From contig CAYGYG010000013.1 in NCBI GenBank assembly GCA_964354155.1, forward strand, positions 3,696 through 67,695: a stretch of 64,000 nucleotides of DNA, written 5' to 3'. Shown here in pieces: positions 1 through 64,000 of the stretch. The notes under the pieces are model-generated. The model made no database searches. It was not told where the DNA came from and worked only from the letters and a program-made list of their open reading frames with translations. The DNA comes from an uncultured bacterium (GTDB lineage: Bacteria; Hydrothermota; Tepidihabitantia; SM23-42; CAYGYG01). The position numbers and the translations under genes are program-made. How positions within the stretch are numbered: position 1 is the stretch's first letter; every line of letters starts with the position of its first letter.

Positions 1-7
1 GAACCAG

Positions 8-1339
8 TTGTTTAAAAACCATCTGGAAAGGAACAACATCACGCTGGAATATAACTTCCATTCCGCTGCGACCTATGTCAATTACCTCTGGGATTTCAGC
101 CCGGCGGATCCTCCGGACAGTACCCTGATCATTCAATTGTCACGGATTTATGCCGACACCTCACAATTGACCGCGATCAATGGTTATGACTGGTATCAGA
201 TCTACAGTTCACTCCAGGATGCAGATTTTGGGATCTACGGAATGATAAGTACGACGATTGAGACACCCATGCCGACCAGCGGTTCATCCGAGATCGATTC
301 TATCTGCAACCGCAACATGCGGGCCTTAAGAAACGTTTCCATACGTGCTGGCTGGGGATTGCGCGGTGTGGTTCGGGATTCGGTGACTAACCGGCCCCTC
401 AATGCCCGGATTGAGTTTGTTAATCCTTTGCGCTGGTCATGTTACACCGATCCTGATTCCGGTGACTTTTATAAGATGCTCTACCGGGGTACATATACAG
501 TAAAAGTGTGCGCTAATGGTTACCGACCAAAGACGGTTTCGAATATTGTTGTTGGAGACACTGGATATGTTCCGGTCAATATTCCCCTGGTTTCAGATAC
601 GTCATACCGCTATCCCTTCAAAGTTGCGTGGACGGTCTATGCTGATTCGTTTGAAAGAATAATACCCAGGTCTTTTACAGCCCTGGGCGATTCCGACGGC
701 CTCTACCATTCGCTGGGCAAGGGCGGTGATATGGCTCTCGACCTGGGTTCCTCGCCGTTTATTAATGGTCCGGGCAGTGATTTTCGTGTAATCGAAGGCA
801 ATGACGGAACACCCGAGGGTTATCGGGTTTATGCGTCCAACACCTGGAATGGTCCATGGACATTGTGCGGCTCGGATACCGGCAGCGCAGATTTTACCCT
901 GCCGGGCAGCCTGACATCGGCGCGTTTCATAAGAGTCACCGATGATGGCGACGGCGTCGCCAATTCACCAGCCGCCGGTTTTGACCTTGATGCCGTCAAG
1001 CCGCTGCGTTTCTCGGTAATCAGCGAAGAGCTTCCCCGGGTTCGGGCCGGGACCGACCGGTTGGTGCTTCGCGCCGTGCCGAATCCGGCGCGGGGGAGAA
1101 CGAGGTTCTATCTCGAGTCCTATGCCGGGTCGACCGACCGCGTGGTCGTGAGAGTCTACAACTCAAGCGGACAGCTGGTGCGCAAAATCCGGAGCGCCGG
1201 GAACGCCGCCGAACCGGGAAGGCCGATTGTCTTTGACCGCCGGGACGAGCGGGGGCGGGCATTGCCGGCCGGGGTCTATCTGGTCGAGGCCGGCGCCGGC
1301 GCGGCGCGGACTTCGGTAAAGCTCGTCATTCTGAGATAA
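8..1339 (+). CDS. M14-type zinc carboxypeptidase-like exported protein (5'-truncated by window edge): end of catalytic domain, carboxypeptidase-regulatory beta domain, FlgD-Ig/T9SS-like C-terminal tail
   Basis: Frame is open to the window edge. FHS and Y...STTIE motifs parallel the M14 protein at 25580. GxVRDSVT..PL/GDFY..L..GTY regulatory domain. C-terminal PNP...VYNSSGQLV...LPAGVYLV. Confidence 0.7.
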   Translation: MFKNHLERNNITLEYNFHSAATYVNYLWDFSPADPPDSTLIIQLSRIYADTSQLTAINGYDWYQIYSSLQDADFGIYGMISTTIETPMPTSGSSEIDSICNRNMRALRNVSIRAGWGLRGVVRDSVTNRPLNARIEFVNPLRWSCYTDPDSGDFYKMLYRGTYTVKVCANGYRPKTVSNIVVGDTGYVPVNIPLVSDTSYRYPFKVAWTVYADSFERIIPRSFTALGDSDGLYHSLGKGGDMALDLGSSPFINGPGSDFRVIEGNDGTPEGYRVYASNTWNGPWTLCGSDTGSADFTLPGSLTSARFIRVTDDGDGVANSPAAGFDLDAVKPLRFSVISEELPRVRAGTDRLVLRAVPNPARGRTRFYLESYAGSTDRVVVRVYNSSGQLVRKIRSAGNAAEPGRPIVFDRRDERGRALPAGVYLVEAGAGAARTSVKLVILR

Positions 1340-1394
1340 CGCCGAACCGAGCTTGGGCGAAAATACCTCCGGACGGGAAAAACCAACGTCGGAT

Positions 1395-2786
1395 ATGGGG
1401 CGGCCGAACCTGAAGACCGCCACGCTTATCGTGACGACGGTAAGCGGTTTTCTCACTCCGTTCATGAGCGCCGCAGTCAACATCGCTTTGCCGGCGATCG
1501 GGCGTGAGTTTTCCTTCAGTGCCCTGCTCCTAAGTTGGACCGCGACTTCCTATGTTCTCGCGGCCGCGGTTTTCTTAGTGCCCTTTGGTCGGATCGCCGA
1601 CATCGTGGGCCGCAAGAAGATATTCCTGTACGGCACCGTAGTCTATACTGCGGCTTCGCTCTTCCTGGCGCTGACCCGGTCCGGTTGGGCGCTGATCGGC
1701 GGGCGCGTTATCCAGGGCATCGGCGGGGCGATGGTCTTTGCCACGGGCGTTGCGATTCTAACCTCGGTCTACCCCCCGGGCGAGCGGGGACGAGTCCTGG
1801 GGATCAACGTCGCCGCCGTGTACTCAGGTCTTGCCCTCGGGCCGGTGCTGGGCGGGTTTCTGACCGACCATCTGGGCTGGCGCAGTATCTTCTGGGTCAA
1901 TGTCCTGTTGGGCCTCGTCATCATCGGGCTGGTCTTATGGCAACTCAAGGCCGAGTGGCGTGAGTCCGGGGGCGGGGGGTTTGATCTGCTCGGCTCGGTC
2001 ATCTACGGGCTGTCGTTGGTGTTGGTCATGTACGGCTTGTCGCGGCTGCCGCGGGGTACAGGATTCGGCCTCTTGGCGTGCGGTTTGGCCGGCCTGGTCG
2101 GCTTCGTCTTCCGGGAACTGCAGATCCCGAGTCCGGTGCTCGACATGAACCTCTTCCGCCGCAATGCAGTGTTCGCCTTCTCAAACCTGGCAGCCCTGAT
2201 CAATTACAGCGCGACTTCCGCCACCGGTTTTCTACTCAGTCTCTACCTGCAGTACGTGAAGGTGCTGAGCGCCCAGGAGGCCGGTATGATTCTCATTGCC
2301 CAGCCTTTAGTTCAGGCGGTCTTCTCGCCGCTGGCCGGACGGCTTTCCGACCGGCTTGAACCGCGCCTGATCGCATCGTCGGGCATGGGTCTAAGCGTTA
2401 TTGGTCTGGCCGCCCTGACGCTCGTGGGCGACAAGACCCCGGTCGGTTTGATTGTGGTCGGTCTCGTCTTGCTGGGACTTGGTTTTGGGCTCTTCTCATC
2501 ACCCAACACGAATGCCATCATGGGCTCGGTGGAGAGGAGGCACTACGGCGTGGCTTCGGCGACGCTCGGGACGATGCGTCTCGTGGGTATGATGCTCTCG
2601 ATGGGCATCACGATGCTGCTCTTTTCGATCTACATCGGACCGGCCAAGATCGGACCGGAGAACCACCTGCGTTTCCTGACCGCCCTCAAGGTTGGGTTTT
2701 CCATCTTTGCCCTGCTCTCAATCGTTGGCATCTTCGCTTCGTTGGCGCGCGGCCGGATGCGCGCCAACGAAGCAGGGACCGATTGA
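1395..2786 (+). CDS. MFS transporter, DHA2 (EmrB/QacA) family
   Basis: About 14 hydrophobic segments, motif A GRIADIVGRKK, motif C GPVLGGFL. ATG at 1395 preferred to the TTG at 1353. Confidence 0.9.
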   Translation: MGRPNLKTATLIVTTVSGFLTPFMSAAVNIALPAIGREFSFSALLLSWTATSYVLAAAVFLVPFGRIADIVGRKKIFLYGTVVYTAASLFLALTRSGWALIGGRVIQGIGGAMVFATGVAILTSVYPPGERGRVLGINVAAVYSGLALGPVLGGFLTDHLGWRSIFWVNVLLGLVIIGLVLWQLKAEWRESGGGGFDLLGSVIYGLSLVLVMYGLSRLPRGTGFGLLACGLAGLVGFVFRELQIPSPVLDMNLFRRNAVFAFSNLAALINYSATSATGFLLSLYLQYVKVLSAQEAGMILIAQPLVQAVFSPLAGRLSDRLEPRLIASSGMGLSVIGLAALTLVGDKTPVGLIVVGLVLLGLGFGLFSSPNTNAIMGSVERRHYGVASATLGTMRLVGMMLSMGITMLLFSIYIGPAKIGPENHLRFLTALKVGFSIFALLSIVGIFASLARGRMRANEAGTD

Positions 2787-2810
2787 CAGGCGCCCGGTTT
2801 TGCGTATAAT
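2783..2810 (+). promoter_or_regulatory. sigma70-type promoter TTGACA-N16-TATAAT
   Basis: Perfect hexamers upstream of the trpB2 RBS (AAGGAGG). Confidence 0.75.
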
Positions 2811-2869
2811 AACGCGTGTCGTCGTTTCTTGTCCCGCCGAACACAATTTATGACTAATTCAAGGAGGAA

Positions 2870-4165
2870 TTGATGAAGTCGATGGTCAACCTCAAGTATG
2901 ACGAGATACCTTCGCGCTGGTACAACATCATTCCGGATCTGCCGGAGCCGCTGCCGCCGCCGCAGGATCCGAAAGACGGTCCCTCGCGGATCCAGAACCT
3001 GCCCAACATGATGATTGGGGAGTGCCTGAAGCAGGAGTTCTCAAACGAGCGGTGGATCGACATCCCGGGCGAAGTCATGGACCTGTATGCGCGGGCCGGC
3101 CGGCCCCGTCCGCTGTTCCGGGCCACCAATCTGGAAAAGAAACTCGGCACGCCGGCGCGGCTTTACTACAAGAGCGAATTCTTCAGTCCGACCGGCAGTC
3201 ACAAGGTCAATACCGCCCTGGCTCAGTGTTACTACGCAAAAGCACAGGGTTTCGAGCGTTTGACAACTGAGACCGGTGCGGGTCAGTGGGGTACCGCGCT
3301 TGCCTATGCCGCAGCCGTAACTGGTTTGAAAGTCACGGTATACTGGGTGAGGAGTGTCTACAACTGGAAAGCAGACCGGCTGTCGTTTATGAAGCTTCTC
3401 GGGGCCGAAGTCTACGCGTCACCGAGTCCGAAAACCAAGATTGGTAAGGCGCTTTACGATAAAGACCCGAATCATAACGGTTCGCTCGGCATCGCCATTT
3501 CGGAAGGCCTTGAGGATTCCAACAACGACCCCAAGGCAACCTATGCCCTCGGCTCGGTTCTCAATCACGTCTTGATGCACCAGACGATCATCGGCCAGGA
3601 AACGCAGAAGCAGTTTGAGATTTTCGACGACTATCCTGACCTGGTGATATCATGCTTAGGCGGCGGCTCGAACTTCGGCGGTTTCGCCATACCGTTCCTC
3701 GGTGAAGTTCTGACCAAAGGGAAGAAGACCAAATTCATCGCGGCCCAGAGCCAGGTGGCGCCCAATCTCCAGGGCAAGTATGAGTATGATTTCGCCGACT
3801 ACGGGGAGATGACCCCGATGCTCAAGATGTACACCCTGGGCCATAAAACCGACATGGCGCCGATCAAGGGTGACGGCCTGCGCTACCACGGATGCTCGCC
3901 GATTCTGAGTCTGCTGCGCAACAAGGGTTACATCGACCACATCGCCTATCCGGGCGACGAAAAACATGTCTTCGAGAACGCCCAGCTCTTCATGGAGACC
4001 GAGGGCTGGTTGCCGGCGCCTGAGTCAGCCTACTCGATCTGCGCCGCGATCGACGAAGCGCTCAAGTGCCGCAAGTCCGGGGAGAAGAAGGTCATCGCCT
4101 TCAACGTCAGCGGCCACGGCTTTCTCGACATCCCCGGTTTCCGTTCGGTCCTGGGGCTGAAGTAG
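2870..4165 (+). CDS. trpB2: TrpB-like PLP-dependent enzyme (TrpB2, stand-alone tryptophan synthase beta type 2)
   Basis: WYNI.PDLP N-terminus, PTGSHKVNTA PLP lysine, TETGAGQWG, GGGSNF, SGHG. No trpA nearby. Confidence 0.9.
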   Translation: MMKSMVNLKYDEIPSRWYNIIPDLPEPLPPPQDPKDGPSRIQNLPNMMIGECLKQEFSNERWIDIPGEVMDLYARAGRPRPLFRATNLEKKLGTPARLYYKSEFFSPTGSHKVNTALAQCYYAKAQGFERLTTETGAGQWGTALAYAAAVTGLKVTVYWVRSVYNWKADRLSFMKLLGAEVYASPSPKTKIGKALYDKDPNHNGSLGIAISEGLEDSNNDPKATYALGSVLNHVLMHQTIIGQETQKQFEIFDDYPDLVISCLGGGSNFGGFAIPFLGEVLTKGKKTKFIAAQSQVAPNLQGKYEYDFADYGEMTPMLKMYTLGHKTDMAPIKGDGLRYHGCSPILSLLRNKGYIDHIAYPGDEKHVFENAQLFMETEGWLPAPESAYSICAAIDEALKCRKSGEKKVIAFNVSGHGFLDIPGFRSVLGLK

Positions 4166-4383
4166 GTCGCACGCGGTAAGGAAAGCGGATCAGGACATCG
4201 GATGATCAGTAGGCAGGATATCAGCAGTGAGATTATCAGTTTGAATCCGCTGCAATCCGTCTGAATCAAGATATGTCTTATCACTGTAATCTGCCGTTTT
4301 ATCGTCGTAATCAACGGTGCTCTGCACCGAACGATCTAACGAATGAAACGCTCTAACGATCTTAACGTTTGTCATCACTGTAC
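4166..4383. repeat. Mosaic intergenic spacer (inverted CTGAT-family repeat, ATCCG tract, two ATCACTGTAATC units, GGTGC..GCACC hairpin, TAACG tract)
   Basis: The same bricks recur in many spacers between 12.9 and 45.5 kb. Confidence 0.7.
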
Positions 4384-5073
4384 ATGAATCTTGCAGCTCT
4401 AGGTAAGGTCACATACGGCATGTATGTCCTGAGCGCCCGGCAAGGGGAGAAGCTTAACGGCCAGATCGTGAATACGGTGGTTCAGGTCACGGCCCAGCCA
4501 TGCCAGGTCGCGGTCGCGGTCAACAAGAAAAACCTCACGCACGACTACATTCAATCGAGCCAGGCGTTTTCGATTTCGATCCTCGGGCAGTCGGCGCCGC
4601 TTGAGTTCATCGGCCGGTTTGGATTCAGAACCGGTCGCGACCTGGACAAGTTCAAGCTGACCGGGCACCGGATAAGTACCGGCGGTATGCCGATCGTAAC
4701 CGACTGGATGGTCGGGTACCTCGAATGCCGGTTGGTAAACTCGATCGATACTGGAACCCATACCGTTTTCATCGGTCTCGTCACGGCGGCCGAAATCACC
4801 GGTGACGAACCGCCGATGACCTACGCCTTTTATCATGATGTCAAGCACGGCAAGACCCAGCAGAACGCGCCGACTTTTGTCAAAGAAGCGGCGCCAGGGG
4901 AGGTTAGTCCAATGAACACTTACCGATGCACCATCTGCAACTATATCTACGATCCTGCGGTCGGCGACCCGGATGCCAACGTGAAACCGGGAACGCCGTT
5001 CGCGGCCCTACCCGACACCTGGGTCTGTCCCGTTTGCGGCGCGGGCAAAGATCAGTTTGTCAAGGTGGAGTAG
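4384..5073 (+). CDS. Flavin reductase-like domain fused to C-terminal rubredoxin (high-molecular-weight rubredoxin)
   Basis: [19 protein letters not shown] and GTHTVFIG flavin-reductase motifs. [10 protein letters not shown]...W.CPVCG rubredoxin motifs. Confidence 0.9.
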
Positions 5074-5076
5074 CCC

Positions 5077-6252
5077 GTGCATTGCCGCGAGATCAGGGAC
5101 GGCGTCTTTGCGGTTGGGGCGATTGACTGGGATCGGCGGCTTTTCGATGAATTGATACCCCTGCCGGACGGGACTTCCTACAACGCCTACCTCATCAAGG
5201 GCCGCGACCGGGTCGCGCTCCTGGATACCGTTGACCCGGCCAAGGAACCGGAGCTGCTTTGCAATTTGAAAGAGCTCGGCATAAGCCACCTCGACTATAT
5301 CGTCGCCCATCATGGTGAGCAGGACCATTCGGGCGCAATCCCGGCGGTCCTCAAGCATTACCCGATGGCCCGGGTCGTGACCAATCCGAAATGCAAGAAC
5401 ATTCTCATCGAGCACCTCAAGATCAGGGAAGATCTTTTCGTCCAGGTCGACGACCGCGCCGTACTCGACCTCGGCGGCCGGATCTTGGAATTCATCATTG
5501 CGCCCTGGGTCCACTGGCCGGAAACGATGCTCTCCTACTTGAGGGAGGAGAAAATCCTGTTCACCTGCGACCTTTTCGGTTCGCATCTTGCAACCAGCGA
5601 ACTGTACTCGATCGAAGAGGCGCGGGTGTACGAATCGGCCAAGCGCTACTACGCCGAAATAATGATGCCGTTTCGGACCAGCATTCAGGGGCACCTCAAG
5701 CGGCTGCAGGGTTATGCGCTTGACATCATTGCGCCGAGCCACGGTCCGGTCCACAACCGTCCCGCGTTCATCACCGGTGCCTACCAGGACTGGACTTCTG
5801 ATCAGGTGAAGAATGAGGTGGTCCTGCCCTACGTTTCGATGCACGGCAGCGTCAACCGGATGGCCGCCATTTTGACCGATGAGTTGATGCGGCGCAATAT
5901 CCGGGTCATGCCTTTCAATCTGACCCGAACCGACCTTGGCGAGCTGGCGATAGCACTGGTCGACGCCGCGACCATCGTGATTGGGGCGCCCACCGTGCTG
6001 GGCGGGCCGCATCCGGCCGCCGTGTACGCCGCGTATCTTGCCAATGCGCTCCGGCCCAAGACCCGGTTTGCGTCGATCATCGGCTCCTACGGCTGGGGCT
6101 CACGGATGGTCGAAGTCTTGAAGGGGCTGCTGGGCAATCTCAAGGTGGAGATGATCGACCCGGTGGTCATCAAGGGCTTGCCCGGTGACGATGATCGGCG
6201 GGCGCTGGCGGCTCTTGCCGACCAGATCGAGCGGCGTCACAAAACTTTATGA
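5077..6252 (+). CDS. fprA: FprA family A-type flavoprotein (flavodiiron protein)
   Basis: GTSYNAYLI, HGEQDHSG di-iron motif, HWPET, YYAEIM.PF, C-terminal flavodoxin (SMHGS, GSYGWG). Confidence 0.92.
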   Translation: MHCREIRDGVFAVGAIDWDRRLFDELIPLPDGTSYNAYLIKGRDRVALLDTVDPAKEPELLCNLKELGISHLDYIVAHHGEQDHSGAIPAVLKHYPMARVVTNPKCKNILIEHLKIREDLFVQVDDRAVLDLGGRILEFIIAPWVHWPETMLSYLREEKILFTCDLFGSHLATSELYSIEEARVYESAKRYYAEIMMPFRTSIQGHLKRLQGYALDIIAPSHGPVHNRPAFITGAYQDWTSDQVKNEVVLPYVSMHGSVNRMAAILTDELMRRNIRVMPFNLTRTDLGELAIALVDAATIVIGAPTVLGGPHPAAVYAAYLANALRPKTRFASIIGSYGWGSRMVEVLKGLLGNLKVEMIDPVVIKGLPGDDDRRALAALADQIERRHKTL

Positions 6253-6316
6253 TGGTTGGTCACCGCTCGACCGGCCGCCGCGGGCGGTGTCGGACGAACT
6301 GAAAGGAGGACGGTTG

Positions 6317-6799
6317 ATGGCCAGGATATTCGACGTCAAGGAGATATTTCGCTTCGCGGTTCAGATTGAGAAGAACGGTGAATCATTCTACCGGTCGGCG
6401 GCCCGGAAAATCAAGGATAAGAAGATCCGGGACATCTTTCTCGGTCTTGCCGACGACGAAGTCAAACACCGGGAGTTCTTTCAGGGAACAATCGCCGGTC
6501 TCGGTGACTACGAGCCGCACGAGACCTATCCGGGCGAGTACTACAACTACCTCAAGGCGTACGTGGCCAACGTAGTCTTCAAACCGGCCGAGCTGGCGCT
6601 CGCCGTCAAGAAGCTAAAGGGCGTTGCCGAGGCGCTGGATTTTGCGATCCAGCGGGAGCTGGAATCGATTCTCTACTATGTCGAGAGCAAGAACTTCGTC
6701 CCGCCCGACCAGCACCAGGGCGTGGACCGGGTGATCGCAGAAGAACGTCGGCACTACTGGCGCCTTTCCGAACTCAAGAAGGGCAAGAAGAGCAGGTAG
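6317..6799 (+). CDS. Rubrerythrin-like ferritin-family protein
   Basis: A.QIE.NG..FY, DEVKH, AIQRE..SI.YY, EERRH. RBS AGGAGG before ATG 6317. Confidence 0.85.
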   Translation: MARIFDVKEIFRFAVQIEKNGESFYRSAARKIKDKKIRDIFLGLADDEVKHREFFQGTIAGLGDYEPHETYPGEYYNYLKAYVANVVFKPAELALAVKKLKGVAEALDFAIQRELESILYYVESKNFVPPDQHQGVDRVIAEERRHYWRLSELKKGKKSR

Positions 6800-7732
6800 G
6801 TGGGCGTGAAGGTCTTTATCTCCTGTGACATGGAGGGTGTGTGCGGGACCTTTTCGTGGAAGGACTTTGACGCCAACAAGGAGCGCTACCGCACCTTGAT
6901 GACCGAGGAACTGCGGGCCGCGGTCCGCGGCCTCTCGGGCAGTCGCGTGCCTGTCAAGGCAATCGTCGCCAATGATGCCCATGGATTCGGTGACAACATC
7001 CACGCCGATTTGCTTCCGGCCAAGGTCCACCTGGTCCGGGGCAGCCCGCGCGGTCTGGGCATGATGGAGGGGATTGACCGCGACACCGATGTCGCATTCT
7101 TTCTCGGCTATCACGGAGCCGCCGGGACCGCCGCTTCACTGATGGACCACACCTACGCGTCTTCTTCGATCTACCGCATTGTGGTCAACGGGATTGAAAT
7201 GAGCGAGTCGACGATAAACGGAGGTATTGCCGCGGATTTTGGAGTCCCGGTCGGGCTTATCTCTGGTGACCAGGCAACCATAACGCAGGCAAAGAGGTTT
7301 TTCGGCCCCAAGACCGAGTACGTCGTGACCAAGCAAGGCATTTCGAGATTCTCCGCCCAAATGAGACCGGTCGAACAGGTCCGCGAGGAGCTGACGCGGA
7401 AGGCCTTGCAGGCGGCATCCCGGGTCGGGGCGCTCAAACCTCTGCGGACCAAACGACCGATCAGTGTCGTGGTTGATCTGGTTGATACGCTGAGAACGGA
7501 CTTAGTCAGCTGCGCCGCCCAGTTTGAGCGAACCGGCGGGCGGCAGGTTTCTTTTCGGGCGCGCAACTATGTCGCATTGTACCGCAAACTCAGACTTCTG
7601 CTCATGCTCGCCGCCCGGGCCAAGGACTTACACCTAGGGCTGAATGAAGTTGGGCGATTCGTGAATCGCCCCTACAGGTTCGTAGGGACAACTCACGAGT
7701 TGTCCTGCCTCCTAATATATGGAAGGAGTTAA
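6800..7732 (+). CDS. dppA: D-aminopeptidase DppA (M55 family); C-terminus extended through REP-like palindromes
   Basis: KVFISCDMEGV, NDAHG, GYHG, HTY, SE..IN. Confidence 0.85.
   Translation: MGVKVFISCDMEGVCGTFSWKDFDANKERYRTLMTEELRAAVRGLSGSRVPVKAIVANDAHGFGDNIHADLLPAKVHLVRGSPRGLGMMEGIDRDTDVAFFLGYHGAAGTAASLMDHTYASSSIYRIVVNGIEMSESTINGGIAADFGVPVGLISGDQATITQAKRFFGPKTEYVVTKQGISRFSAQMRPVEQVREELTRKALQAASRVGALKPLRTKRPISVVVDLVDTLRTDLVSCAAQFERTGGRQVSFRARNYVALYRKLRLLLMLAARAKDLHLGLNEVGRFVNRPYRFVGTTHELSCLLIYGRS
7652..7705. repeat. Back-to-back pair of GTAG-family REP-like palindromes
   Basis: GGGCGATTC-GT-GAATCGCCC-CTAC (7652-7675) and GTAG-GGACAACTC-AC-GAGTTGTCC (7682-7705). Confidence 0.75.
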
Positions 7733-7733
7733 C

Positions 7734-8522
7734 ATGAAGGTGCTTTTGAAAATCGTACCGGTTATCTTGATTCTGTCCTGTGCGACCACCGGGCCGGGCG
7801 GGAAGAAGAGCTTCATCTTGATCCCAACTTCGGTCGAGAAAAACTTGGGCAAGGAAATCGCCCGGGAAGTTGAGACCGAAGAGAAGATGCTGGCGAACTC
7901 CGAAGTGCAAAGCTATGTCAATCAGCTGGGACAGCGGATTGCGCGGGTTTCAGACCGCAAGTCCCTGCGCTACAGTTTCAAGGTCATCGAAAAGGACGAG
8001 ATCAACGCCTTTGCCTGTCCCGGCGGATATATCTACGTCTATTCGGGACTCATGAAGGCCTTTGACAACGAGGCCCAGCTCGCCGCGGTGCTGGCCCATG
8101 AAGTGGGGCATGTCGTGGCGCGCCATTCGGTGAAGCAGTTGCAGGCGGTGTACGGCTACGGCCTGCTCATGGAAATTGCGCTGGGCGACAAGATGGGTGC
8201 CCTGGCGCGCAAGGCGGTCGACGCATCGGTCGGTTTGATCCTGCAGGGCTACGGCCGCGGCAATGAACTCGAAGCCGACAACATGGGCGTTCTCTACACC
8301 AAGAAGGTGAGCCTCAATCCGGGGGGCATGGTTCAAGTCTTTGAGAAGTTCAAGAGAATGGAAGGTAAACCGCCCTCGACTCTGGAGAAACTAATGTCCA
8401 CCCATCCACCGGCGTCGGACCGCATTGCCAACGCCAAGAAGCAGATGAGTAAGGTGGGGGGGGCGGACTTAAGCTACAACGAGGATTCTTACAAGCGCAT
8501 CCTGAGTCGGCTCGCACCGTAG
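7734..8522 (+). CDS. M48 family metalloprotease, probable lipoprotein
   Basis: LILSC lipobox, INAFACPGG, AHEVGHVVARH (HExxH), E.EAD, STHP...RI. Confidence 0.9.
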   Translation: MKVLLKIVPVILILSCATTGPGGKKSFILIPTSVEKNLGKEIAREVETEEKMLANSEVQSYVNQLGQRIARVSDRKSLRYSFKVIEKDEINAFACPGGYIYVYSGLMKAFDNEAQLAAVLAHEVGHVVARHSVKQLQAVYGYGLLMEIALGDKMGALARKAVDASVGLILQGYGRGNELEADNMGVLYTKKVSLNPGGMVQVFEKFKRMEGKPPSTLEKLMSTHPPASDRIANAKKQMSKVGGADLSYNEDSYKRILSRLAP

Positions 8523-8528
8523 CCCAAA

Positions 8529-9386
8529 TTGCGCCCCGGGAACCGCCGTCCAATATTTGGTCTGATCGGCGCGGGCCGCGTCGGTACGGCCTTCGCCTAC
8601 TGGCTCGAGCGTGCTGGTTACACTGTTGCCGGCGCCTGGGACTCAAGCCCGGCCGCCCTGGCGCGGGCGGAAAAAATCATGGGCCGAAGGGTCCGGGTGT
8701 CGCTTGACCGGCTGGTCGAAGCGTCGAACATCCTCCTGGTGGGTACGCCGGATGCCACGATCCCGCGCATCGCGCGCCGCATTGGGGGTGCGCTTCGACG
8801 GGACACGACCCTGTTTCACTTTTCAGGCGTGCTCGGGCCGCGGCTTGTCAAACGCACCGGCGTCAGCCAGGGGGTCATCCATCCGCTGGCCGCATTTCCG
8901 GACTACGGGGCATATCGCAAGATGAAGGACTGCTATTTCTCGGTGAGCGGTGACCCCAGGGCGGTGCGCACCGCGCAGCATTTCTTGCGCCGGATGGGAA
9001 TGAAGTACTTCGTACTCGGTGCCCGCGACCGGCGCTACTACCATTTGGCCGCGGTCTTCGCGTCCAACTTCTTAGTCGCCTTGCTGGCGGTGGCGGCGCG
9101 GCTGGGCCTTCGTTCCGGCATCAAAGAGCAGGACTTCATCAGGTACTTTCAGCCGCTGATTACCGGCCAGCTGGCTGATGTGATGCGGCAGGGACTCAAG
9201 AAATCGCTCTCCGGTCCGGTTGAGCGCGGCGAACTGAAGACCATCGTTGCGCACCGGCGCGCCCTGCGCGTGGCGGGCCGAGACTATCTCAAGATCTACG
9301 ATTTGCTTTCCCGGGAGCTGCTCAGGCTCTGCCCTGGCCCGGGTCGGCGGCGCGCGGTGCTGGAGAAGCTGTTCGATGAAGACTGA
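8529..9386 (+). CDS. Rossmann-like plus DUF2520 domain protein
   Basis: IGAGRVG, H.SG, HPL, YHLAAVFASNF, L.GP..RG...T...H. Confidence 0.85.
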   Translation: MRPGNRRPIFGLIGAGRVGTAFAYWLERAGYTVAGAWDSSPAALARAEKIMGRRVRVSLDRLVEASNILLVGTPDATIPRIARRIGGALRRDTTLFHFSGVLGPRLVKRTGVSQGVIHPLAAFPDYGAYRKMKDCYFSVSGDPRAVRTAQHFLRRMGMKYFVLGARDRRYYHLAAVFASNFLVALLAVAARLGLRSGIKEQDFIRYFQPLITGQLADVMRQGLKKSLSGPVERGELKTIVAHRRALRVAGRDYLKIYDLLSRELLRLCPGPGRRRAVLEKLFDED

Positions 9387-10221
9387 CCGTCGTTGCCTTA
9401 AGTGCATTCGCACTGATGCGCTTGACGCGGGTACGTTGTTGCTGGCCCCCGGCAAGTACCGGATTTTCGAAAAGCGCGTCGACCGTATTCTAAGAAATGC
9501 CGACCGGGATAAGATTCCTTCCTGCTACATCACCAAGGTGCATCGGTGTCTCAAGAGGATGAGCCGGAAAATGGCGCCCCTGATGGCGCAGCGCCGCCGC
9601 ACGAACCAGATGGTCCGGAAGATGCTGGTCCGATTCGGCAAGGGCAGTCTTGAAGAGAAGTTGCGCTGGGCGGTCTGGGCGAACTCGCTCGACTTCCGCA
9701 GTGCCGGGGTCGGCTATCGTTATGACGATTTCCGGGGACTGGCCCGAAGGCTCGGTCGCCGCCTGGCCATCGACGAGTGCGCCGGTGTGATCGATGCGAT
9801 CCGGTCGGCGAAAAGGATCCTCTATGTGCTTGACAACGTGGGGGAAATCGGTTTTGACCGCCTGCTTATTGCGGCGATCCGGGCGAACCGGACCATCACC
9901 TGCGCGGTGCGCGGCGGGGTCATGACCAGTGATGTTACGCGTGAAGATGCTCGCTACTTCGGGCTCGATCGAATCGCTCGGGTCATCATCAGCGGACCCG
10001 ACACACTCGGCCTGCTGCCGGGCGAGCTCTCCCCGAGCATCAAGACGGCCCTGAAGAACTCAGACTTAGTCATTGCCAAGGGCCAGGCGAATTACTACTT
10101 CTTTTCCACGTACCGTACGCTGACCAAGGCCCCGGTTGTTCACCTCTTTACCACCAAGTGCGACCCCGTGGCGCGGCAGTTCGGCCGAAAAGGCAAGATC
10201 GGCATCGCCATCATTAGATAA
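9376..10221 (+). CDS. ARMT1-like/DUF89 damage-control phosphatase
   Basis: C..C N-terminus, ANSLDF, LDNVGEIGFD, D.VIAKGQANY. Confidence 0.85.
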   Translation: MKTDRRCLKCIRTDALDAGTLLLAPGKYRIFEKRVDRILRNADRDKIPSCYITKVHRCLKRMSRKMAPLMAQRRRTNQMVRKMLVRFGKGSLEEKLRWAVWANSLDFRSAGVGYRYDDFRGLARRLGRRLAIDECAGVIDAIRSAKRILYVLDNVGEIGFDRLLIAAIRANRTITCAVRGGVMTSDVTREDARYFGLDRIARVIISGPDTLGLLPGELSPSIKTALKNSDLVIAKGQANYYFFSTYRTLTKAPVVHLFTTKCDPVARQFGRKGKIGIAIIR

Positions 10222-10232
10222 TGGACTCCTTC

Positions 10233-11347
10233 GGGGACGTTGGTTCCGCACGCACAATTCCTCTTGACCAAAGGACACGGCCGGCTATCATCTGGTTAGC
10301 TTGACTATTGCTATGGCAAGAAAACCAAGACTCGATGCGCCGGGCGCCCTGCATCACATAATCGCCCGGGGTATTGACCGGCAGAGGATCTTCACGGGCC
10401 ATTCCGATTGCATGGACTTTGTGCGCAGGGTGGCCGAGGTAGCGAACGACCTCAAGCCGCAGATCTACGCGTGGGTCTTGATGCCGACCCATTTCCACCT
10501 CTTGCTGCGAACCGGTAATGCGGGCTTGTCGACCGTGATGCGACGCTTGATGACTGGTTACGCGGTGGGATTCAACCTGAGGCACACAAGATCAGGTCAT
10601 TTGTTTCAGAACCGATACAAGTCGTTACTGTGTCAGGATGATCCATATCTCTTGGAGCTCACTAGGTATATCCATCTGAATCCGGTACGCGCCGGGTTGC
10701 TTTCAAGTCTAGAGCAGCTCGATGTCCACCCGTGGTGCGGTCACGCCGTGTTGATGGGCAAGGCGACTTACGCATGGCAGAATGTAGATGCGATACTCTC
10801 GCGATTCGGCCCGAGTCTGAGGGTCGGCCGGCGTGTCTATCGCGACTTTCTGGAGGACGGCCTGTCCAGGAATCAGCCGGCGGGAGACCTTCACCGCAGC
10901 ATCGGCCGGGAAAGCGGTGAGTGGTCGCGAGTACTGTCACGACAGCGACGGAGCGAAAATGCAGCGAGCGATACCCGGGTCTTGGGCAGCGATGATTTCG
11001 TCGAATCGGTGGTCGCGGAGGCCGAACGTCTGGAAAAAAATAGCTTGCGGCTGATGAGGGTGAGGCCGACCGTGGATCTGCTGTGCGGTAGCTTGGCCCT
11101 GGGCCATGACCTTGAGCCTGCTGAAGTGACATCCGGAGCCAAGCGCCGGAAGGTGATTAAGGCCCGGAAGGATGTTGTCTTTATTGCCATGAAGAAGCTC
11201 GGTTATAGCGGAGCCGAGGTCGCACGGCATCTGGGCGTAAGTGCGTCATGCATAAATCGAATTGCGGCCGGCAGCGAGTTGAGCCCGGTCGGCAAGAAAA
11301 TCTTGGACCTGCTGAAAACGTAATGTACTCTCGGAACCAACGTCCCC
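10233..11347 (+). mobile_element. Y1-transposase element bounded by perfect 16-bp terminal inverted repeats, with internal promoter
   Basis: GGGGACGTTGGTTCCG (10233-10248) and CGGAACCAACGTCCCC (11332-11347) enclose one transposase ORF and a TTGACC-N16-TATCAT promoter (10264-10291). No obvious target-site duplication. Confidence 0.8.
10313..11323 (+). CDS. REP-associated-type tyrosine (Y1, HUH) transposase with C-terminal helix-turn-helix
   Basis: MARKPR..PG.LHH, MPTHFHLL (HUH), HLFQNRYKS, RYIHLNPVRAG (catalytic Tyr). C-terminal DnaA-C-like HTH. Confidence 0.88.
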   Translation: MARKPRLDAPGALHHIIARGIDRQRIFTGHSDCMDFVRRVAEVANDLKPQIYAWVLMPTHFHLLLRTGNAGLSTVMRRLMTGYAVGFNLRHTRSGHLFQNRYKSLLCQDDPYLLELTRYIHLNPVRAGLLSSLEQLDVHPWCGHAVLMGKATYAWQNVDAILSRFGPSLRVGRRVYRDFLEDGLSRNQPAGDLHRSIGRESGEWSRVLSRQRRSENAASDTRVLGSDDFVESVVAEAERLEKNSLRLMRVRPTVDLLCGSLALGHDLEPAEVTSGAKRRKVIKARKDVVFIAMKKLGYSGAEVARHLGVSASCINRIAAGSELSPVGKKILDLLKT

Positions 11348-11502
11348 AAGCAAGGGGCGATGGTAATTTAATACCCATTGTCGGTAAGTCCGTACTCAGT
11401 CGGTGGGGTCGGGCATCATAACTTAAGATTCAACAGGTGGCTGGCGGAGGGAACCGGGTATGGTTTTTGCACAACTAACTGGGCGGAAGAACAGGAGGCT
11501 AC

Positions 11503-12870
11503 ATGAAACGATGTACCGTTGTGATTGGGGTTGTTGGGAGCATGATTGCATTCTTTTCTCTGGCCGGAGCCAGAGTCTGGCACGTTCATCCTGACTCGGG
11601 GTTGTGTCGTATACAATGAGCCCTTGATTCATGTGGGACCGGCGACACGGTTCTGGTGGGGCCAGGGACATACTACGAGCACATCGTCTGGCCCGTAACC
11701 CACGGCATTGACCTCGTCAGTGCTCTTGGTCAGGATAGCACGATCATCGATGGCGACAGCACCGGAACGGTAATATCCGTGTCGGCAACGATCGATACGA
11801 CAACGGTCATTAGAGGCTTCACGATTCAGCGCGGATGCGGACCGATGGGAGGAGGCATATTCTGCGTGGCCTCTTCACCGATTATCACCGGCAACACCAT
11901 CACGCGGAACACGGCGCGGGGCGGGGCCGGCATTCTCTGCTACCAGATCGCGGCCCAACCGATTATCCGGGGCAATCTAATCACCCGCAACAGCGCGGTC
12001 TGGGGCGCACAAGGATGGGGCGGCGGCATCGCCGTCTGGTCCGGGGCGCCAACCATCACCGGCAACACGATTACCTCAAACAAGGCCTATTACTTAGGCG
12101 GCGGCATCGAATGCGAAGGCGCGAGTCCAACCATCGCCCATAATACAATTAGCTATGACACTGCTGTGTATTCGGGCGGTAGTGCGGGCGGTGGCGGCAT
12201 CGCCTGCGGTTGGGGAGGAATGTCGCGAATCAGAGGAAACAGGATCACTAGAAACCGCGCCCGCTACGGTGGCGGCGTTTACTGCCGGGACACGGCGTGC
12301 CCGGTCATCGACAGTTGCGACATATCGAACAATGTCATTTACGGACTCTATAACGACTTGGGGGCAAGCCCGGTATTGCGCTACAACACTATCACCGACA
12401 ACATGTGGGAAGCGGTTGTCAACGTGGATTCGACGCAGACCGTTGATGCCCGGTACAACTGGTGGGGCGATTCGACCGGTCCGTTCCATCCGGGCACCAA
12501 CCCGGGCGGCCGGGGCGATACAATAACCGACTATGTCGCCTACAACCCGTGGCTCAGACGACCGGTGGTAGCGATTTGCGAGCCGGTAGCCGTCGGTCCG
12601 CACGTGCCGCTTCTTTCGGTCAATCCGAATCCTTTCCGAGACTGCACCGTAATCGGATTCGGCCTTGAGGGCCGGGCCGCGGGTGCACGGCTGCAAGTCT
12701 TCGACGCGGCCGGACGGTCGGTGAGGTGTCTCGACCTGAGTTCACATTCTCAGTTTGCGGTCTGGGACGGTCGGGATGACTCAGGACGTCGGCTCGCGAG
12801 TGGCGCCTATTTTATCCGGTTCGTATCGGCCCGGGACCAGGAGACCAGGAAAGTTCTGCTCCTACGCTAA
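11503..12870 (+). pseudogene. Exported right-handed beta-helix protein with FlgD-Ig/T9SS-like tail, interrupted by in-frame TGA at 11617-11619
   Basis: AGGAGG-ATG 11503, signal peptide, then IQ*ALDSCGTGDTVLVGPGTY in the same frame as ORF 11656-12870. GGGI/N.I.N beta-helix repeats. Confidence 0.75.
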
Positions 12871-12893
12871 AGAACGCCTTCGCCTGCCTACGG

Positions 12894-12945
12894 CACTGAT
12901 CTTCTGACCGCTGATATCCTTCCCACTGATGTCCGGATATCCTGG
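12894..12945 (+). repeat. Solo copy of the ~55-bp CTGAT-periodic repeat family
   Basis: cactgatcttctgaccgctgatatccttcccactgatgtccggatatcctgg aligns with copies at 28072, 28222, 31068 and 31734, and with inverted copies near 4190 and 27598. Confidence 0.75.
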
Positions 12946-12973
12946 TGTGCCGGCAATCGACGTTCCTTTTCCC

Positions 12974-13001
12974 TTGCTTTTTCCTCTGTTCTCGTTAGAA
13001 T
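12974..13001 (+). promoter_or_regulatory. Promoter TTGCTT-N16-TAGAAT, probably giving a leaderless alr transcript
   Basis: -10 ends 6 nt before the GTG start at 13008. No SD sequence. Confidence 0.5.
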
Positions 13002-13007
13002 CCTTTC

Positions 13008-14171
13008 GTGGGTTACGGTCGCATCTGGGCCGAGATTGATCTCGGTAAACTTGTTGACAACTACCGGAAGGTAAAGAGCCTCTGTCCCAAATCGCGGGTG
13101 CTGGCGCCGATCAAGGCCGATGCCTACGGCCACGGGGCCATCGAAGTAGCCCGCACCCTGGAGCGGGTCGGCATTTTCATGTTTGGCGTCGCCGGCGTCG
13201 CAGAGGGGATCGAGCTTCGCAAAGCCGGCATCCGAACGCCGATTCTCGTGCTCAGCCCGATACCGTTCGAAGAGATCGATGCGATTTTCGAGTACCGCCT
13301 CCGGCCGACCATTTCGGATCCGGCATTCTTCGACATGCTCGAAGAGAAGCTGCGGTTCCGACGTAACCGGAAGCTCGCCGTCCATGTTGAAGTCGATACC
13401 GGCATGACCCGCACCGGTGTTTCCTACGATCAAGCTTTTACCATGATTCCCTGGATCGCCGGCAAGCGCAATCTTGAACTGGAGGGCGTCTTCACGCATT
13501 TCCCGGTCGCCGACACCAGCGTGCCTTTTTCCGAGAAACAGGTCCAAGCGCTGGCGCGGCTCAAGAAACATCTGGCCGGTCAGGGGATAAGGCCCAAGCT
13601 CTTCCATATTGCCAATACCGCAGGTCTTGTCAACCGGCTGGGTGGGCCCTTCAGTCTGGCACGCCCCGGTGTCGCCCTGTACGGTTTGATGCCGGCAAAC
13701 CAGATGCGCGACCGGCTTGGCCTCGACCCGGTCATGGTGCTCAAGACCATGGTCGTCAATGTGCGTGATGTACCCAGGAATGCGGCAATAAGCTATGGCC
13801 ACACATTCCGGACCAAGAAGCGTTCAAAAATCGCCACCCTTTCCGTCGGCTACGGCGACGGTTATCCGCGTTGCCTGTCGAACATCGGCGAAGTCATCAT
13901 CCGCGGCCGCCGCGCCCGGATCGTCGGAACGGTCTGTATGGATCTGATGATGGTCGATGTGAGCGGCATTGCGGATGTTGGCGTGAACGATACCGCCATC
14001 CTGATCGGCCGCGAAGGCCGGGCCGAGATAACGGCTGCCGAATTGGCCCTTAAAGCCAAGACCGTGATCTACGAGATCATCTGCGGTATCGGTCCCCGGG
14101 TGCCGAGGGTCTATTATCAACACGGCCGGTTTCTCCGGGTGCGCAATCTTTTCCTTAGAGGGATGATGTGA
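13008..14171 (+). CDS. alr: Alanine racemase
   Basis: IKADAYGHGA PLP lysine, VDTGMTRTG, THF, R.G..LYG, GYGDG, G.VCMD. Confidence 0.96.
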   Translation: MGYGRIWAEIDLGKLVDNYRKVKSLCPKSRVLAPIKADAYGHGAIEVARTLERVGIFMFGVAGVAEGIELRKAGIRTPILVLSPIPFEEIDAIFEYRLRPTISDPAFFDMLEEKLRFRRNRKLAVHVEVDTGMTRTGVSYDQAFTMIPWIAGKRNLELEGVFTHFPVADTSVPFSEKQVQALARLKKHLAGQGIRPKLFHIANTAGLVNRLGGPFSLARPGVALYGLMPANQMRDRLGLDPVMVLKTMVVNVRDVPRNAAISYGHTFRTKKRSKIATLSVGYGDGYPRCLSNIGEVIIRGRRARIVGTVCMDLMMVDVSGIADVGVNDTAILIGREGRAEITAAELALKAKTVIYEIICGIGPRVPRVYYQHGRFLRVRNLFLRGMM

Positions 14172-14228
14172 ACGGGACGATGAGAGAATGGGAGAAAGAA
14201 TGCGGGGGTGAAATGAGAGGAGACTTCA

Positions 14229-14519
14229 ATGACTGAGAACGAGAAGCAACACGAGCCGCATGCCGACGAACCGATGAACTTCACGTCGCTGGTATTCATG
14301 CTGGCGGCAGGCGCGATGCAGAATATGGGGGTTATTGCCAACCCCGTCACCCAGAAAGTCGAGAAGAACTTGAAGATGGCGCGTCAAACCATTGATCTTC
14401 TGGATATACTGCGCGCCAAGACCCAGGGCAACCTCGACCAGGCGGAAAGCCGGCTCTTGGCCGAGCTGCTCGCTGATTTGAAACTCAAAATCGTGAGACT
14501 CGAGCAAGAAAAGCCTTGA
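14229..14519 (+). CDS. DUF1844 domain protein
   Basis: F..LV..LA..A...MG...NP...K....L..AR.TID.L..L..KT.GNL...E..LL..LL..L. Confidence 0.85.
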   Translation: MTENEKQHEPHADEPMNFTSLVFMLAAGAMQNMGVIANPVTQKVEKNLKMARQTIDLLDILRAKTQGNLDQAESRLLAELLADLKLKIVRLEQEKP

Positions 14520-14622
14520 TGCAAAGCGAGTTGTTTCAAAAGAATGTCGAAAAACGCCTTCTCATTAATAATCACGGTAAACGAGTTTACCGAGACTTTT
14601 TCAGCGAACTCCTCATTTTCTG

Positions 14623-14650
14623 TTGACAATGCGATACTTATGAATATAAT
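14623..14650 (+). promoter_or_regulatory. sigma70-type promoter TTGACA-N16-TATAAT for the LysM-TPR operon
   Basis: Perfect hexamers about 240 nt upstream of ATG 14891. Confidence 0.75.
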
Positions 14651-14890
14651 AATTTTTGGGTTATACGTTTGTATCTCCCTAAGGCCTAAGGCCCCGTAGG
14701 GGGACACAGTGGTGTCGTAGAGAGAAGTGCCTGACCAACAAGGCGGACGGCTGCCGGTTGGGTTCGTTAACGTCTGTTTATTTAGGAGGATAAGCTTACT
14801 CTCACCGGTTGGTGAGCAGGTTGCTCTTGTGGTTGATCAGAGGTAAGTTACTTGGCCCGTGAAGCAACGATAGATCTTTAAGGAGGAAAG

Positions 14891-15928
14891 ATGAAAAAGG
14901 TTTTGATCTGTGTCTGTTTTCTCGTCTGCCTTTTTGCGGAAGACGTGACATACATGGTAAAACAGGGCGACACCCTGTGGGACATCGCCGGATTCTACTA
15001 CCAGAATCCCTACCTTTGGCCGGTCATCTGGAACGCGAACCTTGAGAAAGTCAGTGATCCCCACTGGATCTATCCCGAGCAGGTTCTGATCATACCGCCG
15101 TCACCGGAGTCGACCCTGGCCGGGGACTCGGTACCGATTGTTGCGCCGGAGACGCTCGTTATCGTTGAGGAGGACACGACTACCTACACGTACTATGCGC
15201 CGAAACCCCACGGACAAGAGATCGAAGTATCTTTTGTCGCGGCCGATAGGAAGGTCTTTTCCGAGGAGCTCATCCATCGCTGTGGCTATCTTGCGGAAGA
15301 AGAGATCATTGCCGCGGCGAAGATCATTCGCAGTGAGCCGGAGCGGGAGCGCATTACCAACTTTATGAAGGTCTATGTCGACCGCACGACGCCGGAAACC
15401 AATGTGGGCGACGTTTACAGCATCTACCGGATGGGTGACGTGGTCGACGACCCGGCCACCGGGCAGTACCTCGGCAAGGTCGTCGACATTCTCGGCAAAT
15501 TGAAGATTGAAGAGGCGGCCGAAGGCGGCACCCGCGCCCAGGTTACCGTTTCCCACGATATCATCAAGCCGGGCGAGCTGCTCGTGCCCTACCCGAAGTT
15601 CGAGATCCCGACCAACGTCACGCTGAAGGTGACCAGCCGCTTGCTCGAGGGGCAGGTTGCCTACGTCCGGAGCAAGACGACCTTGACGCAGAATTATACG
15701 ATCGTTTTCCTCAATGTCGGGGCCAACAGTGACGTGACGATCGGCGACGTATTCCGCATCTATGAAGAGAAGACGTACGGCGGCCGCAAACTGCCCGACC
15801 TTTCCGTCGGCGAGGTGCTGGTGGTCAACGCACGGCCCAGCTCATGCGTCGGCCTTGTCTCCTGGCGCCGCTTGACGCACAAGATCGTGCGCGGTGACAA
15901 GGTGCGGTTGTACCAAGAGGCGCATTGA
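14891..15928 (+). CDS. Exported LysM peptidoglycan-binding protein, TsaP-like architecture
   Basis: Signal peptide, VKQGDTLWDIA..Y.NPYLWP.IW..N....DPHWIYP LysM, beta-rich C-terminal domains. Confidence 0.85.
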   Translation: MKKVLICVCFLVCLFAEDVTYMVKQGDTLWDIAGFYYQNPYLWPVIWNANLEKVSDPHWIYPEQVLIIPPSPESTLAGDSVPIVAPETLVIVEEDTTTYTYYAPKPHGQEIEVSFVAADRKVFSEELIHRCGYLAEEEIIAAAKIIRSEPERERITNFMKVYVDRTTPETNVGDVYSIYRMGDVVDDPATGQYLGKVVDILGKLKIEEAAEGGTRAQVTVSHDIIKPGELLVPYPKFEIPTNVTLKVTSRLLEGQVAYVRSKTTLTQNYTIVFLNVGANSDVTIGDVFRIYEEKTYGGRKLPDLSVGEVLVVNARPSSCVGLVSWRRLTHKIVRGDKVRLYQEAH

Positions 15929-16392
15929 TGCAAGAGCAGGCACTGCTCAAAGGCATCTACCTGTTTCGCGAACTCACGCCCAAGGAGACCGATCTGGTCA
16001 TTTCGATCTCCAGGGAGCAGACGTACAAAAAGAATGCTGTCATCTTCAAAGAAGGTGAAAAGGGCGATGCCTTTTACGTCGTGGTCTCGGGCTCGGTCCG
16101 GATCTCGACGATTGTGCCGGGGGTAGGTGAGGAGGCACTGACCGTGCTGCGGAGCGGCGAATACTTCGGTGAGATGGCGCTGATCGACGACGCGTCCCGC
16201 TCGGCCAGTGCGATCGCCAACGAAGACACGCTTCTGATATCGATTGCGAAAAAGGACTTCGAGAATCTGCTGGCGAAGAACACCGACCTTGCCTACAAGC
16301 TGCTCTGGGTATTCACGAGAACCTTGTGTAGCCGGTTGCGCAAGACGGATGAACAGCTCAAGTCGATATTCGCCATCGCGAAGAACTTCTGA
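15928..16392 (+). CDS. Stand-alone cyclic-nucleotide-binding domain protein
   Basis: IFKEGEKGD.FY.V.SG.V, GEYFGEMAL....RSASA.A. Confidence 0.92.
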   Translation: MQEQALLKGIYLFRELTPKETDLVISISREQTYKKNAVIFKEGEKGDAFYVVVSGSVRISTIVPGVGEEALTVLRSGEYFGEMALIDDASRSASAIANEDTLLISIAKKDFENLLAKNTDLAYKLLWVFTRTLCSRLRKTDEQLKSIFAIAKNF

Positions 16393-16398
16393 TCGCGC

Positions 16399-16728
16399 AT
16401 GGCCGATACGTTCTTTTTGCTCGTCTTCCTGAGCGTCCTCGTCGAGCGCGTCAGCGAAAAACTGCTATACCTTCTGCCGGGGAAGAGGCGGGTGTGGGCC
16501 TGGGTTGTTTCGACAATCCTTGCGCTCCTGATCACCTTTCTCTTCCGGGTCGGCCTGCTGGGCATGATGGGGTTTGCCGCCTCGTCCGGAACCGCCAGCC
16601 GACTCGACTACGTAATCACGGCGCTTTTAATTGCCTCGGGCAGCGAACCGATTCATGTTCTGTTTCGGACGCTCGAGTACAAGAAAGAAGAGATAAGAGG
16701 AAAGGCGAAAGCCGCGAAGGATGCTTGA
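16399..16728 (+). CDS. Small membrane protein with about 3 transmembrane helices, holin-like pattern
   Basis: Hydrophobic segments. VITALLIASGSEPIH resembles the TG..ISRGSN..HD motif of putative holins (weak). Confidence 0.6.
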   Translation: MADTFFLLVFLSVLVERVSEKLLYLLPGKRRVWAWVVSTILALLITFLFRVGLLGMMGFAASSGTASRLDYVITALLIASGSEPIHVLFRTLEYKKEEIRGKAKAAKDA

Positions 16729-19700
16729 GTTTTTCTCCAGCCATGACCGAGAAAAGATCCTCGAGAAGGCTCGGAAACTGAAGGCGGACGGACGGGTCGA
16801 GCAGGCGATCAAGACGCTGGAAAGCTCGGTCTCGTCCTCGCCGGAGGATTTCGACCTGTATCTCGAACTGGGACGCTACTGCTTTGAGGGCGGACGGAGG
16901 ATTGATGCGGTCGCGGCCCTGCGTAAAGCCCTTGCTCTGGACAGCCAACGCGCCGATGAAGTGGTCGGCACGCTCACCGATCTTCACTACCGGGGTTCAT
17001 CGCCCATTGAGACCGGGGATGCCCTGCTCGAGATGTACATCGTCCGCCGCGATTTTGAAGAGGTCGAGCGGACGCTGAAATCGCTGTCCACCAAGGATCT
17101 GCAGTTCCTCGAGACCCGGTATCTCAAGATTTTCGAAAACACCTACAAGAACAAGAATCCGGCCGAATACACCGCCCGGGAAACCAACATCCTCCTCCAG
17201 CTGGCGAGCGTCGAGATTTTCATCGGACGCATGGAACGCGGCTTTGAGCTGGCCGAGAAGTTCTTGGGCGTCAAGGAGAGCGAGCGGCCCGCGGTCCAGA
17301 ACTGGGCCAAAAGCGTGTGCCGGTGGAAGTGGGGCAAGGCGCTGTCCCAGTTCTACTTGATGCGCCTGCTGCTGGCCGCCCAAAAATACGAGGAAGCGCT
17401 TCAGGTTGCCCAGCGCGCGGTCGAATTCGACAAGACCTACAGCCTGCGGATTCACGAGGAGTTTGCGAAAGTCGCGTTGCCGCCCAAAATCCAGGTCGAG
17501 TTTCTTTCGTTTCTCTCTTCACTTGAGGTCGGCGCCAAGGACATCGACGGTGCGATTGCCAACTTGAACCGCCTGCTCAATCTTGATACCGGGCGCACCG
17601 ACGACGTCATCCGCGGCTTCCGCGATCTGTTGCGGATGGCCCCAAAGGAGTCGAAGGTCATTTTTGCCTTGGGCGATGCCTACCTTCACGCCAAGCGGAG
17701 CGGCCTTGCGGTCGAGGAGTATGCCAAAGTACTGGAGATCGATCCCGAGAAGACCGATGAGGTCCTAAGTCGATATCAGGCCGTGCTCAAGGTCGATTCC
17801 AAAAACCCGCAGGTGATCGCCGCCTTAGTCGAGGGCTATCTGGCCAAGAACGACATCGCCAAGGCGACCGAAGTCATTGATCAGTCCTACCAGGCCGACC
17901 CGGGACTGATCGAGGAGTACCTGCCGAATCTCAATACGATTCTCGATCGCGACATGAACAACATGAAGGCGCTCAACCTGCTGGGGCTCGTCTATCTCAA
18001 GAAGGGCGAGATCGATAATGCGATCCTGATTTTCGAGAACCTCTTGAGCCGGGGCAGCGAGGGGCAGGTCCTGGCCGAGGCCGGCAGCCGGGCCGTACTG
18101 CTGGCGATGTCGGATAGTATCCCGGCCCTGAAAGTGTTGACCGACGCGCTGCTGCTGCAGGGCCGCGGGCCGGAAGCCCTCAAGCTCATCGGCGGGCGGG
18201 TCAAGGCCGACCCGGCGACCGCCCTGGAGCTCGTCGCCAAGCTCGACGCGATCCTCAAGGCCGACCCGGCCTTGATCGAGTCGGGCCGCGGCATCTACGA
18301 GGAATTCAAGATCCAGGATGAGTTTCTGGTCGGCCTGGTCGTGGGACGCAGTTTTGCCTACCAGAAAAACTACGCCCGGGCGCAGGAATCGTTCCAGAAG
18401 TGCCTGGCCCTCGACCCGGCGCGCCACGATCTGGTGAAGAAAGTGCTGATGGAGCTGGTTCAGGACGACTCGAAGGCGGTTCCGCTCATGGTTTACATCG
18501 CCCGCATCTTCCTTAAGGAAGGCGACATCGAGAAGAGCGCCCGGTTCTTCCGGGCCGCGCAGATGGTCGACCCTTCGATCTTCGCTGAAATCATCGATGA
18601 TTTCTACGACATCGTCAAGGCGCACCCTGAGGACGTCATGATGCGGCGGCTGTTGGTCGAAAGCCTTCTCAACAAGGGACTTTTCGACCGCACGATCGAG
18701 GAATGCCGGATAACGACCGAAGCGGTAAGTCCGGCGGACGGCGCGTATTTCCACTTAAAACAGGCCCAGGCGATGCTGGCGAAGGGTCGGCTGACCGACG
18801 CGGTGCGTCCCTTCATGCTCGCCCAGGAGCATAACGTCAACTTCACCAACGAGGTCATCGGCGGCCTGGAAAAGATTCTATCGATCGACAAGAACAACAT
18901 TGCGGCCCACTTCGCGCTCGGCCGGGCCTACGGGGCGGCGCGCATGGTCAATAAGGCGGTCGAGGAACTGCTCCTGACCGCCCGCATCGTGCCGACCCGG
19001 GTCAGTTACGTCATGGACGAACTCAAGAGGCTTGAGACGCTGGCCCCGGCCAACGCGATGGTCCATTTCGCCCAGGGGTTGCTCCACGTCAGCCAGAAAA
19101 ACTTGAAGGAAGGCATCGGCGAGCTCGATCAGGCCCGGGAGATGGACAAGAGCCTGCTCGACAAGATCATCCCGGTCTACGAGAAGCTCGAGACCGAGGG
19201 GACGTCGCCCGAGCTCCTCCTGAGCCAGGCGCGCGCTTACTCGGACAAGGGTTCGTACAACTTCGCGGTCGACTTCTTCCGGAAGGCGTTCGAGAGCGAC
19301 CCCGGGCGGCTCGAGCAGATTGTTTCGGGGCTCAAGACGATCTGTACCGTCCAGCCGGACAACGCCGAAGCACGCCGGCTCCTGGCGCGGATCTACTTTG
19401 ACTACAACGCGCTGGACGATGCCGTCTCGGTGGCCCGCGAAATCTATGGTTCGAGTGCCACCCACCGCATCTGGGCGATCGACTTTGCGCGCGAAGTGCT
19501 GACCAAGAATCCCCAACACATCCCGACCTACTATTTTCTAGCCGAGCTATGCTTCGACGAGGGTAAATTCAAAGAGGGAATCGAAACGCTGGAGCGGCTC
19601 CGGGGATTCGCCCCGCACGAAGTGCCGGCGATGATCGACCGGGCGGAAGCGGTCTACCAGAACAACCAGTATGTGCCGGAGATCGTGATTTTCCTGGCCG

Positions 19701-20497
19701 ACCGCTATACCGACGTCTCGCTCGAGCAGAAGTCAGTGGCGTTCTTGAGGAAACTCTATAATACCAACGCGGCATTTGCCGATGCGGTACTCCACCGGCT
19801 CCGCTATATTCTCAAGAAGAAGCCGGACATAATCGACGGCTACTTCCTGACCGCCGACATTCTGAGCGCCCAGAACGATTTCCAGCGGGCCCGCGAAGCG
19901 CTCGAGTTCGGCGAGCGTTACGCTACCGGGATTCAGGACAAGGTCGAACTGCGGCTCCGGCTTGCGAATTTGCTCAACCTGCTGGGCGACCGCGCCGGAG
20001 TGAGCAGCACGCTGATGAAAGCGCTGCGCATCGCGCAGAACAAAGGCTCGGTTTACCAAACCATCAGACAATTGCATGAGAAGAGCCTGACCAACCGCCT
20101 CGAGGTGCTGCGCCGCGAGACGAACGAAGACAGCCGTCTCGAGATGGTGCGTATCCACCTGGCGTTGGGTCAGCTCGATGAGGCGGAACAGTTTCTCGTT
20201 TTCGTACCCTCGGGCAACGAAGTGCGCCGCGCCCAGGCGCTGCTGAGGGCACGGGTCTACCTGGCGCGGAATCGCGCCCTCGACGCCCTTGAAGTCTTGA
20301 GGCCGCACAAGGACGATGAGCGGATCGCCCTGGCGTTAGCTGATGCCCACGAAAGCATGGGTAACTACGCGGCGGCGGTTGCGACACTCAAGGCGCTGGG
20401 CCGGCCTGAATTTCTCGGCCGCATCAAGGTGGATGAGACGAAATTGATTGAATCTTTGCTATCGGGCAAGAAACGGGTCTTAGAAGGGAGGCGCTAA
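16721..20497 (+). CDS. Very large tetratricopeptide-repeat protein (1258 aa)
   Basis: Many TPR-like helical repeats (ALGDAYL, LGLVYLKKG, AHFALGRAY). No signal peptide. Confidence 0.85.
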   Translation: MLEFFSSHDREKILEKARKLKADGRVEQAIKTLESSVSSSPEDFDLYLELGRYCFEGGRRIDAVAALRKALALDSQRADEVVGTLTDLHYRGSSPIETGDALLEMYIVRRDFEEVERTLKSLSTKDLQFLETRYLKIFENTYKNKNPAEYTARETNILLQLASVEIFIGRMERGFELAEKFLGVKESERPAVQNWAKSVCRWKWGKALSQFYLMRLLLAAQKYEEALQVAQRAVEFDKTYSLRIHEEFAKVALPPKIQVEFLSFLSSLEVGAKDIDGAIANLNRLLNLDTGRTDDVIRGFRDLLRMAPKESKVIFALGDAYLHAKRSGLAVEEYAKVLEIDPEKTDEVLSRYQAVLKVDSKNPQVIAALVEGYLAKNDIAKATEVIDQSYQADPGLIEEYLPNLNTILDRDMNNMKALNLLGLVYLKKGEIDNAILIFENLLSRGSEGQVLAEAGSRAVLLAMSDSIPALKVLTDALLLQGRGPEALKLIGGRVKADPATALELVAKLDAILKADPALIESGRGIYEEFKIQDEFLVGLVVGRSFAYQKNYARAQESFQKCLALDPARHDLVKKVLMELVQDDSKAVPLMVYIARIFLKEGDIEKSARFFRAAQMVDPSIFAEIIDDFYDIVKAHPEDVMMRRLLVESLLNKGLFDRTIEECRITTEAVSPADGAYFHLKQAQAMLAKGRLTDAVRPFMLAQEHNVNFTNEVIGGLEKILSIDKNNIAAHFALGRAYGAARMVNKAVEELLLTARIVPTRVSYVMDELKRLETLAPANAMVHFAQGLLHVSQKNLKEGIGELDQAREMDKSLLDKIIPVYEKLETEGTSPELLLSQARAYSDKGSYNFAVDFFRKAFESDPGRLEQIVSGLKTICTVQPDNAEARRLLARIYFDYNALDDAVSVAREIYGSSATHRIWAIDFAREVLTKNPQHIPTYYFLAELCFDEGKFKEGIETLERLRGFAPHEVPAMIDRAEAVYQNNQYVPEIVIFLADRYTDVSLEQKSVAFLRKLYNTNAAFADAVLHRLRYILKKKPDIIDGYFLTADILSAQNDFQRAREALEFGERYATGIQDKVELRLRLANLLNLLGDRAGVSSTLMKALRIAQNKGSVYQTIRQLHEKSLTNRLEVLRRETNEDSRLEMVRIHLALGQLDEAEQFLVFVPSGNEVRRAQALLRARVYLARNRALDALEVLRPHKDDERIALALADAHESMGNYAAAVATLKALGRPEFLGRIKVDETKLIESLLSGKKRVLEGRR

Positions 20498-22851
20498 TGA
20501 AATGCCCCTTTGTGTCCAGGGTCGTAAGGAAGATTACTTCGAGAGTGGATGCCCAGGGAAAAGTAATCGGGGATGATGTCGTCGAAACCAACGAAACGGC
20601 GGAATGCCTGCGCGACGAGTGCATGGTCTATGATAAGTCCAACGCGAGTTGCTCGCTCTTTGTCTCTAACTTGAGGGCCGGCCAGCTTCTGGCCGAACTG
20701 AAGAAGAGCAGCACGGAAATGGGGAAGGCGCTGTTTGAGCGCACCGAGACCCTGGGCGTCATCTACTCGACCAATTTTCAGACGCTGCAGGATGCGGTGT
20801 TGTCCAAGCTCGACCTGATTCGTAAGAGCAACGAGATCATGGCGATGGGGTTGGATCGCACGAGCGGTAGTCTCGCCGAAATCATCGAAAGTATCGGCAA
20901 ATTGAACATACCGTTGTCGGCCAACGCGGAGAGCGGCAAGACGCTGGAGAAACTGATCGGCGTAATGGATAACGGGCTCAGGAACGGCCTGGCGTCGCTC
21001 AGTACCGATTTGAAAGGCGTCCTGATCACGGTGCATAACGAGAGCAAGCAGAGCCTGGCCCAGCTGGGTGAAGCCTTGAAGAAGGATTTGACCCCGATGG
21101 TCGAAGACCTGAAGAGCGTCCGCGCCGCCAGCGAAATTTTTGTCCAGTTTACGAACAACGCCCTGGGCGGGATCGGCGATATCTCCAAGAGTGTCGACCT
21201 GCTTGACGTCCACGTGAACAACGCCTTCAAGGAACTTGGTACGAGAGTGGAGAGCGACATCAAGTTCCAGGGCGAAGTCGCCGGACAGGAAACGCAGAAG
21301 GCGCTCAAGGTGAGCGAGCATTTGGTGGAGCTTTCCTCGAGCACGGTCAATTCCTTGAGCGAGGTTCTGAACAAGATTGGGACGGTTGGTGAGCAGCTGT
21401 CGGGTCGGCTCGGGAATCTCGACGAGCACACCGCCGCCGTGCTCAAGGAGACGGCGAGCGGCCTCGGCGATTATTTGAGGCATGAACTCCAGCCGGTGGC
21501 GCATGAGCTGGTTGCCGGCCGGGCGGCGAGCGAGGCGGCACTTCAGTCTTTAAATATGGTGATCAACAGCCTGACCGATGTGTTCAAGGGCGTCACGACC
21601 CTCGACGAGACGGCGACCAAGGGGCTGGGCACGGTCGCGGTCGGTCTTGAGGCGGTTGCCGGGCAGGTCGGGAATCTCGGGGGCAAGCTTGACGGCATGG
21701 AGAAAAATATGGTTGTGGTCGGAGCCCAGCAGCAAGCTGCCTTCGATGGTTTCGCCCAGAGTGTCAAAGATATGGCCGCGGCGCTGGACAAGTCCTACCA
21801 GTCGATTGTCCAGTACGCCGGCCAGCAGACCGAAATGTCGTCCAGCGTCGTCATCCATTTCAAGGCGCTTGAAGACAGCCTGCGGGCCATGTCCGAAGAG
21901 GGCGATACGCCGCTGCGCGACATCGCCCACGAGCTTGAGAAACTGCAGACCATGCTCCACGACCGGCTCGAAATCTACAAAGTAGGGCTGGAAGGGCTGT
22001 TGGCGCTGGAGAAGAAGGGTTTTGACCGCAATGCCGAGGCGATCGATGCGCTCAGAGCCGAGTACGGCCAGACCGTGGTTGCGCTCACTGATGCGGCGCG
22101 TTCGATTCATGAGACCGAAACCGAGCTTAAGAGTTTCACCGGCAAGACGGCGGATGCGCTTAATGACAACATCACCCGGGTGACCAGCGAGCTGTCGATC
22201 TTCCAGACCGAGCTGGCGCGCTACATCAAGGAAAACATCGGCCGTTTCACCGAAATCGTTGAACAGCAGAAATCCATTGCCGAAGGCAGCCGGACGGCTT
22301 TCGAAAGCATGAACACGGTCTTCAAGAAGCAGGAAGAGCAACTGAAAGCCCAGGAAAGAACCAGCGTGCTCCAGCAGGCGCAGGTCCGGAACGACCGGGC
22401 GACGGTGATGTTCCACCGCGGCAACTACGACGCTGCACTGCTCGAGATTGACGAAGCGCTGAAGATTGAAGAATCGGCCGAGTATCACAACAACCGCGGC
22501 CTCATCCTGAGTGAGATGGGCCGGCCCGATGACTCCCGTAAGGCGTTCCAGAAGGCGATCGAGATGGCTCCGTCAATGAGCGAGCCTTACAATAACCTTG
22601 GTCTTTTATATCTTAAGATCAAAGACTACGACAGCGCGGTGGCCACGTTCGGCGAGGCGACAAAACGCAACATCAATTACGCCGCGGCCTTCACCAATCT
22701 GGGCCATGCCTTCGCCGCCAACGAGAGCTTCGACGAGGCAATCAAGGCCTGGGAAAAGGCGCTGACGATTGATCCGACCAATCATGACGCCCGTGAGGCT
22801 TTGAAGCTGTACAAGGAAGGCAGGGTCGATGGATATACTGCAGAGACTTAA
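20497..22851 (+). CDS. Cys-rich N-terminal head, long amphipathic coiled-coil/helical region, C-terminal TPRs
   Basis: MKCPF...CLRDEC.....C head, heptad-rich middle, HNNRGL/YNNLGL/FTNLGH TPRs. Confidence 0.8.
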   Translation: MKCPFVSRVVRKITSRVDAQGKVIGDDVVETNETAECLRDECMVYDKSNASCSLFVSNLRAGQLLAELKKSSTEMGKALFERTETLGVIYSTNFQTLQDAVLSKLDLIRKSNEIMAMGLDRTSGSLAEIIESIGKLNIPLSANAESGKTLEKLIGVMDNGLRNGLASLSTDLKGVLITVHNESKQSLAQLGEALKKDLTPMVEDLKSVRAASEIFVQFTNNALGGIGDISKSVDLLDVHVNNAFKELGTRVESDIKFQGEVAGQETQKALKVSEHLVELSSSTVNSLSEVLNKIGTVGEQLSGRLGNLDEHTAAVLKETASGLGDYLRHELQPVAHELVAGRAASEAALQSLNMVINSLTDVFKGVTTLDETATKGLGTVAVGLEAVAGQVGNLGGKLDGMEKNMVVVGAQQQAAFDGFAQSVKDMAAALDKSYQSIVQYAGQQTEMSSSVVIHFKALEDSLRAMSEEGDTPLRDIAHELEKLQTMLHDRLEIYKVGLEGLLALEKKGFDRNAEAIDALRAEYGQTVVALTDAARSIHETETELKSFTGKTADALNDNITRVTSELSIFQTELARYIKENIGRFTEIVEQQKSIAEGSRTAFESMNTVFKKQEEQLKAQERTSVLQQAQVRNDRATVMFHRGNYDAALLEIDEALKIEESAEYHNNRGLILSEMGRPDDSRKAFQKAIEMAPSMSEPYNNLGLLYLKIKDYDSAVATFGEATKRNINYAAAFTNLGHAFAANESFDEAIKAWEKALTIDPTNHDAREALKLYKEGRVDGYTAET

Positions 22852-23200
22852 GTCGCAGAAGAAAGACAAAGACAAGGGCAGCGTCCTGTCGTCGATCTTC
22901 GAAAAGACGGAAAAAGAAGAAGCGAAGAAAGACAACGCGGTTGACCCGGACATCACGCACATTGACAAGCCCAAACCGGAAGAGAAGGTTGTCTTCCGCG
23001 AAGAGCGCATCATCAGCCGGCCGCAGACTTTTCATTCGGATGGTCTGCGCGAGTTCGACCTCGAGAGCCTGAAGGCCGATGAAGGTGCAACTCTGAAAGC
23101 GGCCTGTGCCCAGAAAGTCAACGTGCTCATTATCGACGGGAAGTTCGAAGAGGCAATCGGCGAAATCACGGCGCTCGAAGCAAAGCTGGCCTCGAAGTAG
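22829..23200 (+). CDS. Hypothetical charged protein
   Basis: Overlaps the upstream stop (translational coupling). Lys/Glu-rich with a helical C-terminus. Confidence 0.65.
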   Translation: MDILQRLKSQKKDKDKGSVLSSIFEKTEKEEAKKDNAVDPDITHIDKPKPEEKVVFREERIISRPQTFHSDGLREFDLESLKADEGATLKAACAQKVNVLIIDGKFEEAIGEITALEAKLASK

Positions 23201-23408
23201 CTGTCGAGCAATTTGGCAATCAGGCAACTAAGCTATCAGGCAATTGTGCGATCGAGTTAATAAGCTATTAAGCTATGGAGCTATTGATCCTTAACTCATT
23301 GCTGCTCTTTTCGCTACTCGCTACTCTCTACTTCGGGCTCTCTACTCCCTGCATTCTCCCCGCTACCTGGCATAACCCATAACCCATAAGCCATTGCGCT
23401 AAATCGGT
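23201..23408. repeat. Short-period degenerate repeat tract (GGCAAT, AAGCTAT, CTACTC, CATAACC)
   Basis: Related tracts at 30960-30985, 35515-35545, 37808-37847 and 43255-43310. Confidence 0.6.
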
Positions 23409-25046
23409 ATGGCTTCCCTCGACACCAAATTCCTTTTCGTCACCGGCGGCGGCGCCGCGTCGCTGGGCAAGGGCTTGATCAGCGCTTCGATCGGGCTGTT
23501 GCTCAAGTCGCGCGGCCTGCGCGTCGCGATCCAGCGGGTTGATCCCTATCTCAATGTCGACAAACGCACCGTGGACCCGGCGCTGCACGGCGAGATTTAC
23601 CTGACCGAAGACGGGGGCGAGGTCAGTTTTCACGTCGGCGATTACGAACGTTTTCTCAATGAGCCGCAGAGTTCGGAGCATTCGATCACGGTCGGTCAAA
23701 TCTACCACTCGGTCCTGCTCAAGGAGCGGCGCGGCGGGTACGGCGGCCACCTGGTCCGCATACGGCCGGACGTGGTCGACGAGATCAAGGCGCGCCTGAC
23801 GCGGCCGGCGCTGGCCAAGAAACCGGACGTGCTCATCACCGAGATCGGCGGCAGCATCAATGACATCGACACCCTGCCGTTTCTCGAGGCCTCCCGGCAG
23901 TTGTCGATTGAGCTTGAGGCCGATGACGTGCTGTTCATTCACATCGTCCTGGTGCCTTATGTCCGGGTGTCGAAGCGGTACGAGACCAGCGGTGCCTGTC
24001 AGAGCATCCGTGATTTGCGGTCGTGGGGGATTGAACCGAAAGTGGTCATTGCCCGCTCGGAATCGCCGTTGCCCAGCGCGTCACGGCAGGAGATTTCGCT
24101 GGTCAGCAGCGTGCCGATCGACGCCATTTTCGAGGCGGTGGATGTCGAGAGCATCTACGAGATCCCGCAGAACTTGCATCGGCAGGGACTGGACCGCACC
24201 ATCGCCAAGGTCGTCAACCTCAAGACCAAGGAGCCGGACTTCACCGAATGGAACCTGTTTCTCCAGCGTATGAAGACGCCCTTCCGCGTCTGCGAGGTTG
24301 CGGTCTGCGGCTCGACGACGATGCACCGCAACTCCCACCGCAGTCTGGTTGAGGCCTTGAATCACGCCGCGGTTGCCAACAACATCAGGTTAAGACTGTA
24401 CTGGCTGGATACGAGCACCGTGACCAATCCCGAGCAGATCGCGACGATGTTGCAGAGTGTGGCCGGCGTTATCCTGGTCGGGACCGCGGTCGGGCCGAGT
24501 ATGGACGGGGAGATCAACGTGAGTGAATACGCGCGGACCCAGGGTAAGCCGTTTGTCGGCATCGATTTGGGATGCCATGCGGCCCTGATTGAATTCGCGC
24601 GCAACGTCGGCGGCTTGAGGCACGCCGATACCCAGGAACTCAATGAGAACAGCCGAGTTCCGCTCATCCAGGCGGTGAGCAATCCCCGGCGGCCGGCCGA
24701 GGCACTGAGTGGGGGTGCGATGCGGCTCGGCTCCTGTGCGGTGAGTCTCGTCGACAATACCCTGGCCAGTCAGATTTACCGCAAGCGCGAGGTCACGGAA
24801 CGTTTCCGGCATTGTTTCGCCCTCAATCCGAAATATGTCAAAAGGTTGGCCAAGGCAGGGATGGTGGCGAGCGGGATCTCGTCGCGGCGACGGTGCCACG
24901 ATTTCTTCGAGCTCAAAGCGCACCCGTTTTTCGTCGGCGTCCAATATCACCCGGAATATCGTTCAACGCCCCTCGCACCGCATCCGATCTTCTACCAATT
25001 CCTTAAAAAGGTGATCAAGCTCGCCGAAACGGTTAGCGGCAAGTAG
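23409..25046 (+). CDS. CTP synthase (PyrG)-like protein with degenerate active sites
   Basis: Colinear with PyrG (FVTGG..SLGKG, DPYLNVD, YERF, EIGG, MRLG, QYHPE). GICLG is replaced by GIDLG, PGGFG by VGTAV and KTKPTQ by ETSGAC. Confidence 0.85.
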   Translation: MASLDTKFLFVTGGGAASLGKGLISASIGLLLKSRGLRVAIQRVDPYLNVDKRTVDPALHGEIYLTEDGGEVSFHVGDYERFLNEPQSSEHSITVGQIYHSVLLKERRGGYGGHLVRIRPDVVDEIKARLTRPALAKKPDVLITEIGGSINDIDTLPFLEASRQLSIELEADDVLFIHIVLVPYVRVSKRYETSGACQSIRDLRSWGIEPKVVIARSESPLPSASRQEISLVSSVPIDAIFEAVDVESIYEIPQNLHRQGLDRTIAKVVNLKTKEPDFTEWNLFLQRMKTPFRVCEVAVCGSTTMHRNSHRSLVEALNHAAVANNIRLRLYWLDTSTVTNPEQIATMLQSVAGVILVGTAVGPSMDGEINVSEYARTQGKPFVGIDLGCHAALIEFARNVGGLRHADTQELNENSRVPLIQAVSNPRRPAEALSGGAMRLGSCAVSLVDNTLASQIYRKREVTERFRHCFALNPKYVKRLAKAGMVASGISSRRRCHDFFELKAHPFFVGVQYHPEYRSTPLAPHPIFYQFLKKVIKLAETVSGK

Positions 25047-25186
25047 GGGAGAGGAATGCAAGAATGCCCTTCGGGCGGAATCCACGTACGAAGCGTTGAA
25101 ATCGTCTCGGCGAGACGGAATCGGCCCTTTCGGGCGGAACGAATCAGTACTTGATCACTGTAATCGTGTTTTCTTATCACAGCCTG

Positions 25187-25214
25187 CCCCGTTAGACTGG
25201 AAGTCTAAACGGGG
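25187..25214 (+). repeat. 28-bp hairpin repeat CCCCGTTAGACTGGAAGTCTAAACGGGG, copy 1
   Basis: Identical copies at 25339, 31149, 36206 and 42125; 5'-truncated copy at 40723. Confidence 0.9.
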
Positions 25215-25237
25215 TAATCGACGATGTTTCATCGCTC

Positions 25238-25265
25238 TTGACATTGCCGTCTTTCGCACTATACT
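25238..25265 (+). promoter_or_regulatory. Promoter TTGACA-N16-TATACT between two hairpin repeats
   Basis: Near-consensus hexamers. Confidence 0.6.
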
Positions 25266-25338
25266 TCCGTGATTAACACTGTCACCGTAGCTCTTTGAAA
25301 ACACCATTAACTCCGTTCCGATGCTTCATCGCTGCCGG

Positions 25339-25366
25339 CCCCGTTAGACTGGAAGTCTAAACGGGG
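25339..25366 (+). repeat. 28-bp hairpin repeat, copy 2
   Basis: Identical to copy 1. A diverged copy follows at 25428-25458. Confidence 0.9.
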
Positions 25367-25522
25367 TCATTGCGAGGCCGTAGGCCGCGGCAATCTCATC
25401 CATTCATCTCTGTAAGCGGTCGTTTCACCCCGTTAGATATGGCAATGTCTAATCCGGGTCACTCTGAGTGAGACGAAGAGTCTCAATTAGATCCTTCGTC
25501 CCGGACGGGACTCAGGATGACA
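25366..25522 (+). repeat. REP/MITE-like palindromic elements (GTCATTGCGAG..GGCAATCT and GTCACTCTGAG..AGATCCTTCG..CTCAGGATGACA)
   Basis: Both match widespread miniature palindromic repeat types. The second is self-complementary at its ends (GTCACTCTGAG/CTCAGGATGAC). Confidence 0.6.
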
Positions 25523-25579
25523 GCTAGAGCCAACGAATTGCCTCAATAGCCAATTACCAACAACAACCAAGGAGCTAAC

Positions 25580-27568
25580 ATGAAGATTTTGTCGCTTGTT
25601 TTCGTCGCTCTGGTTGCTGCCGGCTTCAGCACGCCGCCGCAACTTGATCTGGTGCGCATCGACATCAGCCACCCCGACCAGGTCAAAGAACTGGATCGGG
25701 CCGGAATCATCATCAACTCGGTCGCCCCGGATCACGTCGTCGCCGAGATCGAGCGGTCCGAGTATTTGTCCCTGGCGGCGCGTGGTTTCCACGCCAAGCT
25801 GCTCCAGGAGAATATCTCCGGGGTATACTACGCAAACAGCCTGACCAAGTCGCCGTTCGGCCGGTATCTCACCTATACCGAATTCCGGGATTCGATGATC
25901 ACGATCGCCGGCAACAATCCCGGCATATGTCGTCTCGAGACGCTGGGCACGACGGCCCAGGCCCGTCTTATTCTAAGCATGAAGATCTCAGACAACGCCG
26001 CGGTCAATGAACAGGAGCCGCCGGTCCATTTCGACGGGGACACGCACGGCGACGAGAAGTGCGGTTGGGCGGCCTGCTGGGAGATGATCAAGTACCTGGT
26101 CAGTCGCTATACCACCGACACCCTGGTCGCCCGGCTGGTCAATACCCGGGAAATCTACATCGCGCCGATGTTCAACCCGGACGGGTTCAATTCCGGCAGC
26201 CGCTACAACTCCCGCACCGTCGATTTGAATCGTAACTGGGGCTGGATGTGGGGCAACGAATCGGCCTGCGGCGCCGACTTCATGAGCGAAAACGAAACCC
26301 GGGCCTTCATGGCCCATTTCTGGCGCCACCCGTTCGCGACCTTCATCTCCTATCACGGCGGCACGTTGATGATTTCCGAGCCCTGGTCCTACACCGACCG
26401 GATGGTCCTGCCCGAGAGCGTGCTCATTCACCATCTTTCGAGAGGCTACCGTTCCTACACCAACTATCCCTATGGTCAGGGTTCGATCGTCATGTATCTC
26501 ATCAACGGCTCTTCCAAAGACTACAACTACGGCTGCGGCGGCGAGATGGGATGGTCGGTTGAAGTCTGCATGACCAAGACCCCGCCGGCCGATTCGATCG
26601 ACCGGATCTTCGCGCGCGACGGCCCGGCGATGCGCTACATCATGAACAAGGCCGGGTTCGGCATTCACGGCCGGGTCACCGATTCGGTTACCGGTGCGCC
26701 GCTCTATGCCCACATCATGGTCGGCCCGACCAACGTCATTTCTCACAGCTGTCCGACCAACGGCGACTATCACCGGTTCTACCTGCCGGGCACCTACAGC
26801 CTTACCGTCCGGGCGCCGGGCTACGACCCCAAGACGATCAGCAACGTCGTTGTACCGAACAATACGCGTGACTCGTCGGTCACGGTCAACGTCGGGCTGA
26901 GACGCAATACCACTGCCCGGGTCTATGCGACGCGGGTCATCGGCAGCCAGTGGGTGACGACCACGTCGAATCTTACTTATCCGTACCGCGCCGTAGGTCC
27001 GCAGGACGGCCAAGCCTACCAGCTGGATGCGACCAAGTGGATCGTGCTGGCGATGGACGTGCCGATCAAGAACGTCTCGGGCAATGACTTCACGGTCTAC
27101 CGGTCAAGCGGCACCGGCACGGCGACGGTGCGCATCGGCAATTCCTGGTCCGGGTCGTGGTCCATCGCCGGTACCGCCAACGCCGCCGCCACATCATTCG
27201 ACATCGCCTCAACCGGACTCGATTCGGCGCGTTACGTCCGGCTGGAAGCGGCAAGCCAGTTCATGCTCGACGCGATCGAGGCATCGCAGCGGGTCGGCGT
27301 CGCGGAAGAACCGAGGGTCGTGCCACCGGTCATCGACGATTTCCGCATCTGGCCCAACGTAATGCGGAGCGGCTCGAAAGTTAACTTCGCCAACCCGCTG
27401 GCCAAGCCCGCCGAAGTGACCATCTACAATGCCGCGGGCCGTAAGGTCTGTGCTTTGACCATCCCGGTCCGTGTCTCGAGCGTGCCCTTTGCGGACCTTG
27501 CCGCCGGCGTCTATTTCGTCGGGCTTGAGGGCGCCGCCGCGCGGGCGCGAATCACCGTCGTACAGTAG
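25580..27568 (+). CDS. Exported M14 zinc carboxypeptidase with regulatory domain and T9SS-like C-terminal tail
   Basis: Signal peptide, HGDE, NPDG..R.N...DLNRN, SYHGG, WSVE catalytic Glu, LAAGVYFV tail. Confidence 0.88.
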   Translation: MKILSLVFVALVAAGFSTPPQLDLVRIDISHPDQVKELDRAGIIINSVAPDHVVAEIERSEYLSLAARGFHAKLLQENISGVYYANSLTKSPFGRYLTYTEFRDSMITIAGNNPGICRLETLGTTAQARLILSMKISDNAAVNEQEPPVHFDGDTHGDEKCGWAACWEMIKYLVSRYTTDTLVARLVNTREIYIAPMFNPDGFNSGSRYNSRTVDLNRNWGWMWGNESACGADFMSENETRAFMAHFWRHPFATFISYHGGTLMISEPWSYTDRMVLPESVLIHHLSRGYRSYTNYPYGQGSIVMYLINGSSKDYNYGCGGEMGWSVEVCMTKTPPADSIDRIFARDGPAMRYIMNKAGFGIHGRVTDSVTGAPLYAHIMVGPTNVISHSCPTNGDYHRFYLPGTYSLTVRAPGYDPKTISNVVVPNNTRDSSVTVNVGLRRNTTARVYATRVIGSQWVTTTSNLTYPYRAVGPQDGQAYQLDATKWIVLAMDVPIKNVSGNDFTVYRSSGTGTATVRIGNSWSGSWSIAGTANAAATSFDIASTGLDSARYVRLEAASQFMLDAIEASQRVGVAEEPRVVPPVIDDFRIWPNVMRSGSKVNFANPLAKPAEVTIYNAAGRKVCALTIPVRVSSVPFADLAAGVYFVGLEGAAARARITVVQ

Positions 27569-27597
27569 GGCCTGCGAAGGAGCGAAATAGCAGCGCT

Positions 27598-27652
27598 GAC
27601 CAGATGACCAGAAGATCAGTGGGAAGGGTACCGGCAGATCAGGTGATCAGTG
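27598..27652 (-). repeat. Left inverted arm (CTGAT family) of four-helix-bundle cassette 1
   Basis: Reverse complement aligns ungapped to 28072-28126 at about 36/55 positions (hand count). Confidence 0.7.
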
Positions 27653-28062
27653 TGAAAGATGGGGGAGGATCAGAATCACAGTATAATGCTATCGCAGGTT
27701 TTGAGAGACTGTGGGTGTGGCAGAAATCACACCGGCTCATGCTTGAAGTCCACTCTCTCTGCAAGAAACTGCCCAGGATTGAGAGGTTCAAGATCAGAGA
27801 CCAGTTGGAGCGTTCCTCATGCTCGGTTCCGGACAACATCGCTGAAGGCCACACGAGCTACTACTATCAGGACAAGATCAAGAGCTTCAATATCGCCCGA
27901 AAGGAAGCAGGGGAAACCCAGAATCATATTAGGAGTCTGCAGGGCAAGGGTTACCTACCAGCCGGGGATGCTGACGATTTTGTTAAGCGTTATGAAGAGG
28001 TCATCAAAGGGATCAACGGATATATCAATTGGGTGAAAGAGAAGAAGGGCGCCCGAAAATGA
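27652..28062 (+). CDS. Four helix bundle protein (23S rRNA intervening-sequence protein/bAvd-like family)
   Basis: FE.L.VWQKSH, FKIRDQLERS..SVPDNIAEG, IARKEAGET. GTG start at 27652 after AGGTGA. Confidence 0.88.
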   Translation: MKDGGGSESQYNAIAGFERLWVWQKSHRLMLEVHSLCKKLPRIERFKIRDQLERSSCSVPDNIAEGHTSYYYQDKIKSFNIARKEAGETQNHIRSLQGKGYLPAGDADDFVKRYEEVIKGINGYINWVKEKKGARK

Positions 28063-28071
28063 ACGACACGC

Positions 28072-28272
28072 GTCTGATGTGCTGATATGCCGATATCCTG
28101 GCTACTGATATTCGGATATCCTGATATGCTGCCTTCGGCATCGATTACAGTGATGGCAGGACTGAGATCCCTCGCTGCCCTCGGGACGATGTAAACATCG
28201 GATTACGATGATTCATTGCTGATTTCTGCTGTGCTGATACCCTGCCCACTGATGCCCGGATGCGCTGATATG
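28072..28272 (+). repeat. Right arm of cassette 1 (28072-28126) and a second direct CTGAT-family copy (about 28222-28272)
   Basis: CTGAT/CCGAT/CGGAT recur at 8-12-nt spacing. An inverted ATCACTGTAATC unit lies at 28143-28155. Confidence 0.7.
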
Positions 28273-28295
28273 CTTGAACTAATGAGGTCAACCCC

Positions 28296-29654
28296 ATGAT
28301 CGCTCTCTTGATCGTCTTTGCGTTCACGCCTTACTACTTTGTTCACAACAGCGATCCGCAGATCGGGCGATCCCCGGAAGGCGAGCCCAACCTGGATTCA
28401 GCCGTTGCCCAGATCGGGCGGATGCAGCCGGCGCCGAGCTTCATATACGTGGCCGGTGACATCTCCGACAACCCGCTGGATTCGGCCATCGTCCATGACC
28501 AGTGGACGCGTGCTCGGACGCGTTTCAACCGGCTCTCGATTCCTAAGTACTACGCGGCCGGCAACAACGACCTCGGGTATCCGAGCGAACTGGAAAGCGT
28601 GCCCAGGATGCTATATTGGTATCGCAACTTCTGGGGGCCGGACTGGTACTCCTTTGACCGCGACTCCTGCCACTACATCGTCCTCAACTCGACCCTGCTG
28701 GACGTGGCCAGCGGCCATGTCCACTACCCGGCGTCGCTGGCCCAGGACAGTTTCTTGCGCAGCGACATCCAGTCCATCCAGGGCCGGCGCTGCAAGCATC
28801 TCTTTTTTCTCTACCATTTCCCGACTTACATCAGCACACCGGACGAAGCCAATCAGACCGGCAATGTCCACCGGCCGCGTCGCGACACCATCCTCAAGTA
28901 CGTGCGCAACAACGGCTTCAGCGCGATTCTTGCCGGCCACATCCACGCCGACGGCCAGACTCTATATCGTTCCGCGGTGCTCCAGGCCGGCCTGGCCACT
29001 TGCACCGGGCCCCTGTCCAGCACCGGCTACCGGGTTGTGAAAGCATTCCATAATGGGATAGAGACCTTCACCGTCTTTCTCTCGGCCCCGTTCGACAGCG
29101 TGCCTATGGTCAATATCGTCACGCCCACGGCCAGCCCTGAGACCGTCGTGGTCAACCAGACGGTTTCGTTTCAAGCGGGCGTCGATACGGTGCGCTTCCC
29201 GGATTGGCGCGGGTTGTCCTTCCGGTGGAATTTCGGTGACGGCGACAGCTCGTGGGTACGGACCACGTCACATGTCTACCGGGATACCGGCAACTATCTC
29301 GTTGCGTTCACCGGTTACCAAGCGCCGCGCAAGGCGGCCAATTATCATCTCAGGATTCGCGTGAATCCGCCGTCGCTCGTTGGAGGTGCCAGGCCCGAAT
29401 TGCGGGACGGACGTACGGTGATCTTGAGCGCGGTGCTTGCCGGCGCGGTCGCGTTTGAAACGGCTGAACCGGGAAGAGTCACGCTTGCGCTCTACTCCAG
29501 CGACGGACGAAAAGCCGCGATTCTCATGGACCGCTATCTTGAAGCTGGTCGGCACCGGGCGGCGGTTCCATCCCGGCTGGCGGCCGGCGTCTATTTCGTC
29601 GAGCTTGCCACACCCTTTGAACGAGCAGTGAAGAAGACAATTCACCTGCGTTAA
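28296..29654 (+). CDS. Exported calcineurin-like metallophosphoesterase with PKD domain and C-terminal sorting-like tail
   Basis: SDPQ, GDISD, GNND, HFP and GHIH motifs; W.FGDG PKD; LAAGVYFV tail. Confidence 0.8.
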   Translation: MIALLIVFAFTPYYFVHNSDPQIGRSPEGEPNLDSAVAQIGRMQPAPSFIYVAGDISDNPLDSAIVHDQWTRARTRFNRLSIPKYYAAGNNDLGYPSELESVPRMLYWYRNFWGPDWYSFDRDSCHYIVLNSTLLDVASGHVHYPASLAQDSFLRSDIQSIQGRRCKHLFFLYHFPTYISTPDEANQTGNVHRPRRDTILKYVRNNGFSAILAGHIHADGQTLYRSAVLQAGLATCTGPLSSTGYRVVKAFHNGIETFTVFLSAPFDSVPMVNIVTPTASPETVVVNQTVSFQAGVDTVRFPDWRGLSFRWNFGDGDSSWVRTTSHVYRDTGNYLVAFTGYQAPRKAANYHLRIRVNPPSLVGGARPELRDGRTVILSAVLAGAVAFETAEPGRVTLALYSSDGRKAAILMDRYLEAGRHRAAVPSRLAAGVYFVELATPFERAVKKTIHLR

Positions 29655-29695
29655 GATCGGGAAAACGCGGGACGCAAGGACGCCACGGACATCTT

Positions 29696-30454
29696 ATGCT
29701 TAATGCGAGGCCATGCGGCACTGCAATCATCGCCATACTGAGCCTGCTCGCAGCTCTGCCGGTTTGCGCGTCCGAAACCGCCTGCCTCGGCTTGTCGTTG
29801 ACCATGCTCTTGATCCTGCGAAATCGTCGACGCAAGGCCGTCCGACGGATTGTCGCGTCAGGGTTCTCCCGGCGCCTGGTGTGGAAGGCCGCCTACCGTT
29901 TCGGCCGCAACCTGAGCGCGATGCTCAAGAATCGTGTCCACGACTGTGTCTCGGAGAGAGAGGTCGTCATTCACGGCGAAGACCAGATTTCAGCCTTGGC
30001 CCAAGGCGGCGTGGCCGTCGGTTACCATTTCGGTCCCTGGGAGCTATTGCCCGGAATTTTGGCCCGGCGCGGCCTGCGGATGGGTGTCGTGACCAATTTC
30101 TACGCCGCCCGGCCGATTGATCAGTTCCTACGCCGGTTCCGCGCACGCGACCGGGTGGAGCTGTTCTATGCCAACGGGCCGGAGAACGAAGTCCGCCGGA
30201 TGATCGAGTTCATAAGATCGGGCGGCACGGTCGGGGCGCTGATCGACGGCGATACGTTCGACCAGAAGTACCCGGTTCTCAAGCGTATCATCGATCGATT
30301 CGGGTTTCGTGTCGTCCCGGTTTTCGGCTATCTAAAACATGGGAAAATGCATGTGTTTGTCGGTCACCCGCTGACCGACGCTCTAAGGTATTCACCTGAG
30401 AATTACTTCTGGTTCTATGCCAGTCATGAATCCATGCTCCAAGCCGAGTCGTAA
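29696..30454 (+). CDS. Lysophospholipid/lipid A acyltransferase (LpxL-like)
   Basis: HFGPWE (Hx4D/E), G.L.D motif, N-terminal membrane anchor. Start uncertain. Confidence 0.7.
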   Translation: MLNARPCGTAIIAILSLLAALPVCASETACLGLSLTMLLILRNRRRKAVRRIVASGFSRRLVWKAAYRFGRNLSAMLKNRVHDCVSEREVVIHGEDQISALAQGGVAVGYHFGPWELLPGILARRGLRMGVVTNFYAARPIDQFLRRFRARDRVELFYANGPENEVRRMIEFIRSGGTVGALIDGDTFDQKYPVLKRIIDRFGFRVVPVFGYLKHGKMHVFVGHPLTDALRYSPENYFWFYASHESMLQAES

Positions 30455-30552
30455 CTCCCGCTTCCATTTCCTTGTCGTAACGCCCGATAAAACATAAGTT
30501 CCGTACTCATCTGGAATCCGACCTAAGGTGTTGTACTCATTGAGGTTGCCTG

Positions 30553-30580
30553 TTGACATTGAAGTCAGGTCAGTTATAAT
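30553..30580 (+). promoter_or_regulatory. Promoter TTGACA-N16-TATAAT with no downstream ORF for about 660 nt
   Basis: Perfect hexamers. Confidence 0.65.
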
Positions 30581-30610
30581 ACCAATCCCAGTTGTGTTAA
30601 TATGAGTAAT

Positions 30611-30644
30611 TCAGGTGAATACCTGATATCCATTATTCACCTGA
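30611..30644. promoter_or_regulatory. Perfect 11-bp inverted repeat (TCAGGTGAATA-N12-TATTCACCTGA), operator-like
   Basis: Seen directly, 30 nt downstream of the -10 box. Confidence 0.5.
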
Positions 30645-31148
30645 CGGATAGAATGTAATTTGAGAGCTTGTAGGGCTTTGTTCCATGCGTGGAGGCGTGG
30701 ACTCGCTCTTAAGGTAAATGGGGGAATCCCCAGCAGGTCCGCGCAATAATCAAATACGTGCGTTCTTTGCCGCACTCGGTTCTTAGCGGTCTATCACCGG
30801 CACCGATTGATGTTATCGCTGTGATCGGTTTTCTCGTCATCACTGTGATCAGCGGTTCTATCACTGTAATCGAACGCGCAGCGTGTGTAACCGAGGCGGG
30901 CGAAGCCTGCTGAAGCAGGGAACAGGATACAGGGCACAGCAATCAGGGAACCAGCATTGAGCGTACAGAGTAGCGAGTAGAGAGAAGCGACAGAAAACGC
31001 AATCCGTTTCGTCTATCGTCCTAGTGAGCGTAGCGAACGATCGTCCTTAGTCCGTCGCCCGTATCTCCCGATCTTCCGACCGCTGATACCCCGTCCACTG
31101 ACCATCTGATGTCCTGATCCGCTCACCTTCGGCGTTCATCACTGCCTG

Positions 31149-31176
31149 CCCCGTTAGACTGGAAGTCTAAACGGGG
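31149..31176 (+). repeat. 28-bp hairpin repeat, copy 3
   Basis: Identical to copy 1; lies directly upstream of the hicBA promoter (TTGACG-N16-TATAAT, 31210-31237). Confidence 0.9.
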
Positions 31177-31243
31177 TAATCGACGGTGCCCTGCACCCAG
31201 AAGATGGGCTTGACGTGGTCCTCTCAAGGAGTATAATGCAATC

Positions 31244-31471
31244 ATGAAGAGACGTAAGACGGAATACACCGTGATCATGCATCCGGCCGAAGAGGGCGGT
31301 TACTGGGTCGAAGTGCCGGCGCTCCCCGGATGTTATTCGCAGGGGGAGAGCGTAGAAGAGGCCCTTGAAGGCATCAAAGAAGCCATTGAGGTGCACCTGA
31401 TTGCCCTGAGAAAACAGGGCAGGAAGGCACCCAAGGACCAGACCCTCGTGCTCAGTCACGTGGAAGTCTAG
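31244..31471 (+). CDS. hicB: HicB family antitoxin (HicB-like N domain), probably leaderless
   Basis: YTVI.HPAEEGGYWVEVPALPGC.SQGES.EEAL..IKEAI. Confidence 0.9.
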   Translation: MKRRKTEYTVIMHPAEEGGYWVEVPALPGCYSQGESVEEALEGIKEAIEVHLIALRKQGRKAPKDQTLVLSHVEV

Positions 31472-31504
31472 GGCCTACTTCCTCCATTGCTTTCCATCTC
31501 TTGA

Positions 31505-31726
31505 ATGGGCAAACAACTCAGAGGACTCAAAGCCAGAGAAGCGATCATAGCTTTCGTGCGGGCTGGCGGAGTTCGGAAACTTGGCAAGGGCAGTCACGTC
31601 AACATTAAGATGCCCAACGGCATGATTATGACAATTCCGGGGAAAGGCGAACTCAAGATCGGCTTGCTGAAAAACGCGATTCATAAAGCAGGTCTGACCG
31701 AAGAGCAATTCGCTCGCCTGCTCTAG
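31505..31726 (+). CDS. hicA: HicA family toxin
   Basis: L.G....E.I.AF...G.....GKGSH...K......TIP....LK.GLL...I..AGL..E.F..LL. Confidence 0.88.
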   Translation: MGKQLRGLKAREAIIAFVRAGGVRKLGKGSHVNIKMPNGMIMTIPGKGELKIGLLKNAIHKAGLTEEQFARLL

Positions 31727-31858
31727 CGGTCACCCGATCTTCCGACCGCTTATACCCCTCCCACTGATTCGCTGATCTTCTGATCTACTTGTTTTCTTTT
31801 CACCCTTTACGTTTTCCCCTTCACCTTTAACCATTCACTGACATAATAGGAGGCCTTA

Positions 31859-33529
31859 ATGCGTCTTTCACTTCTCTTCTTTCTTGTGCTTGCCGTGTCG
31901 GCTACAGCCGACTTCAACCGTACATCGGAAGTCATCGACGTGCCCACCGGACATACGCTGGGGTTGGGGCAGCTAAGAGCCGGCGCCGTCGGCGGCCTGG
32001 CCCTGAGTCTGTCTGAAGACACCCATGATGCGGACATCGACTTTGCCGGGGCTATCGGCCTGGGTAAGGGCTTCGAAATCTCGACCTCCATCTTCAGTCT
32101 TGATAATGTTGTCGTACTGGGGATGTCCAAGCAGATCCTGGCCCGCAAGAACACCTGGCTTGCCGTCGGCGTGCACGACCTGAGCTATTCGTGGAGCGTT
32201 TCGTCGGTCGGCGGCGGGGCTGACCAGGAGGGCTGGGACGATGATGTTCAGTACGAGTACGGCGAGTCGATCAAGCCGGCCGAAGCTTTTTCATTGTTCT
32301 TGACCGGGACTAAGAGCTTTAATACCGGCGGCGATCTTACCCTTGGTTTGGGCCGGGGACGGTTTGTCGGCTACGGACCCAACAGCAAGTACTTCAACAC
32401 CGAGTTTTACACCGACGACAAGAGCGACTGGGCAATCGGCCTGTTCATCGGGTACAAACTTCCGATCACCAGGTCGCTTGATCTGCTCTTTGATCTCGAC
32501 GGCAGGGATGCGAATCTCGGCCTTTGCCTGCACACGAAGCGTTTCGAAGTGGCGGTCGCGGGAGTGAAACTCGAACAATTGTGGGCTGACGGCTTAAGTT
32601 CGTGGGTCTCGGCTGGTCTGTTCTACAAGACGGGTCTTGTCCCGGAAAAACCAAAGGACGGGATCATCGCCGGCACGGTCACCGACCGCGAAACCGGCAA
32701 ACCGGTTGCGGCCGTGGTCGCCATCGAAAATTCTGGGATACCCGGCAGCGGCACCGACCCTTTGACCGGATACTACACCTTTGAAGGTTTGCCGCCGGCA
32801 ACCTATAATCTTGTCGGCACGGCACAAGGCTACGAGAGTTCGACCCGAATGGTGGTGGTCAAGGCCGGCCAACTGACCCGGGTCGATTTTTCGCTGGTCC
32901 GGGCCAAACCCATCGCCGGCCAGCTTACCGGGAGTGTCCTGGACAGGAAGACCAGTGCACCGTTGATTGCCGAACTGAGTCTTTTTGCGGTAGCCACAGG
33001 TGTCGTGGCCGGTCAACCGGTTGGGCAGACCAAGTCGGCTCAGACCGGAGCCTATGCATTTGCCGACGTCCCGGCCGGCAACTACCAATTGCGCGCCGAG
33101 GCGATGGACTACGCTGACCAGGTCATCAATTTGACGATTTCTGCCGGTGCCCGGACCACCCAGGATATCCATATGTTAAAGGTGGGCATGGTCATCACTT
33201 TGCAGGGAATAAAGTTTGACTTTAACAAAGCGACGATAAAGCCTGAATCTGCGCCTGTTCTTGATGAAGCTGCTGCCATGCTCGAGAACAATCCGGACAT
33301 CAAAGTCGAGATCCAGGGGCACACCGACAACGTCGGCAGTCGGACTTACAATCTGCGGCTATCGCAAGCGCGAGCCCAGGCGGTCGTCGACTATCTTGTG
33401 GCCAAGCAGGGGATTAGTACCGCGCGGCTCTCGGCCCGGGGCTATGGTTTTTCGATGCCCGTCGCCAGCAACGCGACGGTAGACGGCCGCGCCCAAAACC
33501 GCCGAGTCGAATTCGTAATCGTGAAATAG
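31859..33529 (+). CDS. OmpA-family outer-membrane protein: N-terminal beta-barrel-like region, two carboxypeptidase-regulatory-like domains, OmpA C-domain
   Basis: Signal peptide; I.FDFNKA.I, GHTD..G....N..LSQARA..V, NRRVEF. Confidence 0.9.
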   Translation: MRLSLLFFLVLAVSATADFNRTSEVIDVPTGHTLGLGQLRAGAVGGLALSLSEDTHDADIDFAGAIGLGKGFEISTSIFSLDNVVVLGMSKQILARKNTWLAVGVHDLSYSWSVSSVGGGADQEGWDDDVQYEYGESIKPAEAFSLFLTGTKSFNTGGDLTLGLGRGRFVGYGPNSKYFNTEFYTDDKSDWAIGLFIGYKLPITRSLDLLFDLDGRDANLGLCLHTKRFEVAVAGVKLEQLWADGLSSWVSAGLFYKTGLVPEKPKDGIIAGTVTDRETGKPVAAVVAIENSGIPGSGTDPLTGYYTFEGLPPATYNLVGTAQGYESSTRMVVVKAGQLTRVDFSLVRAKPIAGQLTGSVLDRKTSAPLIAELSLFAVATGVVAGQPVGQTKSAQTGAYAFADVPAGNYQLRAEAMDYADQVINLTISAGARTTQDIHMLKVGMVITLQGIKFDFNKATIKPESAPVLDEAAAMLENNPDIKVEIQGHTDNVGSRTYNLRLSQARAQAVVDYLVAKQGISTARLSARGYGFSMPVASNATVDGRAQNRRVEFVIVK

Positions 33530-33587
33530 AAAATGATCCCGGATGCACGATGCAGGATACTCGATAGCCAAGGTAAGGAGATCAGCA

Positions 33588-33968
33588 ATGACACGATACA
33601 CTGACCTGGAAATCTACAAACTAGGACACAATCTGGCCGTTGAAGTCCACAAGATGACCCTAGCGGATTTGCCAAAGTTCGAGATGTTCGAGGAGGGCGG
33701 TCAGGTCAGGCGTTCCTCAAAGTCCATCGTCAGCAACATCGTTGAGGGCTATGGCCGGCGGCGCTACAAGCAGGAGTTCATTCAGTTTCTCACCTATGCA
33801 ATGGCTTCGTGTGATGAAACGAAAGAGCACCTGCAGTTGCTATGGGATACGGATTCACTCAAGGACAGAACGCGATTTGTGCACTTTTCTGAGGGGTATG
33901 AGAAGCTGGGCGCCAAACTCAACAGTTTCATAGCTTCCGTCATAAAAGGCCATCTCTCACCTAGGTAG
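33588..33968 (+). CDS. Four helix bundle protein
   Basis: [45 protein letters not shown]. Confidence 0.9.
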
Positions 33969-34190
33969 CGCTTCTTGTAGCTTCTCCTGTGTCCATCCTG
34001 TATCTTGTGTCGTTCATCTTGTTTCATGCCTTGCATATCGTGTATCGAGTATCCTGGATCTTATCTCGTGTCATTCTCGTCGTTCCTGCTTCGCATCATG
34101 TATCCTGGATCCCATGCCGTTCTCTTTTATCGTGTATCCTGTATCGAGTATCATTCTTTTCCATCGTGTATCATGTATCGTGGATCAGGC
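33969..34190 (+). repeat. Heptamer (TATCNTG-like) periodic tract; an inverted block lies upstream of the gene at 33541-33567
   Basis: tatcgtg-tatcgag-tatcctg-gatc blocks. Upstream ggatgca-cgatgca-ggatact-cgatag is the reverse-complement pattern. Confidence 0.8.
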
Positions 34191-34266
34191 CTTAAACCCG
34201 TTGTTGACAATTCTCGCCCTATGGATACACTTCATGTAGGAGATGACCTAATAACCTGTTCTTCAC

Positions 34267-35352
34267 ATGCGATCTAAAATCCTTCTAATCAATCCGGACG
34301 AAGCGGAGATTTCTCAGCTCCAGCATCTGCTGGAGACTGAGGGTCATAAGGTCAAGAAAGTCTACTCGGGCGAGGCGGCTCGCCGCGTCTGCGAGGACGA
34401 TACTTACGACCTGGTTCTTGTCTCCAGCACCCTGAAGGACACCAATGTCGGCGAGCTTATCCACAAACTGCGCCAGCCCTGTCCCGAGACCGAGTTTATC
34501 ATCATTACGAACCTGGCCCAATTCCAGAATCTGTCCGGCGTGAGCCACTATGATGTCGCCGGCTATCTCATTCCGCCGATCACCGAGGACAAGGTGCGGG
34601 AGGTTTCCCAGCGGGCGATCCGTCAGCACGAACTGCTCCGGGAGAACCGGCGTCTGATCGACGCCATCACCCAGGCCAAGAAGGAGTGGGAGGCGACGGT
34701 CGACGCCATCGAAGACCCGATCTTCATCGTCGATGCCGACCACAAAATCGTCCGCGCCAACCTCGCGCTGTTCCGGATGCTCAACAAGGGCGTTTCCCAG
34801 GTCATCGGCCAGAAGTGCAGTATCCTGCTCCACATGTCCGATGCCGCGCCGTCGGATTGTGTCATGGAAACGGTCAAGCGCGAGGCCGGCCCGATCACGT
34901 CCGACCTTACCTGCCGGGGTTTGGGCGACGGCAAGTACATCTGCGCCGCCTACCCGCAGATATTCGTCGGGGGATTCGGCACGGTTCATGTCCTGCGTGA
35001 TGCCCGGAAAGTCATCGGTGACGACCGCTACCGCCAGACCTTCGAGAAGAACCCGGTGCCGTCCCTGCTTCTCGAATACGACACCAGAAAGATTATCGAC
35101 GCAAATGCCAAAGCCCGCAACCTGCTCGGCTACAAGAAGGACGAGCTGATCAACGTAGCGTTTGACCATTTTCTGACCAGTGAGGACCGGGACAGCATCA
35201 TCATGGCCATGCCCAAGAATTTCAACGGCATGATTCACGAGGTGAAAGCCCAGGTCCTCAACCGCGAGAATCTCAAGCTCCAGGTCCGGCTCAGCTTCGG
35301 TATTGTTGAATTCGACAAGAAGATGGTCCTTCAAGTCGTCATCATCCCGTAG
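34267..35352 (+). CDS. Response-regulator receiver plus two PAS domains, no output domain
   Basis: REC-like N-terminus, KKEWEATVDAI.DPI...D....I.RAN PAS, second PAS (IDAN..A..LLGY...EL). Promoter TTGACA-N16-TACACT at 34204-34231. Confidence 0.8.
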   Translation: MRSKILLINPDEAEISQLQHLLETEGHKVKKVYSGEAARRVCEDDTYDLVLVSSTLKDTNVGELIHKLRQPCPETEFIIITNLAQFQNLSGVSHYDVAGYLIPPITEDKVREVSQRAIRQHELLRENRRLIDAITQAKKEWEATVDAIEDPIFIVDADHKIVRANLALFRMLNKGVSQVIGQKCSILLHMSDAAPSDCVMETVKREAGPITSDLTCRGLGDGKYICAAYPQIFVGGFGTVHVLRDARKVIGDDRYRQTFEKNPVPSLLLEYDTRKIIDANAKARNLLGYKKDELINVAFDHFLTSEDRDSIIMAMPKNFNGMIHEVKAQVLNRENLKLQVRLSFGIVEFDKKMVLQVVIIP

Positions 35353-35481
35353 GTTCCTCTTTTTTCTTCACCTTTTTCTGCGCCTGGCGCTTTGTCAAAT
35401 CCGCAATCCAAAATCTTAACGGTGCTTTATCGCTGTAATCGTGTGTTCTTATCACTGTAATCTACGCGTAGCGACGCGGAG

Positions 35482-35580
35482 CGTGGCAATCCCATTCTCT
35501 GTGTGCATCCTTATTCTCTCTACTTGCTACTCGCTACTTATTACAGCATCCGTTTGCATCCGCTCCCATCCGTTTGAATC
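35482..35580 (+). repeat. ~100-bp near-identical direct repeat, copy 1 (copy 2 at 37857-37962)
   Basis: cgtggcaatcccattctctgtgtgcatccttattctctctactt...actcgctacttattacagcatccg...catccgtttgaatc is shared. Confidence 0.85.
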
Positions 35581-35592
35581 TTTGACTTTCTA

Positions 35593-35799
35593 ATGATGAA
35601 ACGCCTCTGGTGTAATAAATTCCGCTCACGCCGCGATGCCGACCGCTTTGATCAGGTCTACTACGAGCGGATGACGTCAAAGCAGCGGCTGGAGATTGTG
35701 CAGATGTTGAGGGATTCAGTCTTCATGCTGCCTGATATATCCAGACATGAAAACCGAAAAAGACTACGAAGAACTATTAAGGTTGTTCAACAAGCATAA
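35593..35799 (+). CDS. Small hypothetical protein, partner of the downstream nucleotidyltransferase
   Basis: AD.FD..YY..MT..QRLE pattern; overlaps the next gene. Confidence 0.6.
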   Translation: MMKRLWCNKFRSRRDADRFDQVYYERMTSKQRLEIVQMLRDSVFMLPDISRHENRKRLRRTIKVVQQA

Positions 35800-36214
35800 G
35801 GTCAAGTACTGCATCGTCGGAGCCTACGCGGTTGCCTACTATGCCCGGCCGAGATATACGAAGGACCTCGATATTTTCATTGATCCGGTGTGGGACAACG
35901 CGGCACGGCTCGTGAAAGCGTTGGAAGAGTTCGGATTCAAGGGTTTGAACCTACGGCCGGAAGACTTCATGGTCAAGGGAAGCGTGGTTCAGCTTGGTTA
36001 TGAACCGGTTAGGGTTGATATTGTAAGCTCGATCAGCGGCTGTTCTTTCGGCACGGTCTGGAAGAGCCGGGAGGTTGGCCGATACGGGAAAGAAAAGGTC
36101 TTCTTCATCGGTCTGGCCCAGTTGATCAAGAACAAACGCGCCGCGCAGCGCGCGCAGGACAAGGCGGACCTTGAGCTTCTCGCCAAAGTGCGTGCCCGGC
36201 GGCGACCCCGTTAG
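35747..36214 (+). CDS. Nucleotidyltransferase-fold protein (DUF6036-like)
   Basis: VGAYAV..Y..PRYTKDLDI, NK.A..R.QD.ADL. Confidence 0.8.
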   Translation: MKTEKDYEELLRLFNKHKVKYCIVGAYAVAYYARPRYTKDLDIFIDPVWDNAARLVKALEEFGFKGLNLRPEDFMVKGSVVQLGYEPVRVDIVSSISGCSFGTVWKSREVGRYGKEKVFFIGLAQLIKNKRAAQRAQDKADLELLAKVRARRRPR

Positions 36215-36233
36215 ACTGGAAGTCTAAACGGGG
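36206..36233 (+). repeat. 28-bp hairpin repeat, copy 4 (supplies the TAG stop of the nucleotidyltransferase)
   Basis: Identical to copy 1; the ORF ends in CCG-CGT-TAG-like overlap within the repeat (stop at 36212-36214). Confidence 0.9.
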
Positions 36234-36353
36234 TAATCGACGGTGCTCCGCACCGAACGATACTAACGCTCATCGCTGTCCCGTACGGGACGATCTCGTC
36301 AACGCTGTTGATTTTCGTATGATTTGATGTATAATCTACGCAATGGAGGCCTC

Positions 36354-36563
36354 ATGCGTACCACATTACGCAGTGTAACAATAAAAGGCGACAAGCCACT
36401 AGTTGTCATTTCTGCCGAGCAATACGAGAGGATGATGGAAACGATCGAACTACTTTCTATCAACCCTGATTTGGCAGATGACCTAAAGGCAGAAAGAAGA
36501 AGAATGGACAAGGGTGAGTATATCACCCTTAGTGATTATAAGAAGAAATACCGCCGACACTGA
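36354..36563 (+). CDS. Phd/YefM-like antitoxin
   Basis: VVISAEQYERMMETIELLS.NP. GGAGG RBS; promoter TTGATT-N16-TATAAT at 36308-36335. Confidence 0.8.
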   Translation: MRTTLRSVTIKGDKPLVVISAEQYERMMETIELLSINPDLADDLKAERRRMDKGEYITLSDYKKKYRRH

Positions 36564-36832
36564 TGTATCAGGTTCGTTTATCGCACTCCGCTGAGAGGTT
36601 CTTGGATCATATGCACCGATCAAACCGTAGCCTATTCGGCAGACTCATGCAATCCTTGGATAAGGTATCAAAAGATCCCTTTAGCGGGAAGGCGTTAATG
36701 GGGAATCTAAAGGGCCACTATTCGTACCGGGTCGGTGATTACCGAATACTGCTGGAAATCGATAAGGCGAAGCACATCGTCTATGTCGAGAAGATTGAAC
36801 ACCGCAGTGCTGTTTACCAGAGGCACTCTTAG
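36563..36832 (+). CDS. RelE/ParE family toxin
   Basis: MYQV.L...A..FL, P..GK.L.GNL.G.YS.RVGDYRIL..I, I.HRS.VY. Confidence 0.9.
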   Translation: MYQVRLSHSAERFLDHMHRSNRSLFGRLMQSLDKVSKDPFSGKALMGNLKGHYSYRVGDYRILLEIDKAKHIVYVEKIEHRSAVYQRHS

Positions 36833-37116
36833 CGGTCTAAGGTTCTAACGCTTTTAATGTGCTCAACGCTCCTATCACTGTAATCGTGTTTTCTTATCAC
36901 CGTAATCGACGATGCTTCATCGCTGTAATCGATGTGCCTCCGGCACAAACGTTCTAACGATATTAACGTTATAACCCTCTTCATCACTGTAATCAGCCTT
37001 TCTCATCGCTGTAATCGATTCCGCTTCAGCGGAAACCAAATAAACTTGATAAACCAGATAAACCAAGAGAACGTTCCTAACGCTATTAACGATATTAACG
37101 GCAGATGCTTCATCGT
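36833..37116. repeat. Mosaic spacer: five ATCA/GCTGTAATC units, TTCCGCTTCAGCGGAA hairpin, AAACCA tract, TAACG tracts
   Basis: Units at 36872, 36894, 36917, 36981 and 37003; hairpin at 37019-37034. Confidence 0.8.
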
Positions 37117-37458
37117 ATGAAAATCATCAGTGCGCCAACCAACAAAAGTATCATTCTCGCCGAGTACAATCGTTTCTTCAAGACGATGATCAAGGCGGTT
37201 GTGGACATTGACAAGGAAGTGATGGCGCTCGATGCCGAACTGCACGCCGATCTGGAAGCTGTTCTCGTCGGCGAGGGAAGTCGGCAGGAAAACTTATGGG
37301 GCATAAACCTGTACCTGGGGAAACCGCGGGAAGAGTGGATCGAGTACACGGCGCTCGTCAACATCCGGCCCTCGATGGACAACCGGGGCATGGAAGTCGA
37401 GAACCCCGATATTCGCAAGCGGTTGCAGGAAGTCGTGGGCAAGCTGATCACGGAATGA
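37117..37458 (+). CDS. DUF5674-like protein
   Basis: KAVVDI....MA.DAELHADLE..L...GS.QENLWGINLY, NIRP...NR. Confidence 0.75.
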   Translation: MKIISAPTNKSIILAEYNRFFKTMIKAVVDIDKEVMALDAELHADLEAVLVGEGSRQENLWGINLYLGKPREEWIEYTALVNIRPSMDNRGMEVENPDIRKRLQEVVGKLITE

Positions 37459-37459
37459 T

Positions 37460-37810
37460 ATGTATCGGCTGAAATTCCACACGAACCTGGCTTCGCGTTG
37501 GTCTGAATTCCCGCCAAGCACGCAGCTGCTGATGGTGGCAAGCGAGCTGAGCCGTGCCAAGAACATGACGATCCGCCATGACCATGCCGAGGCAACGAAC
37601 GCCCTTGAACGTGCCTTTGAACTGCTCGACATGACCATAAGCCGGGCGCGGACCATTGGGATGCTGACCGAGCTTCACCGTTTCCGCGAAGTACTCGCCG
37701 ATCTCTACTCAGGCGGGGAGTATCAAGCCGAGAGGGTCCAGAAGTTGATTGAAGTGCTCGTGTCACTCGACAAAGACAGCTGCCGCGTCCTCGGCGCCGT
37801 AGCTTCCTAG
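37460..37810 (+). CDS. Hypothetical helical protein coupled to the DUF5674-like gene
   Basis: RW.......QL..V.SEL.RA, LERAFELLD.T, EL.R.RE.L. Confidence 0.7.
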   Translation: MYRLKFHTNLASRWSEFPPSTQLLMVASELSRAKNMTIRHDHAEATNALERAFELLDMTISRARTIGMLTELHRFREVLADLYSGGEYQAERVQKLIEVLVSLDKDSCRVLGAVAS

Positions 37811-38052
37811 CTCGATAGCTTAATCGCCTGATTGCTTAATTTGCCAGTAGCGCGGACGTGGCAATCCCATTCTCTGTGTGCATCCTTATTCTCTCTACTT
37901 ACCACTCTCTACTCGCTACTTATTACAGCATCCGACTGCATCCGCTCTCATCCGTTTGAATCGATGTCCCTCTGGGACAATCGCTCTCATCCCCCGAAAA
38001 TTGCGCTTGCCAATCTTGATGATATGCATATAGTTATAAATAGGAGAATTCG

Positions 38053-38250
38053 ATGACCAAAGTAAAAGAGATCAATCATTATACGCTTGAAGAACTAAGT
38101 GATCTTATCGAGCAGAAGATTCTTGAGATCCTTGGCGATCCGGATTGCGGGTTGGAGTTACGGGAGGATTTTAAGCGGGAGATACTCAGGAGAATCCGTC
38201 AGAAACATAGAAGGATTCCCCACGAAGAGGTTCTGAGAAAGTTTGGCTAA
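38053..38250 (+). CDS. Putative antitoxin
   Basis: 66 codons; overlaps the RelE gene; promoter TTGCCA-N16-TATAGT at 38007-38034; RBS AGGAG. Confidence 0.7.
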   Translation: MTKVKEINHYTLEELSDLIEQKILEILGDPDCGLELREDFKREILRRIRQKHRRIPHEEVLRKFG

Positions 38251-38509
38251 GATCGAGTGGGCTGACTCGGCGATTGCCGACCTTGCAAGGATTGACCGGC
38301 CAATTGCTCAACGCATAGTGAGAAAAGCTACCTGGTTAGGAAGCAACTTTGAAAACATTACCCCTGATCCGTTATCAAAGGACATGAAGGGTCTTTTCAA
38401 ACTCCGGGTCGGTGATTGGCGTATCATTTATACGCTGGAAGACGAGCGAATAACAATTCAATTCGTTGGTCATCGAAGTGACATCTACAAGCGTTTGCAG
38501 CGCTCCTAA
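38243..38509 (+). CDS. RelE/ParE family toxin
   Basis: IEW...A..DL..ID, L.....GLFKLRVGDWRIIY, VGHRSDIY. Confidence 0.9.
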   Translation: MAKIEWADSAIADLARIDRPIAQRIVRKATWLGSNFENITPDPLSKDMKGLFKLRVGDWRIIYTLEDERITIQFVGHRSDIYKRLQRS

Positions 38510-38743
38510 CGCTCAAAGTGATCTGAACGCTCCTATCACCGTAATCAGCCGTTTCATCACTGCGCCGTCGTGTGCGCCCTGAGTATTTCGAGGGGTAATC
38601 GATTCCGCTTCAGCGGAAACCAAACAAACCAAAACCAGATAAACCAGACAAACCAAAATGCCCATTTGACCCCAGGGGACCTTTGACCCCGTAGGTACAT
38701 CTTTCTATAATGAAGAAGAGCAGTAATTTAAGGAGGTGTTCAC

Positions 38744-38968
38744 ATGAAGCAAGTCAAGATTATCGTTGAAAAACATCCCGACGGCTATGTGGCTTATCCC
38801 CTAGGGCTTAAGGGGGTTGTAGTTGGACAAGGAGATACTTACGAAGAGGCTCTTTCAAATGTGAAGTCAGCCATCCGTTTTCATATTGAGACTTTTGGGA
38901 GGGAGGTCCTTGAGCTTGAGCCGCCGATCCTTGAGGCATTCGTTGCTGAGGCTGGAGTCGAAGTTTGA
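38744..38968 (+). CDS. hicB: HicB family antitoxin
   Basis: IIVEKH.DGYVAYP.GL.G..VGQGDTYEEAL.NVK.AI.FH. Confidence 0.85.
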   Translation: MKQVKIIVEKHPDGYVAYPLGLKGVVVGQGDTYEEALSNVKSAIRFHIETFGREVLELEPPILEAFVAEAGVEV

Positions 38969-39207
38969 TGAATAAGTTCCCTGTTGATGCCCCAAAGCCA
39001 AAGATAATCAAGGCATTGGAGGTTCTTGGTTTTCGCGTTGTGCGTGAAAAAGAGCATATTTCCATGGTGCGTGAGAATCCTGATGGAAGCAAGACTCCCT
39101 TGACCATGCCTAATCACCCATAGATAAAGGCCTCTACTCTAAGAACGATTTGCACTCAAGCGGGTATCTCAAGGAATGAATTCTTGGAAGCCTATAAGAA
39201 AGCATAG
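38968..39207 (+). pseudogene. hicA: HicA family toxin with in-frame TAG at 39121-39123
   Basis: MNKFPVDAPK..IIKALE.LGF..VREKEHISM...TMPNHP*IKASTLRTICTQAGISR.EFL. Absent from the supplied ORF track. Confidence 0.8.
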
Positions 39208-39382
39208 ATATGGCAACGGCCGATAACAGCGCGGTTGTACTTAGTTTCCCTCACATCCCGCGGCCTTGCCGCTCAAATGTAGAATGTAGAGCTGAAAGTC
39301 CCGTCCTCAGGGAATTTGACCCCAGGTTCTCCTTGACAGAAGGACAAAAAGTGAATAATATATCCTTCGTATAAGGACAAAA

Positions 39383-40669
39383 ATGGTTAGCGCTGAGACG
39401 ATAAAGGAAATCATTAGATCAAACGAAGATTTCATCCTAAGGGAAATAGGCGCGGTTGTCGCACGAGAGGGTCTGTGCCTGCCTTCGGGGACCCGCAAAG
39501 TAGGGGTGATCTACGGTGTTCGGCGCAGCGGCAAGACCTTCCTGCTCTACGATCTCTTCAAAAAGCATGCCACCGGTGCTCTCTATATCGATTTTGAGGA
39601 CGAAAGGATCAGGGACATACGTCTGGGGGATCTGGAAAGGATCAAAGACGCCTTCTTCGAGCTGAAGCCTCAGCTTTTGGGCAAAGATAAATGCCTATTC
39701 CTGTTTGATGAGATTCAAAATGTGCCCGGCTGGGAGAAATTCGCGCGGCGGATGGTTGAAAAGGAACGAATCGGTATATTCGTGGCTGGTTCGTCTTCAA
39801 AGATCACGCCCCGGCAACTCCACACGTCTCTGCGGGGCCGGGCATGGTCCATCGCTCTTTATCCGTTTTCTTTCCCGGAATTCTTGAGATTGAAAGGTAT
39901 TGATCCATCCCGACCGATCTATGGTAAAGGCCGCGTTCTTGTAAAAAGCTGGTTCATGCAGTACTTAAAGTGGGGCGGATTCCCCGAGATTGGCTTTTCG
40001 GAATCGGATTTCGAAAGGACCAAAATCCTCGGCGAATACCTAGATGCAATGTTTTTCAAGGATCTAGTTGAGCGATTCAACATCACCAATATCCATCTCC
40101 TTGAGGCCCTCAAGGAGAGTCTGTTTTCGTCTTTTTCGGGGAAATTCTCACTTGCCTCTTTCTACAAGCAATACAAAGGCAAGTTCCCGTTTTCCAAAGA
40201 CATGTTGTACTCCTATTATCGATACTTCACGGAGAGCATGTTGGTTTCCGAGGTCAGACTGTATTCCCCGTCGGCATACCGGCGAATGAGAAATCCACCT
40301 AAGGTCTACCTCGTGGATCCGGGCCTGGGGCGTAAGCTGGGGACACAGGACCTCGGTCGTCGGCTTGAAAATCTGGTCTTTATCGAATTGAAAAGGAAGG
40401 GATACGAACTTCACTATTTCGAAGAGCGGAATGAGTGTGACTTTGTGGTGAAAGAAGATGCTAATACAAGGCGGGCGATTCAAGTCTCCTGGGAATTGAA
40501 CCAAGACAACCGCGAACGAGAAATAAACGGTCTCTGTCAGTGCTGCCGTTCACTCGGCCTGAAACATGGTACAATCATAACGTCTGACCAGGAATCCGAG
40601 GAGCGAATTGACGGTATTGCTGTGAGGGCGATTCCCTTCTGGAAATGGGTAACACAAGCAAGTCCATAG
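39383..40669 (+). CDS. AAA_14 family ATP-binding protein with C-terminal DUF4143 (nuclease-like) domain
   Basis: GVRRSGKT Walker A, FDEIQ Walker B, GGFPE, K.Y.VDPG, EN.VF.EL, ECDF. Confidence 0.9.
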   Translation: MVSAETIKEIIRSNEDFILREIGAVVAREGLCLPSGTRKVGVIYGVRRSGKTFLLYDLFKKHATGALYIDFEDERIRDIRLGDLERIKDAFFELKPQLLGKDKCLFLFDEIQNVPGWEKFARRMVEKERIGIFVAGSSSKITPRQLHTSLRGRAWSIALYPFSFPEFLRLKGIDPSRPIYGKGRVLVKSWFMQYLKWGGFPEIGFSESDFERTKILGEYLDAMFFKDLVERFNITNIHLLEALKESLFSSFSGKFSLASFYKQYKGKFPFSKDMLYSYYRYFTESMLVSEVRLYSPSAYRRMRNPPKVYLVDPGLGRKLGTQDLGRRLENLVFIELKRKGYELHYFEERNECDFVVKEDANTRRAIQVSWELNQDNREREINGLCQCCRSLGLKHGTIITSDQESEERIDGIAVRAIPFWKWVTQASP

Positions 40670-40722
40670 TTGACGCTATTAATCCATCCCGCCTGTCACG
40701 TGTGATCACCTATTACATCGTG

Positions 40723-40800
40723 GTTAGACTGGAAGTCTAAACGGGGTAATCGATTCCGCTTCAGCGGAAACCAAATAAACTTGATAAACCAGATGAACCA
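40723..40800 (+). repeat. 5'-truncated 28-bp hairpin followed by TTCCGCTTCAGCGGAA and AAACCA tract
   Basis: gttagactggaagtctaaacggggtaatcgattccgcttcagcggaaacc; same order as at 42125-42205. Confidence 0.85.
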
Positions 40801-40821
40801 AGAGGACGTTCTAACGAAATC

Positions 40822-41235
40822 ATGAAACTCCAATCCTTCCAGGACCTTAAAGTGTGGCAGTTGTCTTCAGCATGTTCAAATGATATATCACAGTTGATCA
40901 AAACCTTCCCCCGTGCTGAACGTTTTGAACTCGCTGATGATCTTTTGCGTGCAGCGCGATCTGTACCAGCTAACATAAGCGAAGGATGGGGGAGATTGTT
41001 CCCAAAAGAGAAAATATCATTCTACAATATTTCTTACGGTTCAGCCGAAGAGTGCTCTAACCACTTAATCGAAGCGCTCAACAATGGCTATATAGATAAT
41101 GAAACTAACAGTAGATATCAAAAGAGAATACACGTTATTTCTGTCAAACTTACCAATCTCATTATTTCCACGCGCAAGCGTATCAATTCTTCAGTCCCGC
41201 AGGGACGTGTCTCCAGTCTGCAAAAGCAGCCGTGA
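40822..41235 (+). CDS. Four helix bundle protein
   Basis: SFQDLKVWQ, FP..E.F.L...L.RAARSVPANISEG.GR. Confidence 0.9.
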   Translation: MKLQSFQDLKVWQLSSACSNDISQLIKTFPRAERFELADDLLRAARSVPANISEGWGRLFPKEKISFYNISYGSAEECSNHLIEALNNGYIDNETNSRYQKRIHVISVKLTNLIISTRKRINSSVPQGRVSSLQKQP

Positions 41236-41320
41236 CTTCAGGAGTGAAACGACATGATTACAGTCCGAAGGACGTATTCTGTTCAGGCGTAGCCGTGACT
41301 CCAGGAGTGAAACGACGTGA
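41228..41320 (+). repeat. Two 30-bp direct repeats (28/30 identical, 63-nt period) interleaved with short tetraloop hairpins
   Basis: agccgtgacttcaggagtgaaacgacatga (41228-41257) and agccgtgactccaggagtgaaacgacgtga (41291-41320). Confidence 0.75.
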
Positions 41321-41429
41321 CCTCAGCTCGCAGAGCGTGTTATGTTCAAAGTAGAGATTTGACCCCAGGTGACGCGGCCTTGGCGCAAACGCCCATTGAC
41401 AGCAAGAAGAATCAAAGTATAATAAGTGT

Positions 41430-41648
41430 ATGACAAAACTGGCTCAGATTAAGAAGAGATACCGGAATGAGTGGCTGGCTTTCCGAGTAGCGAAGGAAAC
41501 ACCAGATGGGCATGTTTATGGTCGGCTGATTTCGCACCATCCTGATCGACGTAGACTTCATGAAATCCTGCGTAAAAAGATGATAAAAGGAGTATATATA
41601 TCTTATTCAGGTCCGTTGGTTAAATCGGGCTATACAGTGATGTTCTAA
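41430..41648 (+). CDS. Small hypothetical protein (DUF5678-like), probably leaderless
   Basis: KKRY.NEW.AF, L..HHPDR..L. ATG 6 nt after TATAAT of a perfect TTGACA-N16-TATAAT promoter (41396-41423). Confidence 0.65.
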   Translation: MTKLAQIKKRYRNEWLAFRVAKETPDGHVYGRLISHHPDRRRLHEILRKKMIKGVYISYSGPLVKSGYTVMF

Positions 41649-42025
41649 TGCAACTTCCGTTAAAAATACCTATCGTAGTGGCAAGAATAAGGGTCGATGG
41701 GCCGAAGGCTTTCCGAGAAATCGATATGATATTTGACACGGGCGCGGTTTATACAATGATTTCTTGGGATATCGCAAAGGATATCGGTTACGACCCAGCT
41801 GTTTCTGAGAAGAGAACATCGATCATAACCGCCAACGGAATAATAGAAGTGCCACTGATAAAAGTCAAAAGAATTACCATCAAGACTGCGGTTGCGGATG
41901 ATGTTGAAGTAATATGCCATGATATTCCGGAAGTGGTTGGAATCGAAGGGCTACTTGGTCTAAGTTTTATAAGGCATTTTCGCACCGTTATCGACTATCG
42001 AAAGAAACAATTGCTGATAAGTTAA
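41648..42025 (+). CDS. Retropepsin-like (clan AA) aspartic protease
   Basis: IFDTGA catalytic motif, GLLGL.F. TAATG coupling to the upstream gene. Confidence 0.85.
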   Translation: MQLPLKIPIVVARIRVDGPKAFREIDMIFDTGAVYTMISWDIAKDIGYDPAVSEKRTSIITANGIIEVPLIKVKRITIKTAVADDVEVICHDIPEVVGIEGLLGLSFIRHFRTVIDYRKKQLLIS

Positions 42026-42124
42026 TCCGTCTACATCCGCTCTGATCCGTATGAATCGCGTTCTATCTTATCACTGTAATCAGCCGTTTTATCACTGTCA
42101 TCGACGATGCTTCATCGGTGCCTG

Positions 42125-42152
42125 CCCCGTTAGACTGGAAGTCTAAACGGGG
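42125..42152 (+). repeat. 28-bp hairpin repeat, copy 5
   Basis: Identical to copy 1. Confidence 0.9.
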
Positions 42153-42255
42153 TAATCGATCCCGCTTCAGCGGAAACCAAACAAACCAAAACCAGATAAA
42201 CCAGACACTTGACTTTTCCTGGTCAATCGATAATATCGTTCATGGAGGTGAACAA

Positions 42256-42777
42256 ATGTTCGTACTCATGAACAATAAATCATCGCTGGGTCTTCTGGAG
42301 TTTCTTATTACCAGCGGTGGCGAACTTCACGTCCGGGAGATTTCACGAAAGACGGGACTCAGCCTGGGATTTGTGAGCCGTGTGCTCCGTCAATTACATA
42401 AGGATGGCCTGATTTGTGCCCAGAGGAGAGGCCGTATGTTGCTGTACCGTGTTGATCACGCCAACGCGGTTGTGAAGCAGATCAAGGTACTGGTAACCGT
42501 CGCCGGGCTCTATCCGTTGATTAAGAAGTCTCGGACACTAGCTCGGCGGGTCATACTATTCGGTAGTGCCGCCCGCGGCGAGAATATGCCGGACAGCGAT
42601 GTCGATCTTTTCATCATGACCAACGACCGATCGAGCGTCCGGTCGTTCGTAAGCATGTATCCGGGAGTTGTCCCGATAATAATGCGGAGCACCGAGTATG
42701 CCAACCTTAGAAAAACGGATTTTGCCCTATACGATCAAATCAGCCGCGGGATAATCTTATGGGAGAAAAGTGAATAG
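42256..42777 (+). CDS. HTH plus minimal nucleotidyltransferase (MNT)
   Basis: N-terminal wHTH; LFGSAARGE...DSDVDL. GGAGG RBS. Confidence 0.88.
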   Translation: MFVLMNNKSSLGLLEFLITSGGELHVREISRKTGLSLGFVSRVLRQLHKDGLICAQRRGRMLLYRVDHANAVVKQIKVLVTVAGLYPLIKKSRTLARRVILFGSAARGENMPDSDVDLFIMTNDRSSVRSFVSMYPGVVPIIMRSTEYANLRKTDFALYDQISRGIILWEKSE

Positions 42778-43198
42778 CGATTTTAAGAAGTGCCTGGAGG
42801 ATCGTAGATTAGTGGTATTCAAGACTTCGCCGGTGATGATTAAGAAGGAACTGAAGTCCGCCGAGTATGACTTGAAAAGAGCGCGAATTTCACTGAGAGA
42901 GAATGACGCTAAATGGGCAACCATTCAGGGCTATTATGCGATGTTTCATACAGGCCGTGCTTTAATCTACACGAAAGGATACCGTGAGAAGAGTCATCGT
43001 TGCCTGGCAATAGCCTTGAAGGAGTTGTTCGTTGATCAAGGCAAGTTACCGACCGAATACTTGAATCATTTGAAGGACGCCATGGACTTACGTGAAGATG
43101 CGGATTACGGTTTTATCTACGATGGAGAATCGGCAAAGAGCATAATAGACCGTGCCGACAAGTTCCTCGGTTACGCTAAAGGCCTGTTGAACGTATGA
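42770..43198 (+). CDS. HEPN domain protein (MNT-HEPN pair)
   Basis: A..DL..A, YYAMFH..RAL, SH, R..ADY. Confidence 0.88.
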   Translation: MNSDFKKCLEDRRLVVFKTSPVMIKKELKSAEYDLKRARISLRENDAKWATIQGYYAMFHTGRALIYTKGYREKSHRCLAIALKELFVDQGKLPTEYLNHLKDAMDLREDADYGFIYDGESAKSIIDRADKFLGYAKGLLNV

Positions 43199-43408
43199 TG
43201 AACGTGGCTGAGGGTTTTGCTCGTGAGACCGACAACGAATTCATCCGCAGCTTGGCTACCTGGCAGCCTGGCAACTGGGCAATCGGGCAATCGAGCAACG
43301 GGGCAAAGAGCAGGACATGGAATGCTGGAACGGTGCGTTGCACCGCAATGACGCTCTGACGCAATGACCCAATGACGTTTTTTCTTTTTCTGACCCAATG
43401 ACTCTTCC

Positions 43409-43810
43409 ATGAGAATCGCCCGTTTCCAGGACTTGCTCGTATGGAAGTTGTCGTCAGAGCTGGCCAAGGATGTCGCCACCAGGCTTGCTTCTTTGTTTCC
43501 GAAAAGTGAGCAGTATCGACTCGGTGATCAGATAATCCGGTCTTCTCGGTCCGTACCGGCTCAGATATCCGAAGGTTTCAGAAAATCCTCTTTGAAGGAG
43601 AAACACCACTATTACGAAATGGCAACGACATCTAACGATGAAACTGAGAATCATCTTGTTGAAGCATACAATAACAGATTCATTGACGCTGGAGTCCTAA
43701 GGCGGTATGTCAATCGGGTTGTTCGTGTGCGTATTCTTCTATCTCGCCTCATGGCGTCAATCCGTCATTTGGAAACCGTGCGGCGCACTAAGCCGGCTCG
43801 TAGAGCCTGA
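43409..43810 (+). CDS. Four helix bundle protein
   Basis: RFQDL.VW, FP.SE.Y.L.DQI.RSSRSVPA.ISEG. Confidence 0.88.
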   Translation: MRIARFQDLLVWKLSSELAKDVATRLASLFPKSEQYRLGDQIIRSSRSVPAQISEGFRKSSLKEKHHYYEMATTSNDETENHLVEAYNNRFIDAGVLRRYVNRVVRVRILLSRLMASIRHLETVRRTKPARRA

Positions 43811-43835
43811 ACCACGCGTTACAGCATGAGTTTTC

Positions 43836-44044
43836 CCGCTCATGAAATGAGCTTCTACCGCATCCCTGATGCCATCTGTTGCCGCGCGCAGCGCTAAACC
43901 CGTTCGGCGAAGCTGAACTACAACCGTCATCTTATGACCAATCCCGCATTCTTCTGCCATCTTTCCCGCCGTCTGTTGCCGCGCGTCAGCGCCACAACCG
44001 CTCATGAAATGAGCTTCTACCGCATCCCTGATGCCATCTGTTGC
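43836..44044 (+). repeat. 47-bp exact direct repeat (43836-43882 and 43998-44044) with small hairpins
   Basis: ccgctcatgaaatgagcttctaccgcatccctgatgccatctgttgc occurs twice. Confidence 0.85.
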
Positions 44045-44105
44045 TTCGCGACCATCTGTTTGGATTTGACCCCAGAGGGTCTTGACTCTTAACAAGGAGG
44101 GCTAT

Positions 44106-45491
44106 ATGAAGTTCAGAGCAGTTCTGGTTATCTTGCTCGGCGTCGTTTCCCTCGCCATCGGCTGGACTCCTCGCAAGCTCGTCGCGAGCTATCCAGCATG
44201 GAACTACTGGTGGCTGAACACCAGGATCGGCGCTGACCGTTTTGACACCGTCTACTGCGCGGTCGCCCGTTACAATTACTCACAGAGCGATCCGGATCAC
44301 GACCTCTATATCCTCAACAGCGAAGGGGATACGATCCGCAAGCGGAGTCCCTGGCATGGCTACGAGTACCAGCCGATCGTCCAGGACGCGGCCGGCACCA
44401 ACATCTACATCGGACAGCCGACCATAGGGTTCTGGATTTCCAGCAACTACCACATGGACGGCGGTGCAACGGATGATTCCAACCAGATCCACTCTTCACG
44501 GGCGAATTCAGGCGACGGTGTCTACTACACAAAACTTGCCGCCAACGGCGGCCGGATCTACTACAACGTCAAGATCTACACCGGTTCTCCCTGGGCCGGT
44601 AAATCGTATATGGCGATCGACCGGCGCAACTTTCTCTATATCGCCTGGGGCGACAACACCCAGTACTTGGTCTATGCGAAGTCGACCGACCGCGGCGCGT
44701 CCTGGGTCATTGACACGCTGTTCAATATGAGTGTTCTCGCCCAGCCCAAGGTCGTTTGCGATGCCAGCAACAACGTCCATTTTGTCTGGCGCACCTGGAC
44801 CAGCGGGTGTCAACTTCGCTATATGAAACTGCGGCCTGATGGTGCCTGCGCTGTGGATAATTCGATCTTCGCGTCCGCTTCTGAAACCTGGGATCCTCAG
44901 ATTGCGCTTGACCAGGGCAACAATATCCACGTCGTCTATACAGATGCGGCTTCGGGCGGTCACAATATCTACTACACGGCTATAAAAGGCTATCTCGACA
45001 AGAACGGCCAGCCGGCTTCTGACTCCGAGCTCACGGTCGTGAAGGACACGGCGATCCAATATGATGCGGTGGGCCTGGCCTATCCCAAGATCGCGCTCGA
45101 TGTCCGGCAAAGGCCCCAGGTTATCTTCGAGCAGGGCCAGTACGGCAACAACACCGACAAGGCCGTCTATCACATCCGCGGCGATGCGATAGTATCGGTT
45201 GAAGAATCTGAAATCGTCCGCATGCAGCCCAGACTTCCTGACATATCGGTCTATCCCAATCCTTCTTCGGGCAGGGTCTCGGTCGTATACTATGTGCCGA
45301 GTGCAACAAGCCACAAGCTGACTGTGACGGATGCAGCCGGTCGAACCGTCATTGGCCCGAGGTCGATCAAGGCTGTTTCGGGTACGAACCGACATTCGCT
45401 GGACATGACATTGCTCCCTTCTGGCGTCTATTTTGTGCGAATATCTTCATCTTCTGGCGCTGCTTTCCACAAACTCCTGCTCTTGCGTTGA
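44106..45491 (+). CDS. Exported beta-rich (BNR/propeller-like) protein with T9SS-like C-terminal tail
   Basis: Signal peptide, S.D.GASW Asp-box, H.VW/H.VY repeats, YPNP...D..GR.V...LPSGVYFV. Confidence 0.75.
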   Translation: MKFRAVLVILLGVVSLAIGWTPRKLVASYPAWNYWWLNTRIGADRFDTVYCAVARYNYSQSDPDHDLYILNSEGDTIRKRSPWHGYEYQPIVQDAAGTNIYIGQPTIGFWISSNYHMDGGATDDSNQIHSSRANSGDGVYYTKLAANGGRIYYNVKIYTGSPWAGKSYMAIDRRNFLYIAWGDNTQYLVYAKSTDRGASWVIDTLFNMSVLAQPKVVCDASNNVHFVWRTWTSGCQLRYMKLRPDGACAVDNSIFASASETWDPQIALDQGNNIHVVYTDAASGGHNIYYTAIKGYLDKNGQPASDSELTVVKDTAIQYDAVGLAYPKIALDVRQRPQVIFEQGQYGNNTDKAVYHIRGDAIVSVEESEIVRMQPRLPDISVYPNPSSGRVSVVYYVPSATSHKLTVTDAAGRTVIGPRSIKAVSGTNRHSLDMTLLPSGVYFVRISSSSGAAFHKLLLLR

Positions 45492-45546
45492 TGTCTATCA
45501 CCGTAATCTGCCGTTCTTATCACCGTAATCGATCATTATGCCGATA

Positions 45547-45618
45547 ATGAAGAATTTTGCCCTAATCGGTGTTGCCGGCTACATCGCCCCTCGCCATTTG
45601 CAGGCGATTAACGTATGA
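45547..45618 (+). pseudogene. 5' remnant of a WbpB/WlbA-type Gfo/Idh/MocA UDP-sugar oxidoreductase
   Basis: MKNFALIGVAGYIAPRHLQAI closely matches the WbpB N-terminus; it stops after 23 codons, overlapping the wecB ATG. Confidence 0.75.
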
Positions 45619-46772
45619 AGGTCATTCACTGCGTCGGTGCGCGACCCAACTTCATGAAGATCGCGCCGGTAATGCGCGAAATGGCCAGATACCCTGACAA
45701 GTTTGACCAGATTCTGGTCCACACCGGCCAACATTATGACGACAGCATGTCGAAAGTCTTCTTTGAAGATCTGGGTTTACCTGACCCCGATATCTACCTG
45801 GGCGTAGGTTCTGCTCCGCGGGACCAGCAAATCGCCAAGATCACGGCCGAGTTTGAGAAAGTCCTGCTGAAAGAAGAGCCTGATGTGGTCGTCGTCGTCG
45901 GTGATGTGAATTCTACCCTTGCCTGCGCCCTCGCCACGGATAAGTTCCGCCGTTCCCAATCACTCAATAACCAATTACCAATAACTGCGATCGGTGGTCG
46001 AAGACCGCTCATCGCCCACGTCGAGTCCGGCTTGCGTTCGTTCGACCGCTCCATGCCTGAGGAGATCAATAGACTTGAGACCGACAGAATTGCAGATCTT
46101 CTGTTCACCACGGAACCCAGCGGCAACGAGAACCTCAAGAATGAGGGCATCCCGAAAGAGCGGATTCACTTTGTCGGTAACGTCATGATCGATTCGCTGA
46201 TCGAATACGCGGGGAAAGCAGAAGAGAATTGGAGTATCTTGAAGAACCAGTTTGGCGACGGTCCGTTTGTGCTTGTGACTCTTCATCGTCCCAACAATGT
46301 TGACCAACCGGAAACACTGCGTAACCTGATGCATGCGCTGAACGAAGTCGCTAACAACCTACCGGTCATCTTTCCAGTCCACCCCCGCACCCGCAAACGC
46401 CTTGCGGAATTCGGCCTTCTCAATAACTCAATAACTCAATTACACAATAACTTCAGGCTTTCGGAGCCTGTCGGCTATCTTGACTTCCTTGCCCTGATGA
46501 AGCATTCTGCCCTGGTGATCACCGATTCGGGTGGGATCCAGGAGGAGACAACCTTTCTGGGCGTTCCCTGCCTGACGGTCAGGCCAAATACCGAACGTCC
46601 GATCACGGTCGAAATCGGCACAAACCGCCTGGTTGTCGTCGATAGCTTGGTGGAAACCGCCCGGGCCTCGCTGGACGGGTCACGACCGAGCCGACGCCGA
46701 GTGCCCGATCTGTGGGACGGTATTGCAGCAGGGAGAGTTGTGGAGATACTGGCAGTCAAGGCTCCAGTTTGA
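45615..46772 (+). CDS. wecB: UDP-N-acetylglucosamine 2-epimerase (non-hydrolysing)
   Basis: VGARPNFMK, HTGQHYD, GDVNSTLA, HVESGLRSFD..MPEEINR, TDSGGIQEE, R.NTERP. Confidence 0.95.
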   Translation: MKVIHCVGARPNFMKIAPVMREMARYPDKFDQILVHTGQHYDDSMSKVFFEDLGLPDPDIYLGVGSAPRDQQIAKITAEFEKVLLKEEPDVVVVVGDVNSTLACALATDKFRRSQSLNNQLPITAIGGRRPLIAHVESGLRSFDRSMPEEINRLETDRIADLLFTTEPSGNENLKNEGIPKERIHFVGNVMIDSLIEYAGKAEENWSILKNQFGDGPFVLVTLHRPNNVDQPETLRNLMHALNEVANNLPVIFPVHPRTRKRLAEFGLLNNSITQLHNNFRLSEPVGYLDFLALMKHSALVITDSGGIQEETTFLGVPCLTVRPNTERPITVEIGTNRLVVVDSLVETARASLDGSRPSRRRVPDLWDGIAAGRVVEILAVKAPV

Positions 46773-46773
46773 C

Positions 46774-48798
46774 ATGCGAAGACTACTGAGGCCGCTAGTC
46801 CCAGCAGTATTCAGGCCGTTTCTGCGCCGTACGTTCAATCTTGCGTACGGTCTAATGGCGACCTTCTATTTCAAGCAGATGTGGCACCAGCAGCGTAACT
46901 GTTTCAGATCTCAAGTTGGGAAACGCGGCGATTTGCCAGCCCCTTCTTTGTTTCCAGGTCTTCAAGATAGAGAGAGGATAATTGCCTTGATGAAAGCAAG
47001 GTTCCCCGACTCAGTGGCAAAAACTGTGCAGGCTGCTGACCGGATATGTAATCACATCTTTGACCTTCTTGGGTCCGGACCCAAGTTCCTGGGCAACGAG
47101 ATTGACTGGCACTTAGATTTCAAGGTCGGGCGCCGGTGGCCTTTGATACATCCGACGGCGATTGATGTCGATGAGCTCGACAAACCCTCCGATATCAAAG
47201 TGCCATGGGAGCTTTCAAGATGTCAGCACTTCATAACCTTGGGTGAGGCGTACTGGTTAACTGGTGATGAGAAGTATCCCAGAGAGTTCAGATGCCAGGT
47301 GGAATCCTGGATAAGATCGAACCCTTATAGGCTTGGCGTCAACTGGCTCTGCACGATGGACGTGGCAATACGCGTCGCCAACTGGGTTGTTGGCTGGCAG
47401 TTTTTCAAGGATTCGCCTATGATGGACGAGACGTTCCGGTTGAGCTTCTTTGACTCAGTCCATCTTCACGGGCGCCATATTTTACGGAACCTCGAAAACA
47501 AAGGACGCGTGACATCGAATCATTACCTCTCAGACCTTGTGGGGCTGCTGTACGTTGCCAAGGCATTCCCTTGGTTTCAGGAATCGGCAACGTGGAGGCA
47601 GTTTGTGATCGACGAATTGAAGAAAGAGATGATGAAACAGGTGAATCCAGATGGCATGGACTTTGAGGGTTCAACCTGCTATCACCGCCTTGTGCTCGAG
47701 TTGTTCTTCTTTGCCACGCTACTGACCGTAGAGGATACTGAATCTGATGGCGCCGATTACTCGCAAGCAGCTCGAGAGACTTTCGGTGACGCTTATGTAG
47801 ACAGATTGTACAAGATGTTTGAATTCGTTGTCTATGCTTTGAAGCCGAATGGCAGAATGCCACAAATCGGAGACAATGACAATGGTAGATTACACGTTTT
47901 TTCTGAAAAGGAAATCCTTGATATGCGGTACTTATTGCATTTCGGTGCAATATTTTTCCACGAAGCCAAATTCAAGATCAATGAGTTTGGCTTTTCACAA
48001 GATGCTCTCTGGATTTTTGGCAAGAAGGGCTACGGTGCATGGTCGAGTCTTGCAGGCACATCGGTGAAGACACTTGAAAGTAGGGCATTTGCTGACTCGG
48101 GAATCTACATAATGCGAGACGGCGCCAGTTACATAATCATTCATTGTGCGGCAAATGGTCAGCATGGGCTCGGTGGTCACAATCACAACGATGTGTTGAG
48201 CTTCGAACTGCACGCTCGTGGGAACGATATCATTGTGGACCCAGGGACGTTTACTTACTCGGGCAACCAGAGAATGCGCAATCTTTTCAGGAGTTCATCT
48301 TCCCATAACTCATTGGTCGTTGATGGACACGAAGTGAACCCATTCGATGGGAGAGATATATTCGGGCTTAGTGACGTGGCGAAGCCAAAGGTCCTTGTGT
48401 GGAGATCCAATGGGAGGCGCGACATCCTTGAGGCAGAGCATTATGGGTATACCCGGCTACACGAGCCCGTTAAGCATCGTCGTAAACTCAGTTTTGACAA
48501 GCGCACGAGTATAGTCAGGGTTGAGGACTGTTTGGATGGCTCTGGGATGCACCTTTGTGAGTTGTCATTTCATTCTCCGCTACGGGCAATACCGTCTACT
48601 GACAAGTCAGTCTTGGCTTTAGGGGTGGACAAGTGCGGCGTAGCTCGTATCTCGGAGGGAGGATTGTTGCGATGGAGGTTGTCGTTTTCTGAATACTCGT
48701 TGTGCTACGGGGTCAAGACCAGCATATTGAATTGCACGTTGTTGAAAGCTCATCTGGCACCAGTCACCTTCACGGTCATCATTACGCTACCAGATTGA
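46774..48798 (+). CDS. Heparinase II/III family (alginate-lyase-like) protein
   Basis: DIK.PWELSR, NW.CTMD, SNHYLSDL, E.ST.YH, GDND.G, GHNHND.LSF, DPGTF.Y. Confidence 0.88.
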   Translation: MRRLLRPLVPAVFRPFLRRTFNLAYGLMATFYFKQMWHQQRNCFRSQVGKRGDLPAPSLFPGLQDRERIIALMKARFPDSVAKTVQAADRICNHIFDLLGSGPKFLGNEIDWHLDFKVGRRWPLIHPTAIDVDELDKPSDIKVPWELSRCQHFITLGEAYWLTGDEKYPREFRCQVESWIRSNPYRLGVNWLCTMDVAIRVANWVVGWQFFKDSPMMDETFRLSFFDSVHLHGRHILRNLENKGRVTSNHYLSDLVGLLYVAKAFPWFQESATWRQFVIDELKKEMMKQVNPDGMDFEGSTCYHRLVLELFFFATLLTVEDTESDGADYSQAARETFGDAYVDRLYKMFEFVVYALKPNGRMPQIGDNDNGRLHVFSEKEILDMRYLLHFGAIFFHEAKFKINEFGFSQDALWIFGKKGYGAWSSLAGTSVKTLESRAFADSGIYIMRDGASYIIIHCAANGQHGLGGHNHNDVLSFELHARGNDIIVDPGTFTYSGNQRMRNLFRSSSSHNSLVVDGHEVNPFDGRDIFGLSDVAKPKVLVWRSNGRRDILEAEHYGYTRLHEPVKHRRKLSFDKRTSIVRVEDCLDGSGMHLCELSFHSPLRAIPSTDKSVLALGVDKCGVARISEGGLLRWRLSFSEYSLCYGVKTSILNCTLLKAHLAPVTFTVIITLPD

Positions 48799-48805
48799 CG
48801 TCCAA

Positions 48806-50215
48806 ATGCGAATCCGCAAGTTAGCTAAGCGCCTTCCCCATTTCCTGAAGTACGGCGCGAAATTCATGTACACTGTGGCGGTCCCACGGGAGATCCGTTT
48901 TACTAAGGAGTTCTGGGATGCATATCGCTTCTTGCAGGAGGGACAGTGGTGGGGGCGAGCAGAAATCGAAGATTATCAGATGAGCCAGTTAAGCAAGATT
49001 CTGAACCATGCGTACAGGAACGTACCCTATTATCGACGGGCATTTGACGAGAGGGGCATAACGCCACGTGACGTTCAGAACCTAAATGACATGAAGATGC
49101 TGCCATTTGTTACACGGGAAGACGTACAGGTGAATCTTCGTGATCTGGTGGCGCGAAACTTCTCGGTCAACAGACTAAACTATGTGACCACCGGAGGATC
49201 TTCTGCGATGCAGATCGGTTTCTACAATACTGGCGAACAGGGTTATACCGAGAGTGCCTTTGTTGCCTTCCTTTGGAGTCTGGCTGGCTTTCAGGTCGAT
49301 GCTAAGGTGGCAGTGTTGCGGGGAGATTTCATAGGTAGTACGTCTCGACCCTACCGTTTCCACTTTGAAGGTCTCTACAGATCGCTTCTGCTTTCTAGTT
49401 ACCGTTTGAGCTGCGATACATATGACCTCTACAAACGCCGGATTCTAGATTTCGAACCTGCGTTCTTTCACGCTTATCCATCAAGCATATCAATGTTTGC
49501 TGACCTCGTCGTGGAGAACGGTGATGAGGGCTGTTTCAAGTCGGTGAAAGGTATTCTGACCGCCTCCGAGAACCTGTATCAATGGCAGAAGGACAAGCTG
49601 AGCGTTGCATTCCCTAATGTTAGAGTGTTCGATTTCTATGGGCATGCTGAAAAGGTGATACTAGCCTCCATGTGCGAGCACACCGATCAATACCACATAT
49701 GGCCGTTTTACGGTGTTACCGAGATACTTGATAAGATGAACCAGACAGTCGCTGAAGGAGATGCTGGCGAATTGGTGGGGACTTCTTTCTGGAACTATGC
49801 CACGCCGTTCATACGCTACCGCACGATGGACGTTGCAAGAAAGGAACGTATTGGCTGTCCAAAGTGTGGTCGTCAGTTGCAGCTACTGGAGCGCATAGAG
49901 GGTAGACTGCACGAATTCATTGTCTCAAGGGCAGGTAGATACATCTCGATGACTGCGATAAACATGCATGATTCGATATTCGACAACGTTAGGCAGTTTC
50001 AATTCTACCAAGACATACCGGGTAGAGTTGTCCTTAGAGTAGTCAAGAAGCCAACGTACTCGGAAGATGATACGCGAAGAATCTATACTGGCTTGAAACG
50101 AAAACTAGGTGAGGATATGGACCTTGAGATTCAACATACCAGTGAGATTCCCAGAACGAGGCTTGGCAAACATCGATTTCTAGAGCAGAAACTGAGACTG
50201 AAGTATGGTGAATAG
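48806..50215 (+). CDS. Phenylacetate-CoA ligase family (CapK-like) adenylate-forming enzyme
   Basis: VPYY, TTGGS, AYPS, YG..E, PFIRY...D, GR. Confidence 0.85.
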   Translation: MRIRKLAKRLPHFLKYGAKFMYTVAVPREIRFTKEFWDAYRFLQEGQWWGRAEIEDYQMSQLSKILNHAYRNVPYYRRAFDERGITPRDVQNLNDMKMLPFVTREDVQVNLRDLVARNFSVNRLNYVTTGGSSAMQIGFYNTGEQGYTESAFVAFLWSLAGFQVDAKVAVLRGDFIGSTSRPYRFHFEGLYRSLLLSSYRLSCDTYDLYKRRILDFEPAFFHAYPSSISMFADLVVENGDEGCFKSVKGILTASENLYQWQKDKLSVAFPNVRVFDFYGHAEKVILASMCEHTDQYHIWPFYGVTEILDKMNQTVAEGDAGELVGTSFWNYATPFIRYRTMDVARKERIGCPKCGRQLQLLERIEGRLHEFIVSRAGRYISMTAINMHDSIFDNVRQFQFYQDIPGRVVLRVVKKPTYSEDDTRRIYTGLKRKLGEDMDLEIQHTSEIPRTRLGKHRFLEQKLRLKYGE

Positions 50216-51725
50216 GCTGATCAGGTACTACGAAGATCTACGAGTGGCGGTGCACCAGGGCGAGCACGAATACAACGACATCCCACCGTTCGATGCAGGC
50301 CGCATGTATCCAGAATATGACCACGATTTCGGCATCAGCAGAGTCGTCAATCCTGCCTATGAGGGTGTAAGGAGATGCTTTGGATTACTCGGACTAGACC
50401 GAAGATGCTTTTCAAGACGGCAATGGAATCCCTTGGGTGAAATCGTGAAACCGGGGAATAGGGTCGTTGTGAAACCAAACTTTGTATTGAGTAGGCATTG
50501 TGACGGTGGTAATTTATATGCAATCATTACGCATCCCTCAGTTATCCGAGTCATAGTCGACTACGTCTACAAAGCGTTGAAAGGTGAAGGGGAGATCACG
50601 ATTGCTGATGCGCCCCAAATGGACTGCAATTTCGATGAGCTGCTTACGATAACTCGTTTGCCTTCGATCCAAGAGCTGTATTGGCGGAAGAAGAAGTTTG
50701 ACATAAAGATTCTTGACCTACGCGATTTCTGGCTCGATAAGCACGCAGATGATGCTGGCGCATTCACTGAAAGACGTAGGAAACTCCCAGGCGATCCATT
50801 GGGAAGCGTCACCATCAATTTGGGCAGAGATAGCGAGCTCCATTGTGTACGGAATTGGGATCGGTTCTATGGTGCTGATTATAACAGGGGGGAGACAATT
50901 CGCCATCATCGTGGCGAAATACAGGAGTATATGATCTCCCGGACTGTTCTCGAGGCCGATGTGGTAATCTCTGCGCCTAAATTGAAGGTGCACAAGAAAG
51001 TTGGCGTCACGTTGAATGCAAAAGGTCTGGTTGGCATTGCCACGAACAAGAACTATCTTGTCCACTATCGCCTCGGAACGCCTGAGGTAGGTGGGGATCA
51101 ACTCCCATCGAGAACCTTGACGCACAGAGAAATGCTGCTTGTTAGAATCCAGAGGTTCTTATATGATGCGCTCCTAGCGAAGAGACGGAGATTCTATGAC
51201 AAATTGTACGCCATCACACTGAGCTCATATCGGAAGTGCATAAAGCCATTTGTAACCAGAGTATCAAAAGCCCGGCTTGTTCTGGATGACGGCAATTGGT
51301 ATGGCAATGATAGTGCGTGGCGGATGGTTGTGGACTTAATGAAGATCATTATCTATGCCGATACAGTAGGTAACTTGAAGTCAACTCCGCAACGAAAGGT
51401 ATTCTCCGTAATTGATGGTCTGATTGGGGGCGACAACAACGGGCCACTTGCGCCGGACGAAAGAAAGGCGGGCTTGTTGTTGGCCGGTTTCAATCCCGTA
51501 GCAGTTGACGTCGTGGGTACAAGGACCATTGGATTCGACTACAAGAAGTTGAAGCTGTTCTCGCGTCTTATCAACAACACGGATTGCGATTTTTTTGTTA
51601 AAGACGTATTCGATATCAAGATTTGTTCTGACAGACGCGCGTATAGAAGGTTATTCTATACTAAGAGCGGCATGCCGCAATTCACGCCTCATCGTGGATG
51701 GCAGGGGCACGTGGAGCATGCGTAA
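50205..51725 (+). CDS. DUF362 domain protein
   Basis: V.KPNFV, THPSV, ADAP, PKLK.H...GVT...K.LVG, D.VA.D. Confidence 0.85.
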   Translation: MVNRLIRYYEDLRVAVHQGEHEYNDIPPFDAGRMYPEYDHDFGISRVVNPAYEGVRRCFGLLGLDRRCFSRRQWNPLGEIVKPGNRVVVKPNFVLSRHCDGGNLYAIITHPSVIRVIVDYVYKALKGEGEITIADAPQMDCNFDELLTITRLPSIQELYWRKKKFDIKILDLRDFWLDKHADDAGAFTERRRKLPGDPLGSVTINLGRDSELHCVRNWDRFYGADYNRGETIRHHRGEIQEYMISRTVLEADVVISAPKLKVHKKVGVTLNAKGLVGIATNKNYLVHYRLGTPEVGGDQLPSRTLTHREMLLVRIQRFLYDALLAKRRRFYDKLYAITLSSYRKCIKPFVTRVSKARLVLDDGNWYGNDSAWRMVVDLMKIIIYADTVGNLKSTPQRKVFSVIDGLIGGDNNGPLAPDERKAGLLLAGFNPVAVDVVGTRTIGFDYKKLKLFSRLINNTDCDFFVKDVFDIKICSDRRAYRRLFYTKSGMPQFTPHRGWQGHVEHA

Positions 51726-53028
51726 GAGCGGCGCAATATGCGCTGTTCGCAGTTTTTGTCACGCGATGCACTCATCGACGCTGGCCAGAAACATTCTTAA
51801 AGTCACCACCGGGGACATCGCTTCAAGAGCGCTTGGTTTTGTGAGTATGCTTCTACTCATTAGAGGGCTGGGCATTAACGATTACGCCGCGTACACTGCT
51901 TTTCTGACTGTCATGTCTTTGAGTCCGGGGCTAGTTGGGAACGGGCTTAACCTGGCACTCGTTAGGCTATCAGCAGAACATATCTCTAGAACACATAGCA
52001 GACCGCTGAGGCTGTACTTCGTGAATATGGCAGCTCAATGCCTGCTGTATGTTTCGATTTGCGTAGTGGCCTTGATAATGATTGATAGTATAAACGAACT
52101 ACTGTTTGGCAGGCAGGACTTCACTGCGCCAATAATGTATGGGCTAGTAGGAGGTTTCGGGTCTCTTCTTATGCAGTTTGGCAGAACGACGTACCAGGCC
52201 GAAGAGAACTTCAACAGCTATGTACTTACCATATGGCTGCGGCAGATCGGCAACCTGGTGGTAATTGGCTGTCTCTTCTTTGCGGCCTTACTCAATTTCA
52301 GGAGCGCGGTGAGTGCCGTTGTTCTTGTCGAATTGATCATTGGCTTGATAATTGTCCTTGTGGTGTTCAAGAATGTGAGGCTCAGTGATATTCGCGAGGT
52401 ATTGGGGGCGGAGCTTGTTATTATCAGGGATTTTTGTCACGAAATGGGCTGGCTCATTGCCTACTATCTCATCCTGGCCATTATGTCGAATCTTAGTGTG
52501 TTCATGTTGTCACATCTGTCTTCCGCCTACGAAATCGCCGTATACGGAGTTGCGTTTCGCTACTATTCGGTTGGACTGCTTTTGCTCGGTGCGATTCATA
52601 CCGTACTAGTTCCGCGGTTTTCAAAGGTAGACATGTTGGTTAGGAGTAGACAGCTAGCATTCACATTTAAGTGGCTGAAAACGACGTCGTGGCTGATCAT
52701 ACCTATAGCGGCGTTTGATCTGGTCGGCAAGTCAGTATTCGTGTGGATCAATGGCCTGCAGTATGTAAGGTCCTTCTACGTCTTTATCGTGTTGTCATTT
52801 GGCATTTGGCTCAGTTTGATGTTCAGTCCCCTGGTTAATGTGCTCGTTAGCAGAAATCGCTTCAGGTTTCTTCTCGTATTGGCAGCCATTGCATTAGCGG
52901 TAAACCTGGTTGGAAGCTATATGCTGATACCCGTTTGGGGCAGTGTGGGCGCTGCAGTCGTTGTTGTGTTCTCATACGCGTCAATCAACATTGCCGCGGG
53001 AGTGGCGGTCTTATTTGCAGGCAGATGA
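51718..53028 (+). CDS. Wzx-type oligosaccharide flippase
   Basis: About 12 TM segments, RGLGINDY, YGVA.R, WGSVGAA. Start could be 51718 or slightly downstream. Confidence 0.85.
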   Translation: MRKSGAICAVRSFCHAMHSSTLARNILKVTTGDIASRALGFVSMLLLIRGLGINDYAAYTAFLTVMSLSPGLVGNGLNLALVRLSAEHISRTHSRPLRLYFVNMAAQCLLYVSICVVALIMIDSINELLFGRQDFTAPIMYGLVGGFGSLLMQFGRTTYQAEENFNSYVLTIWLRQIGNLVVIGCLFFAALLNFRSAVSAVVLVELIIGLIIVLVVFKNVRLSDIREVLGAELVIIRDFCHEMGWLIAYYLILAIMSNLSVFMLSHLSSAYEIAVYGVAFRYYSVGLLLLGAIHTVLVPRFSKVDMLVRSRQLAFTFKWLKTTSWLIIPIAAFDLVGKSVFVWINGLQYVRSFYVFIVLSFGIWLSLMFSPLVNVLVSRNRFRFLLVLAAIALAVNLVGSYMLIPVWGSVGAAVVVVFSYASINIAAGVAVLFAGR

Positions 53029-54545
53029 GTAACCCGCATAATGGCCCAATGTCTTCTTTCGGCGGGGCAACGCAAAACCGATCCTGGAGTTCTGCACACA
53101 AGGTGTCCGTGAACCTTCTAGTTTGGGTCGTACTTGCGGCTGCAACGGTATCCGTTGGCTACCTATCTGCGGCTTCAAGTGCTGATGTCTTGCGAGGTGT
53201 AGTTTGTCTACTGGCTTTCATGGGTTTCCTAGCATTCTTGCTTCTGCCAAGGACGGGGACCTATCTTATTCTCTTTTCAGTTTTCGTACCTCTATCTTTT
53301 GGTGAGTTTCTGGGCGTCAGATCGTTGTACCTGTACGAAATCGTTATTCCTATCGTAGCATTTGTATATTTCTTCAACAAGGTATTTATGAGGCAGTCAG
53401 TGTTTGCGTTTAACCCGAAACTAAATCCCACCATAGTTCCAATATTGCTCTATTTCGTAATCATTCTTCTCAATTATGCGAGAAATCCACTGCCTCCGTC
53501 AGGGATGATGCATATTGGAGAAGAGTTGGGTGGGATGAAGATATACTATCGGTTCTTTCTATGCTTGTTGTTGTATTTGTTGTTCACAGAGATCGTGGCG
53601 ACATCCTCACATCTAATGAACAAGACCATGTCATTCATTTGGACTTTGACGCTTGCGATCGCCGTGTTGGGCGTATTGATGATTGTCTCTGGGCCTGTGA
53701 ATGCGATTGTTATGAAGATGCAAGCACTCAACGTGATCAACGCTTTTGAATGGCAAGCCTCGCCTCTGTCCTATTCAGGATTCGGCCTCAATGCATACCG
53801 ATTGGGCCTTTTGACCGACGTGGTTCCGGTTGCGCTTTTTCTGTTGACTGCAAATGTTGTGCAGCCTAAGACAGTAATGACTGGCCTGTTGCTACTTTTC
53901 ATGTTGTTTGCGTTGGTTCTGAGTGGTGGGCGCGCTGGCTTTGCATCATGCGTCCTCACAATCACAATATGGGTACTTTTACGGAAGAAATGGGTTTTGT
54001 TCGTCTGCATACTGGTACTGTGTTTGTCTACGTATTTGCTTATCTATGTACACTATGACAAGTTACCCGATCAAATCAAGAGGATTACGTTCGTCAACGC
54101 CCCCTTGTCGCAATTAGATTATGCGCGAGATGTGATGTATCAGATGTCATGGGACCTGTTCCGGAAGCACCCTGTGTTTGGGGTAGGTATTGGGGCATTC
54201 CCAATAACAGGTGTCGCTGGCTCCATTGAGCACCAGTTCCTAACAAGACATCTACGGTATGGTGGGCACGGTGCATATGTCTCCTTGCTGTTTCTAACCG
54301 GCATGGTAGGTCTTATTCCATTTCTGTGGGTTATCATCCGCTCGTTAAGGGGTGCATATTGTGTTTTCGTCGCACACAGTACTGACATACGAAAATGCGT
54401 CAGCTTGTTTCTCCTATTGTCTATTGTTTTCTATTCGGCCTTGTTTGCGTTTAGTGGCCGGGGCTCCGAGCTTTGGTTTTTTGTCGTTACGGGCATGGTC
54501 TCCGGGTTATCTGTTTACCACAGGAACAGGTGCCGTACTCAATGA
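53025..54545 (+). CDS. O-antigen ligase/polymerase (Wzy/WaaL family)
   Basis: Multi-TM, SGGRAG, HPVFGVGIG, H..Y...L...G.VG. Confidence 0.85.
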   Translation: MSNPHNGPMSSFGGATQNRSWSSAHKVSVNLLVWVVLAAATVSVGYLSAASSADVLRGVVCLLAFMGFLAFLLLPRTGTYLILFSVFVPLSFGEFLGVRSLYLYEIVIPIVAFVYFFNKVFMRQSVFAFNPKLNPTIVPILLYFVIILLNYARNPLPPSGMMHIGEELGGMKIYYRFFLCLLLYLLFTEIVATSSHLMNKTMSFIWTLTLAIAVLGVLMIVSGPVNAIVMKMQALNVINAFEWQASPLSYSGFGLNAYRLGLLTDVVPVALFLLTANVVQPKTVMTGLLLLFMLFALVLSGGRAGFASCVLTITIWVLLRKKWVLFVCILVLCLSTYLLIYVHYDKLPDQIKRITFVNAPLSQLDYARDVMYQMSWDLFRKHPVFGVGIGAFPITGVAGSIEHQFLTRHLRYGGHGAYVSLLFLTGMVGLIPFLWVIIRSLRGAYCVFVAHSTDIRKCVSLFLLLSIVFYSALFAFSGRGSELWFFVVTGMVSGLSVYHRNRCRTQ

Positions 54546-54590
54546 GTGAGCTCACTTGAGCGTGGCACGGCATCCCTGTAAGCTATACAC

Positions 54591-55781
54591 ATGTTAAGGC
54601 GAGAGAACATACTTCGGATTTCTGAAGTTCCGTGGGATTCGTGTTTCTGGACGCGACGTCAAGTATTCAGCCAAATGCTGGCCGAAAGAGGCAATAAGAT
54701 ATACTACGTTGAGCCAGGCGGGCTGGTCTTGCGTGGATCATTCAACAGAAGATACGGTGCCGTGACACGATTTGGGTCTCACGTACGTCAAGTTGCTGAC
54801 GATATCCATGTCATAACTGCTCCTGCACAGATTCCCTTTTATGCGGCGACCAAACTCGGCATAATGTGGCCGTTGAGAGTGAACCGTCTTGTACTGAAGA
54901 ACTTGTTGTTGAGTTCTCAGCATTCGCTGAAGATTGAAAACCCCATCCTGTGGACCTATTTTTCACCGTCGTTGTCGCCAGATATTGTGCGGGAACTTAA
55001 GCCGAAAGCAGTTGTATACGATTGTACTGACAACGTTGCGGGTCTGCCTGGTGTTGGTTTAAGGTTCGCGCAAATCGAAGCGGCGCTTGCAAGGGAAGCA
55101 GATATCGTTTTTGTGACTTCTAAGGGGCTATTACCAAGGTTCCTCGAATTGAATGCGAACACACATTTTGCCCCAAACGGTGTAGATTTCGACTTGTACT
55201 CGAAAATCGACGCAGTGGATCGGTCGCGAGATTGCAGCGGACTGTGTGACGTCTCAGGCCCCATCATCGGCTATGTCGGATCAGTCTATGAGTGGATGGA
55301 TTTAGATCTCATTTACAGTATTGGCACGAAACATCCGGGCTGGACATTCGTAATAATCGGTCCCGTGCATTGTGATATAGGGCGGTTTCGCAATCTAGAA
55401 AATGTGCGTTTTCTGGGCAAGAAAGTGCGGGAAGAAGCGATTACTTATCTCAAGCATTTCGATGTATGCGTCAACGTGTTCAGGGAAAACGAGTTGACCA
55501 AATACGTGCATCCATTGAAGGTGTACGAGTATCTGGCGGCTGGCAAGCCGGTTGTATCTGTGCCCATGTCGGAGATAGACCATCTTCGCCCAGTTGTCAA
55601 GTTTGCAGCGAATGAGCAAGAGTTCACGGCGGCGATTGAAGATGCGCTTGCGCATGATAACGAACGCTTGAGGCAAGAGCGATTGCGGTTTGCACGCAGG
55701 TATTCATGGGATAAGATACTCGACGGTATCTGGAATATGATTGATAAAACCATCCAAAAGAAGGCGAATAGGGTGTCATGA
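54591..55781 (+). CDS. Glycosyltransferase, GT-B (TuaH-like)
   Basis: VYDC.D, PNGVD, IGYVG, P.K.YEYLAAGKPVV. Confidence 0.88.
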   Translation: MLRRENILRISEVPWDSCFWTRRQVFSQMLAERGNKIYYVEPGGLVLRGSFNRRYGAVTRFGSHVRQVADDIHVITAPAQIPFYAATKLGIMWPLRVNRLVLKNLLLSSQHSLKIENPILWTYFSPSLSPDIVRELKPKAVVYDCTDNVAGLPGVGLRFAQIEAALAREADIVFVTSKGLLPRFLELNANTHFAPNGVDFDLYSKIDAVDRSRDCSGLCDVSGPIIGYVGSVYEWMDLDLIYSIGTKHPGWTFVIIGPVHCDIGRFRNLENVRFLGKKVREEAITYLKHFDVCVNVFRENELTKYVHPLKVYEYLAAGKPVVSVPMSEIDHLRPVVKFAANEQEFTAAIEDALAHDNERLRQERLRFARRYSWDKILDGIWNMIDKTIQKKANRVS

Positions 55782-57061
55782 GAATTCTGATGATGACCCC
55801 ATGGCTACCAGGGCTGCCCACAACGGGAGGATCACCGCGGGTGTTCCACTTGCTTAAGGAACTTGCGCCCCTGCACGACTTCACCGTCTATAGTCTCTCG
55901 TCCTCAGCGGTAGAATGCGCACGGTTTACCGGTGCAGTCGATCGTGACTGCCTTCGGACGCCAGTTCACGTAGTTAATGTGGATAGAAGTTCATCCCTGG
56001 CTGGTTTCCTTAGAACCACCTTCTCCATGTTGCCTAATTTCATCATGGTCCATAAGTCGCCCGCTGAGTACAAGCGAATTCAGGGCATCGTGCGAATGAT
56101 CCTGGAGCGTGACCATTTTGACCTAATCCATATTGAGAACATATCGATGCTTCAGTACTTGCCGGCTCGATGCAGAATTCCGAAAGTGGTGATGCTTCCT
56201 GACTCGGCCTATCTCTATTTCCGCAGAAACATCAGGTACGGAGGCAGCTTGTTCAAGAGGATATGGTTTTGTACCCAGGCTATGAAAGCGAAGAGGTTCG
56301 AGACCACAGTATTGGGAGACGCTGACTATGTAGTCGTAAACTCAGACATTGATGCAAGGGTCCTGCTGTCGAACGGTTTGAGAAACAGAGTCGCCGTGGT
56401 TCCTAACGGCGTCGACATCGAATACTACAGCAGTAAGCCACGACGCTCATCCGGCAACGCGATGGTGTTCAGCGGTGTCATGGATTACGAATACAATGTT
56501 GATGCGATGCTCTATTTCTGCAGAGATATCCTGCCCATAATAAGAAAGGAAGTCCCCGATGCCAGCCTGCTAATAGTCGGGAAGAATCCTACGGGAGCAA
56601 TACTGGATCTGGCTGCCAATTCAAGCATAAATGTGACGGGCTATGTGGATGATGTTAGGCCCTATGTTTCGCGCGCCACTGTGTATGTATCACCTCTCCG
56701 CGGTGGCGCGGGGATGAAGAATAAGTTACTTATGGCAATGGCAATGCAGAGACCGATTGTTGCCAGCTCGATAAGCTGCGACGGCATTGACATTGAACAC
56801 AATCACAGCGCACTGATAGCCGACGCACCAGCGGCCTTTGCGCAGTCGGTAGTAGCCTTACTACACAATGAAGCGTTACGGCGAAGACTGGTACGTAATG
56901 CCTTCAATCTGGCCAAAGAGAAGTACAGCTGGCGATCGTATGCGCGTCGGTTTGATCAGATCTACCTGAGGTCGGTGTCCACTCAAGGTAGCGCCTTTCA
57001 ATGGGCTGCAACCGACATACGTCCTGTGTCTTTGGACGAAAGGAGACGAAATGAATGTTAG
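55778..57061 (+). CDS. Glycosyltransferase family 4
   Basis: PNGVD, F.G.MDY..N.DA, G.KNK...AMAM..P.V. Confidence 0.9.
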   Translation: MRILMMTPWLPGLPTTGGSPRVFHLLKELAPLHDFTVYSLSSSAVECARFTGAVDRDCLRTPVHVVNVDRSSSLAGFLRTTFSMLPNFIMVHKSPAEYKRIQGIVRMILERDHFDLIHIENISMLQYLPARCRIPKVVMLPDSAYLYFRRNIRYGGSLFKRIWFCTQAMKAKRFETTVLGDADYVVVNSDIDARVLLSNGLRNRVAVVPNGVDIEYYSSKPRRSSGNAMVFSGVMDYEYNVDAMLYFCRDILPIIRKEVPDASLLIVGKNPTGAILDLAANSSINVTGYVDDVRPYVSRATVYVSPLRGGAGMKNKLLMAMAMQRPIVASSISCDGIDIEHNHSALIADAPAAFAQSVVALLHNEALRRRLVRNAFNLAKEKYSWRSYARRFDQIYLRSVSTQGSAFQWAATDIRPVSLDERRRNEC

Positions 57062-58367
57062 CGTTTTCGGACTTGGATATGTTGGGTGTGTTTCGGCTGC
57101 GTGTCTAGCGCACGATGGTCACTATGTGATCGGCGTAGATGTTAACCCATTGAAGGTTGAAATGATCAACAAGATGAAGAGTCCGGTTGTAGAGCAGAAT
57201 CTTGGCGAGCTGATCAAAGAGGGTGTGCAGGCGGGGAGATTGAAGGGGACATGCGACGCGCGGGAGGCCGTCTTGAATACGGCGATTTCCCTCGTCTGCG
57301 TCGGAACGCCGTGCGATAAGAAGGGCAATATAGTATTAGACTTCATTGAGCGAGGTTCACAGGAGATCGGCCATGTATTGAAAGAGAAGAATGAACGCCA
57401 TATCATCGTTTACAGAAGTACGATCGTGCCTGGTACGTTGCGTTCGAGAATTGTCCCCATTCTGGAAAAGAGTTCTGGGATGAAGGTAGGTCGTGATTTT
57501 GGTGTGTGCGTAAATCCTGAATTCTTGAGAGAAGGGACTGGTGTATTCGACTTCTACAATCCACCTCGAGTGTTGATTGGTGAAGACAATGCAGATGACG
57601 GGCGAGCGGTTGAGTCCTTGTACATGAAGGTCAAGGCACGCGTAGTCCATACGCGCATAGAAGTTGCCGAAGTGATCAAGTATGTTGAGAATGCTTTTCA
57701 CGCTCTCAAGGTGGCTTTTGCCAATGAGATCGGGTTGCTGTGCAAAGAGCTGGCGATAGATAGCCACGAAATCATGGGCATCTTCTGCGAAGACACTAAG
57801 TTAAACCTCTCAGCATACTATTTGAAGCCTGGCTTCGCGTTCGGTGGGTCGTGTCTTCCAAAAGATCTGCAGGCCCTGACTTACAGGGCTAGGCAACTGG
57901 GCCTCGACTTGCCTTTGCTTTCCTCAATTATGAAAAGCAATGAGGCACACATGCGTCAGATCATTAATACTGTGGAAGGCTTCCAAGCGAAGAACATAGG
58001 CATAGTTGGCTTAAGCTTCAAGCAGGGAACCGACGATCTCAGAGAAAGTCCAAGCGTCATTCTGGCGGAGGTTCTCATTGGCAGAGGCTGCAATATCGCA
58101 ATCTATGACGAAGAAGTTAATCTCGCTTCGGTTATAGGGGCGAACAGGCAGTACATAAATGAGCGGATTTCACATATATCAAAGCTTCTTGTCCCAACCT
58201 TGGATGATCTGCTACGTAGGAGCGATCTTGTCATCATAACCAAGCATGTTGAAGGAATGGCATCTGTTTCGCTAGGTGATCTTAGAAACAAGACCATATT
58301 TGACTTGGTCAATGTTGGAGAGATCAAGAGAATGAGGGGCATTGATTACCACGGCGTTGCGTGGTGA
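57051..58367 (+). CDS. GDP-mannose 6-dehydrogenase (AlgD-like) nucleotide-sugar dehydrogenase
   Basis: FGLGYVG, CVGTP, NPEFLREG, D.KLNLS.YY.KPGFAFGGSCLPKD, FK.GTDDLRESP. Confidence 0.88.
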   Translation: MNVSVFGLGYVGCVSAACLAHDGHYVIGVDVNPLKVEMINKMKSPVVEQNLGELIKEGVQAGRLKGTCDAREAVLNTAISLVCVGTPCDKKGNIVLDFIERGSQEIGHVLKEKNERHIIVYRSTIVPGTLRSRIVPILEKSSGMKVGRDFGVCVNPEFLREGTGVFDFYNPPRVLIGEDNADDGRAVESLYMKVKARVVHTRIEVAEVIKYVENAFHALKVAFANEIGLLCKELAIDSHEIMGIFCEDTKLNLSAYYLKPGFAFGGSCLPKDLQALTYRARQLGLDLPLLSSIMKSNEAHMRQIINTVEGFQAKNIGIVGLSFKQGTDDLRESPSVILAEVLIGRGCNIAIYDEEVNLASVIGANRQYINERISHISKLLVPTLDDLLRRSDLVIITKHVEGMASVSLGDLRNKTIFDLVNVGEIKRMRGIDYHGVAW

Positions 58368-58543
58368 GTGACCTGGGGGTCAGTCGACCGTTGTCCTGTG
58401 CCTGCGCATGATCACGAACCAGAATGATATTCGGCGTTTCCAGACATGCAGGTCATGATTGGGAACTTCCCTTGCCGTGAGGAGAACGAGTTGGCCCCAG
58501 GACTACCTGTCGAGACCTGCTGCGTCCACCTTGCTTGGCGTGT

Positions 58544-59779
58544 ATGAAGACTATCCTGGTTAACACATACCTTTCGCCGGGTGGTGGGGATACGGCCTAC
58601 ATATTCAACCTTTCTGACCTGCTACAGAGTAGAGAGGATGAGGTCGCTTTCTTTGCCATGGTGAATGGTCATAATAGACCCGACCCGAATGCTGATCTGT
58701 TCGTAAGTCACATAGACTTCAGGGAACTGTCTCGTCAGAGGAATCCGGTTGCTGGCTTGCGCGTGATGTCTAGGGCCATTTATTCGGTTGAAGCACGTGG
58801 GAAGTTTGAAAAGCTGCTGTGCCGCTTTGAGCCCGACACGATCCATGTGCAGAACATCCATGCCCATATTACACCCTCTGTTGTTTTCGAAGCTAGAAAA
58901 CATGGTCTGCCGGTAGTCTGGACATTGCACGACCACAAACTGATCTGCCCGAACACACACTTCATGATCGACGCAACGGGTGAGATATGTGAGGCATGTG
59001 GGAAACGAGCATACTATCATGCCATTCTGGGGCGGTGTAAGAAGGGTTCGGTACTGGCGAGCGCCATGGCGAGTCTTGAGGCCTACGCACACTGGTTCAT
59101 GAGGGTCAGGGACAAGGTGGACGCTTTCATTTCGCCCAGCCAGTTTCTCCGTAACAAGCTCATCGACCGCGGCTTCAGGCCGGAAAAGGTCCACCATTTG
59201 CCCATGTTTGTGCCAGATATTTGTTTTCGCCGCGGGAACGGCAGGGGCGAACACTTCCTTTTCTTGGGAAAGATAGACCCGATCAAGGGAGTCAAGGCTA
59301 TGACAGAAGCCTGTCGGTCGGTACCCGACGCAAGTCTTATTATTGCTGGCAACGGTGACGGCGAGTACGCAGCGCAGTGCCGGTGTGAGGCTCCATTGAA
59401 CGCCGCTTTCGTTGGTTTCAAGACAGGACGGGAACTGCACCAACTACGCGACGGTGCCCGCGCGATCGTCTTGCCGTCGCTGTGCTACGAGAACCAGCCG
59501 TTAGCGATCCTGGAAGCGTTTGCGGCGTCGAAGCCGGTGATCGCATCGAATCTTGGCGGGATGACTGAATTGGTGAAGCACGGGGAGAGGGGTCTGCTTG
59601 TGCCGCCTGGCGATGCCGAGGCCCTGGCTGACGCCATGCGTTGGATGATGAGCCATCCGAAGGAAGCGCGTGAGATGGGCAGGAATGCCTACGAGTACGC
59701 CCGTGAGGTCCACTCAGCCGAAAGGCACTACGATGGACTCATGGCGATATATCGGAAAGTTGGTGCCAGGGGTATATGA
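58544..59779 (+). CDS. Glycosyltransferase family 4
   Basis: H..NIH...TPS, TLHD..L.CP, YENQP..ILEAFA..KPVI. Confidence 0.9.
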   Translation: MKTILVNTYLSPGGGDTAYIFNLSDLLQSREDEVAFFAMVNGHNRPDPNADLFVSHIDFRELSRQRNPVAGLRVMSRAIYSVEARGKFEKLLCRFEPDTIHVQNIHAHITPSVVFEARKHGLPVVWTLHDHKLICPNTHFMIDATGEICEACGKRAYYHAILGRCKKGSVLASAMASLEAYAHWFMRVRDKVDAFISPSQFLRNKLIDRGFRPEKVHHLPMFVPDICFRRGNGRGEHFLFLGKIDPIKGVKAMTEACRSVPDASLIIAGNGDGEYAAQCRCEAPLNAAFVGFKTGRELHQLRDGARAIVLPSLCYENQPLAILEAFAASKPVIASNLGGMTELVKHGERGLLVPPGDAEALADAMRWMMSHPKEAREMGRNAYEYAREVHSAERHYDGLMAIYRKVGARGI

Positions 59780-60672
59780 TTTCTCGTGAATTGCGCGAAC
59801 TCATTGTCTACCATTCAAAATTCACAAGAAGGTTCGCAGAACATGATTATCACAACGTTTTTGCGAAAACGTTTGGAGATCTGAAGCTGACTGGCCTCCG
59901 CAAACTCGAAGGCAGACATGTATTAGACTTAGGTTGCGGTCAACGATTTCCCTTTGCTCTGTTATGTGCCGCTGAAGGTGCACGCGTTACTGCATTGGAT
60001 ATCGACTACGTTAAACCAGATCCCTTGCCTAGATTCTTCTACAATGCTGTCAGACATAACGGCGTCAAACGTGCGTTTAAGTCTGCGATTAGGCAGGTAC
60101 TATTCGACAGACGCTATTACACGATCTTGGAAACAACTGCTAAGAGACCACTAAAGCAGCGCAAATCAGCAATTACGTATGTTATTGCTGATCCCGGGTG
60201 CTGTGATTACCCATTACGGTCGGGTACGTTCGATCTGATCGTTTCAAACGCGGTGGTCGAACATGTCAATAATGTGAACCAGTTCGCTGCAGAAATCTAC
60301 CGTCTGCTCGTGAAAGGTGGATATTTCTATGCTATCATCCACAACTTCTATTCATTGTCTGGTGGGCACAACCTGGAATGGGCGTATCCCGATGAGTCAC
60401 CGTCGAAGCGGGTCCCCCCCTGGGACCACTTGCGAAGGAAAGAGTTCCAAAGCTGGGTCTTCCTCAACAAACTGAAGCCTGAAGAGTATGCAAATGCCTT
60501 CAAGACTCACCTTGAGGTTTTGCTTTTCGAGCCTCGAAATGTGAACCACGATAGAAATGGCTGCGAGGGGGAACGATTCCTTCGCCCGGAAATAACGGCT
60601 GAGTTGAAAGAATATCCGCGAGAACTGCTCCTGACGAGGAGTTGGTGCATTATTGCGAGGAAGCGTGACTGA
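59776..60672 (+). CDS. Class I SAM-dependent methyltransferase
   Basis: VLDLGCG, FDLI.S.AV.EH. Confidence 0.85.
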   Translation: MISRELRELIVYHSKFTRRFAEHDYHNVFAKTFGDLKLTGLRKLEGRHVLDLGCGQRFPFALLCAAEGARVTALDIDYVKPDPLPRFFYNAVRHNGVKRAFKSAIRQVLFDRRYYTILETTAKRPLKQRKSAITYVIADPGCCDYPLRSGTFDLIVSNAVVEHVNNVNQFAAEIYRLLVKGGYFYAIIHNFYSLSGGHNLEWAYPDESPSKRVPPWDHLRRKEFQSWVFLNKLKPEEYANAFKTHLEVLLFEPRNVNHDRNGCEGERFLRPEITAELKEYPRELLLTRSWCIIARKRD

Positions 60673-60684
60673 TTCGAGCGGCAT

Positions 60685-60755
60685 ATGGAATGTGCGGTTG
60701 TAACGACTTATATGTGTAATCCTCGGTGCTAGATGTGCAATAGCTGGGCAAATGT
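60685..60755 (+). pseudogene. Degenerate duplicate of the 5' end of the radical SAM gene at 61233
   Basis: MECAVVTTYMCNPRC*MCNSW versus MECAVITTYRCNARCQMCRSW; CAG to TAG. Confidence 0.8.
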
Positions 60756-60859
60756 AACGCGCTCCATGCGCCGTCATCTCCGTATTCGCGCCCCGGGGAG
60801 TGTTGCACGTCGCGTTGACGTGACAATCCCAACCAGGTTATTCTCTGTTTATCGATAAA

Positions 60860-61150
60860 GTGAGAACAACCAACAGGACAGTATCAAGGTTATTTCGGGC
60901 GCTGGCCAACGAGAAACGTTTGATGATCGTCAAAGCCATCGCGGCAGGCCATGAGGAGACGAACAACACACTCTCGGACAAGCTCAACCTACCATATCCT
61001 ACCGTTGCGCGTCACCTAAAGATCCTGGAGAGTGTCGGTGTCATTGGCTCACGGCAGGATGGCGCAACCCAGCTCTACTCGCTGAAGAAACCGGATGATC
61101 CAATGGTTCAGAATGTACTCGATGCTGCATTGAGGCTAATCAGCAAATGA
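60860..61150 (+). CDS. ArsR/SmtB family transcriptional regulator
   Basis: FRALANE.RL.I, L.L.YPTVARHLK.L...G.I...Q.G....YSL. Confidence 0.88.
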   Translation: MRTTNRTVSRLFRALANEKRLMIVKAIAAGHEETNNTLSDKLNLPYPTVARHLKILESVGVIGSRQDGATQLYSLKKPDDPMVQNVLDAALRLISK

Positions 61151-61232
61151 CAACGGGCAGAGCTATTCTCGGATTATCGATAAAGCGAGAACAGTGGGTC
61201 GATGAGCAGTCTAGGTTGGAGGGTTGCATCGC

Positions 61233-62231
61233 ATGGAATGTGCAGTAATAACGACCTACAGATGTAATGCCCGGTGCCAGATGTGCCGGAGCTGGGAGAA
61301 TCCTACGCGGATTGAGGATGAATTCCGGCCGGAGATTCTGAAGAAGATTCCCCCTGGCATGGTCCGATTGAACGTCACCGGTGGTGAGCCGACCATTCGT
61401 AAAGACATAATGGATGTATTGGAGATACTGAAAACGAAGGCGCAGAAATTGGAGCTCAGCACCAATGGGTATTTCACCGACCGGTTGGTTGACATAGGGA
61501 AGAGGTTTCCCGAAATAAGGATAAGGATCAGTACCGAGGGTTTGCCGAGGACAAACGACGAGCTCCGTGGTTTGAAGCACGGTTTTGACCGGGCGCTGAA
61601 GGGCATTCTTGAACTGAAATCGCTTGGTTTGAAGGACATCGGTTTTGCGATTGTAATCTCCGACAAGAATATCGATGACTTGATCAACCTGTACCGGCTA
61701 TGTTCTGAGCTGAATATCGAGTTTTCGCAGTGCACACTCCACAATTCCTTCTATTTCTTCAAAGATGATAACAAGATAGAGAATCCTGATATCATCGATG
61801 GAAAGATGCGAGAGTTCATACGGGCTCTGCTGGAATCGAAACGCAGGAATACGAAACTGCGAATCAAAGACTGGTTCAGAGCCTACATTAACGCCGGTTT
61901 GCTCAGATATATACAGGGAAAGGATAGGACGATCCCGTGCTATGCCGGCACCGAGTCCTTTTTCGTGGATCCACATGGAAGGGTTCTGGCCTGCAACGGC
62001 TCGGCTGAACCGTGGGTCATGGGTGACTTGAAAACGCAAGCATTCGACGAAATCTGGCACAGCGTACAGGCCGACAAGGCACGAGAGCTGGTCAGGAATT
62101 GCCAAAGAAACTGCTGGATGACCGGCTCTTCGGTTCCGGCCATGCGCAAGAACATCTGGAAACCTCTCTGGTGGGTAGCGAAGAACAAAATCAACCTTTG
62201 TCTCAAGGGGAGCATGAATGGCGAGATTTAA
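61233..62231 (+). CDS. Radical SAM/SPASM domain protein
   Basis: CNARCQMC, TGGEPT, STNG, C.AG......P.G....C, C..NCW. Confidence 0.9.
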   Translation: MECAVITTYRCNARCQMCRSWENPTRIEDEFRPEILKKIPPGMVRLNVTGGEPTIRKDIMDVLEILKTKAQKLELSTNGYFTDRLVDIGKRFPEIRIRISTEGLPRTNDELRGLKHGFDRALKGILELKSLGLKDIGFAIVISDKNIDDLINLYRLCSELNIEFSQCTLHNSFYFFKDDNKIENPDIIDGKMREFIRALLESKRRNTKLRIKDWFRAYINAGLLRYIQGKDRTIPCYAGTESFFVDPHGRVLACNGSAEPWVMGDLKTQAFDEIWHSVQADKARELVRNCQRNCWMTGSSVPAMRKNIWKPLWWVAKNKINLCLKGSMNGEI

Positions 62232-63366
62232 GATCGCGTTCGTGGGCCAGAAGGGTATTCCCGCTTCATACGGGGGCGTTGAGAAGCATGTTGAGGAGCT
62301 GGGTCGCCGGCTCGCCAGTGGCGGGCATTCGATCGCTGCGTACAGCCGTGGGACCTATAATTCCTTCAGTGGTTATCACCAGGGGATCAGGGTGATTAAT
62401 CTGCCTGCGGTTTCCGAAAAACATGCCGAAATGATCTCGCATACCGTACTTTCGTGCCTCGATCTGCTCGACCGAGACATCGATGTTGTCCATATGCACA
62501 GTGTGGACCCGGCGGTGGCGTCATTCATCCCGAGGATCAAGACAAAGGTGTTGGTTACGTCACACGGCCAAGCGTACCGACGAGAGAAGTGGGGACCGAT
62601 TGCGAAGTCGCTCTCCCGCCTTGCCGAAAGATTGTTTGCCAAGATCCCTGACGCGCGGATTGCGGTGTCGAAGACTTTGAAAGATTACTACGAGACCAAG
62701 TACGGGTGCAAGGTGCATTATATACCGAATGGAGTAGAGCTTCCGCAATGCGGAAGATATCAAGAAGCAAAAATAAAAATGCAAAGATGTGGAAATGATG
62801 GTGAGGAAATGGAATTGCACAAGGATGAGTACATTGCGTACGTGGGCAGGATTTTGCCGACCAAAGGGGTGGATACGTTGCTGGATGCCTGGAAGATGCT
62901 GAATGGCTCAAAGTGGACCTCATTTGACAAGAAGCTTGCGATTGTCGGTGGCAGTTCGTATACCGACAAGTACGTCGAGGATTTGAAGCGGCGAGCCGAC
63001 GGTTCAGTTGTATGGACCGGGTACCGGTACGGCGACGAGCTGGCTCAGCTCTTCGCCAATGCCTATTGCGTGGTCGTTCCATCAGAAATCGAAGGTCTGG
63101 CTATCACGCTTCTTGAGGCCATGAGTTATGCGAAATGTGTTGTATATTCCGATATCCCGGAAAACGCTGAGGCGGCGGAAGGGGTGGGTATTGCTTTTCG
63201 CAACAAAGATGCCGTAGACCTGGCCGAAAAGATCAAGTTCGCGTTCAAGAACCGCCGGATGTGTCGGGAACTGGGGGAGAAGGCCAGGGAGCGGGTGGCC
63301 CGGGACTACAATTGGGACGATATCGTTGCCAAGACCGAAGAGGTGTATGAATCATTATTCCGTTGA
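62218..63366 (+). CDS. Glycosyltransferase family 4
   Basis: G.KGIPA.YGGVEKH.EEL, IPNGV, EG....LLEAMSY. Confidence 0.92.
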   Translation: MARFKIAFVGQKGIPASYGGVEKHVEELGRRLASGGHSIAAYSRGTYNSFSGYHQGIRVINLPAVSEKHAEMISHTVLSCLDLLDRDIDVVHMHSVDPAVASFIPRIKTKVLVTSHGQAYRREKWGPIAKSLSRLAERLFAKIPDARIAVSKTLKDYYETKYGCKVHYIPNGVELPQCGRYQEAKIKMQRCGNDGEEMELHKDEYIAYVGRILPTKGVDTLLDAWKMLNGSKWTSFDKKLAIVGGSSYTDKYVEDLKRRADGSVVWTGYRYGDELAQLFANAYCVVVPSEIEGLAITLLEAMSYAKCVVYSDIPENAEAAEGVGIAFRNKDAVDLAEKIKFAFKNRRMCRELGEKARERVARDYNWDDIVAKTEEVYESLFR

Positions 63367-63379
63367 GGCGTAGCCAAAA

Positions 63380-64000
63380 ATGAGAATTTGGATCGACATT
63401 GACCGGACGTGCGGCATCTCCTTCCTCAAGCCGATAATCGAGCGGCTTAAGAGCGAAGGGCATGAGGTGGCGGTGACGGCGCGGGATTTTGCCCAGACTT
63501 GTGAAATGTTAGATATGCATGGCATTCCGTTTATGGTAATTGGGAAGCATGCGGGGAGGAATGTTGTTAAGAAAGTTATGAGTAATTTGGCAAGGATGAG
63601 AAAACTTTACTGGTTCGGTTTAAAGAATAAGCCGGATGTTTCGATAAGCCACGGCTCAAGGGCTCTGGCACCGGCATCCTGGCTTTTAGGCATTCCCAAT
63701 ATAGTGACATTTGATTATGAATATATTTACAAGACGCCATTCTTTATGTTTTCCAAAAAGATTGCAATTCCAGAGTGCATTCCAGAGGAAGTTCTGAGGG
63801 AAGAAGGTTTTCCAATGGACCGGGTTGTTCGATATCCGGGGATAAAGGAAGAGGTTTCGTTATATGGCTTCAGTCCGAATGGAAATATACCGCTGGGAAT
63901 GGGAGGCGGGGAAGGGGTAACTGCTTTGTTCAGGTCGCCGGCGACAATGGCGCATTATCATAATGAAAGGACCGATGTTCTTTTTAAGGCGACACTCGCA
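63380..64000 (+). CDS. DUF354 family GT-B-like protein (3'-truncated by window edge)
   Basis: MRIWIDI...F.KPII..L...GHEV.VTARD, SHGS, Y.GIKE. Not in the ORF track because it has no stop in the window. Confidence 0.8.
   Translation, partial: MRIWIDIDRTCGISFLKPIIERLKSEGHEVAVTARDFAQTCEMLDMHGIPFMVIGKHAGRNVVKKVMSNLARMRKLYWFGLKNKPDVSISHGSRALAPASWLLGIPNIVTFDYEYIYKTPFFMFSKKIAIPECIPEEVLREEGFPMDRVVRYPGIKEEVSLYGFSPNGNIPLGMGGGEGVTALFRSPATMAHYHNERTDVLFKATLA

Follow-up and report, generated by a model that had tools for sequence, protein, structure and literature searches.

On balance, we lean towards the view that the spacers of this 64,000-nt stretch of DNA (the window), which comes from an uncultured WOR-3-type bacterium, are mosaics of several independent, very small, non-coding and turnover-prone repeat families, and not the work of one system cutting at GTAATC. 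The best reading is that they are repeats of gene boundaries, akin to BIME/NIME/REP elements or Ssn repeats and with a putative recognition protein. Since entire pieces are present in one strain and missing or replaced in a relative, they are probably fast-turnover, selfish elements. The preliminary description had seen one reusable kit in the intergenic bricks; the bricks instead belong to unrelated repeat families.

The main family is built on a 12-nt word, ATC-N3-GTAATC, whose 3' half, GTAATC, is invariant. The strict pattern YATCRCYGTAATC has 14 exact matches in the window against 0.00 expected from 100 shuffles, and bare GTAATC occurs 51 times against 22.6 expected. All of the ~19 copies claimed initially are present and intergenic, with coordinates that had been given one base too low; 14 are strict and the other five are one-base variants, at 4301 (ATCGTCGTAATC), 25154 (G in front), 30815 and 30839 (GTGATC instead of GTAATC) and 42091 (GTCATC). 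An additional word lies on the minus strand at 28201. Every GTAATC-type word in the window is intergenic, and 20 of 22 are on the plus strand. Successive words are 21, 24, 22, 22, 22, 23, 22, 21 and 22 nt apart, which confirms the regular-period runs described before at a measured 21-24 nt, and the spacers between words are of two types, GTGTTTTCT and WGCCGTTTY. The basic unit would be one word plus a T-rich spacer of ~9 nt, giving 21-22 nt, and an array would usually end in a short GC-rich hairpin placed 2 nt past its last GTAATC.

The limited menu reported to follow GTAATC is real. CGGTGC-N3-GCACCG has three copies 3' of GTAATC (4315, 36241 and a variant at ~31184) and a fourth, at 43331, with no GTAATC before it; the TTCCGCTTCAGCGGAA hairpin and the CGATGCTTCATCG-type hairpin have four copies each. 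These end hairpins begin 2 nt (RA) downstream of GTAATC and fold with -5.8 to -6.7 kcal/mol. Over all loci, a hairpin of -6 kcal/mol or lower follows the outermost word in 22%, versus 10% in shuffles.

Table 1. Word arrays, hairpins and associated genes in the window.
Feature	Position	Strand	Details
CTGAT/ATCAG arrays without gene	~4186-4242, 12898-12950, 28215-28275, 31070-31122, 31736-31790		
Two words (ATCACTGTAATC, ATCGTCGTAATC)	4280..4312	+	21-nt period, spacer TGCCGTTTT
Strain-replaced block	4299..4382	+	second word, hairpin, TAACG run, partial word ATCACTGTA, which adjoins a likely ATG at 4385
End hairpin CGGTGCTCTGCACCG	4315-4329	+	3' of two-word array 4280..4312
IS200-like Y1 (HUH) transposase gene	10233..11347	+	between perfect 16-bp inverted repeats
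Word, spacer GTGTTTTCT, split word ATCACAG / CCTG + 28-bp hairpin (25187-25214) / TAATC, hairpin CGATGTTTCATCG	25154..25234	+	
Split word ATCGCTG / CCGG + 28-bp hairpin	25328..25366	+	right side TCATTG instead of TAATC
Diverged variant of 28-bp hairpin	25428-25458		
Four-helix-bundle gene 1 (PF05635)	27596..28130	+	GATCAG-word arm upstream, CTGAT(AT)-word arm downstream
Sole two minus-strand words (28143-28154, 28201-28212)	28143..28212	-	3' of four-helix-bundle gene 1, with a CTGAT-word array on either side
Three words, two of them GTGATC variants	30815..30871	+	periods 24 and 21 nt
Split word ATCACTG / CCTG + 28-bp hairpin (31149-31176) / TAATC, GA + hairpin CGGTGCCCTGCACC	31138..31199	+	
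Four-helix-bundle gene 2 (PF05635)	33535..34190	+	inverted GATAC arm upstream, GTATC heptamer arrays downstream
Two words	35429..35462	+	22-nt period, spacer GTGTGTTCT
28-bp hairpin + TAATC + GA + hairpin CGGTGCTCCGCACCG	36206..36255	+	no recognisable left word half
Three words, then hairpin TGTGCCTCCGGCACA	36874..36947	+	periods 22, 23 nt; TAACG-word runs either side
Two words + GA + hairpin TTCCGCTTCAGCGGAA	36983..37034	+	22-nt period; 3' of it an AAACCA run (37035-37070), then a TAACG run to ATG at 37105
Word, second word split by non-hairpin insert (ATCACTG / 32 nt / GTAATC), hairpin TTCCGCTTCAGCGGAA	38535..38618	+	
Left-truncated 28-bp hairpin + TAATC + GA + hairpin TTCCGCTTCAGCGGAA	40719..40769	+	upstream of four-helix-bundle gene 3
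Word, GTCATC-variant word, hairpin CGATGCTTCATCG, split word ATCGGTG / CCTG + 28-bp hairpin (42125-42152) / TAATC, hairpin TCCCGCTTCAGCGGAA	42070..42175	+	
Two words	45497..45530	+	22-nt period; begin 5 nt past stop of T9SS-cargo gene (44082-45491)

The 28-bp hairpin is a mini inverted-repeat element distinct from the word. It has six dispersed copies in the window, five of which end GGGG+TAATC; the earlier statement that it ends in GTAATC holds to that extent, but the hairpin is a separate element nested in the word. Four of the six copies lie within a word, at ATCRCTG^TAATC, and a fifth (40719) is left-truncated; the hairpin also sits in the word on an unrelated metagenome contig. A longer relative of ~125 nt has the same termini, of which the 28-bp form would be the minimal version, two termini plus loop. 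Its insertion point is inside the word (ATCRCTG / TAATC), which on the opposite strand is directly 3' of GATTAC. One metagenome contig represents an empty allele: it matches 41870-42117 and 42152-42264 without mismatch (361 flanking bases), lacks 34 nt, 42118..42151 (+), with CT in their place, and reads CATCGCTGTAATC, a perfect word restored. Since empty and filled alleles differ by one extra base (ATCGCTG vs ATCGGTG), transposition is no likelier an origin than gene conversion by another copy; the contig could in principle also derive from a duplicated region. No target-site duplication is visible at the modules or at the 28-bp hairpin.

Two further strain differences involve whole modules. 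In a related strain the match runs over 4178-4298 (2 differences), then 95 other bases stand in place of 4299-4382, and the match resumes over 4383-4454; a 609-bp cassette, 33554-34162, which belongs to four-helix-bundle gene 2, is missing from a related strain. Together with the hairpin-less allele, these bear out the expected brick-level gain and loss. What stands of the proposed insertion system for non-coding modules is that such modules come, go and replace one another, and that one insertion, that of the 28-bp hairpin, is site-specific.

Carried further, the model of the preliminary description makes GTAATC the point at which site-specific recombination crosses over or joins bricks, shuffling them from a fixed kit. 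Junctions do cluster there in the window: right ends of distinct repeated segments fall 0-4 nt past GTAATC in 20-26% of cases versus a background of 1.5-2.3%, i.e. about tenfold enriched, and left ends concentrate at the word start. In addition, different bricks follow GTAATC from copy to copy, including contexts seen as metagenome loose ends, and one insertion lies at most 1 nt from the GTAATC start. However, such enrichment is expected of any conserved word with variable flanks, and about three quarters of the repeat boundaries in the window lie away from GTAATC. The strain breakpoints (4298 and 4383, 33553 and 34163, and one inside the word) share no common GTAATC cut, being 7 nt after it, within the word or far away; a Pfam scan of gene products revealed no integrase or recombinase; and the inverted arrays of other phyla just have GTAATC at their outer end. 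We thus consider GTAATC unlikely to be a recombination node.

The word reaches far beyond this window. It stands between genes in MAGs with at least 10 phylum labels (labelled taxa: Omnitrophota, Elusimicrobia, Desantisbacteria, Planctomycetia, WOR-3, Stahlbacteria, TA06, Nitrospinota, Bacteroidetes, Saccharibacteria, Dehalococcoidia), at genomic GC from 29% to 65% across the word-bearing phyla. In a logo of 370 tandem words (modal period 21 nt), positions 1-3 and 7-12 are conserved to 92-99%, position 5 is C in 81%, and positions 4 (A, G or T) and 6 (T or C) vary. A genome-collection scan, whose pattern left the first ATC optional, gave two complete tandem words in 69 of 119 loci and an inverted partner as well in 37. 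Arrays elsewhere are tandem (19-24 nt period) or inverted, with the polarity GATTAC..GAT then ATC..GTAATC in 41 of 43 mixed arrays; paired words of inverted arrays show no covariation, and Rfam gave no match. A phage family of eight related contigs, coding portal, scaffold, capsid and adaptor, carries modules in most orthologous gaps compared; some such gaps are empty (6-9 nt) and others contain GATTAC, TCTCAAT or CCAAAT words or plain hairpins. One of the phage contigs L174 and L177 has exactly one word-and-spacer unit (19 nt) more than the other, and the two also show a whole-module swap.

This unit-number difference, as well as the many runs of 8-11 nt period in the spacers (TAACG, AAACCA, ATCCG and CTGAT words), would fit simple-sequence DNA shaped by replication slippage, local duplication and decay with no dedicated factor. 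Local slippage cannot, however, yield the same 12-mer across so many phylum labels and phages, and the fixed polarity of inverted arrays and an identical 28-bp hairpin at six dispersed sites and on an unrelated contig also speak against it; already disfavoured, this explanation seems to us very improbable.

A more serious, though still doubtful, alternative is functional punctuation, in which the words bind a conserved host or phage nucleic-acid-binding factor at cistron and operon boundaries and mobility is secondary. The words might then insulate, form a roadblock, help process or stabilise RNA, or structure the nucleoid, in roles similar to REP/BIME functions or to mycobacteriophage stoperators, which are 13-bp asymmetric repressor sites found in many intergenic gaps in one orientation relative to transcription. 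Like stoperators, the word is short, asymmetric and set at many phage gene boundaries, and it is co-oriented with transcription in this window; stoperators, by contrast, are single sites of one phage cluster and its repressor, whereas the words form phased or inverted arrays across distant bacteria. Constancy of the 12-nt sequence over such a range of phyla and GC speaks for punctuation, as do the placement of modules after a stop codon and ahead of the next ribosome-binding site or promoter, both in phage structural operons and beside housekeeping genes, and a fixed geometry of two plus two sites phased by about two helical turns. Yet orthologous gaps are sometimes empty or filled with unrelated word families, so the genes beside them do not depend on the word; entire modules vary between strains, the absence of covariation and of an Rfam match tells against punctuation, and beyond the window orientation is only weakly biased (28:14, compared with 20 of 22 co-oriented with genes inside). 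Because the window arrays are one-directional and gene-co-oriented, a transcript-level role may nevertheless exist.

Returning to independent repeat families, the free central triplet and the lack of covariation lead us to infer that the word is a candidate bipartite protein recognition site (GATTAC plus GAT on one helical face) rather than an RNA stem. Arrays would lengthen or shorten by whole units, and whole modules would arise, disappear or be replaced at gene boundaries; the permutations may come about as elements insert into one another, units slip, and identical bricks at dispersed sites recombine.

Other bricks have origins of their own. Of the window's four PF05635 genes, three lie between inverted arrays of private words (GATCAG/CTGAT, GATAC/GTATC, GGCAAY/RTTGCC), and the CTGAT, GTATC and GGCAAC runs are arms or orphaned arms of such cassettes, a model that accounts for CTGAT- and GTATC-type bricks and not for the GTAATC word. 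PF05635 genes likewise occur in repeat-armed stems of 23S rRNA intervening sequences; the present cassettes differ in lying between protein-coding genes. Sigma-70-like promoters occupy the 3' ends of six spacers (36308, 38007, 38683, 39333, 41396, 42209), A-tract runs precede promoters, and TTTGACCCC boxes lie just upstream of four spacer ends; we infer that AAACCA runs and these boxes are part of spacer-end promoters. The Y1 transposase was considered as a mobiliser of words and hairpins, but it remains an unlinked candidate with ends matching neither the words nor the 28-bp hairpin, and nothing found ties any other enzyme or a binding protein to the word. A GxxExxY (PF13366) gene is absent from the window and from ~200 fetched word-bearing loci.

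Among known systems, the small dispersed repeats (SDR) of Nostoc are reportedly nested mini-elements of 21-27 nt (Elhai et al. 2008, Genome Research). Like them, the 28-bp hairpin is hairpin-forming, well below 100 nt, nested in repeats and filled or empty between relatives; unlike them, it belongs to another phylum, is unrelated in sequence, targets a specific position in another repeat word and has a longer relative. BIME/REP elements with RAYT (Y1 HUH) transposases of enterobacteria and Pseudomonas (PMC2817692, PMC3333891, PMC3116915) are likewise extragenic and highly repeated, form mosaics of a conserved motif with a few other short motifs and inverted pairs, and carry a conserved head directly before a hairpin (GTAG plus palindrome, here GTAATC-RA plus hairpin); a Y1 gene is also present in the window. 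The word, however, is non-palindromic, is followed by hairpins that differ among copies and is common to many phyla, whereas REPs are species-specific, and it is unrelated inverted repeats rather than words that enclose the window's Y1 gene. Neisseria intergenic mosaics (dRS3 nodes; PMC1797815) similarly link variable blocks through a short conserved repeat, but dRS3/NTS is a palindromic hairpin. In the Ssn/SRM system, a small nuclease gene is framed by SRM repeats that Ssn cuts (PMC11893778). As here, hundreds of repeat copies surround genes and a related motif occurs in several phyla; in contrast, no GIY-YIG gene was seen here, and searching the window with the published SRM pattern gives 1 site versus 0.43 expected. 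Ssn/SRM, a partnership of a repeat and a small nuclease across phyla, offers a published model for a word-plus-protein system (PMC11893778).

In the preliminary description, GTAATC was taken as the joining site of a system that shuffles non-coding bricks, the short intergenic repeat pieces of this genome. We find that a 12-nt word, ATC-N3-GTAATC, has GTAATC as its invariant 3' half; the word reads GATTAC..GAT on the opposite strand and forms tandem or inverted arrays. The copies themselves are confirmed: 14 match the pattern YATCRCYGTAATC exactly (0.00 expected in the window), the remaining five are one-base variants of the 12-nt word, and all are intergenic; GTAATC alone occurs 51 times in the window against 22.6 expected. 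Relaxed to ATC-N3-GT[A/G/C]ATC, the word has 22 copies between 4280 and 45530, every one of them intergenic, 20 on the forward strand and two on the reverse, and three more loose matches within genes are at chance level. Neighbouring words are spaced 21–24 nt apart by spacers of two types, GTGTTTTCT and WGCCGTTTY. The limited menu proposed to follow GTAATC is also real, comprising these two spacer types and four kinds of hairpin, which in each case start 2 nt (RA) past GTAATC (Table). A hairpin after the last word is commoner than in shuffled sequence, but not commoner than in windows 150 nt away, so that only its fixed start is notable. At 36833–37104 two word arrays break into a TAACG run, an interruption that looks like nesting; no metagenome contig spanning this spacer was found. 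At gathering thresholds, no Rfam family matched in the window, and none of the RNA runs searched contains it.

All repeats are restricted to 4–46 kb of the window; the lower-GC part at 46000–64000 (47–52% GC, with long forward-strand operons) holds no words, hairpins or other bricks. At 4373–4387, a partial word, ATCACTGTA, lies directly 5' of the probable ATG (4385, MNLAALGK..) of a flavin reductase-rubredoxin gene that has no Shine-Dalgarno sequence. Directly after a word pair, 45547–45615 holds a 22-codon open frame, MKNFALIGVAGYIAPRHLQAIN, that resembles the N-terminus of a Gfo/Idh/MocA oxidoreductase and whose stop overlaps the start of a UDP-GlcNAc 2-epimerase gene; the frame is probably a gene remnant.

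The word extends far beyond this lineage. A scan of the genome collection with GTAATC-N7-12-ATCRCYGTAATC, for which several hundred chance matches are expected at that collection size, returned at least 119 loci. Among the matches listed, roughly 40% of the 119 are chance matches inside ordinary genes; the others are not chance. Indeed, the complete first word is present in 69 of the loci listed (about 2 expected), its ATC not having been required by the pattern, and in 37 of those listed an inverted word also lies within 100 nt upstream. The taxon labels of these matches include Omnitrophota, Elusimicrobia, Desantisbacteria (seven contigs of one MAG), Planctomycetia, WOR-3, Stahlbacteria, TA06, Nitrospinota, Bacteroidetes, Saccharibacteria and Dehalococcoidia, and the GC content of the word loci listed ranges from 29% to 65%. 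In a logo of 370 tandem words, positions 1–3 and 7–12 are conserved at 92–99%, position 5 is C in 81%, A, G or T occur at position 4 and T or C at position 6; spacers are rich in T, and the commonest period is 21 nt. In one locus (L111, MAG CAZRHN01, 1986–2250), a complete two-plus-two word module and the first ~45 nt after it form a tandem duplicate with a 131-nt period.

Mixed arrays have one polarity: in 41 of 43, GATTAC..GAT words precede ATC..GTAATC words, and GTAATC therefore faces outward. Such inverted arrays could be read as RNA stems; we reject this, since the central triplets of facing words neither pair nor co-vary, and the word would for the same reason rather be a bipartite protein site. 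Wobble pairing at the R/Y positions is likewise weakened as an explanation, because 20% of words have T at position 4. One-directional arrays run in the direction of their flanking genes in a ratio of 28:14 overall, an excess to which the window itself contributes part. We saw no target-site duplications at module ends and no small-gene cassettes between inverted GTAATC arrays, only ordinary genes between distant ones. A literature search with six exact 12-mers matched primers only.

Scanning viral contigs for the GTAATC word yielded eight related phage contigs (L174, L177, L187, L197, L190, L167, L157 and L162) with genes for portal, scaffold, major capsid and adaptor proteins, in which two-plus-two word modules occupy many stop-to-start gaps. 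The gap between scaffold and capsid genes differs in content from contig to contig (Table), and the portal-to-scaffold gaps of L174 and L177, which are 98–99% identical around it, differ by precisely a single word with its spacer (19 nt). Since orthologous gaps are empty, hold different modules or differ by one unit, these modules can be dispensed with or exchanged for one another, and they change by whole units. The orthologous portal, scaffold, capsid and adaptor gaps of L174, L177, L187 and L190 also hold at least two other families of inverted word arrays, TCTCAAT/ATTGAGA and CCAAAT/ATTTGG. In the window, 25367–25400 and 25455–25535 contain hairpin elements of the GTCATTGCGAGG..GCAATC and GGGTCACTCTGAG..CTCAGGATGAC type, and look-alikes (tgtcattctgagc.., gtcattgcgagg..) lie in gaps of L174, L187, L190 and L197; neither fits the published SRM pattern.

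Coordinates and contents of repeat-associated features in the window and in related phage contigs
Feature	Position or contig	Details
Post-GTAATC hairpin CGGTGC-N3-GCACCG	43331 (additional copy)	three copies; additional copy without preceding GTAATC
Post-GTAATC hairpin TTCCGCTTCAGCGGAA		four copies
Post-GTAATC hairpin, CGATGCTTCATCG-type		four copies
Post-GTAATC hairpin TGTGCCTCCGGCACA		one copy
Scaffold-to-capsid gap	L157, L162	6–9 nt, empty
Scaffold-to-capsid gap	L197, L167	GATTAC words
Scaffold-to-capsid gap	L177	TCTCAAT-type words
Scaffold-to-capsid gap	L187, L190	CCAAAT-type words; extra GC hairpins in L190
Scaffold-to-capsid gap	L174	two GC hairpins
PF05635 gene 1	27652–28062	inverted arms GATCAG / CTGAT(AT)
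PF05635 gene 2	33589–33968	inverted arms GATAC / GTATC
PF05635 gene 3	40822–41235	without inverted arms
PF05635 gene 4	43409–43810	inverted arms GGCAAY / RTTGCC
Tandem duplication right after PF05635 gene 3	41228–41348	63 nt, 79% identical
Direct repeat after PF05635 gene 4	43836–44050	53 nt, 96% identical, 162 nt apart
Gene-less CTGAT or ATCAG arrays	4186, 12898, 28215, 31070, 31736	probably orphan arms of cassettes
Sigma-70-like promoter	41396	TTGACA-16-TATAAT
Sigma-70-like promoter	38683	TTGACC-17-TATAAT
Box (A)TTTGACCCCAGG	38665, 38682, 39315, 41358, 44065	five spacer copies
IS200-like Y1 transposase gene	10301–11323	340 aa, extra C-terminal region
Y1 element	10233–11347	flanks are perfect 16-bp inverted repeats GGGGACGTTGGTTCCG

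A second repeat uses the word in a different manner. The 28-bp hairpin CCCCGTTAGACTGGAAGTCTAAACGGGG has six forward-strand copies in the window with an identical 20-nt core and folds at -10.7 kcal/mol (z = -5.5). In four copies, CCTG or CCGG separates the hairpin from the word's first half (ATCACAG, ATCGCTG, ATCACTG or ATCGGTG) on the left; the left end of a fifth copy (40719) is truncated, and five copies have TAATCG as the right flank. Hence, the hairpin splits a word. A scan of the metagenome collection for the hairpin core found one locus only, L121, with the same split word (AATCACTG-CCTG-hairpin-TAATCG). This locus also holds a ~125-nt element with the same 10-bp termini, for which reason we regard the 28-bp hairpin as the minimal form of an inverted-repeat element.

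The corresponding empty site was recovered by aligning to the window the Logan contigs, short and broken at repeats, of four sediment metagenomes. One 363-nt contig consists of 41870–42117, CT and 42152–42264, with flanks of 248 and 113 nt and 0 mismatches; 34 nt with the hairpin are absent and CT stands in their place, leaving a perfect word, CATCGCTGTAATC, at the site. The hairpin thus resembles a MITE in its terminal inverted repeats (CCCCGTTAGAC and GTCTAAACGGGG) and in its presence/absence polymorphism at this one locus, but unlike a MITE it has no target-site duplication at any of seven junction pairs. Since the filled form (ATCRCTG-CCTG-hairpin-TAATC) and the empty form (ATCGCTGTAATC) differ by one extra base, transposition and gene conversion from another copy are equally possible. 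IS608-like insertion 3' of TTAC, which agrees with the hairpin junction as read on the other strand, has a low probability, given that the longer relative in L121 does not adjoin TTAC and that this strand would, on a conventional reading of GC skew, be the leading-strand template.

Whole pieces differ between strains elsewhere as well. In a contig ~98% identical in the flanks, 95 other bases replace 4299–4382, i.e. the second word, a hairpin, the TAACG run and the partial word. In a relative's contig, 91–96% identical, 33553 is joined to 34163 via 26 nt, and PF05635 gene 2 is missing together with its heptamer arrays. Loose contig ends show the same bricks followed by different bricks elsewhere in these metagenomes. 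The predicted gain or loss of whole bricks between strains is thus borne out at 42118–42151, 4299–4382 and 33554–34162, yet none of the observed breakpoints at 4299–4382, at 33553/34163 or at loose contig ends is a cut at GTAATC. In an all-against-all alignment of the 19 intergenic stretches of the window, 20–26% of distinct right ends of repeated segments fall 0–4 nt past GTAATC, against 1.5–2.3% of background positions, and left ends cluster at the word start, whereas three quarters of repeat boundaries lie away from GTAATC; the expected clustering of junctions at this hexamer holds to that extent. Altogether, the notion of a shuffling or insertion system survives in part: modules are gained and lost, and one of them enters the word at a fixed position. 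GTAATC, however, marks the end of a word rather than a joint, and the supposed kit comprises several repeat families.

One of these families is formed by cassettes around genes for PF05635 proteins (23S rRNA IVS protein, four-helix bundle), of which the window holds four within 16 kb. Three of the four lie between inverted arrays of short words, each with a private word, and cassette 33554–34162 is the piece replaced by 26 nt in the related strain. AAACCA runs (9–10 nt period) and TTTGACCCC boxes lie 5' of sigma-70-like promoters at spacer 3' ends. The (A)TTTGACCCCAGG boxes overlap the -35-like TTGAC of strong sigma-70-type promoters or lie 10–35 nt upstream of it, and could act in the small-gene island as an upstream promoter element or a regulator element.

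We also considered candidate partners. The Y1 transposase was rejected as a partner of the hairpin, its 16-bp inverted ends being unlike both hairpin and word; further copies of these ends are absent from the window. Homologues of PF13366 (GxxExxY) were found by phmmer/hmmsearch neither in the window nor in any word-bearing locus (119 genome loci among the matches listed and 153 viral loci), nor by a related-locus search of viral contigs, nor by tblastn against phages. Searching viral contigs with a DNA pattern that combines word and peptide gave 76 matches, none of them a GxxExxY gene. GxxExxY genes with inverted repeat arms do occur in Algoriphagus, Bacteroides and Bernardetia, where the arms consist of other words, and the Bernardetia arm word CACAGAGAT has 8 nt in common with GATTACAGAGAT, a single case; none of three papers found to name GxxExxY concerns repeats. 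Among the window proteins scanned, there is neither a GIY-YIG nor an integrase match.

Of the known kinds, BIME/REP, NIME/dRS3-Ssn, nested small dispersed repeats and IVS-type four-helix-bundle cassettes come closest. REP/BIME units are imperfect palindromes whose 5' head is conserved; ATC-N3-GTAATC is asymmetric, and the only palindromic part of an array is the variable hairpin after the last word. REP/BIME repeats are extragenic with more than 100 copies per genome and, where a RAYT is present, flank its Y1 gene; the 22 window words are all intergenic, and the window Y1 gene is flanked by GGGGACGTTGGTTCCG instead of by words. Integron cassette arrays combine attC sites with R''/R' cores and an IntI integrase, which has no counterpart among the window proteins scanned. 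The Ssn nuclease family with its SRM repeats provides a published precedent for a repeat-protein partnership (PMC11893778). The SRM pattern (NTS, dRS3; HGTCWY..RNCYNB) has one match in the window against 0.43 expected in shuffles, inside a gene, and the GIY-YIG (cd10448) nuclease gene that the repeat frames in Ssn systems is missing among the scanned proteins.

A more far-reaching reading, which we ourselves consider doubtful, is that the word would be the recognition site of one putative protein, deeply conserved or very widely transferred, which would be a small nuclease, transposase or gene-boundary factor. Phased arrays would be cross-phylum gene-boundary elements, and sister families (TCTCAAT, CCAAAT, CTGAT and GTATC) would compete for the same stop-to-start gaps. 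The WOR-3 genome would be in active turnover, and the 28-bp hairpin would be a second-order parasite using the word itself as landing site. What is new here is the cross-phylum word and its role as landing site. Species-specific intergenic repeats such as REP, BIME and NIME are textbook material; unlike these, a 12-nt word found across many phyla and phages, at gene boundaries and with fixed phased geometry, is not, and it would imply a conserved protein partner that has yet to be named. Whole-piece differences separate close genomes, one of them in flanks identical over 361 bases and the others between related strains and related phages, and one element targets the word itself. Short-read assemblies break at such repeats, which also give rise to spurious ORFs and resemble binding sites of regulators; annotation of uncultured lineages therefore gains from recognising them. 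The word arrays also offer a way to study the colonisation and exchange of operon gaps.

Follow-up and report, generated by a model that had tools for sequence, protein, structure and literature searches.

The window, a 64,000-nucleotide stretch of DNA from an uncultured WOR-3 sediment bacterium, contains a cluster of six genes at positions 14891-23200. All six open reading frames are real, lie on the plus strand where the initial annotation had placed them, and are as tightly packed as it described. The cluster and its upstream neighbours are laid out as follows:

13008..14171, plus strand: alr, alanine racemase (Pfam Ala_racemase_N/C; TIGR00492, 335.9 bits), a conserved neighbour 5' of the cluster
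14229..14519, plus strand: small DUF1844 protein of 96 aa (PF08899, E 1.8e-23)
14623..14650, plus strand: sigma-70-type promoter, TTGACA-16-TATAAT, matching 12/12 consensus positions
14891..15928, plus strand: g1, predicted exported TsaP-family protein of 345 aa with signal peptide, LysM domain (21-69), linker and tandem C-domains
15928..16392, plus strand: g2, stand-alone cyclic-nucleotide-binding protein of 154 aa with no output domain (PF00027)
16399..16728, plus strand: g3, small facultative membrane protein of 109 aa with 2-3 transmembrane segments in its hydropathy profile and conserved motifs ERVTEK and GSEPIH
16721..20497, plus strand: g4, cytoplasmic protein of 1258 aa built of TPR/helical repeats (matches to many TPR families), lacking a signal peptide
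20497..22851, plus strand: g5, protein of 784 aa with a four-cysteine head, long helices and C-terminal TPRs (alignments and AF2 model)
22829..23200, plus strand: g6, small charged protein of 123 aa with no family match, at a conserved position 3' of g5

Neighbouring genes overlap by 1 nt at g1/g2 (TGATG), 8 nt at g3/g4, 1 nt at g4/g5 (TAATG) and 23 nt at g5/g6, and only g2/g3 are separated, by 6 nt. The 154 residues of g2 are counted from its ATG; a TTG at 15925 is an alternative start. Relatives keep these overlaps: 1 or 4 nt at g1/g2, invariably 8 nt at g3/g4, and 1 or 4 nt at g4/g5. The expectation that gene order would be conserved across the lineage held. Loci from 13 relatives of the same taxonomic order were compared: 12 have alr-g1-g2-(g3)-g4-g5-g6, and in the thirteenth (G018) the cluster is split inside g4 and its halves lie at two distant places. 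This order comprises Ca. Stahlbacteria and relatives. One more family of the class has alr-g1-g2-g4, running to the contig ends, and synteny with overlaps is kept across three families plus family f7. A cluster with such conserved order and overlaps is beyond chance.

Between the promoter and g1 lies a leader of approximately 235 nt. The -35 and -10 boxes are also present in the sister genus (G001), and comparison with it identifies approximately 170 nt of the leader as an insertion private to this genome. An Rfam search of the leader returned no match, and its fold z-score is -0.81.

In the product of g1, a hydrophobic N-terminus (MKKVLICVCFLVCLFA) precedes the LysM domain (residues 21-69; PF01476, E 4.9e-9), giving it the export and LysM features of TsaP. 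Searching the PDB with phmmer aligned g1 with M. xanthus TsaP (3jc8_Ta) across residues 20-292 (E 1.1e-24) and with P. aeruginosa TsaP (6ve2_O) over residues 20-67 and 174-309 (E 8.4e-16), the second segment falling on the tandem CI/CII region of the P. aeruginosa protein. TsaP structures exist for M. xanthus (PDB 3jc8/3jc9) and P. aeruginosa (PDB 6ve2), and the protein is also found in N. gonorrhoeae. The lengths are similar (345 aa against 341 aa for TsaP), as is the plan of signal peptide, LysM, low-complexity linker and two C-terminal domains. With the Pfam FlgT_C model, g1 itself stays below threshold, while the L109 homologue reaches it (27.3 against 27). Judged from its sequence, g1 is a true TsaP homologue whose homology reaches past LysM into CI/CII, in agreement with the "TsaP-like LysM" of the initial annotation. 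Characterised TsaP has a LysM domain, a disordered linker and two FlgT-C-like domains, and it forms a heptameric belt on the PilQ secretin (10.1101/2020.05.29.123786). P. aeruginosa can twitch without it, yet its over-expression leads to second-messenger signalling by an unknown route, and a role in surface-sensing signalling has been proposed (10.1101/2020.05.29.123786).

The secretin partner expected of a TsaP is encoded in the same genome. PilQ (G000:C14:16200-20431, with Secretin, AMIN, Secretin_N and STN domains) belongs to a canonical pilMNOPQ operon and is the only secretin present. In other bacteria, too, tsaP lies apart from pilMNOPQ, as g1 does here. With PilB and PilT ATPases and pilins, the type IVa pilus gene set is complete, and the genome also encodes an MglA/MglB pair and 16 class III cyclase domains. 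It is very improbable that the cluster serves, in place of a motility pilus, another secretin machine, type II secretion-like or a competence pilus, with TsaP and the scaffold controlling secretion or DNA uptake. Several relatives do have two or three secretin genes, PilQ/TsaP parts are common to competence pili, and Acinetobacter reportedly needs TsaP for natural transformation (PMC8811193). However, the single secretin of this genome sits among the pil genes.

The "cNMP sensor" of the initial annotation is also upheld. The product of g2 matches PF00027 with an E of 1.3e-25 (89.6 bits, cut-off 27.5), and its phosphate-binding cassette (FGEMAL...RSA) is intact. Residues F80, G81, E82, R91, S92 and A93 are invariant among 10 orthologues, as is most of the C-terminal tail RLRKTDEQLKSIFAIAKNF, and identity is 67-88% throughout the order. 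We rejected g2 as a CRP/FNR transcription factor: it lacks an HTH, its 154 residues hold the CNB domain only, and the match to the CRP model NF008732 reaches 52.8 where 266 is required, ending at model position 138 of 214. The tsaP-cNMP pair recurs outside the order, in one case two genes away from a PilB-type ATPase.

For g3, Pfam and NCBIfam gave no family. The earlier label "holin-like" fails, as the best PHROG holin match has an E of 0.41 and the context is chromosomal and conserved rather than phage-related. The gene was found in 7 of 14 relatives, each time overlapping g4 by 8 nt. Because it is dispensable, the small membrane anchor of the initial annotation cannot be an obligatory one. 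With g1 in the periplasm, g2 and g4-g6 in the cytoplasm and a sole membrane protein that is dispensable, no trans-envelope link was identified.

The last three genes have no characterised relatives. Matches to TPR families run along the whole length of g4, which has a conserved N-terminus (MLEFF..ILEKA) and measures 1241-1265 aa in the order and family f7. In g5, the cysteines C3, C37, C42 and C52 of the head are invariant in both alignments (A1 and A2), and approximately 560 aa of long helices separate the head from four C-terminal TPRs (627-770 in the domain search). Only 20 clusters, out of 1.84 billion representatives, contain this head, which is probably metal-binding. The AF2 models of g5 and of its isolated head are of low confidence; the former shows a β-hairpin, then low-pLDDT helices 56-88 residues long, and a TPR region at 620-776 with pLDDT >90. 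The middle region is variable, with total lengths of 484-879 aa. In g6, a basic N-terminal helix (MDI..LK..KK) and an acidic linker lead to a conserved C-terminal REF..G..EF and an EAI..L.EL helix; Pfam, NCBIfam and PHROG searches returned no family. Within the order the gene keeps its place 3' of g5, and in other classes (L066-L071) a g6-like gene again comes after a g5-like one. The view of g4 and g5 as two large helical scaffolds thus fits their domain content, and we read the trio as a putative cytoplasmic scaffold.

Large cytoplasmic TPR proteins are known to act on pili: SgmX (1,060 aa; PMC7519303) and Bd2492 activate type IV pili together with MglA (PMC7519303, PMC7668184, PMC9811614). 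Like SgmX, g4 is a large TPR protein without a signal peptide, encoded in a genome with MglA/MglB and a type IVa pilus, which makes the comparison with myxobacterial TPR scaffolds drawn in the initial annotation reasonable and a similar scaffold-and-recruitment logic plausible by analogy. In contrast to SgmX, with which it shares no orthology (NF052243, 18.9 bits against a cut-off of 1800), g4 is TPR-like throughout, is always accompanied by g5 and g6, and is encoded with a cNMP receptor rather than a GTPase as regulatory input. Both g4 and g5 fall below the cut-off of every curated pilus TPR model (SgmX, PilW, Tgl). As a PilW/PilF/Tgl pilotin, the C-terminus of g5 scores 66.1 against 154 (PilW) and 46 against 225 (Tgl), and signal peptide and lipobox are absent.

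The description of the locus as a single six-gene unit holds within the order, but elsewhere it breaks into two. In other WOR-3 classes, g4-g6 form their own operon apart from tsaP, and no pil gene adjoins this trio at any locus examined. Every relative within the order has alr directly 5' of g1, as do many other WOR-3 classes; tsaP invariably follows alr, mostly with DUF1844 (alr-DUF1844-g1 in L033, L048, L049, L052-L054, L057 and L076-L077). The six-gene unit is a lineage-specific fusion of the older modules alr-DUF1844-tsaP(-cNMP) and g4-g5-g6.

Such a history raises the question of whether the fusion was simply convenient for co-expression, a housekeeping alr-tsaP operon having joined an unrelated scaffold operon by chance in one lineage, with no direct interplay. 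The separate modules of other classes would fit this, as would the coming and going of g3, the metabolically unrelated alr upstream, and stand-alone g2-like cNMP proteins that occur in other phyla with neither a TsaP nor a TPR neighbour. We nevertheless consider it improbable, since the overlapping stop-start junctions of the fusion are kept in at least four families and the distribution of the genes argues against it. Among 272 WOR-3 genomes, 111 have a TsaP-like gene and 104 a g4 orthologue; both occur in 101 of the 114 genomes with either, 10 having only the TsaP-like gene and 3 (MAGs 66-87% complete) only g4. The association persists where the two sit at separate loci. Fisher tests gave p values of 2e-58 per genome and 1.5e-9 per family, statistics that ignore shared ancestry and behind which there are perhaps only ~3-5 independent events. 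TsaP, g4 and full-length g5 were lost jointly in sister families. Because g1 and g4 were gained and lost jointly across the phylum, they probably work together. This phyletic covariation with g4, and a translational coupling that links it to a cNMP receptor and, within this order, also to the three scaffold genes, set g1 apart from characterised TsaP proteins, for which we know of no such partners.

The pil co-occurrence anticipated for the cluster is likewise seen. A secretin is present in 109 of the 111 genomes with a TsaP-like gene; the other two are 75-77% complete. Where sister families have no secretin, TsaP and g4 are missing as well, and what is left there is at most a truncated, head-only protein. 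Conversely, over 100 WOR-3 genomes carry a secretin but neither a TsaP-like gene nor g4, and the pair is therefore accessory at most. In secretin-less lineages, the head-only proteins remain beside alr-DUF1844 or g2, some of them next to alr-DUF1844 plus a lipoprotein, suggesting that the head has a role independent of the pilus.

These last observations, with the cell-wall rather than pil context that alr and DUF1844 give tsaP, would suit a peptidoglycan-linked envelope or cytoskeleton system for shape, division or pole organisation that is independent of type IV pili. There, the LysM protein would mark a place on the wall, and the cytoplasmic face would be organised by the TPR and long-helix proteins, much as if the landmark logic of FimV/HubP had been divided among several genes. 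FimV/HubP and the FimV-FimL-CyaB cAMP circuit contain the same ingredients, namely a periplasmic LysM, a membrane segment, a long acidic, charged/helical cytoplasmic region, a C-terminal TPR and a cyclic-nucleotide link (PMC12918733); P. aeruginosa also has a polar cAMP-binding protein, CbpA (cited in PMC11139211). In WOR-3, however, these features are spread over separate polypeptides, the membrane component is facultative, and the C-domains of g1 are of TsaP rather than FimV type. No FimV/HubP model, the FimV C-terminal one included, appeared among the NCBIfam or Pfam matches of the six proteins, and the cluster contains no division or shape genes. We regard a pilus-independent system as rather unlikely, given that the homology of g1 is specific to secretin-binding TsaP C-domains and not to LysM alone, and given the near-constant presence of a secretin.

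The initial annotation had suggested that the cluster may serve in polarity, motility or division. Our own leading reading, held tentatively and with somewhat less than even confidence, is that the cluster provides a cytoplasmic scaffold which responds to cNMP and acts together with the TsaP/type IVa pilus complex of the envelope. By homology, the g1 product would bind peptidoglycan through LysM and ring the PilQ secretin of the encoded pilus. Its module, alr-(DUF1844)-tsaP with the cNMP receptor optional, is co-inherited across WOR-3 with a second one comprising the ~1250-aa TPR protein, the protein with four-cysteine head, long helices and TPRs, and g6 as a small adaptor. In this order, both modules, g2 and sometimes g3 are predicted to come from one translationally coupled transcript. 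The trio could then form a platform beneath the pilus or envelope complex, with g2 gating platform assembly or partner recruitment in response to cAMP or cGMP. Such control would resemble that exerted on type IV pili by SgmX/MglA, FimX/c-di-GMP or FimV/FimL/cAMP. In FimX/PilZ and in MshE, c-di-GMP controls PilB (summarised in PMC7519303), and there, as may be the case here, pilus function is coupled to a second-messenger receptor. The messenger implied by the classical CNB domain of g2 differs, being cAMP or cGMP, and no GGDEF, EAL, PilZ or MshEN receptor was found within the cluster.

A bolder version, which we think doubtful, makes TsaP more than a passive wall anchor: it would form the periplasmic terminus of a trans-envelope axis of its own, co-evolving in WOR-3 with a private scaffold (g4-g6) and a cyclic-nucleotide receptor that sense or set the state of the pilus pore and relay it towards the cytoplasm. 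The four-cysteine head, retained even by relatives that have no pilus, would be a new metal or redox sensor. If true, that axis would provide TsaP with the native partners that its proposed surface-sensing role in P. aeruginosa still lacks.

TsaP is a conserved and poorly understood part of type IV pili. WOR-3, to our knowledge a phylum with no cultured model, predicts cytoplasmic partners for it (g2, g4, g5 and g6) that are inherited with TsaP and co-translated in one order. If the link is physical, these would be scaffolds of a new, pilus-associated class, and pili would be controlled in part through cAMP/cGMP; if it is unrelated to the pilus, they would point to a second, wall-associated role of TsaP-family proteins. 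Either way, three unannotated families, the g4 TPR, g5 Cys-head and g6 proteins, acquire a context.

The initial annotation placed six genes at 14891-23200 and described them as overlapping or abutting; both statements were confirmed. The six ORFs lie on the + strand, with successive junctions from g1 to g6 of -1, +6, -8, -1 and -23 nt. Shine-Dalgarno-like motifs lie 5' of g1, g2, g4, g5 and g6.

Cluster genes and upstream features (window positions)
13008-14171: alr, alanine racemase gene, upstream of g1
14229-14519: DUF1844 gene, small protein, between alr and g1
14623-14650: promoter TTGACA-16-TATAAT, perfect match
14891-23200, + strand: g1, 345 aa, TsaP-like protein
14891-23200, + strand: g2, 154 aa, cNMP receptor
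14891-23200, + strand: g3, 109 aa, small membrane protein
14891-23200, + strand: g4, 1258 aa, TPR giant
14891-23200, + strand: g5, 784 aa, Cys head, long helices and TPRs
14891-23200, + strand: g6, 123 aa, charged protein

Both the -35 and -10 boxes of the promoter are conserved in the sister genus. The g1 leader spans 235 nt, of which approximately 170 nt are an insertion private to the window's genome; this insertion (14690-14860) contains GC-rich hairpins, e.g. GGCCTAAGGCCCCGTAGGGGGACACAGTGGTGTC. We considered a riboswitch in the leader and rejected it: nothing in Rfam matches at E ≤ 1, the fold is equal to or worse than that of shuffled controls (z -0.81), and the inserted bulk of the leader has no counterpart in the sister genus. 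Downstream, a CTP-synthase-like gene (pseudo-CTP synthase, 23409-25046) begins 208 nt after the cluster. We also rejected it as an operon member, because the adjacency is not conserved in relatives. Short direct repeats (CAGGCAA, AAGCTAT and CTACTC series) make up the intervening spacer (23201-23408), in which we detected no terminator-like hairpin.

The product of g1 carries a signal peptide and a LysM domain. In direct sequence searches it matched TsaP from M. xanthus (3jc8; E 1.1e-24, residues 20-292) and from P. aeruginosa (6ve2 chain O; E 8.4e-16, LysM plus residues 174-309), so the resemblance to TsaP proposed earlier extends to homology with structurally characterized proteins. In published TsaP, a disordered linker joins the LysM domain to two FlgT-C-like domains, which form a heptameric belt on PilQ (10.1101/2020.05.29.123786). 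Domain order and size agree between g1 and this architecture. On sequence grounds, the TsaP family gains g1 as a new member.

A single cyclic-nucleotide-binding (CNB) domain makes up g2, and an output domain is lacking. The phosphate-binding cassette (FGEMAL...RSA) does not vary, in keeping with the predicted role as a cNMP sensor, and the residues of the C-terminal tail are mostly invariant too. No other cluster gene is as well conserved as g2 (67-88% identity). The CNB domain itself is ordinary; its stand-alone, highly conserved form is unusual. Similar stand-alone proteins (~150-165 aa, 40-50% identity) are widespread in MAGs of Nitrospirota, Myxococcota, Acidobacteriota and Gemmatimonadota (loci L078-L151), where the alignments span most or all of g2 and many reach the C-terminal tail. 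Among the ~70 of 80 loci kept from these four phyla, no recurrent TsaP, TPR or pil neighbor was found, and a sequence search of solved structures returned no close homolog of these proteins.

The remaining genes are less familiar. The small g3 protein has two to three TM segments and the conserved motifs ERVTEK and GSEPIH; it has no family match and no holin signal, and we rejected its description as holin-like. It is also facultative, being found in 7 of 14 relatives. In g4, TPR/helical repeats cover the whole length, there is no signal peptide, and scores fall far under those of all curated TPR-protein models, including SgmX. The g5 protein has three parts: a head whose four cysteines (C3, C37, C42 and C52) are invariant and surround a predicted β-hairpin, ~560 residues of long helices whose length differs among relatives, and four canonical C-terminal TPRs. 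Self-BLAST revealed no internal repeats in its middle part. AF2 models of g5 are of low confidence (mean pLDDT: whole protein 48, head 54) and can be used only for the TPR domain and for the overall layout, in which long helices come after a β-hairpin. Finally, g6 starts with a basic helix, continues through an acidic linker and closes with a conserved helix at its C-terminus; it has no family match.

Searches for homologs of g5 and g4 yielded just 3-9 close relatives, as TPR and low-complexity words saturated the word filter. The g5 head matched only 20 clusters among 1.84 billion representative proteins, and every match with a checkable source or encoding genome came from WOR-3. Among the genomes examined (for g4 and g6, those inside the phylum), the Cys head and the g4-g5-g6 trio occur only in WOR-3. 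The proteins g4, g5 and g6 lie outside every characterized family.

The window comes from a candidate division WOR-3 genome of 2.96 Mb (99% complete); database entries of relatives that share the cluster carry the names WOR-3 or Candidatus Stahlbacteria. Gene order is conserved: of 13 relatives from the order whose loci were retrieved, 12 show alr-g1-g2-(g3)-g4-g5-g6, and g1 and g5 were both present in 41 of the 41 genomes first searched. The overlaps are conserved as well (g1/g2, -1 or -4; g3/g4, always -8; g4/g5, -1 or -4). In f7, a family of the same class, the order holds as far as g4, where the contig ends. The 13th relative, G018, has a closed genome in which the cluster is broken inside g4. 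An N-terminal g4 ORF (599 aa, L041:6188-7987) lies beside alr-tsaP-cNMP, and a C-terminal one (561 aa, L042:8665-10350) lies with g5-g6 approximately 1 Mb away, which points to an assembly error or to a rearrangement of the chromosome with its breakpoint in the gene.

The claim that the genes form one unit holds within the order, where the coupled junctions are kept, but not in other WOR-3 classes, where two modules occupy separate loci. There, panB and further unrelated genes come after alr-(DUF1844)-tsaP. The trio forms its own three-gene operon elsewhere (G060, G224, G249, G063, G046 and G233), in some cases with a g5-like protein that lacks the Cys head. In some other lineages, g2 directly follows tsaP (L048, L056, L076, L077 and L109); L109 also encodes a PilB-type ATPase (T2SSE plus MshEN) two genes downstream of this pair. 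We conclude that the cluster is a fusion of an alr-(DUF1844)-tsaP core with the g4-g5-g6 trio.

The two modules also share a distribution. Of 272 genomes, 226 encode a secretin, 111 TsaP-like C-domains and 104 g4. Both TsaP-like domains and g4 occur in 101, TsaP-like domains only in 10 (families f24 and f25), g4 only in 3 (MAGs 66-87% complete) and neither in 158. Fisher's exact test, which ignores phylogeny, gives p = 2e-58 per genome and p = 1.5e-9 per family (14 with both, 2 TsaP-only, 0 g4-only and 27 with neither); the independent events behind these values are estimated at a handful. The link persists where the genes are unlinked. This co-distribution makes it unlikely that the modules sit together purely as an accident of co-expression. 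A secretin is present in 109 of the 111 TsaP-like-positive genomes.

The main rival reading is a wall-linked polarity or shape system that is independent of the pilus. Three observations favor it: the alr-DUF1844 context is constant, many secretin-bearing genomes have no TsaP-like gene or g4, and head-only proteins survive in pilus-less lineages. Within the window's class, TsaP, g4 and full-length g5 occur together only in the window's order and f7. Families f10-f14 have a secretin and lack both TsaP and g4; f4-f6, f8 and f9 lack all three. A head-only protein of 124-192 aa is kept in f5, f8 and f9; its gene lies beside alr-DUF1844 in G148 and beside a g2 homolog in G144, and in G149 it is alone on a short contig. 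The following gene in both G148 and G149 specifies a related predicted lipoprotein. In secretin-less relatives (L063:9427-10679 and L064:936-2129), a head-only g5 of 156-192 aa is paired with a conserved lipoprotein (~200-225 aa, PWKVGQWV motif), and in G148 the pair directly follows alr-DUF1844, in the slot expected for tsaP.

What we observe are gene identities, coupling, synteny and co-distribution, and the evidence fits best with a common process in which the TsaP-family envelope protein and the trio both take part. In this genome we find pilM-N-O-P-Q, whose PilQ has an AMIN domain, together with pilin-like genes and genes for PilB- and PilT-type ATPases. Outside the window, adjacent genes (G000:C9:35811-36901) encode an MglA-like GTPase (193 aa) and a Roadblock/LC7 MglB-like protein (166 aa), a polarity switch of the Myxococcus type within WOR-3. 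Class III nucleotidyl cyclase domains are unusually many for a 3-Mb genome, 16 in all, 11 of them in ORFs of ~1080-1240 aa. The genome thus provides for a type IVa pilus, for cNMP signaling in abundance and for a polarity GTPase module. Also outside the window, a chemosensory-type cluster (G000:C8:55074-61332; CheY-like, CheA-like and CheC/X-like genes) precedes genes for two TPR proteins, one of 801 aa and one of 355 aa that overlaps a Roadblock match, and for a Roadblock protein of 100 aa; the region may be a second TPR/Roadblock signaling module.

In the window's order, the cNMP receptor g2 shares an expression unit with the TsaP-like gene and the trio. By analogy with SgmX/MglA (PMC7519303), FimX/c-di-GMP and FimV/cAMP, a cNMP-gated cytoplasmic scaffold would position or regulate the type IVa pilus/TsaP complex; we infer the contacts, metal site and output of this proposed scaffold. 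The likeness to myxobacterial TPR scaffolds drawn in the initial annotation is reasonable, given the type IVa pilus set and the MglA/MglB pair, but g4 does not match the model that defines SgmX. Nor does the cluster show the defining models or features of FimV/HubP or the pilotin families, and it therefore lies outside all of these. The ensemble is best classed with pilus-accessory or landmark scaffolds, as a variant apart from the named families.

Follow-up and report, generated by a model that had tools for sequence, protein, structure and literature searches.

A full-length CTP synthase homologue under purifying selection, with an apparently rebuilt synthetase site and a decayed glutaminase site, in an uncultured sediment lineage

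We have analysed a CTP-synthase-like gene found at positions 23409-25046 of the forward strand in the window, i.e., the whole stretch of 64,000 nucleotides taken from contig CAYGYG010000013.1 of an uncultured bacterium. The gene is an uninterrupted open reading frame of 545 codons, as the initial annotation had it, and codes for a protein of 545 amino acids (P0001) whose homology to CTP synthases, judged by domain, family and fold evidence, is unambiguous. P0001 belongs to a small clade that is under strong purifying selection. Its glutaminase site looks decayed and its UTP-binding site rebuilt, a combination which indicates that P0001 almost certainly has a job other than CTP synthesis. The most likely one would be that of a nucleotide-binding regulatory or structural pseudoenzyme, and a new ATP-dependent enzyme would be less likely, the function being in either case one that we infer. 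Put in full, we give a rough probability of 45% to the view that P0001 belongs to the CTP synthase superfamily, is full-length and folds correctly, and is kept by selection because it serves, without catalysis, as a subunit that responds to nucleotide and is regulatory or structural.

Both CTP synthase domains were recovered in P0001 (Pfam CTP_synth_N, 4.5e-88, and GATase, 9e-20), the amidoligase (ALase) domain covering aa 1-270 (23409..24218, forward strand, as for all features below) and the class I glutamine amidotransferase-like (GATase) domain aa 296-545 (24294..25043), with an interdomain linker at aa 271-295 (24219..24293). The scores exceed the NCBIfam cut-offs, with 562 bits for PRK05380 (cut-off 308) and 517 bits for TIGR00337 (cut-off 462.75), and the best sequence match in PDB was the T. 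thermophilus CTPS (3e-123). The predicted structure (AF2; pLDDT 89.2, pTM 0.89) matched 1vco, 8fve and 4zdj (the T. thermophilus, E. coli and M. tuberculosis CTPS) with Foldseek TM scores of 0.93-0.95. P0001 thus has the length, two-domain architecture, family scores and fold (TM 0.93-0.95) of PyrG (TIGR00337 / PRK05380; PDB 1vco, 1s1m, 4zdi), with identities of 34-38% to the solved enzymes and ca. 43% to those of WOR-3. However, it departs from PyrG at the glutaminase triad and oxyanion loop, the amidoligase catalytic set and the UTP/CTP triphosphate site: replacements affect the nucleophile Cys and the oxyanion loop as well as D70, D72, K187, K189, Q192 and K223, and K40 has become Arg. Out of 178 columns conserved at 95% or more among 115 canonical CTP synthases, 88 were unchanged in every clade member and 55 differed in at least four of five, which is far above chance drift for this family. 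A CTPS-derived GATase-like module is shared with NF004836 (CTP synthase C-terminal region-related (seleno)protein), but this is a stand-alone protein of 228 aa and full-length P0001 scores 127 bits against its 260-bit cut-off. A role in defence was also considered and dropped, as the PADLOC defence-system models gave no match to P0001 and only domain-level matches (cNMP domain, coiled coil) to its neighbours.

In the synthetase site, the P-loop, GGGAASLGKG (23445..23474; canonical GGVVSSLGKG), keeps the ATP-binding Lys ecK18 and has lost ecS14, which contacts the alpha-phosphate of UTP. In the segment RVDPYLNVDKRTVDP (aa 43-57, 23535..23579) ecK40 has become Arg and the uracil contact ecD42 is kept, with the DPGTM loop turned into DKRTV by a new Lys-Arg pair, so that VDPGTMSP reads VDKRTVDP at aa 50-57. 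The canonical ETDLDLGHYERF is replaced by EVSFHVGDYERF (aa 71-82, 23619..23654), clade-invariant, in which ecD70 has changed to Ser, ecD72 to His and ecH75 to Asp. Finally, KTKPTQHS is replaced by ETSGACQS (23982..24005; ETSGAC for KTKPTQ at aa 192-197), with loss of the UTP/CTP triphosphate-binding lysines and reversal of K187 to Glu, and ecK223 aligns with Glu at aa 228 (24090-24092). These three motif replacements had all been pointed out in the initial annotation, together with the survival of the SLGKG P-loop and of the HPE motif of the glutaminase half, and every one of them is present.

In active enzymes ecK18, K40, D72, E140 and G143 are catalytic, and the dmCTPS mutants K16A and K38A have strongly reduced activity; in dmCTPS numbering the UTP triphosphate is contacted by K192/T193/K194, and the uracil and ribose by D40/D152/E154 (PMC8325340). 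K187, K189, K223 and S14 act on the triphosphate (PMC10182726). From the catalytic set, the P0001 clade keeps K18, E140 and G143 and has K40 as Arg and D72 as His in every member; also retained in P0001 are G142, R211 and the uracil/ribose contacts D42 and D147. By alignment, then, the Mg/phosphoryl-transfer residue D72 is replaced by His, and the three lysines ecK187, K189 and K223, which reach over the tetramer interface to bind the UTP/CTP triphosphate in trans, are lost, two of them charge-reversed to Glu. Across the clade this triphosphate site reads K187E, K189 variable, Q192C/Y, K223E and S14A/G. The altered positions (triphosphate lysines, D72, K40) are invariant in at least 261 of the 268 other homologues compared. 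There are also paired swaps in the clade, D72 to His with H75 to Asp, and E185 to Arg with K187 to Glu.

A very different situation was found in the glutaminase half. The nucleophile elbow, canonically GICLGMQ, is GIDLGCH in P0001 (aa 384-390, 24558..24578), with Cys379 changed to Asp and a Cys at +3, and the nucleophile position reads D/D/G/N/D/D across the six clade members. The oxyanion loop PGGFGxRG, with its Gly351-Gly352, has become VGTAVGPS (24477..24500), a stretch that varies within the clade, with VGTAV in place of PGGFG at aa 357-361. The His-Pro-Glu of the former triad (ecH515/E517; 24948..24956), on the tunnel side, is retained, and so is the H57 gate in five of the six; Cys379, Gly352 and the NH3 gate of CTP synthase are treated in PMC9138612. 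We considered whether the nucleophile had moved to the Cys at +3 and rejected this, since the residue is Leu in one clade member (P0005), so that the replacement is not conserved, and since the oxyanion loop has been lost. The linker residues E280, W281, N282, L283, F284, R287, M288, K289 and P291 are clade-invariant, although most of these columns vary in canonical enzymes, where W281 alone is invariant.

The two sites can be compared directly by asking how many of the universally changed positions were fixed to one new residue, which was the case for 14 of 31 in the ALase domain, identical in all six members and canonically invariant, versus one of 12 in the GATase domain. With six sequences this contrast is marginal (Fisher p = 0.033). 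Nevertheless, as the synthetase replacements are fixed and the glutaminase residues freely variable, it looks as if one site had been rebuilt and the other had decayed, the glutaminase pocket of P0001 being, by its residues, dead and free to vary in the clade. The initial annotation was right about the changes at the nucleophile and the oxyanion loop. Its broader statement that both active sites had been rewritten needs to be qualified: both are non-canonical, but their fates differ. Loss of the glutaminase Cys is found in ca. 30 of the best 149 representatives, including degenerate metagenomic homologues such as P0128/P0138 (D72V, C379G, H515R, KTKPTQ intact). However, these are placed in other parts of the tree, the UTP site is kept in most, and none has EVSFHxGDYERF, NVDKR or ETxxAxQ.

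The clade consists of six intact, full-length orthologues sharing 54-90% identity, which were recovered in assemblies of different samples (NCBI, JGI, Logan), belong to a sediment lineage related to WOR-3 and form a single 50%-identity cluster among 1.84 billion representatives. In the tree they are monophyletic, on a very long stem of 0.87 substitutions per site, and group with WOR-3 and Stahlbacteria enzymes. Against the 90%-identical relative we obtained an overall dN/dS of 0.088, the ALase domain giving 0.063 and the GATase domain 0.125, the latter being catalytically decayed and still constrained. This bears out the earlier suggestion that so many uninterrupted codons imply selection. Contigs from four independent sediment runs, all with a depth of 2-4x, had zero indels inside the coding sequence, and the population variants comprised seven synonymous and six nonsynonymous codon changes, all of the latter in the GATase half. 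P0001 therefore has two marks of a pseudoenzyme, i.e., homology to an active family with the catalytic residues lost, and purifying selection with conservation across species. A literature search gave no published precedent for a dead CTPS paralogue in prokaryotes, and among RNA runs none was found to hold the gene.

The genomic context is shared within the clade. As the initial annotation had remarked, the gene comes right after an operon that encodes a pair of giant TPR proteins, 1258 and 784 aa long (16721..22851), followed by a small charged ORF of 123 aa (22829..23200). This block precedes the CTPS-like gene in all four loci having upstream sequence and the TPR genes are syntenic in the relatives. 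The 64-kb contig of one relative (L013) stops within the second TPR gene. The intergenic spacer (23201..23408) is made of tandem repeats of 7-8 nt (GGCAATCA, TAAGCTAT, TCGCTAC, CATAACC) and varies in length between strains. Upstream of the CTPS-like genes we found unrelated tandem repeats and nothing that resembled a conserved leader, a riboswitch or an attenuator, and Rfam gave no match. Because the distance to the upstream operon ranges from 17 to 278 bp, there is little to suggest that the gene is functionally coupled to the TPR genes, and the synteny may simply reflect shared ancestry among relatives that are 54-90% identical. The neighbours are TPR, LysM, cNMP-binding, OmpA-like and LpxL-like genes. 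This is unlike the kdsB-pyrG-kdsA-lpt clusters in which canonical pyrG was located in the five MAGs that we looked up, the enzymes of which are among the closest canonical matches.

How could such a protein be useful? The initial annotation had suggested a nucleotide sensor, a regulator or co-filament subunit of a true PyrG, or a new ligase, all of which are hypotheses. We propose that CTP production by the known mechanism would have been lost while strong selection maintains another role. P0001 would still bind nucleotide, probably ATP, and still form the CTPS-type oligomer, with self-complementary new charges, basic (K52, R53, R117, R190) and acidic (D78, D121, E192, E228), refilling what used to be the UTP pocket between the subunits. 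It would accordingly be a non-catalytic subunit that responds to nucleotide and has a regulatory or structural role. It may act alone or co-assemble with a true CTP synthase, in which case Glu187/Glu223 would enter the UTP site of the partner, and the glutaminase-like domain would persist as a structural or allosteric module. Against the salt-bridge network, the invariant new residues fit a new catalytic or ligand pocket equally well.

There are precedents for this kind of protein in bacterial metabolism. HisG is regulated by HisZ, a dead paralogue of HisRS, and PyrC' is an inactive dihydroorotase that serves as obligatory structural subunit of the Pseudomonas ATCase. Like P0001, they are full-length homologues that have lost their catalytic residues under purifying selection, and PyrC' works likewise in pyrimidine synthesis. 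However, the former active site of P0001 has fixed new residues, beyond simple losses, and a physical association of P0001 with a partner enzyme is hypothetical. Along similar lines, CtpS filaments in Caulobacter are linked to cell curvature. Formation of CTP synthase filaments (cytoophidia) is independent of catalysis (PMC5405848). The value of P0001 could thus lie in assembly, considering its unusually clade-invariant linker helix and its envelope and scaffold gene neighbours, but the known filament formers are active enzymes, filament interfaces vary between bacterial species, and polymerisation of P0001 is hypothetical.

A more specific and bolder version, which we hold to be rather doubtful, is that the clade represents either a subunit derived from CTPS that acts as a "poison or governor", or else a new enzyme. 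Both would be without a described precedent among prokaryotes as a neofunctionalised CTP synthase of full length. As a governor, Glu187/Glu223 together with Lys52/Arg53/Arg117/Arg190 would give rise to nucleotide-independent tetramers, or to heterotetramers with true PyrG in which the UTP/CTP site of the partner is shut, coupling CTP supply to envelope biogenesis. As an enzyme, the rebuilt pocket would carry out a new ATP-dependent reaction on a uracil- or ribose-like substrate other than a triphosphate.

Enzymatic neofunctionalisation is the main competitor to the non-catalytic subunit, and on balance we consider it unlikely, if worth keeping in mind. The DTBS-like amidoligase domain would keep ATP binding and phosphorylate or ligate a different substrate, offering a base- or ribose-like moiety to D42/D147 and lacking a triphosphate, by means of a new constellation of residues, His75/Asp78/Ser73/Arg53/Arg117/Asp121 (numbered as in P0001). 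The nitrogen would come from free ammonia, or the reaction would use none. The 14 identically replaced ALase positions with their paired swaps, the lowest dN/dS (0.063) and the retention of the P-loop Lys, E140, G142/143, R211, D42 and D147 are consistent with this, and the relaxed, non-conservative variation confined to the glutaminase pocket is what would be expected if only the nitrogen-donor half had become useless. On the other hand, two phosphoryl-transfer residues have changed, K40 to Arg and D72 to His, none of the linked genes is biosynthetic or hints at a substrate, and a simple ligase would have no need for the whole dead GATase domain that has been conserved.

Another alternative concerns the origin of the gene and is compatible with both the regulatory subunit and the new enzyme. 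P0001 might be the only pyrG homologue of the lineage, freed by a non-homologous, ammonia-dependent PyrJ (DUF1846) or by cytidine salvage, and kept for moonlighting, which we regard as improbable. PyrJ has been described as an alternative CTP synthase, and ca. 31% of the genomes bearing pyrJ are devoid of pyrG (bioRxiv 10.1101/2024.09.24.614635), so that being the sole pyrG homologue would not imply that P0001 makes CTP. The clade sits beside canonical WOR-3 enzymes in the tree, as both an orthologue and a recent paralogue would. Yet the gene lies outside the kdsB-pyrG-kdsA context, and the lineage is represented in sequence collections by short or incomplete contigs only. The scan of genome contigs with P0001 returned canonical enzymes alone (Hippea, Desulfurellales, 38-40% identity), and a candidate relative from the metagenome scan (L007) proved to be a canonical enzyme matched by chance. 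P0014, P0008, P0013, P0064, P0044 and P0019 were discarded as the canonical PyrG of the same organism, all of them coming from other samples or MAGs, and among the canonical pyrG genes looked up none could be tied to an assembly of the lineage; GC and tetranucleotide composition is not diagnostic for tying the P0008-group MAGs to the lineage, as its true relatives differ widely in GC.

That P0001 could be a working CTP synthase, using ammonia and unconventional residues, we consider highly improbable: it passes the equivalog cut-offs and keeps K18, E140, G143, D42, D147, the H57 gate (5/6) and the tunnel-side HPE, but all three trans-acting lysines are gone, D72 and K40 are changed at positions nearly always invariant elsewhere, and Ala at catalytic lysines strongly lowers dmCTPS activity (PMC8325340). 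A decaying pseudogene or an assembly artefact, which might be suggested by the low depth (2-4x) and by how often normally invariant sites are substituted, is effectively refuted by the six intact orthologues from different samples, the dN/dS of 0.09, the lack of coding-sequence indels in four independent runs and the confident structure prediction.

CTP synthase is among the most conserved enzymes and is widely annotated by homology alone. As P0001 passes the PyrG equivalog cut-offs without the residues for either half-reaction, annotation pipelines would wrongly credit this lineage with a CTP synthase. The reach of the finding is limited to six known sequences from one uncultured sediment lineage. 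P0001 is a candidate to join the few metabolic pseudoenzymes known from bacteria, and it provides a clean natural case of one domain apparently rebuilt under selection while the catalytic pocket of its fused partner decayed and the fold was kept. If P0001 were the only pyrG homologue, PyrJ or salvage would be the likely source of CTP in this WOR-3-related lineage, and if it regulates or co-assembles with a true PyrG, the supply of CTP would be controlled at a new level.

The CTPS-like gene (window 23409-25046, forward strand) consists, as the initial annotation had it, of 545 uninterrupted codons, and its product is unmistakably recognizable by sequence as a CTP synthase homologue. It carries a CTP_synth_N domain (aa 7-271; Pfam, 4.5e-88) and a class I GATase domain (aa 309-533; Pfam, 9e-20), exceeds the equivalog cut-offs of both PRK05380 (562 bits) and TIGR00337 (517 bits) in NCBIfam, and has Thermus thermophilus CTPS as its closest solved structure by sequence (3e-123). 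The AlphaFold2 model, built from an alignment of 40 sequences, is confident (pLDDT 89.2, pTM 0.89), poorly defined only at residues 425-436, roughly at the canonical glutaminase lid loop, and superposes on bacterial CTP synthases with TM 0.93-0.95. The predicted fold is thereby shown to be intact.

A search of 5.8 billion sequences found four relatives at 54-69% identity, the next being ordinary enzymes at ca. 43%, and a metagenome scan added one further clade member (L006, 90% identical). When a profile was searched against 1.84 billion representatives clustered at 50% identity, the clade came out as one cluster (1057 bits), with the next match at 502 bits. It is monophyletic (SH-aLRT 100), its stem measures 0.87 substitutions per site, and it groups with canonical WOR-3 and Stahlbacteria enzymes (support 87). 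The selection that had been presumed from the open frame is real: each of the six members has an intact gene, comparison of the window with L006 gives a dN/dS of 0.088 (Nei-Gojobori; dS 0.61; 0.063 for the amidoligase and 0.125 for the GATase domain), and contigs from four independent sediment runs contain no indels in the coding sequence, their variant codons being 7 synonymous and 6 nonsynonymous, the latter all in the GATase half. Purifying selection on this gene is therefore shown. All runs containing the sequence are sediment metagenomes. The neighbouring alanine racemase has 50-55% identity to named WOR-3 proteins, its closer relatives forming their own small group, and T9SS type A sorting domains in the proteins at 2-1339 and 44082-45491 would fit an organism of the FCB group or a WOR-3-like one.

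In CTP synthases (E. coli numbering), UTP phosphorylation involves K18, K40, D72, E140 and G143 with Mg2+, and in dmCTPS Ala mutants of both catalytic lysines (K18 and K40 equivalents) strongly lower activity; the uracil is contacted by D42, the ribose by D147 and E149, and the ATP ribose by R211 and D303 (PMC8325340). The UTP/CTP triphosphate is held by K187, T188, K189, K223 and S14 (PMC10182726; PMC8325340), the NH3 gate is P54, H57 and V60, Gly352 belongs to the oxyanion loop and lid, and the nucleophile is Cys379 (PMC9138612). Both active sites had been described as rewritten, and indeed all the motif substitutions are present in the translated sequence, with the P-loop lysine and H515/E517 retained. 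The whole clade keeps K18, D42, E140, G142/143, D147, R211, H515 and E517, and five of six members keep H57. The substitutions are K40R, D70S, D72H, H75D, Q114R, H118D, E185R/K, K187E, Q192C/Y, K223E, D303N and S14A/G, and K189 is replaced by variable residues; in the glutaminase site Cys379 becomes D/G/N and the GGFG loop is variable. Of the 268 other homologues compared, 261 or more have the canonical residue at these positions. Across 115 canonical enzymes, 178 columns are at least 95% conserved; all the clade members compared retain 88 of these, and 55 are altered in at least four of the five. Because of these lost residues the known CTP synthase reaction is not credible for this protein. 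An ATP-type P-loop site may well survive.

The chief new result is an asymmetry between a rebuilt synthetase site and a decayed glutaminase site. In the amidoligase domain 31 canonically invariant positions are changed in all six members, 14 of them to a single new residue and the rest mostly conservatively (I/L/V, S/A, R/K). The corresponding figure for the GATase domain is 12, with one fixed (D303N, itself an ATP-ribose contact) and the rest non-conservative (Fisher's exact p = 0.033, six sequences). The pattern indicates that the synthetase-side site is selected for its new residues, and that the glutaminase pocket drifts freely while the GATase domain overall remains constrained. Paired swaps are among the new residues (D72H with H75D; E185R with K187E), and the surroundings of the former UTP pocket have acquired four basic and four acidic residues; this pocket lies at the tetramer interface, where K187, K189 and K223 act in trans. 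E280, W281, N282, L283, F284, R287, M288, K289 and P291 of the linker helix are invariant in the clade, whereas in canonical enzymes these columns are mostly variable, W281 alone being invariant.

The gene does follow the TPR operon, as first described, and the order is common to the window, L006 and L001 (GCA_975958125.1; 60% identity to the window protein): LysM, cNMP-binding, small membrane ORF, TPR (1258 aa), TPR (735/784 aa), small charged ORF (ca. 120 aa) and CTPS-like gene. A third relative's locus, L009, preserves the upstream small ORF and a downstream M14 carboxypeptidase. Gene order is thus shown to be conserved. The upstream spacer measures 17, 117, 208 or 278 bp depending on the locus, the long ones being short tandem repeats unrelated between loci, and no conserved leader or Rfam family was found in these spacers; since their length varies without a conserved leader, co-transcription with the upstream genes is plausible in L001 only. 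Among the best non-clade matches, canonical pyrG lies in a kdsB-pyrG-kdsA-kdsD-lptC/A/B(-rpoN) cluster in five MAGs (at L014, L015, L017, L020 and L021/L022, kdsB-pyrG-kdsA-kdsD-lptC-lptA-lptB(-rpoN-hpf)), an arrangement that ties CTP supply to CMP-Kdo and to the export of LPS, and in the genome of the canonical PyrG P0014 it adjoins ffh-rpsP. The CTPS-like gene is in neither type of position.

Several other features surround the gene. In the window (25580-29654), M14 carboxypeptidase, 23S-rRNA-IVP four-helix-bundle and metallophosphatase-PKD genes separate it from an LpxL-like acyltransferase; L001 (11632-11995) has none of the three and L009 has the M14 gene, and the block is a lineage-variable insertion. 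PADLOC gave no defence-system match for the CTPS-like protein. For the 155-aa cNMP-binding protein (15925-16392) the match to Pycsar effector models is confined to the domain level, in their cyclic-nucleotide-binding part. The 784-aa TPR protein (20497-22851) has, in its N-terminal half, a weak similarity to the ZorA tail region (29 bits), probably a generic coiled-coil likeness. Many intergenic spacers are 7-9 nt tandem repeats whose unit changes from spacer to spacer (e.g., 23215-23394, 28074-28131, 30916-30990, 34128-34186, 36948-37100, 43247-43377), as also upstream of the CTPS-like gene in loci L006, L008 and L010. Copy number differs between strains, one 7-nt unit being absent at 23370, and in sediment run X1 the block 23227-23338 is replaced. 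A 28-bp GC-clamped hairpin, CCCCGTTAGACTGGAAGTCTAAACGGGG (25187-25217, 25339-25366, and near 31149, 36206 and 42125), occurs six times in the window when up to 4 mismatches are allowed; its depth in the four sediment runs is 8-26x vs. 2-4x in the flanks, and it must therefore be multi-copy, either in the genome or in the community. At 10301-11323 there is a gene resembling REP-associated tyrosine transposases.

We consider it very probable that the protein is under selection and does not carry out canonical CTP synthesis. Our preferred reading (probability roughly 0.45) is a regulatory or structural subunit that binds nucleotide and oligomerizes but does not catalyse, co-assembly with a true PyrG included. 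Such a protein would bind ATP, oligomerize and carry a network of new charges at the former UTP pocket; in a co-assembly its Glu187 and Glu223 would intrude on the UTP site of the true PyrG, and it might be connected in some way with the TPR and envelope genes. The main alternative, somewhat unlikely, is a new ATP-dependent enzyme working with the rebuilt pocket, which the fixed new residues would fit equally well. A rival on origin, rather unlikely, is that the gene is the only pyrG homologue of its lineage. A 2024 preprint (bioRxiv 10.1101/2024.09.24.614635) shows PyrJ (DUF1846) to be an ammonia-only CTP synthase, with pyrG missing from ca. 31% of pyrJ genomes, so being the only homologue would no longer imply making CTP. 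A scan of genome contigs with the CTPS-like protein returned distant canonical enzymes only. Six candidate canonical PyrG proteins of the same organism were rejected, all coming from other assemblies.

In the literature searched we found no full-length CTP synthase of a prokaryote described as dead or rewired. Cys379 is absent in ca. 30 of 149 top representatives (metagenomic CTPS homologues), and full-length homologues with dead glutaminase sites (P0128, P0138, P0257, P0230, P0190 and others) have G/S/D/N in its place, P0128 and P0138 being a supported pair with D72V, C379G, H515R and KTKPTQ intact. The pattern points to CTPS having degenerated several times independently, or to ammonia-only variants of it. 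These degenerate homologues branch elsewhere in the tree and have none of the motifs of the present clade. With a reach of six sequences from one uncultured lineage, the clade is a striking case of enzyme evolution and a concrete annotation trap.
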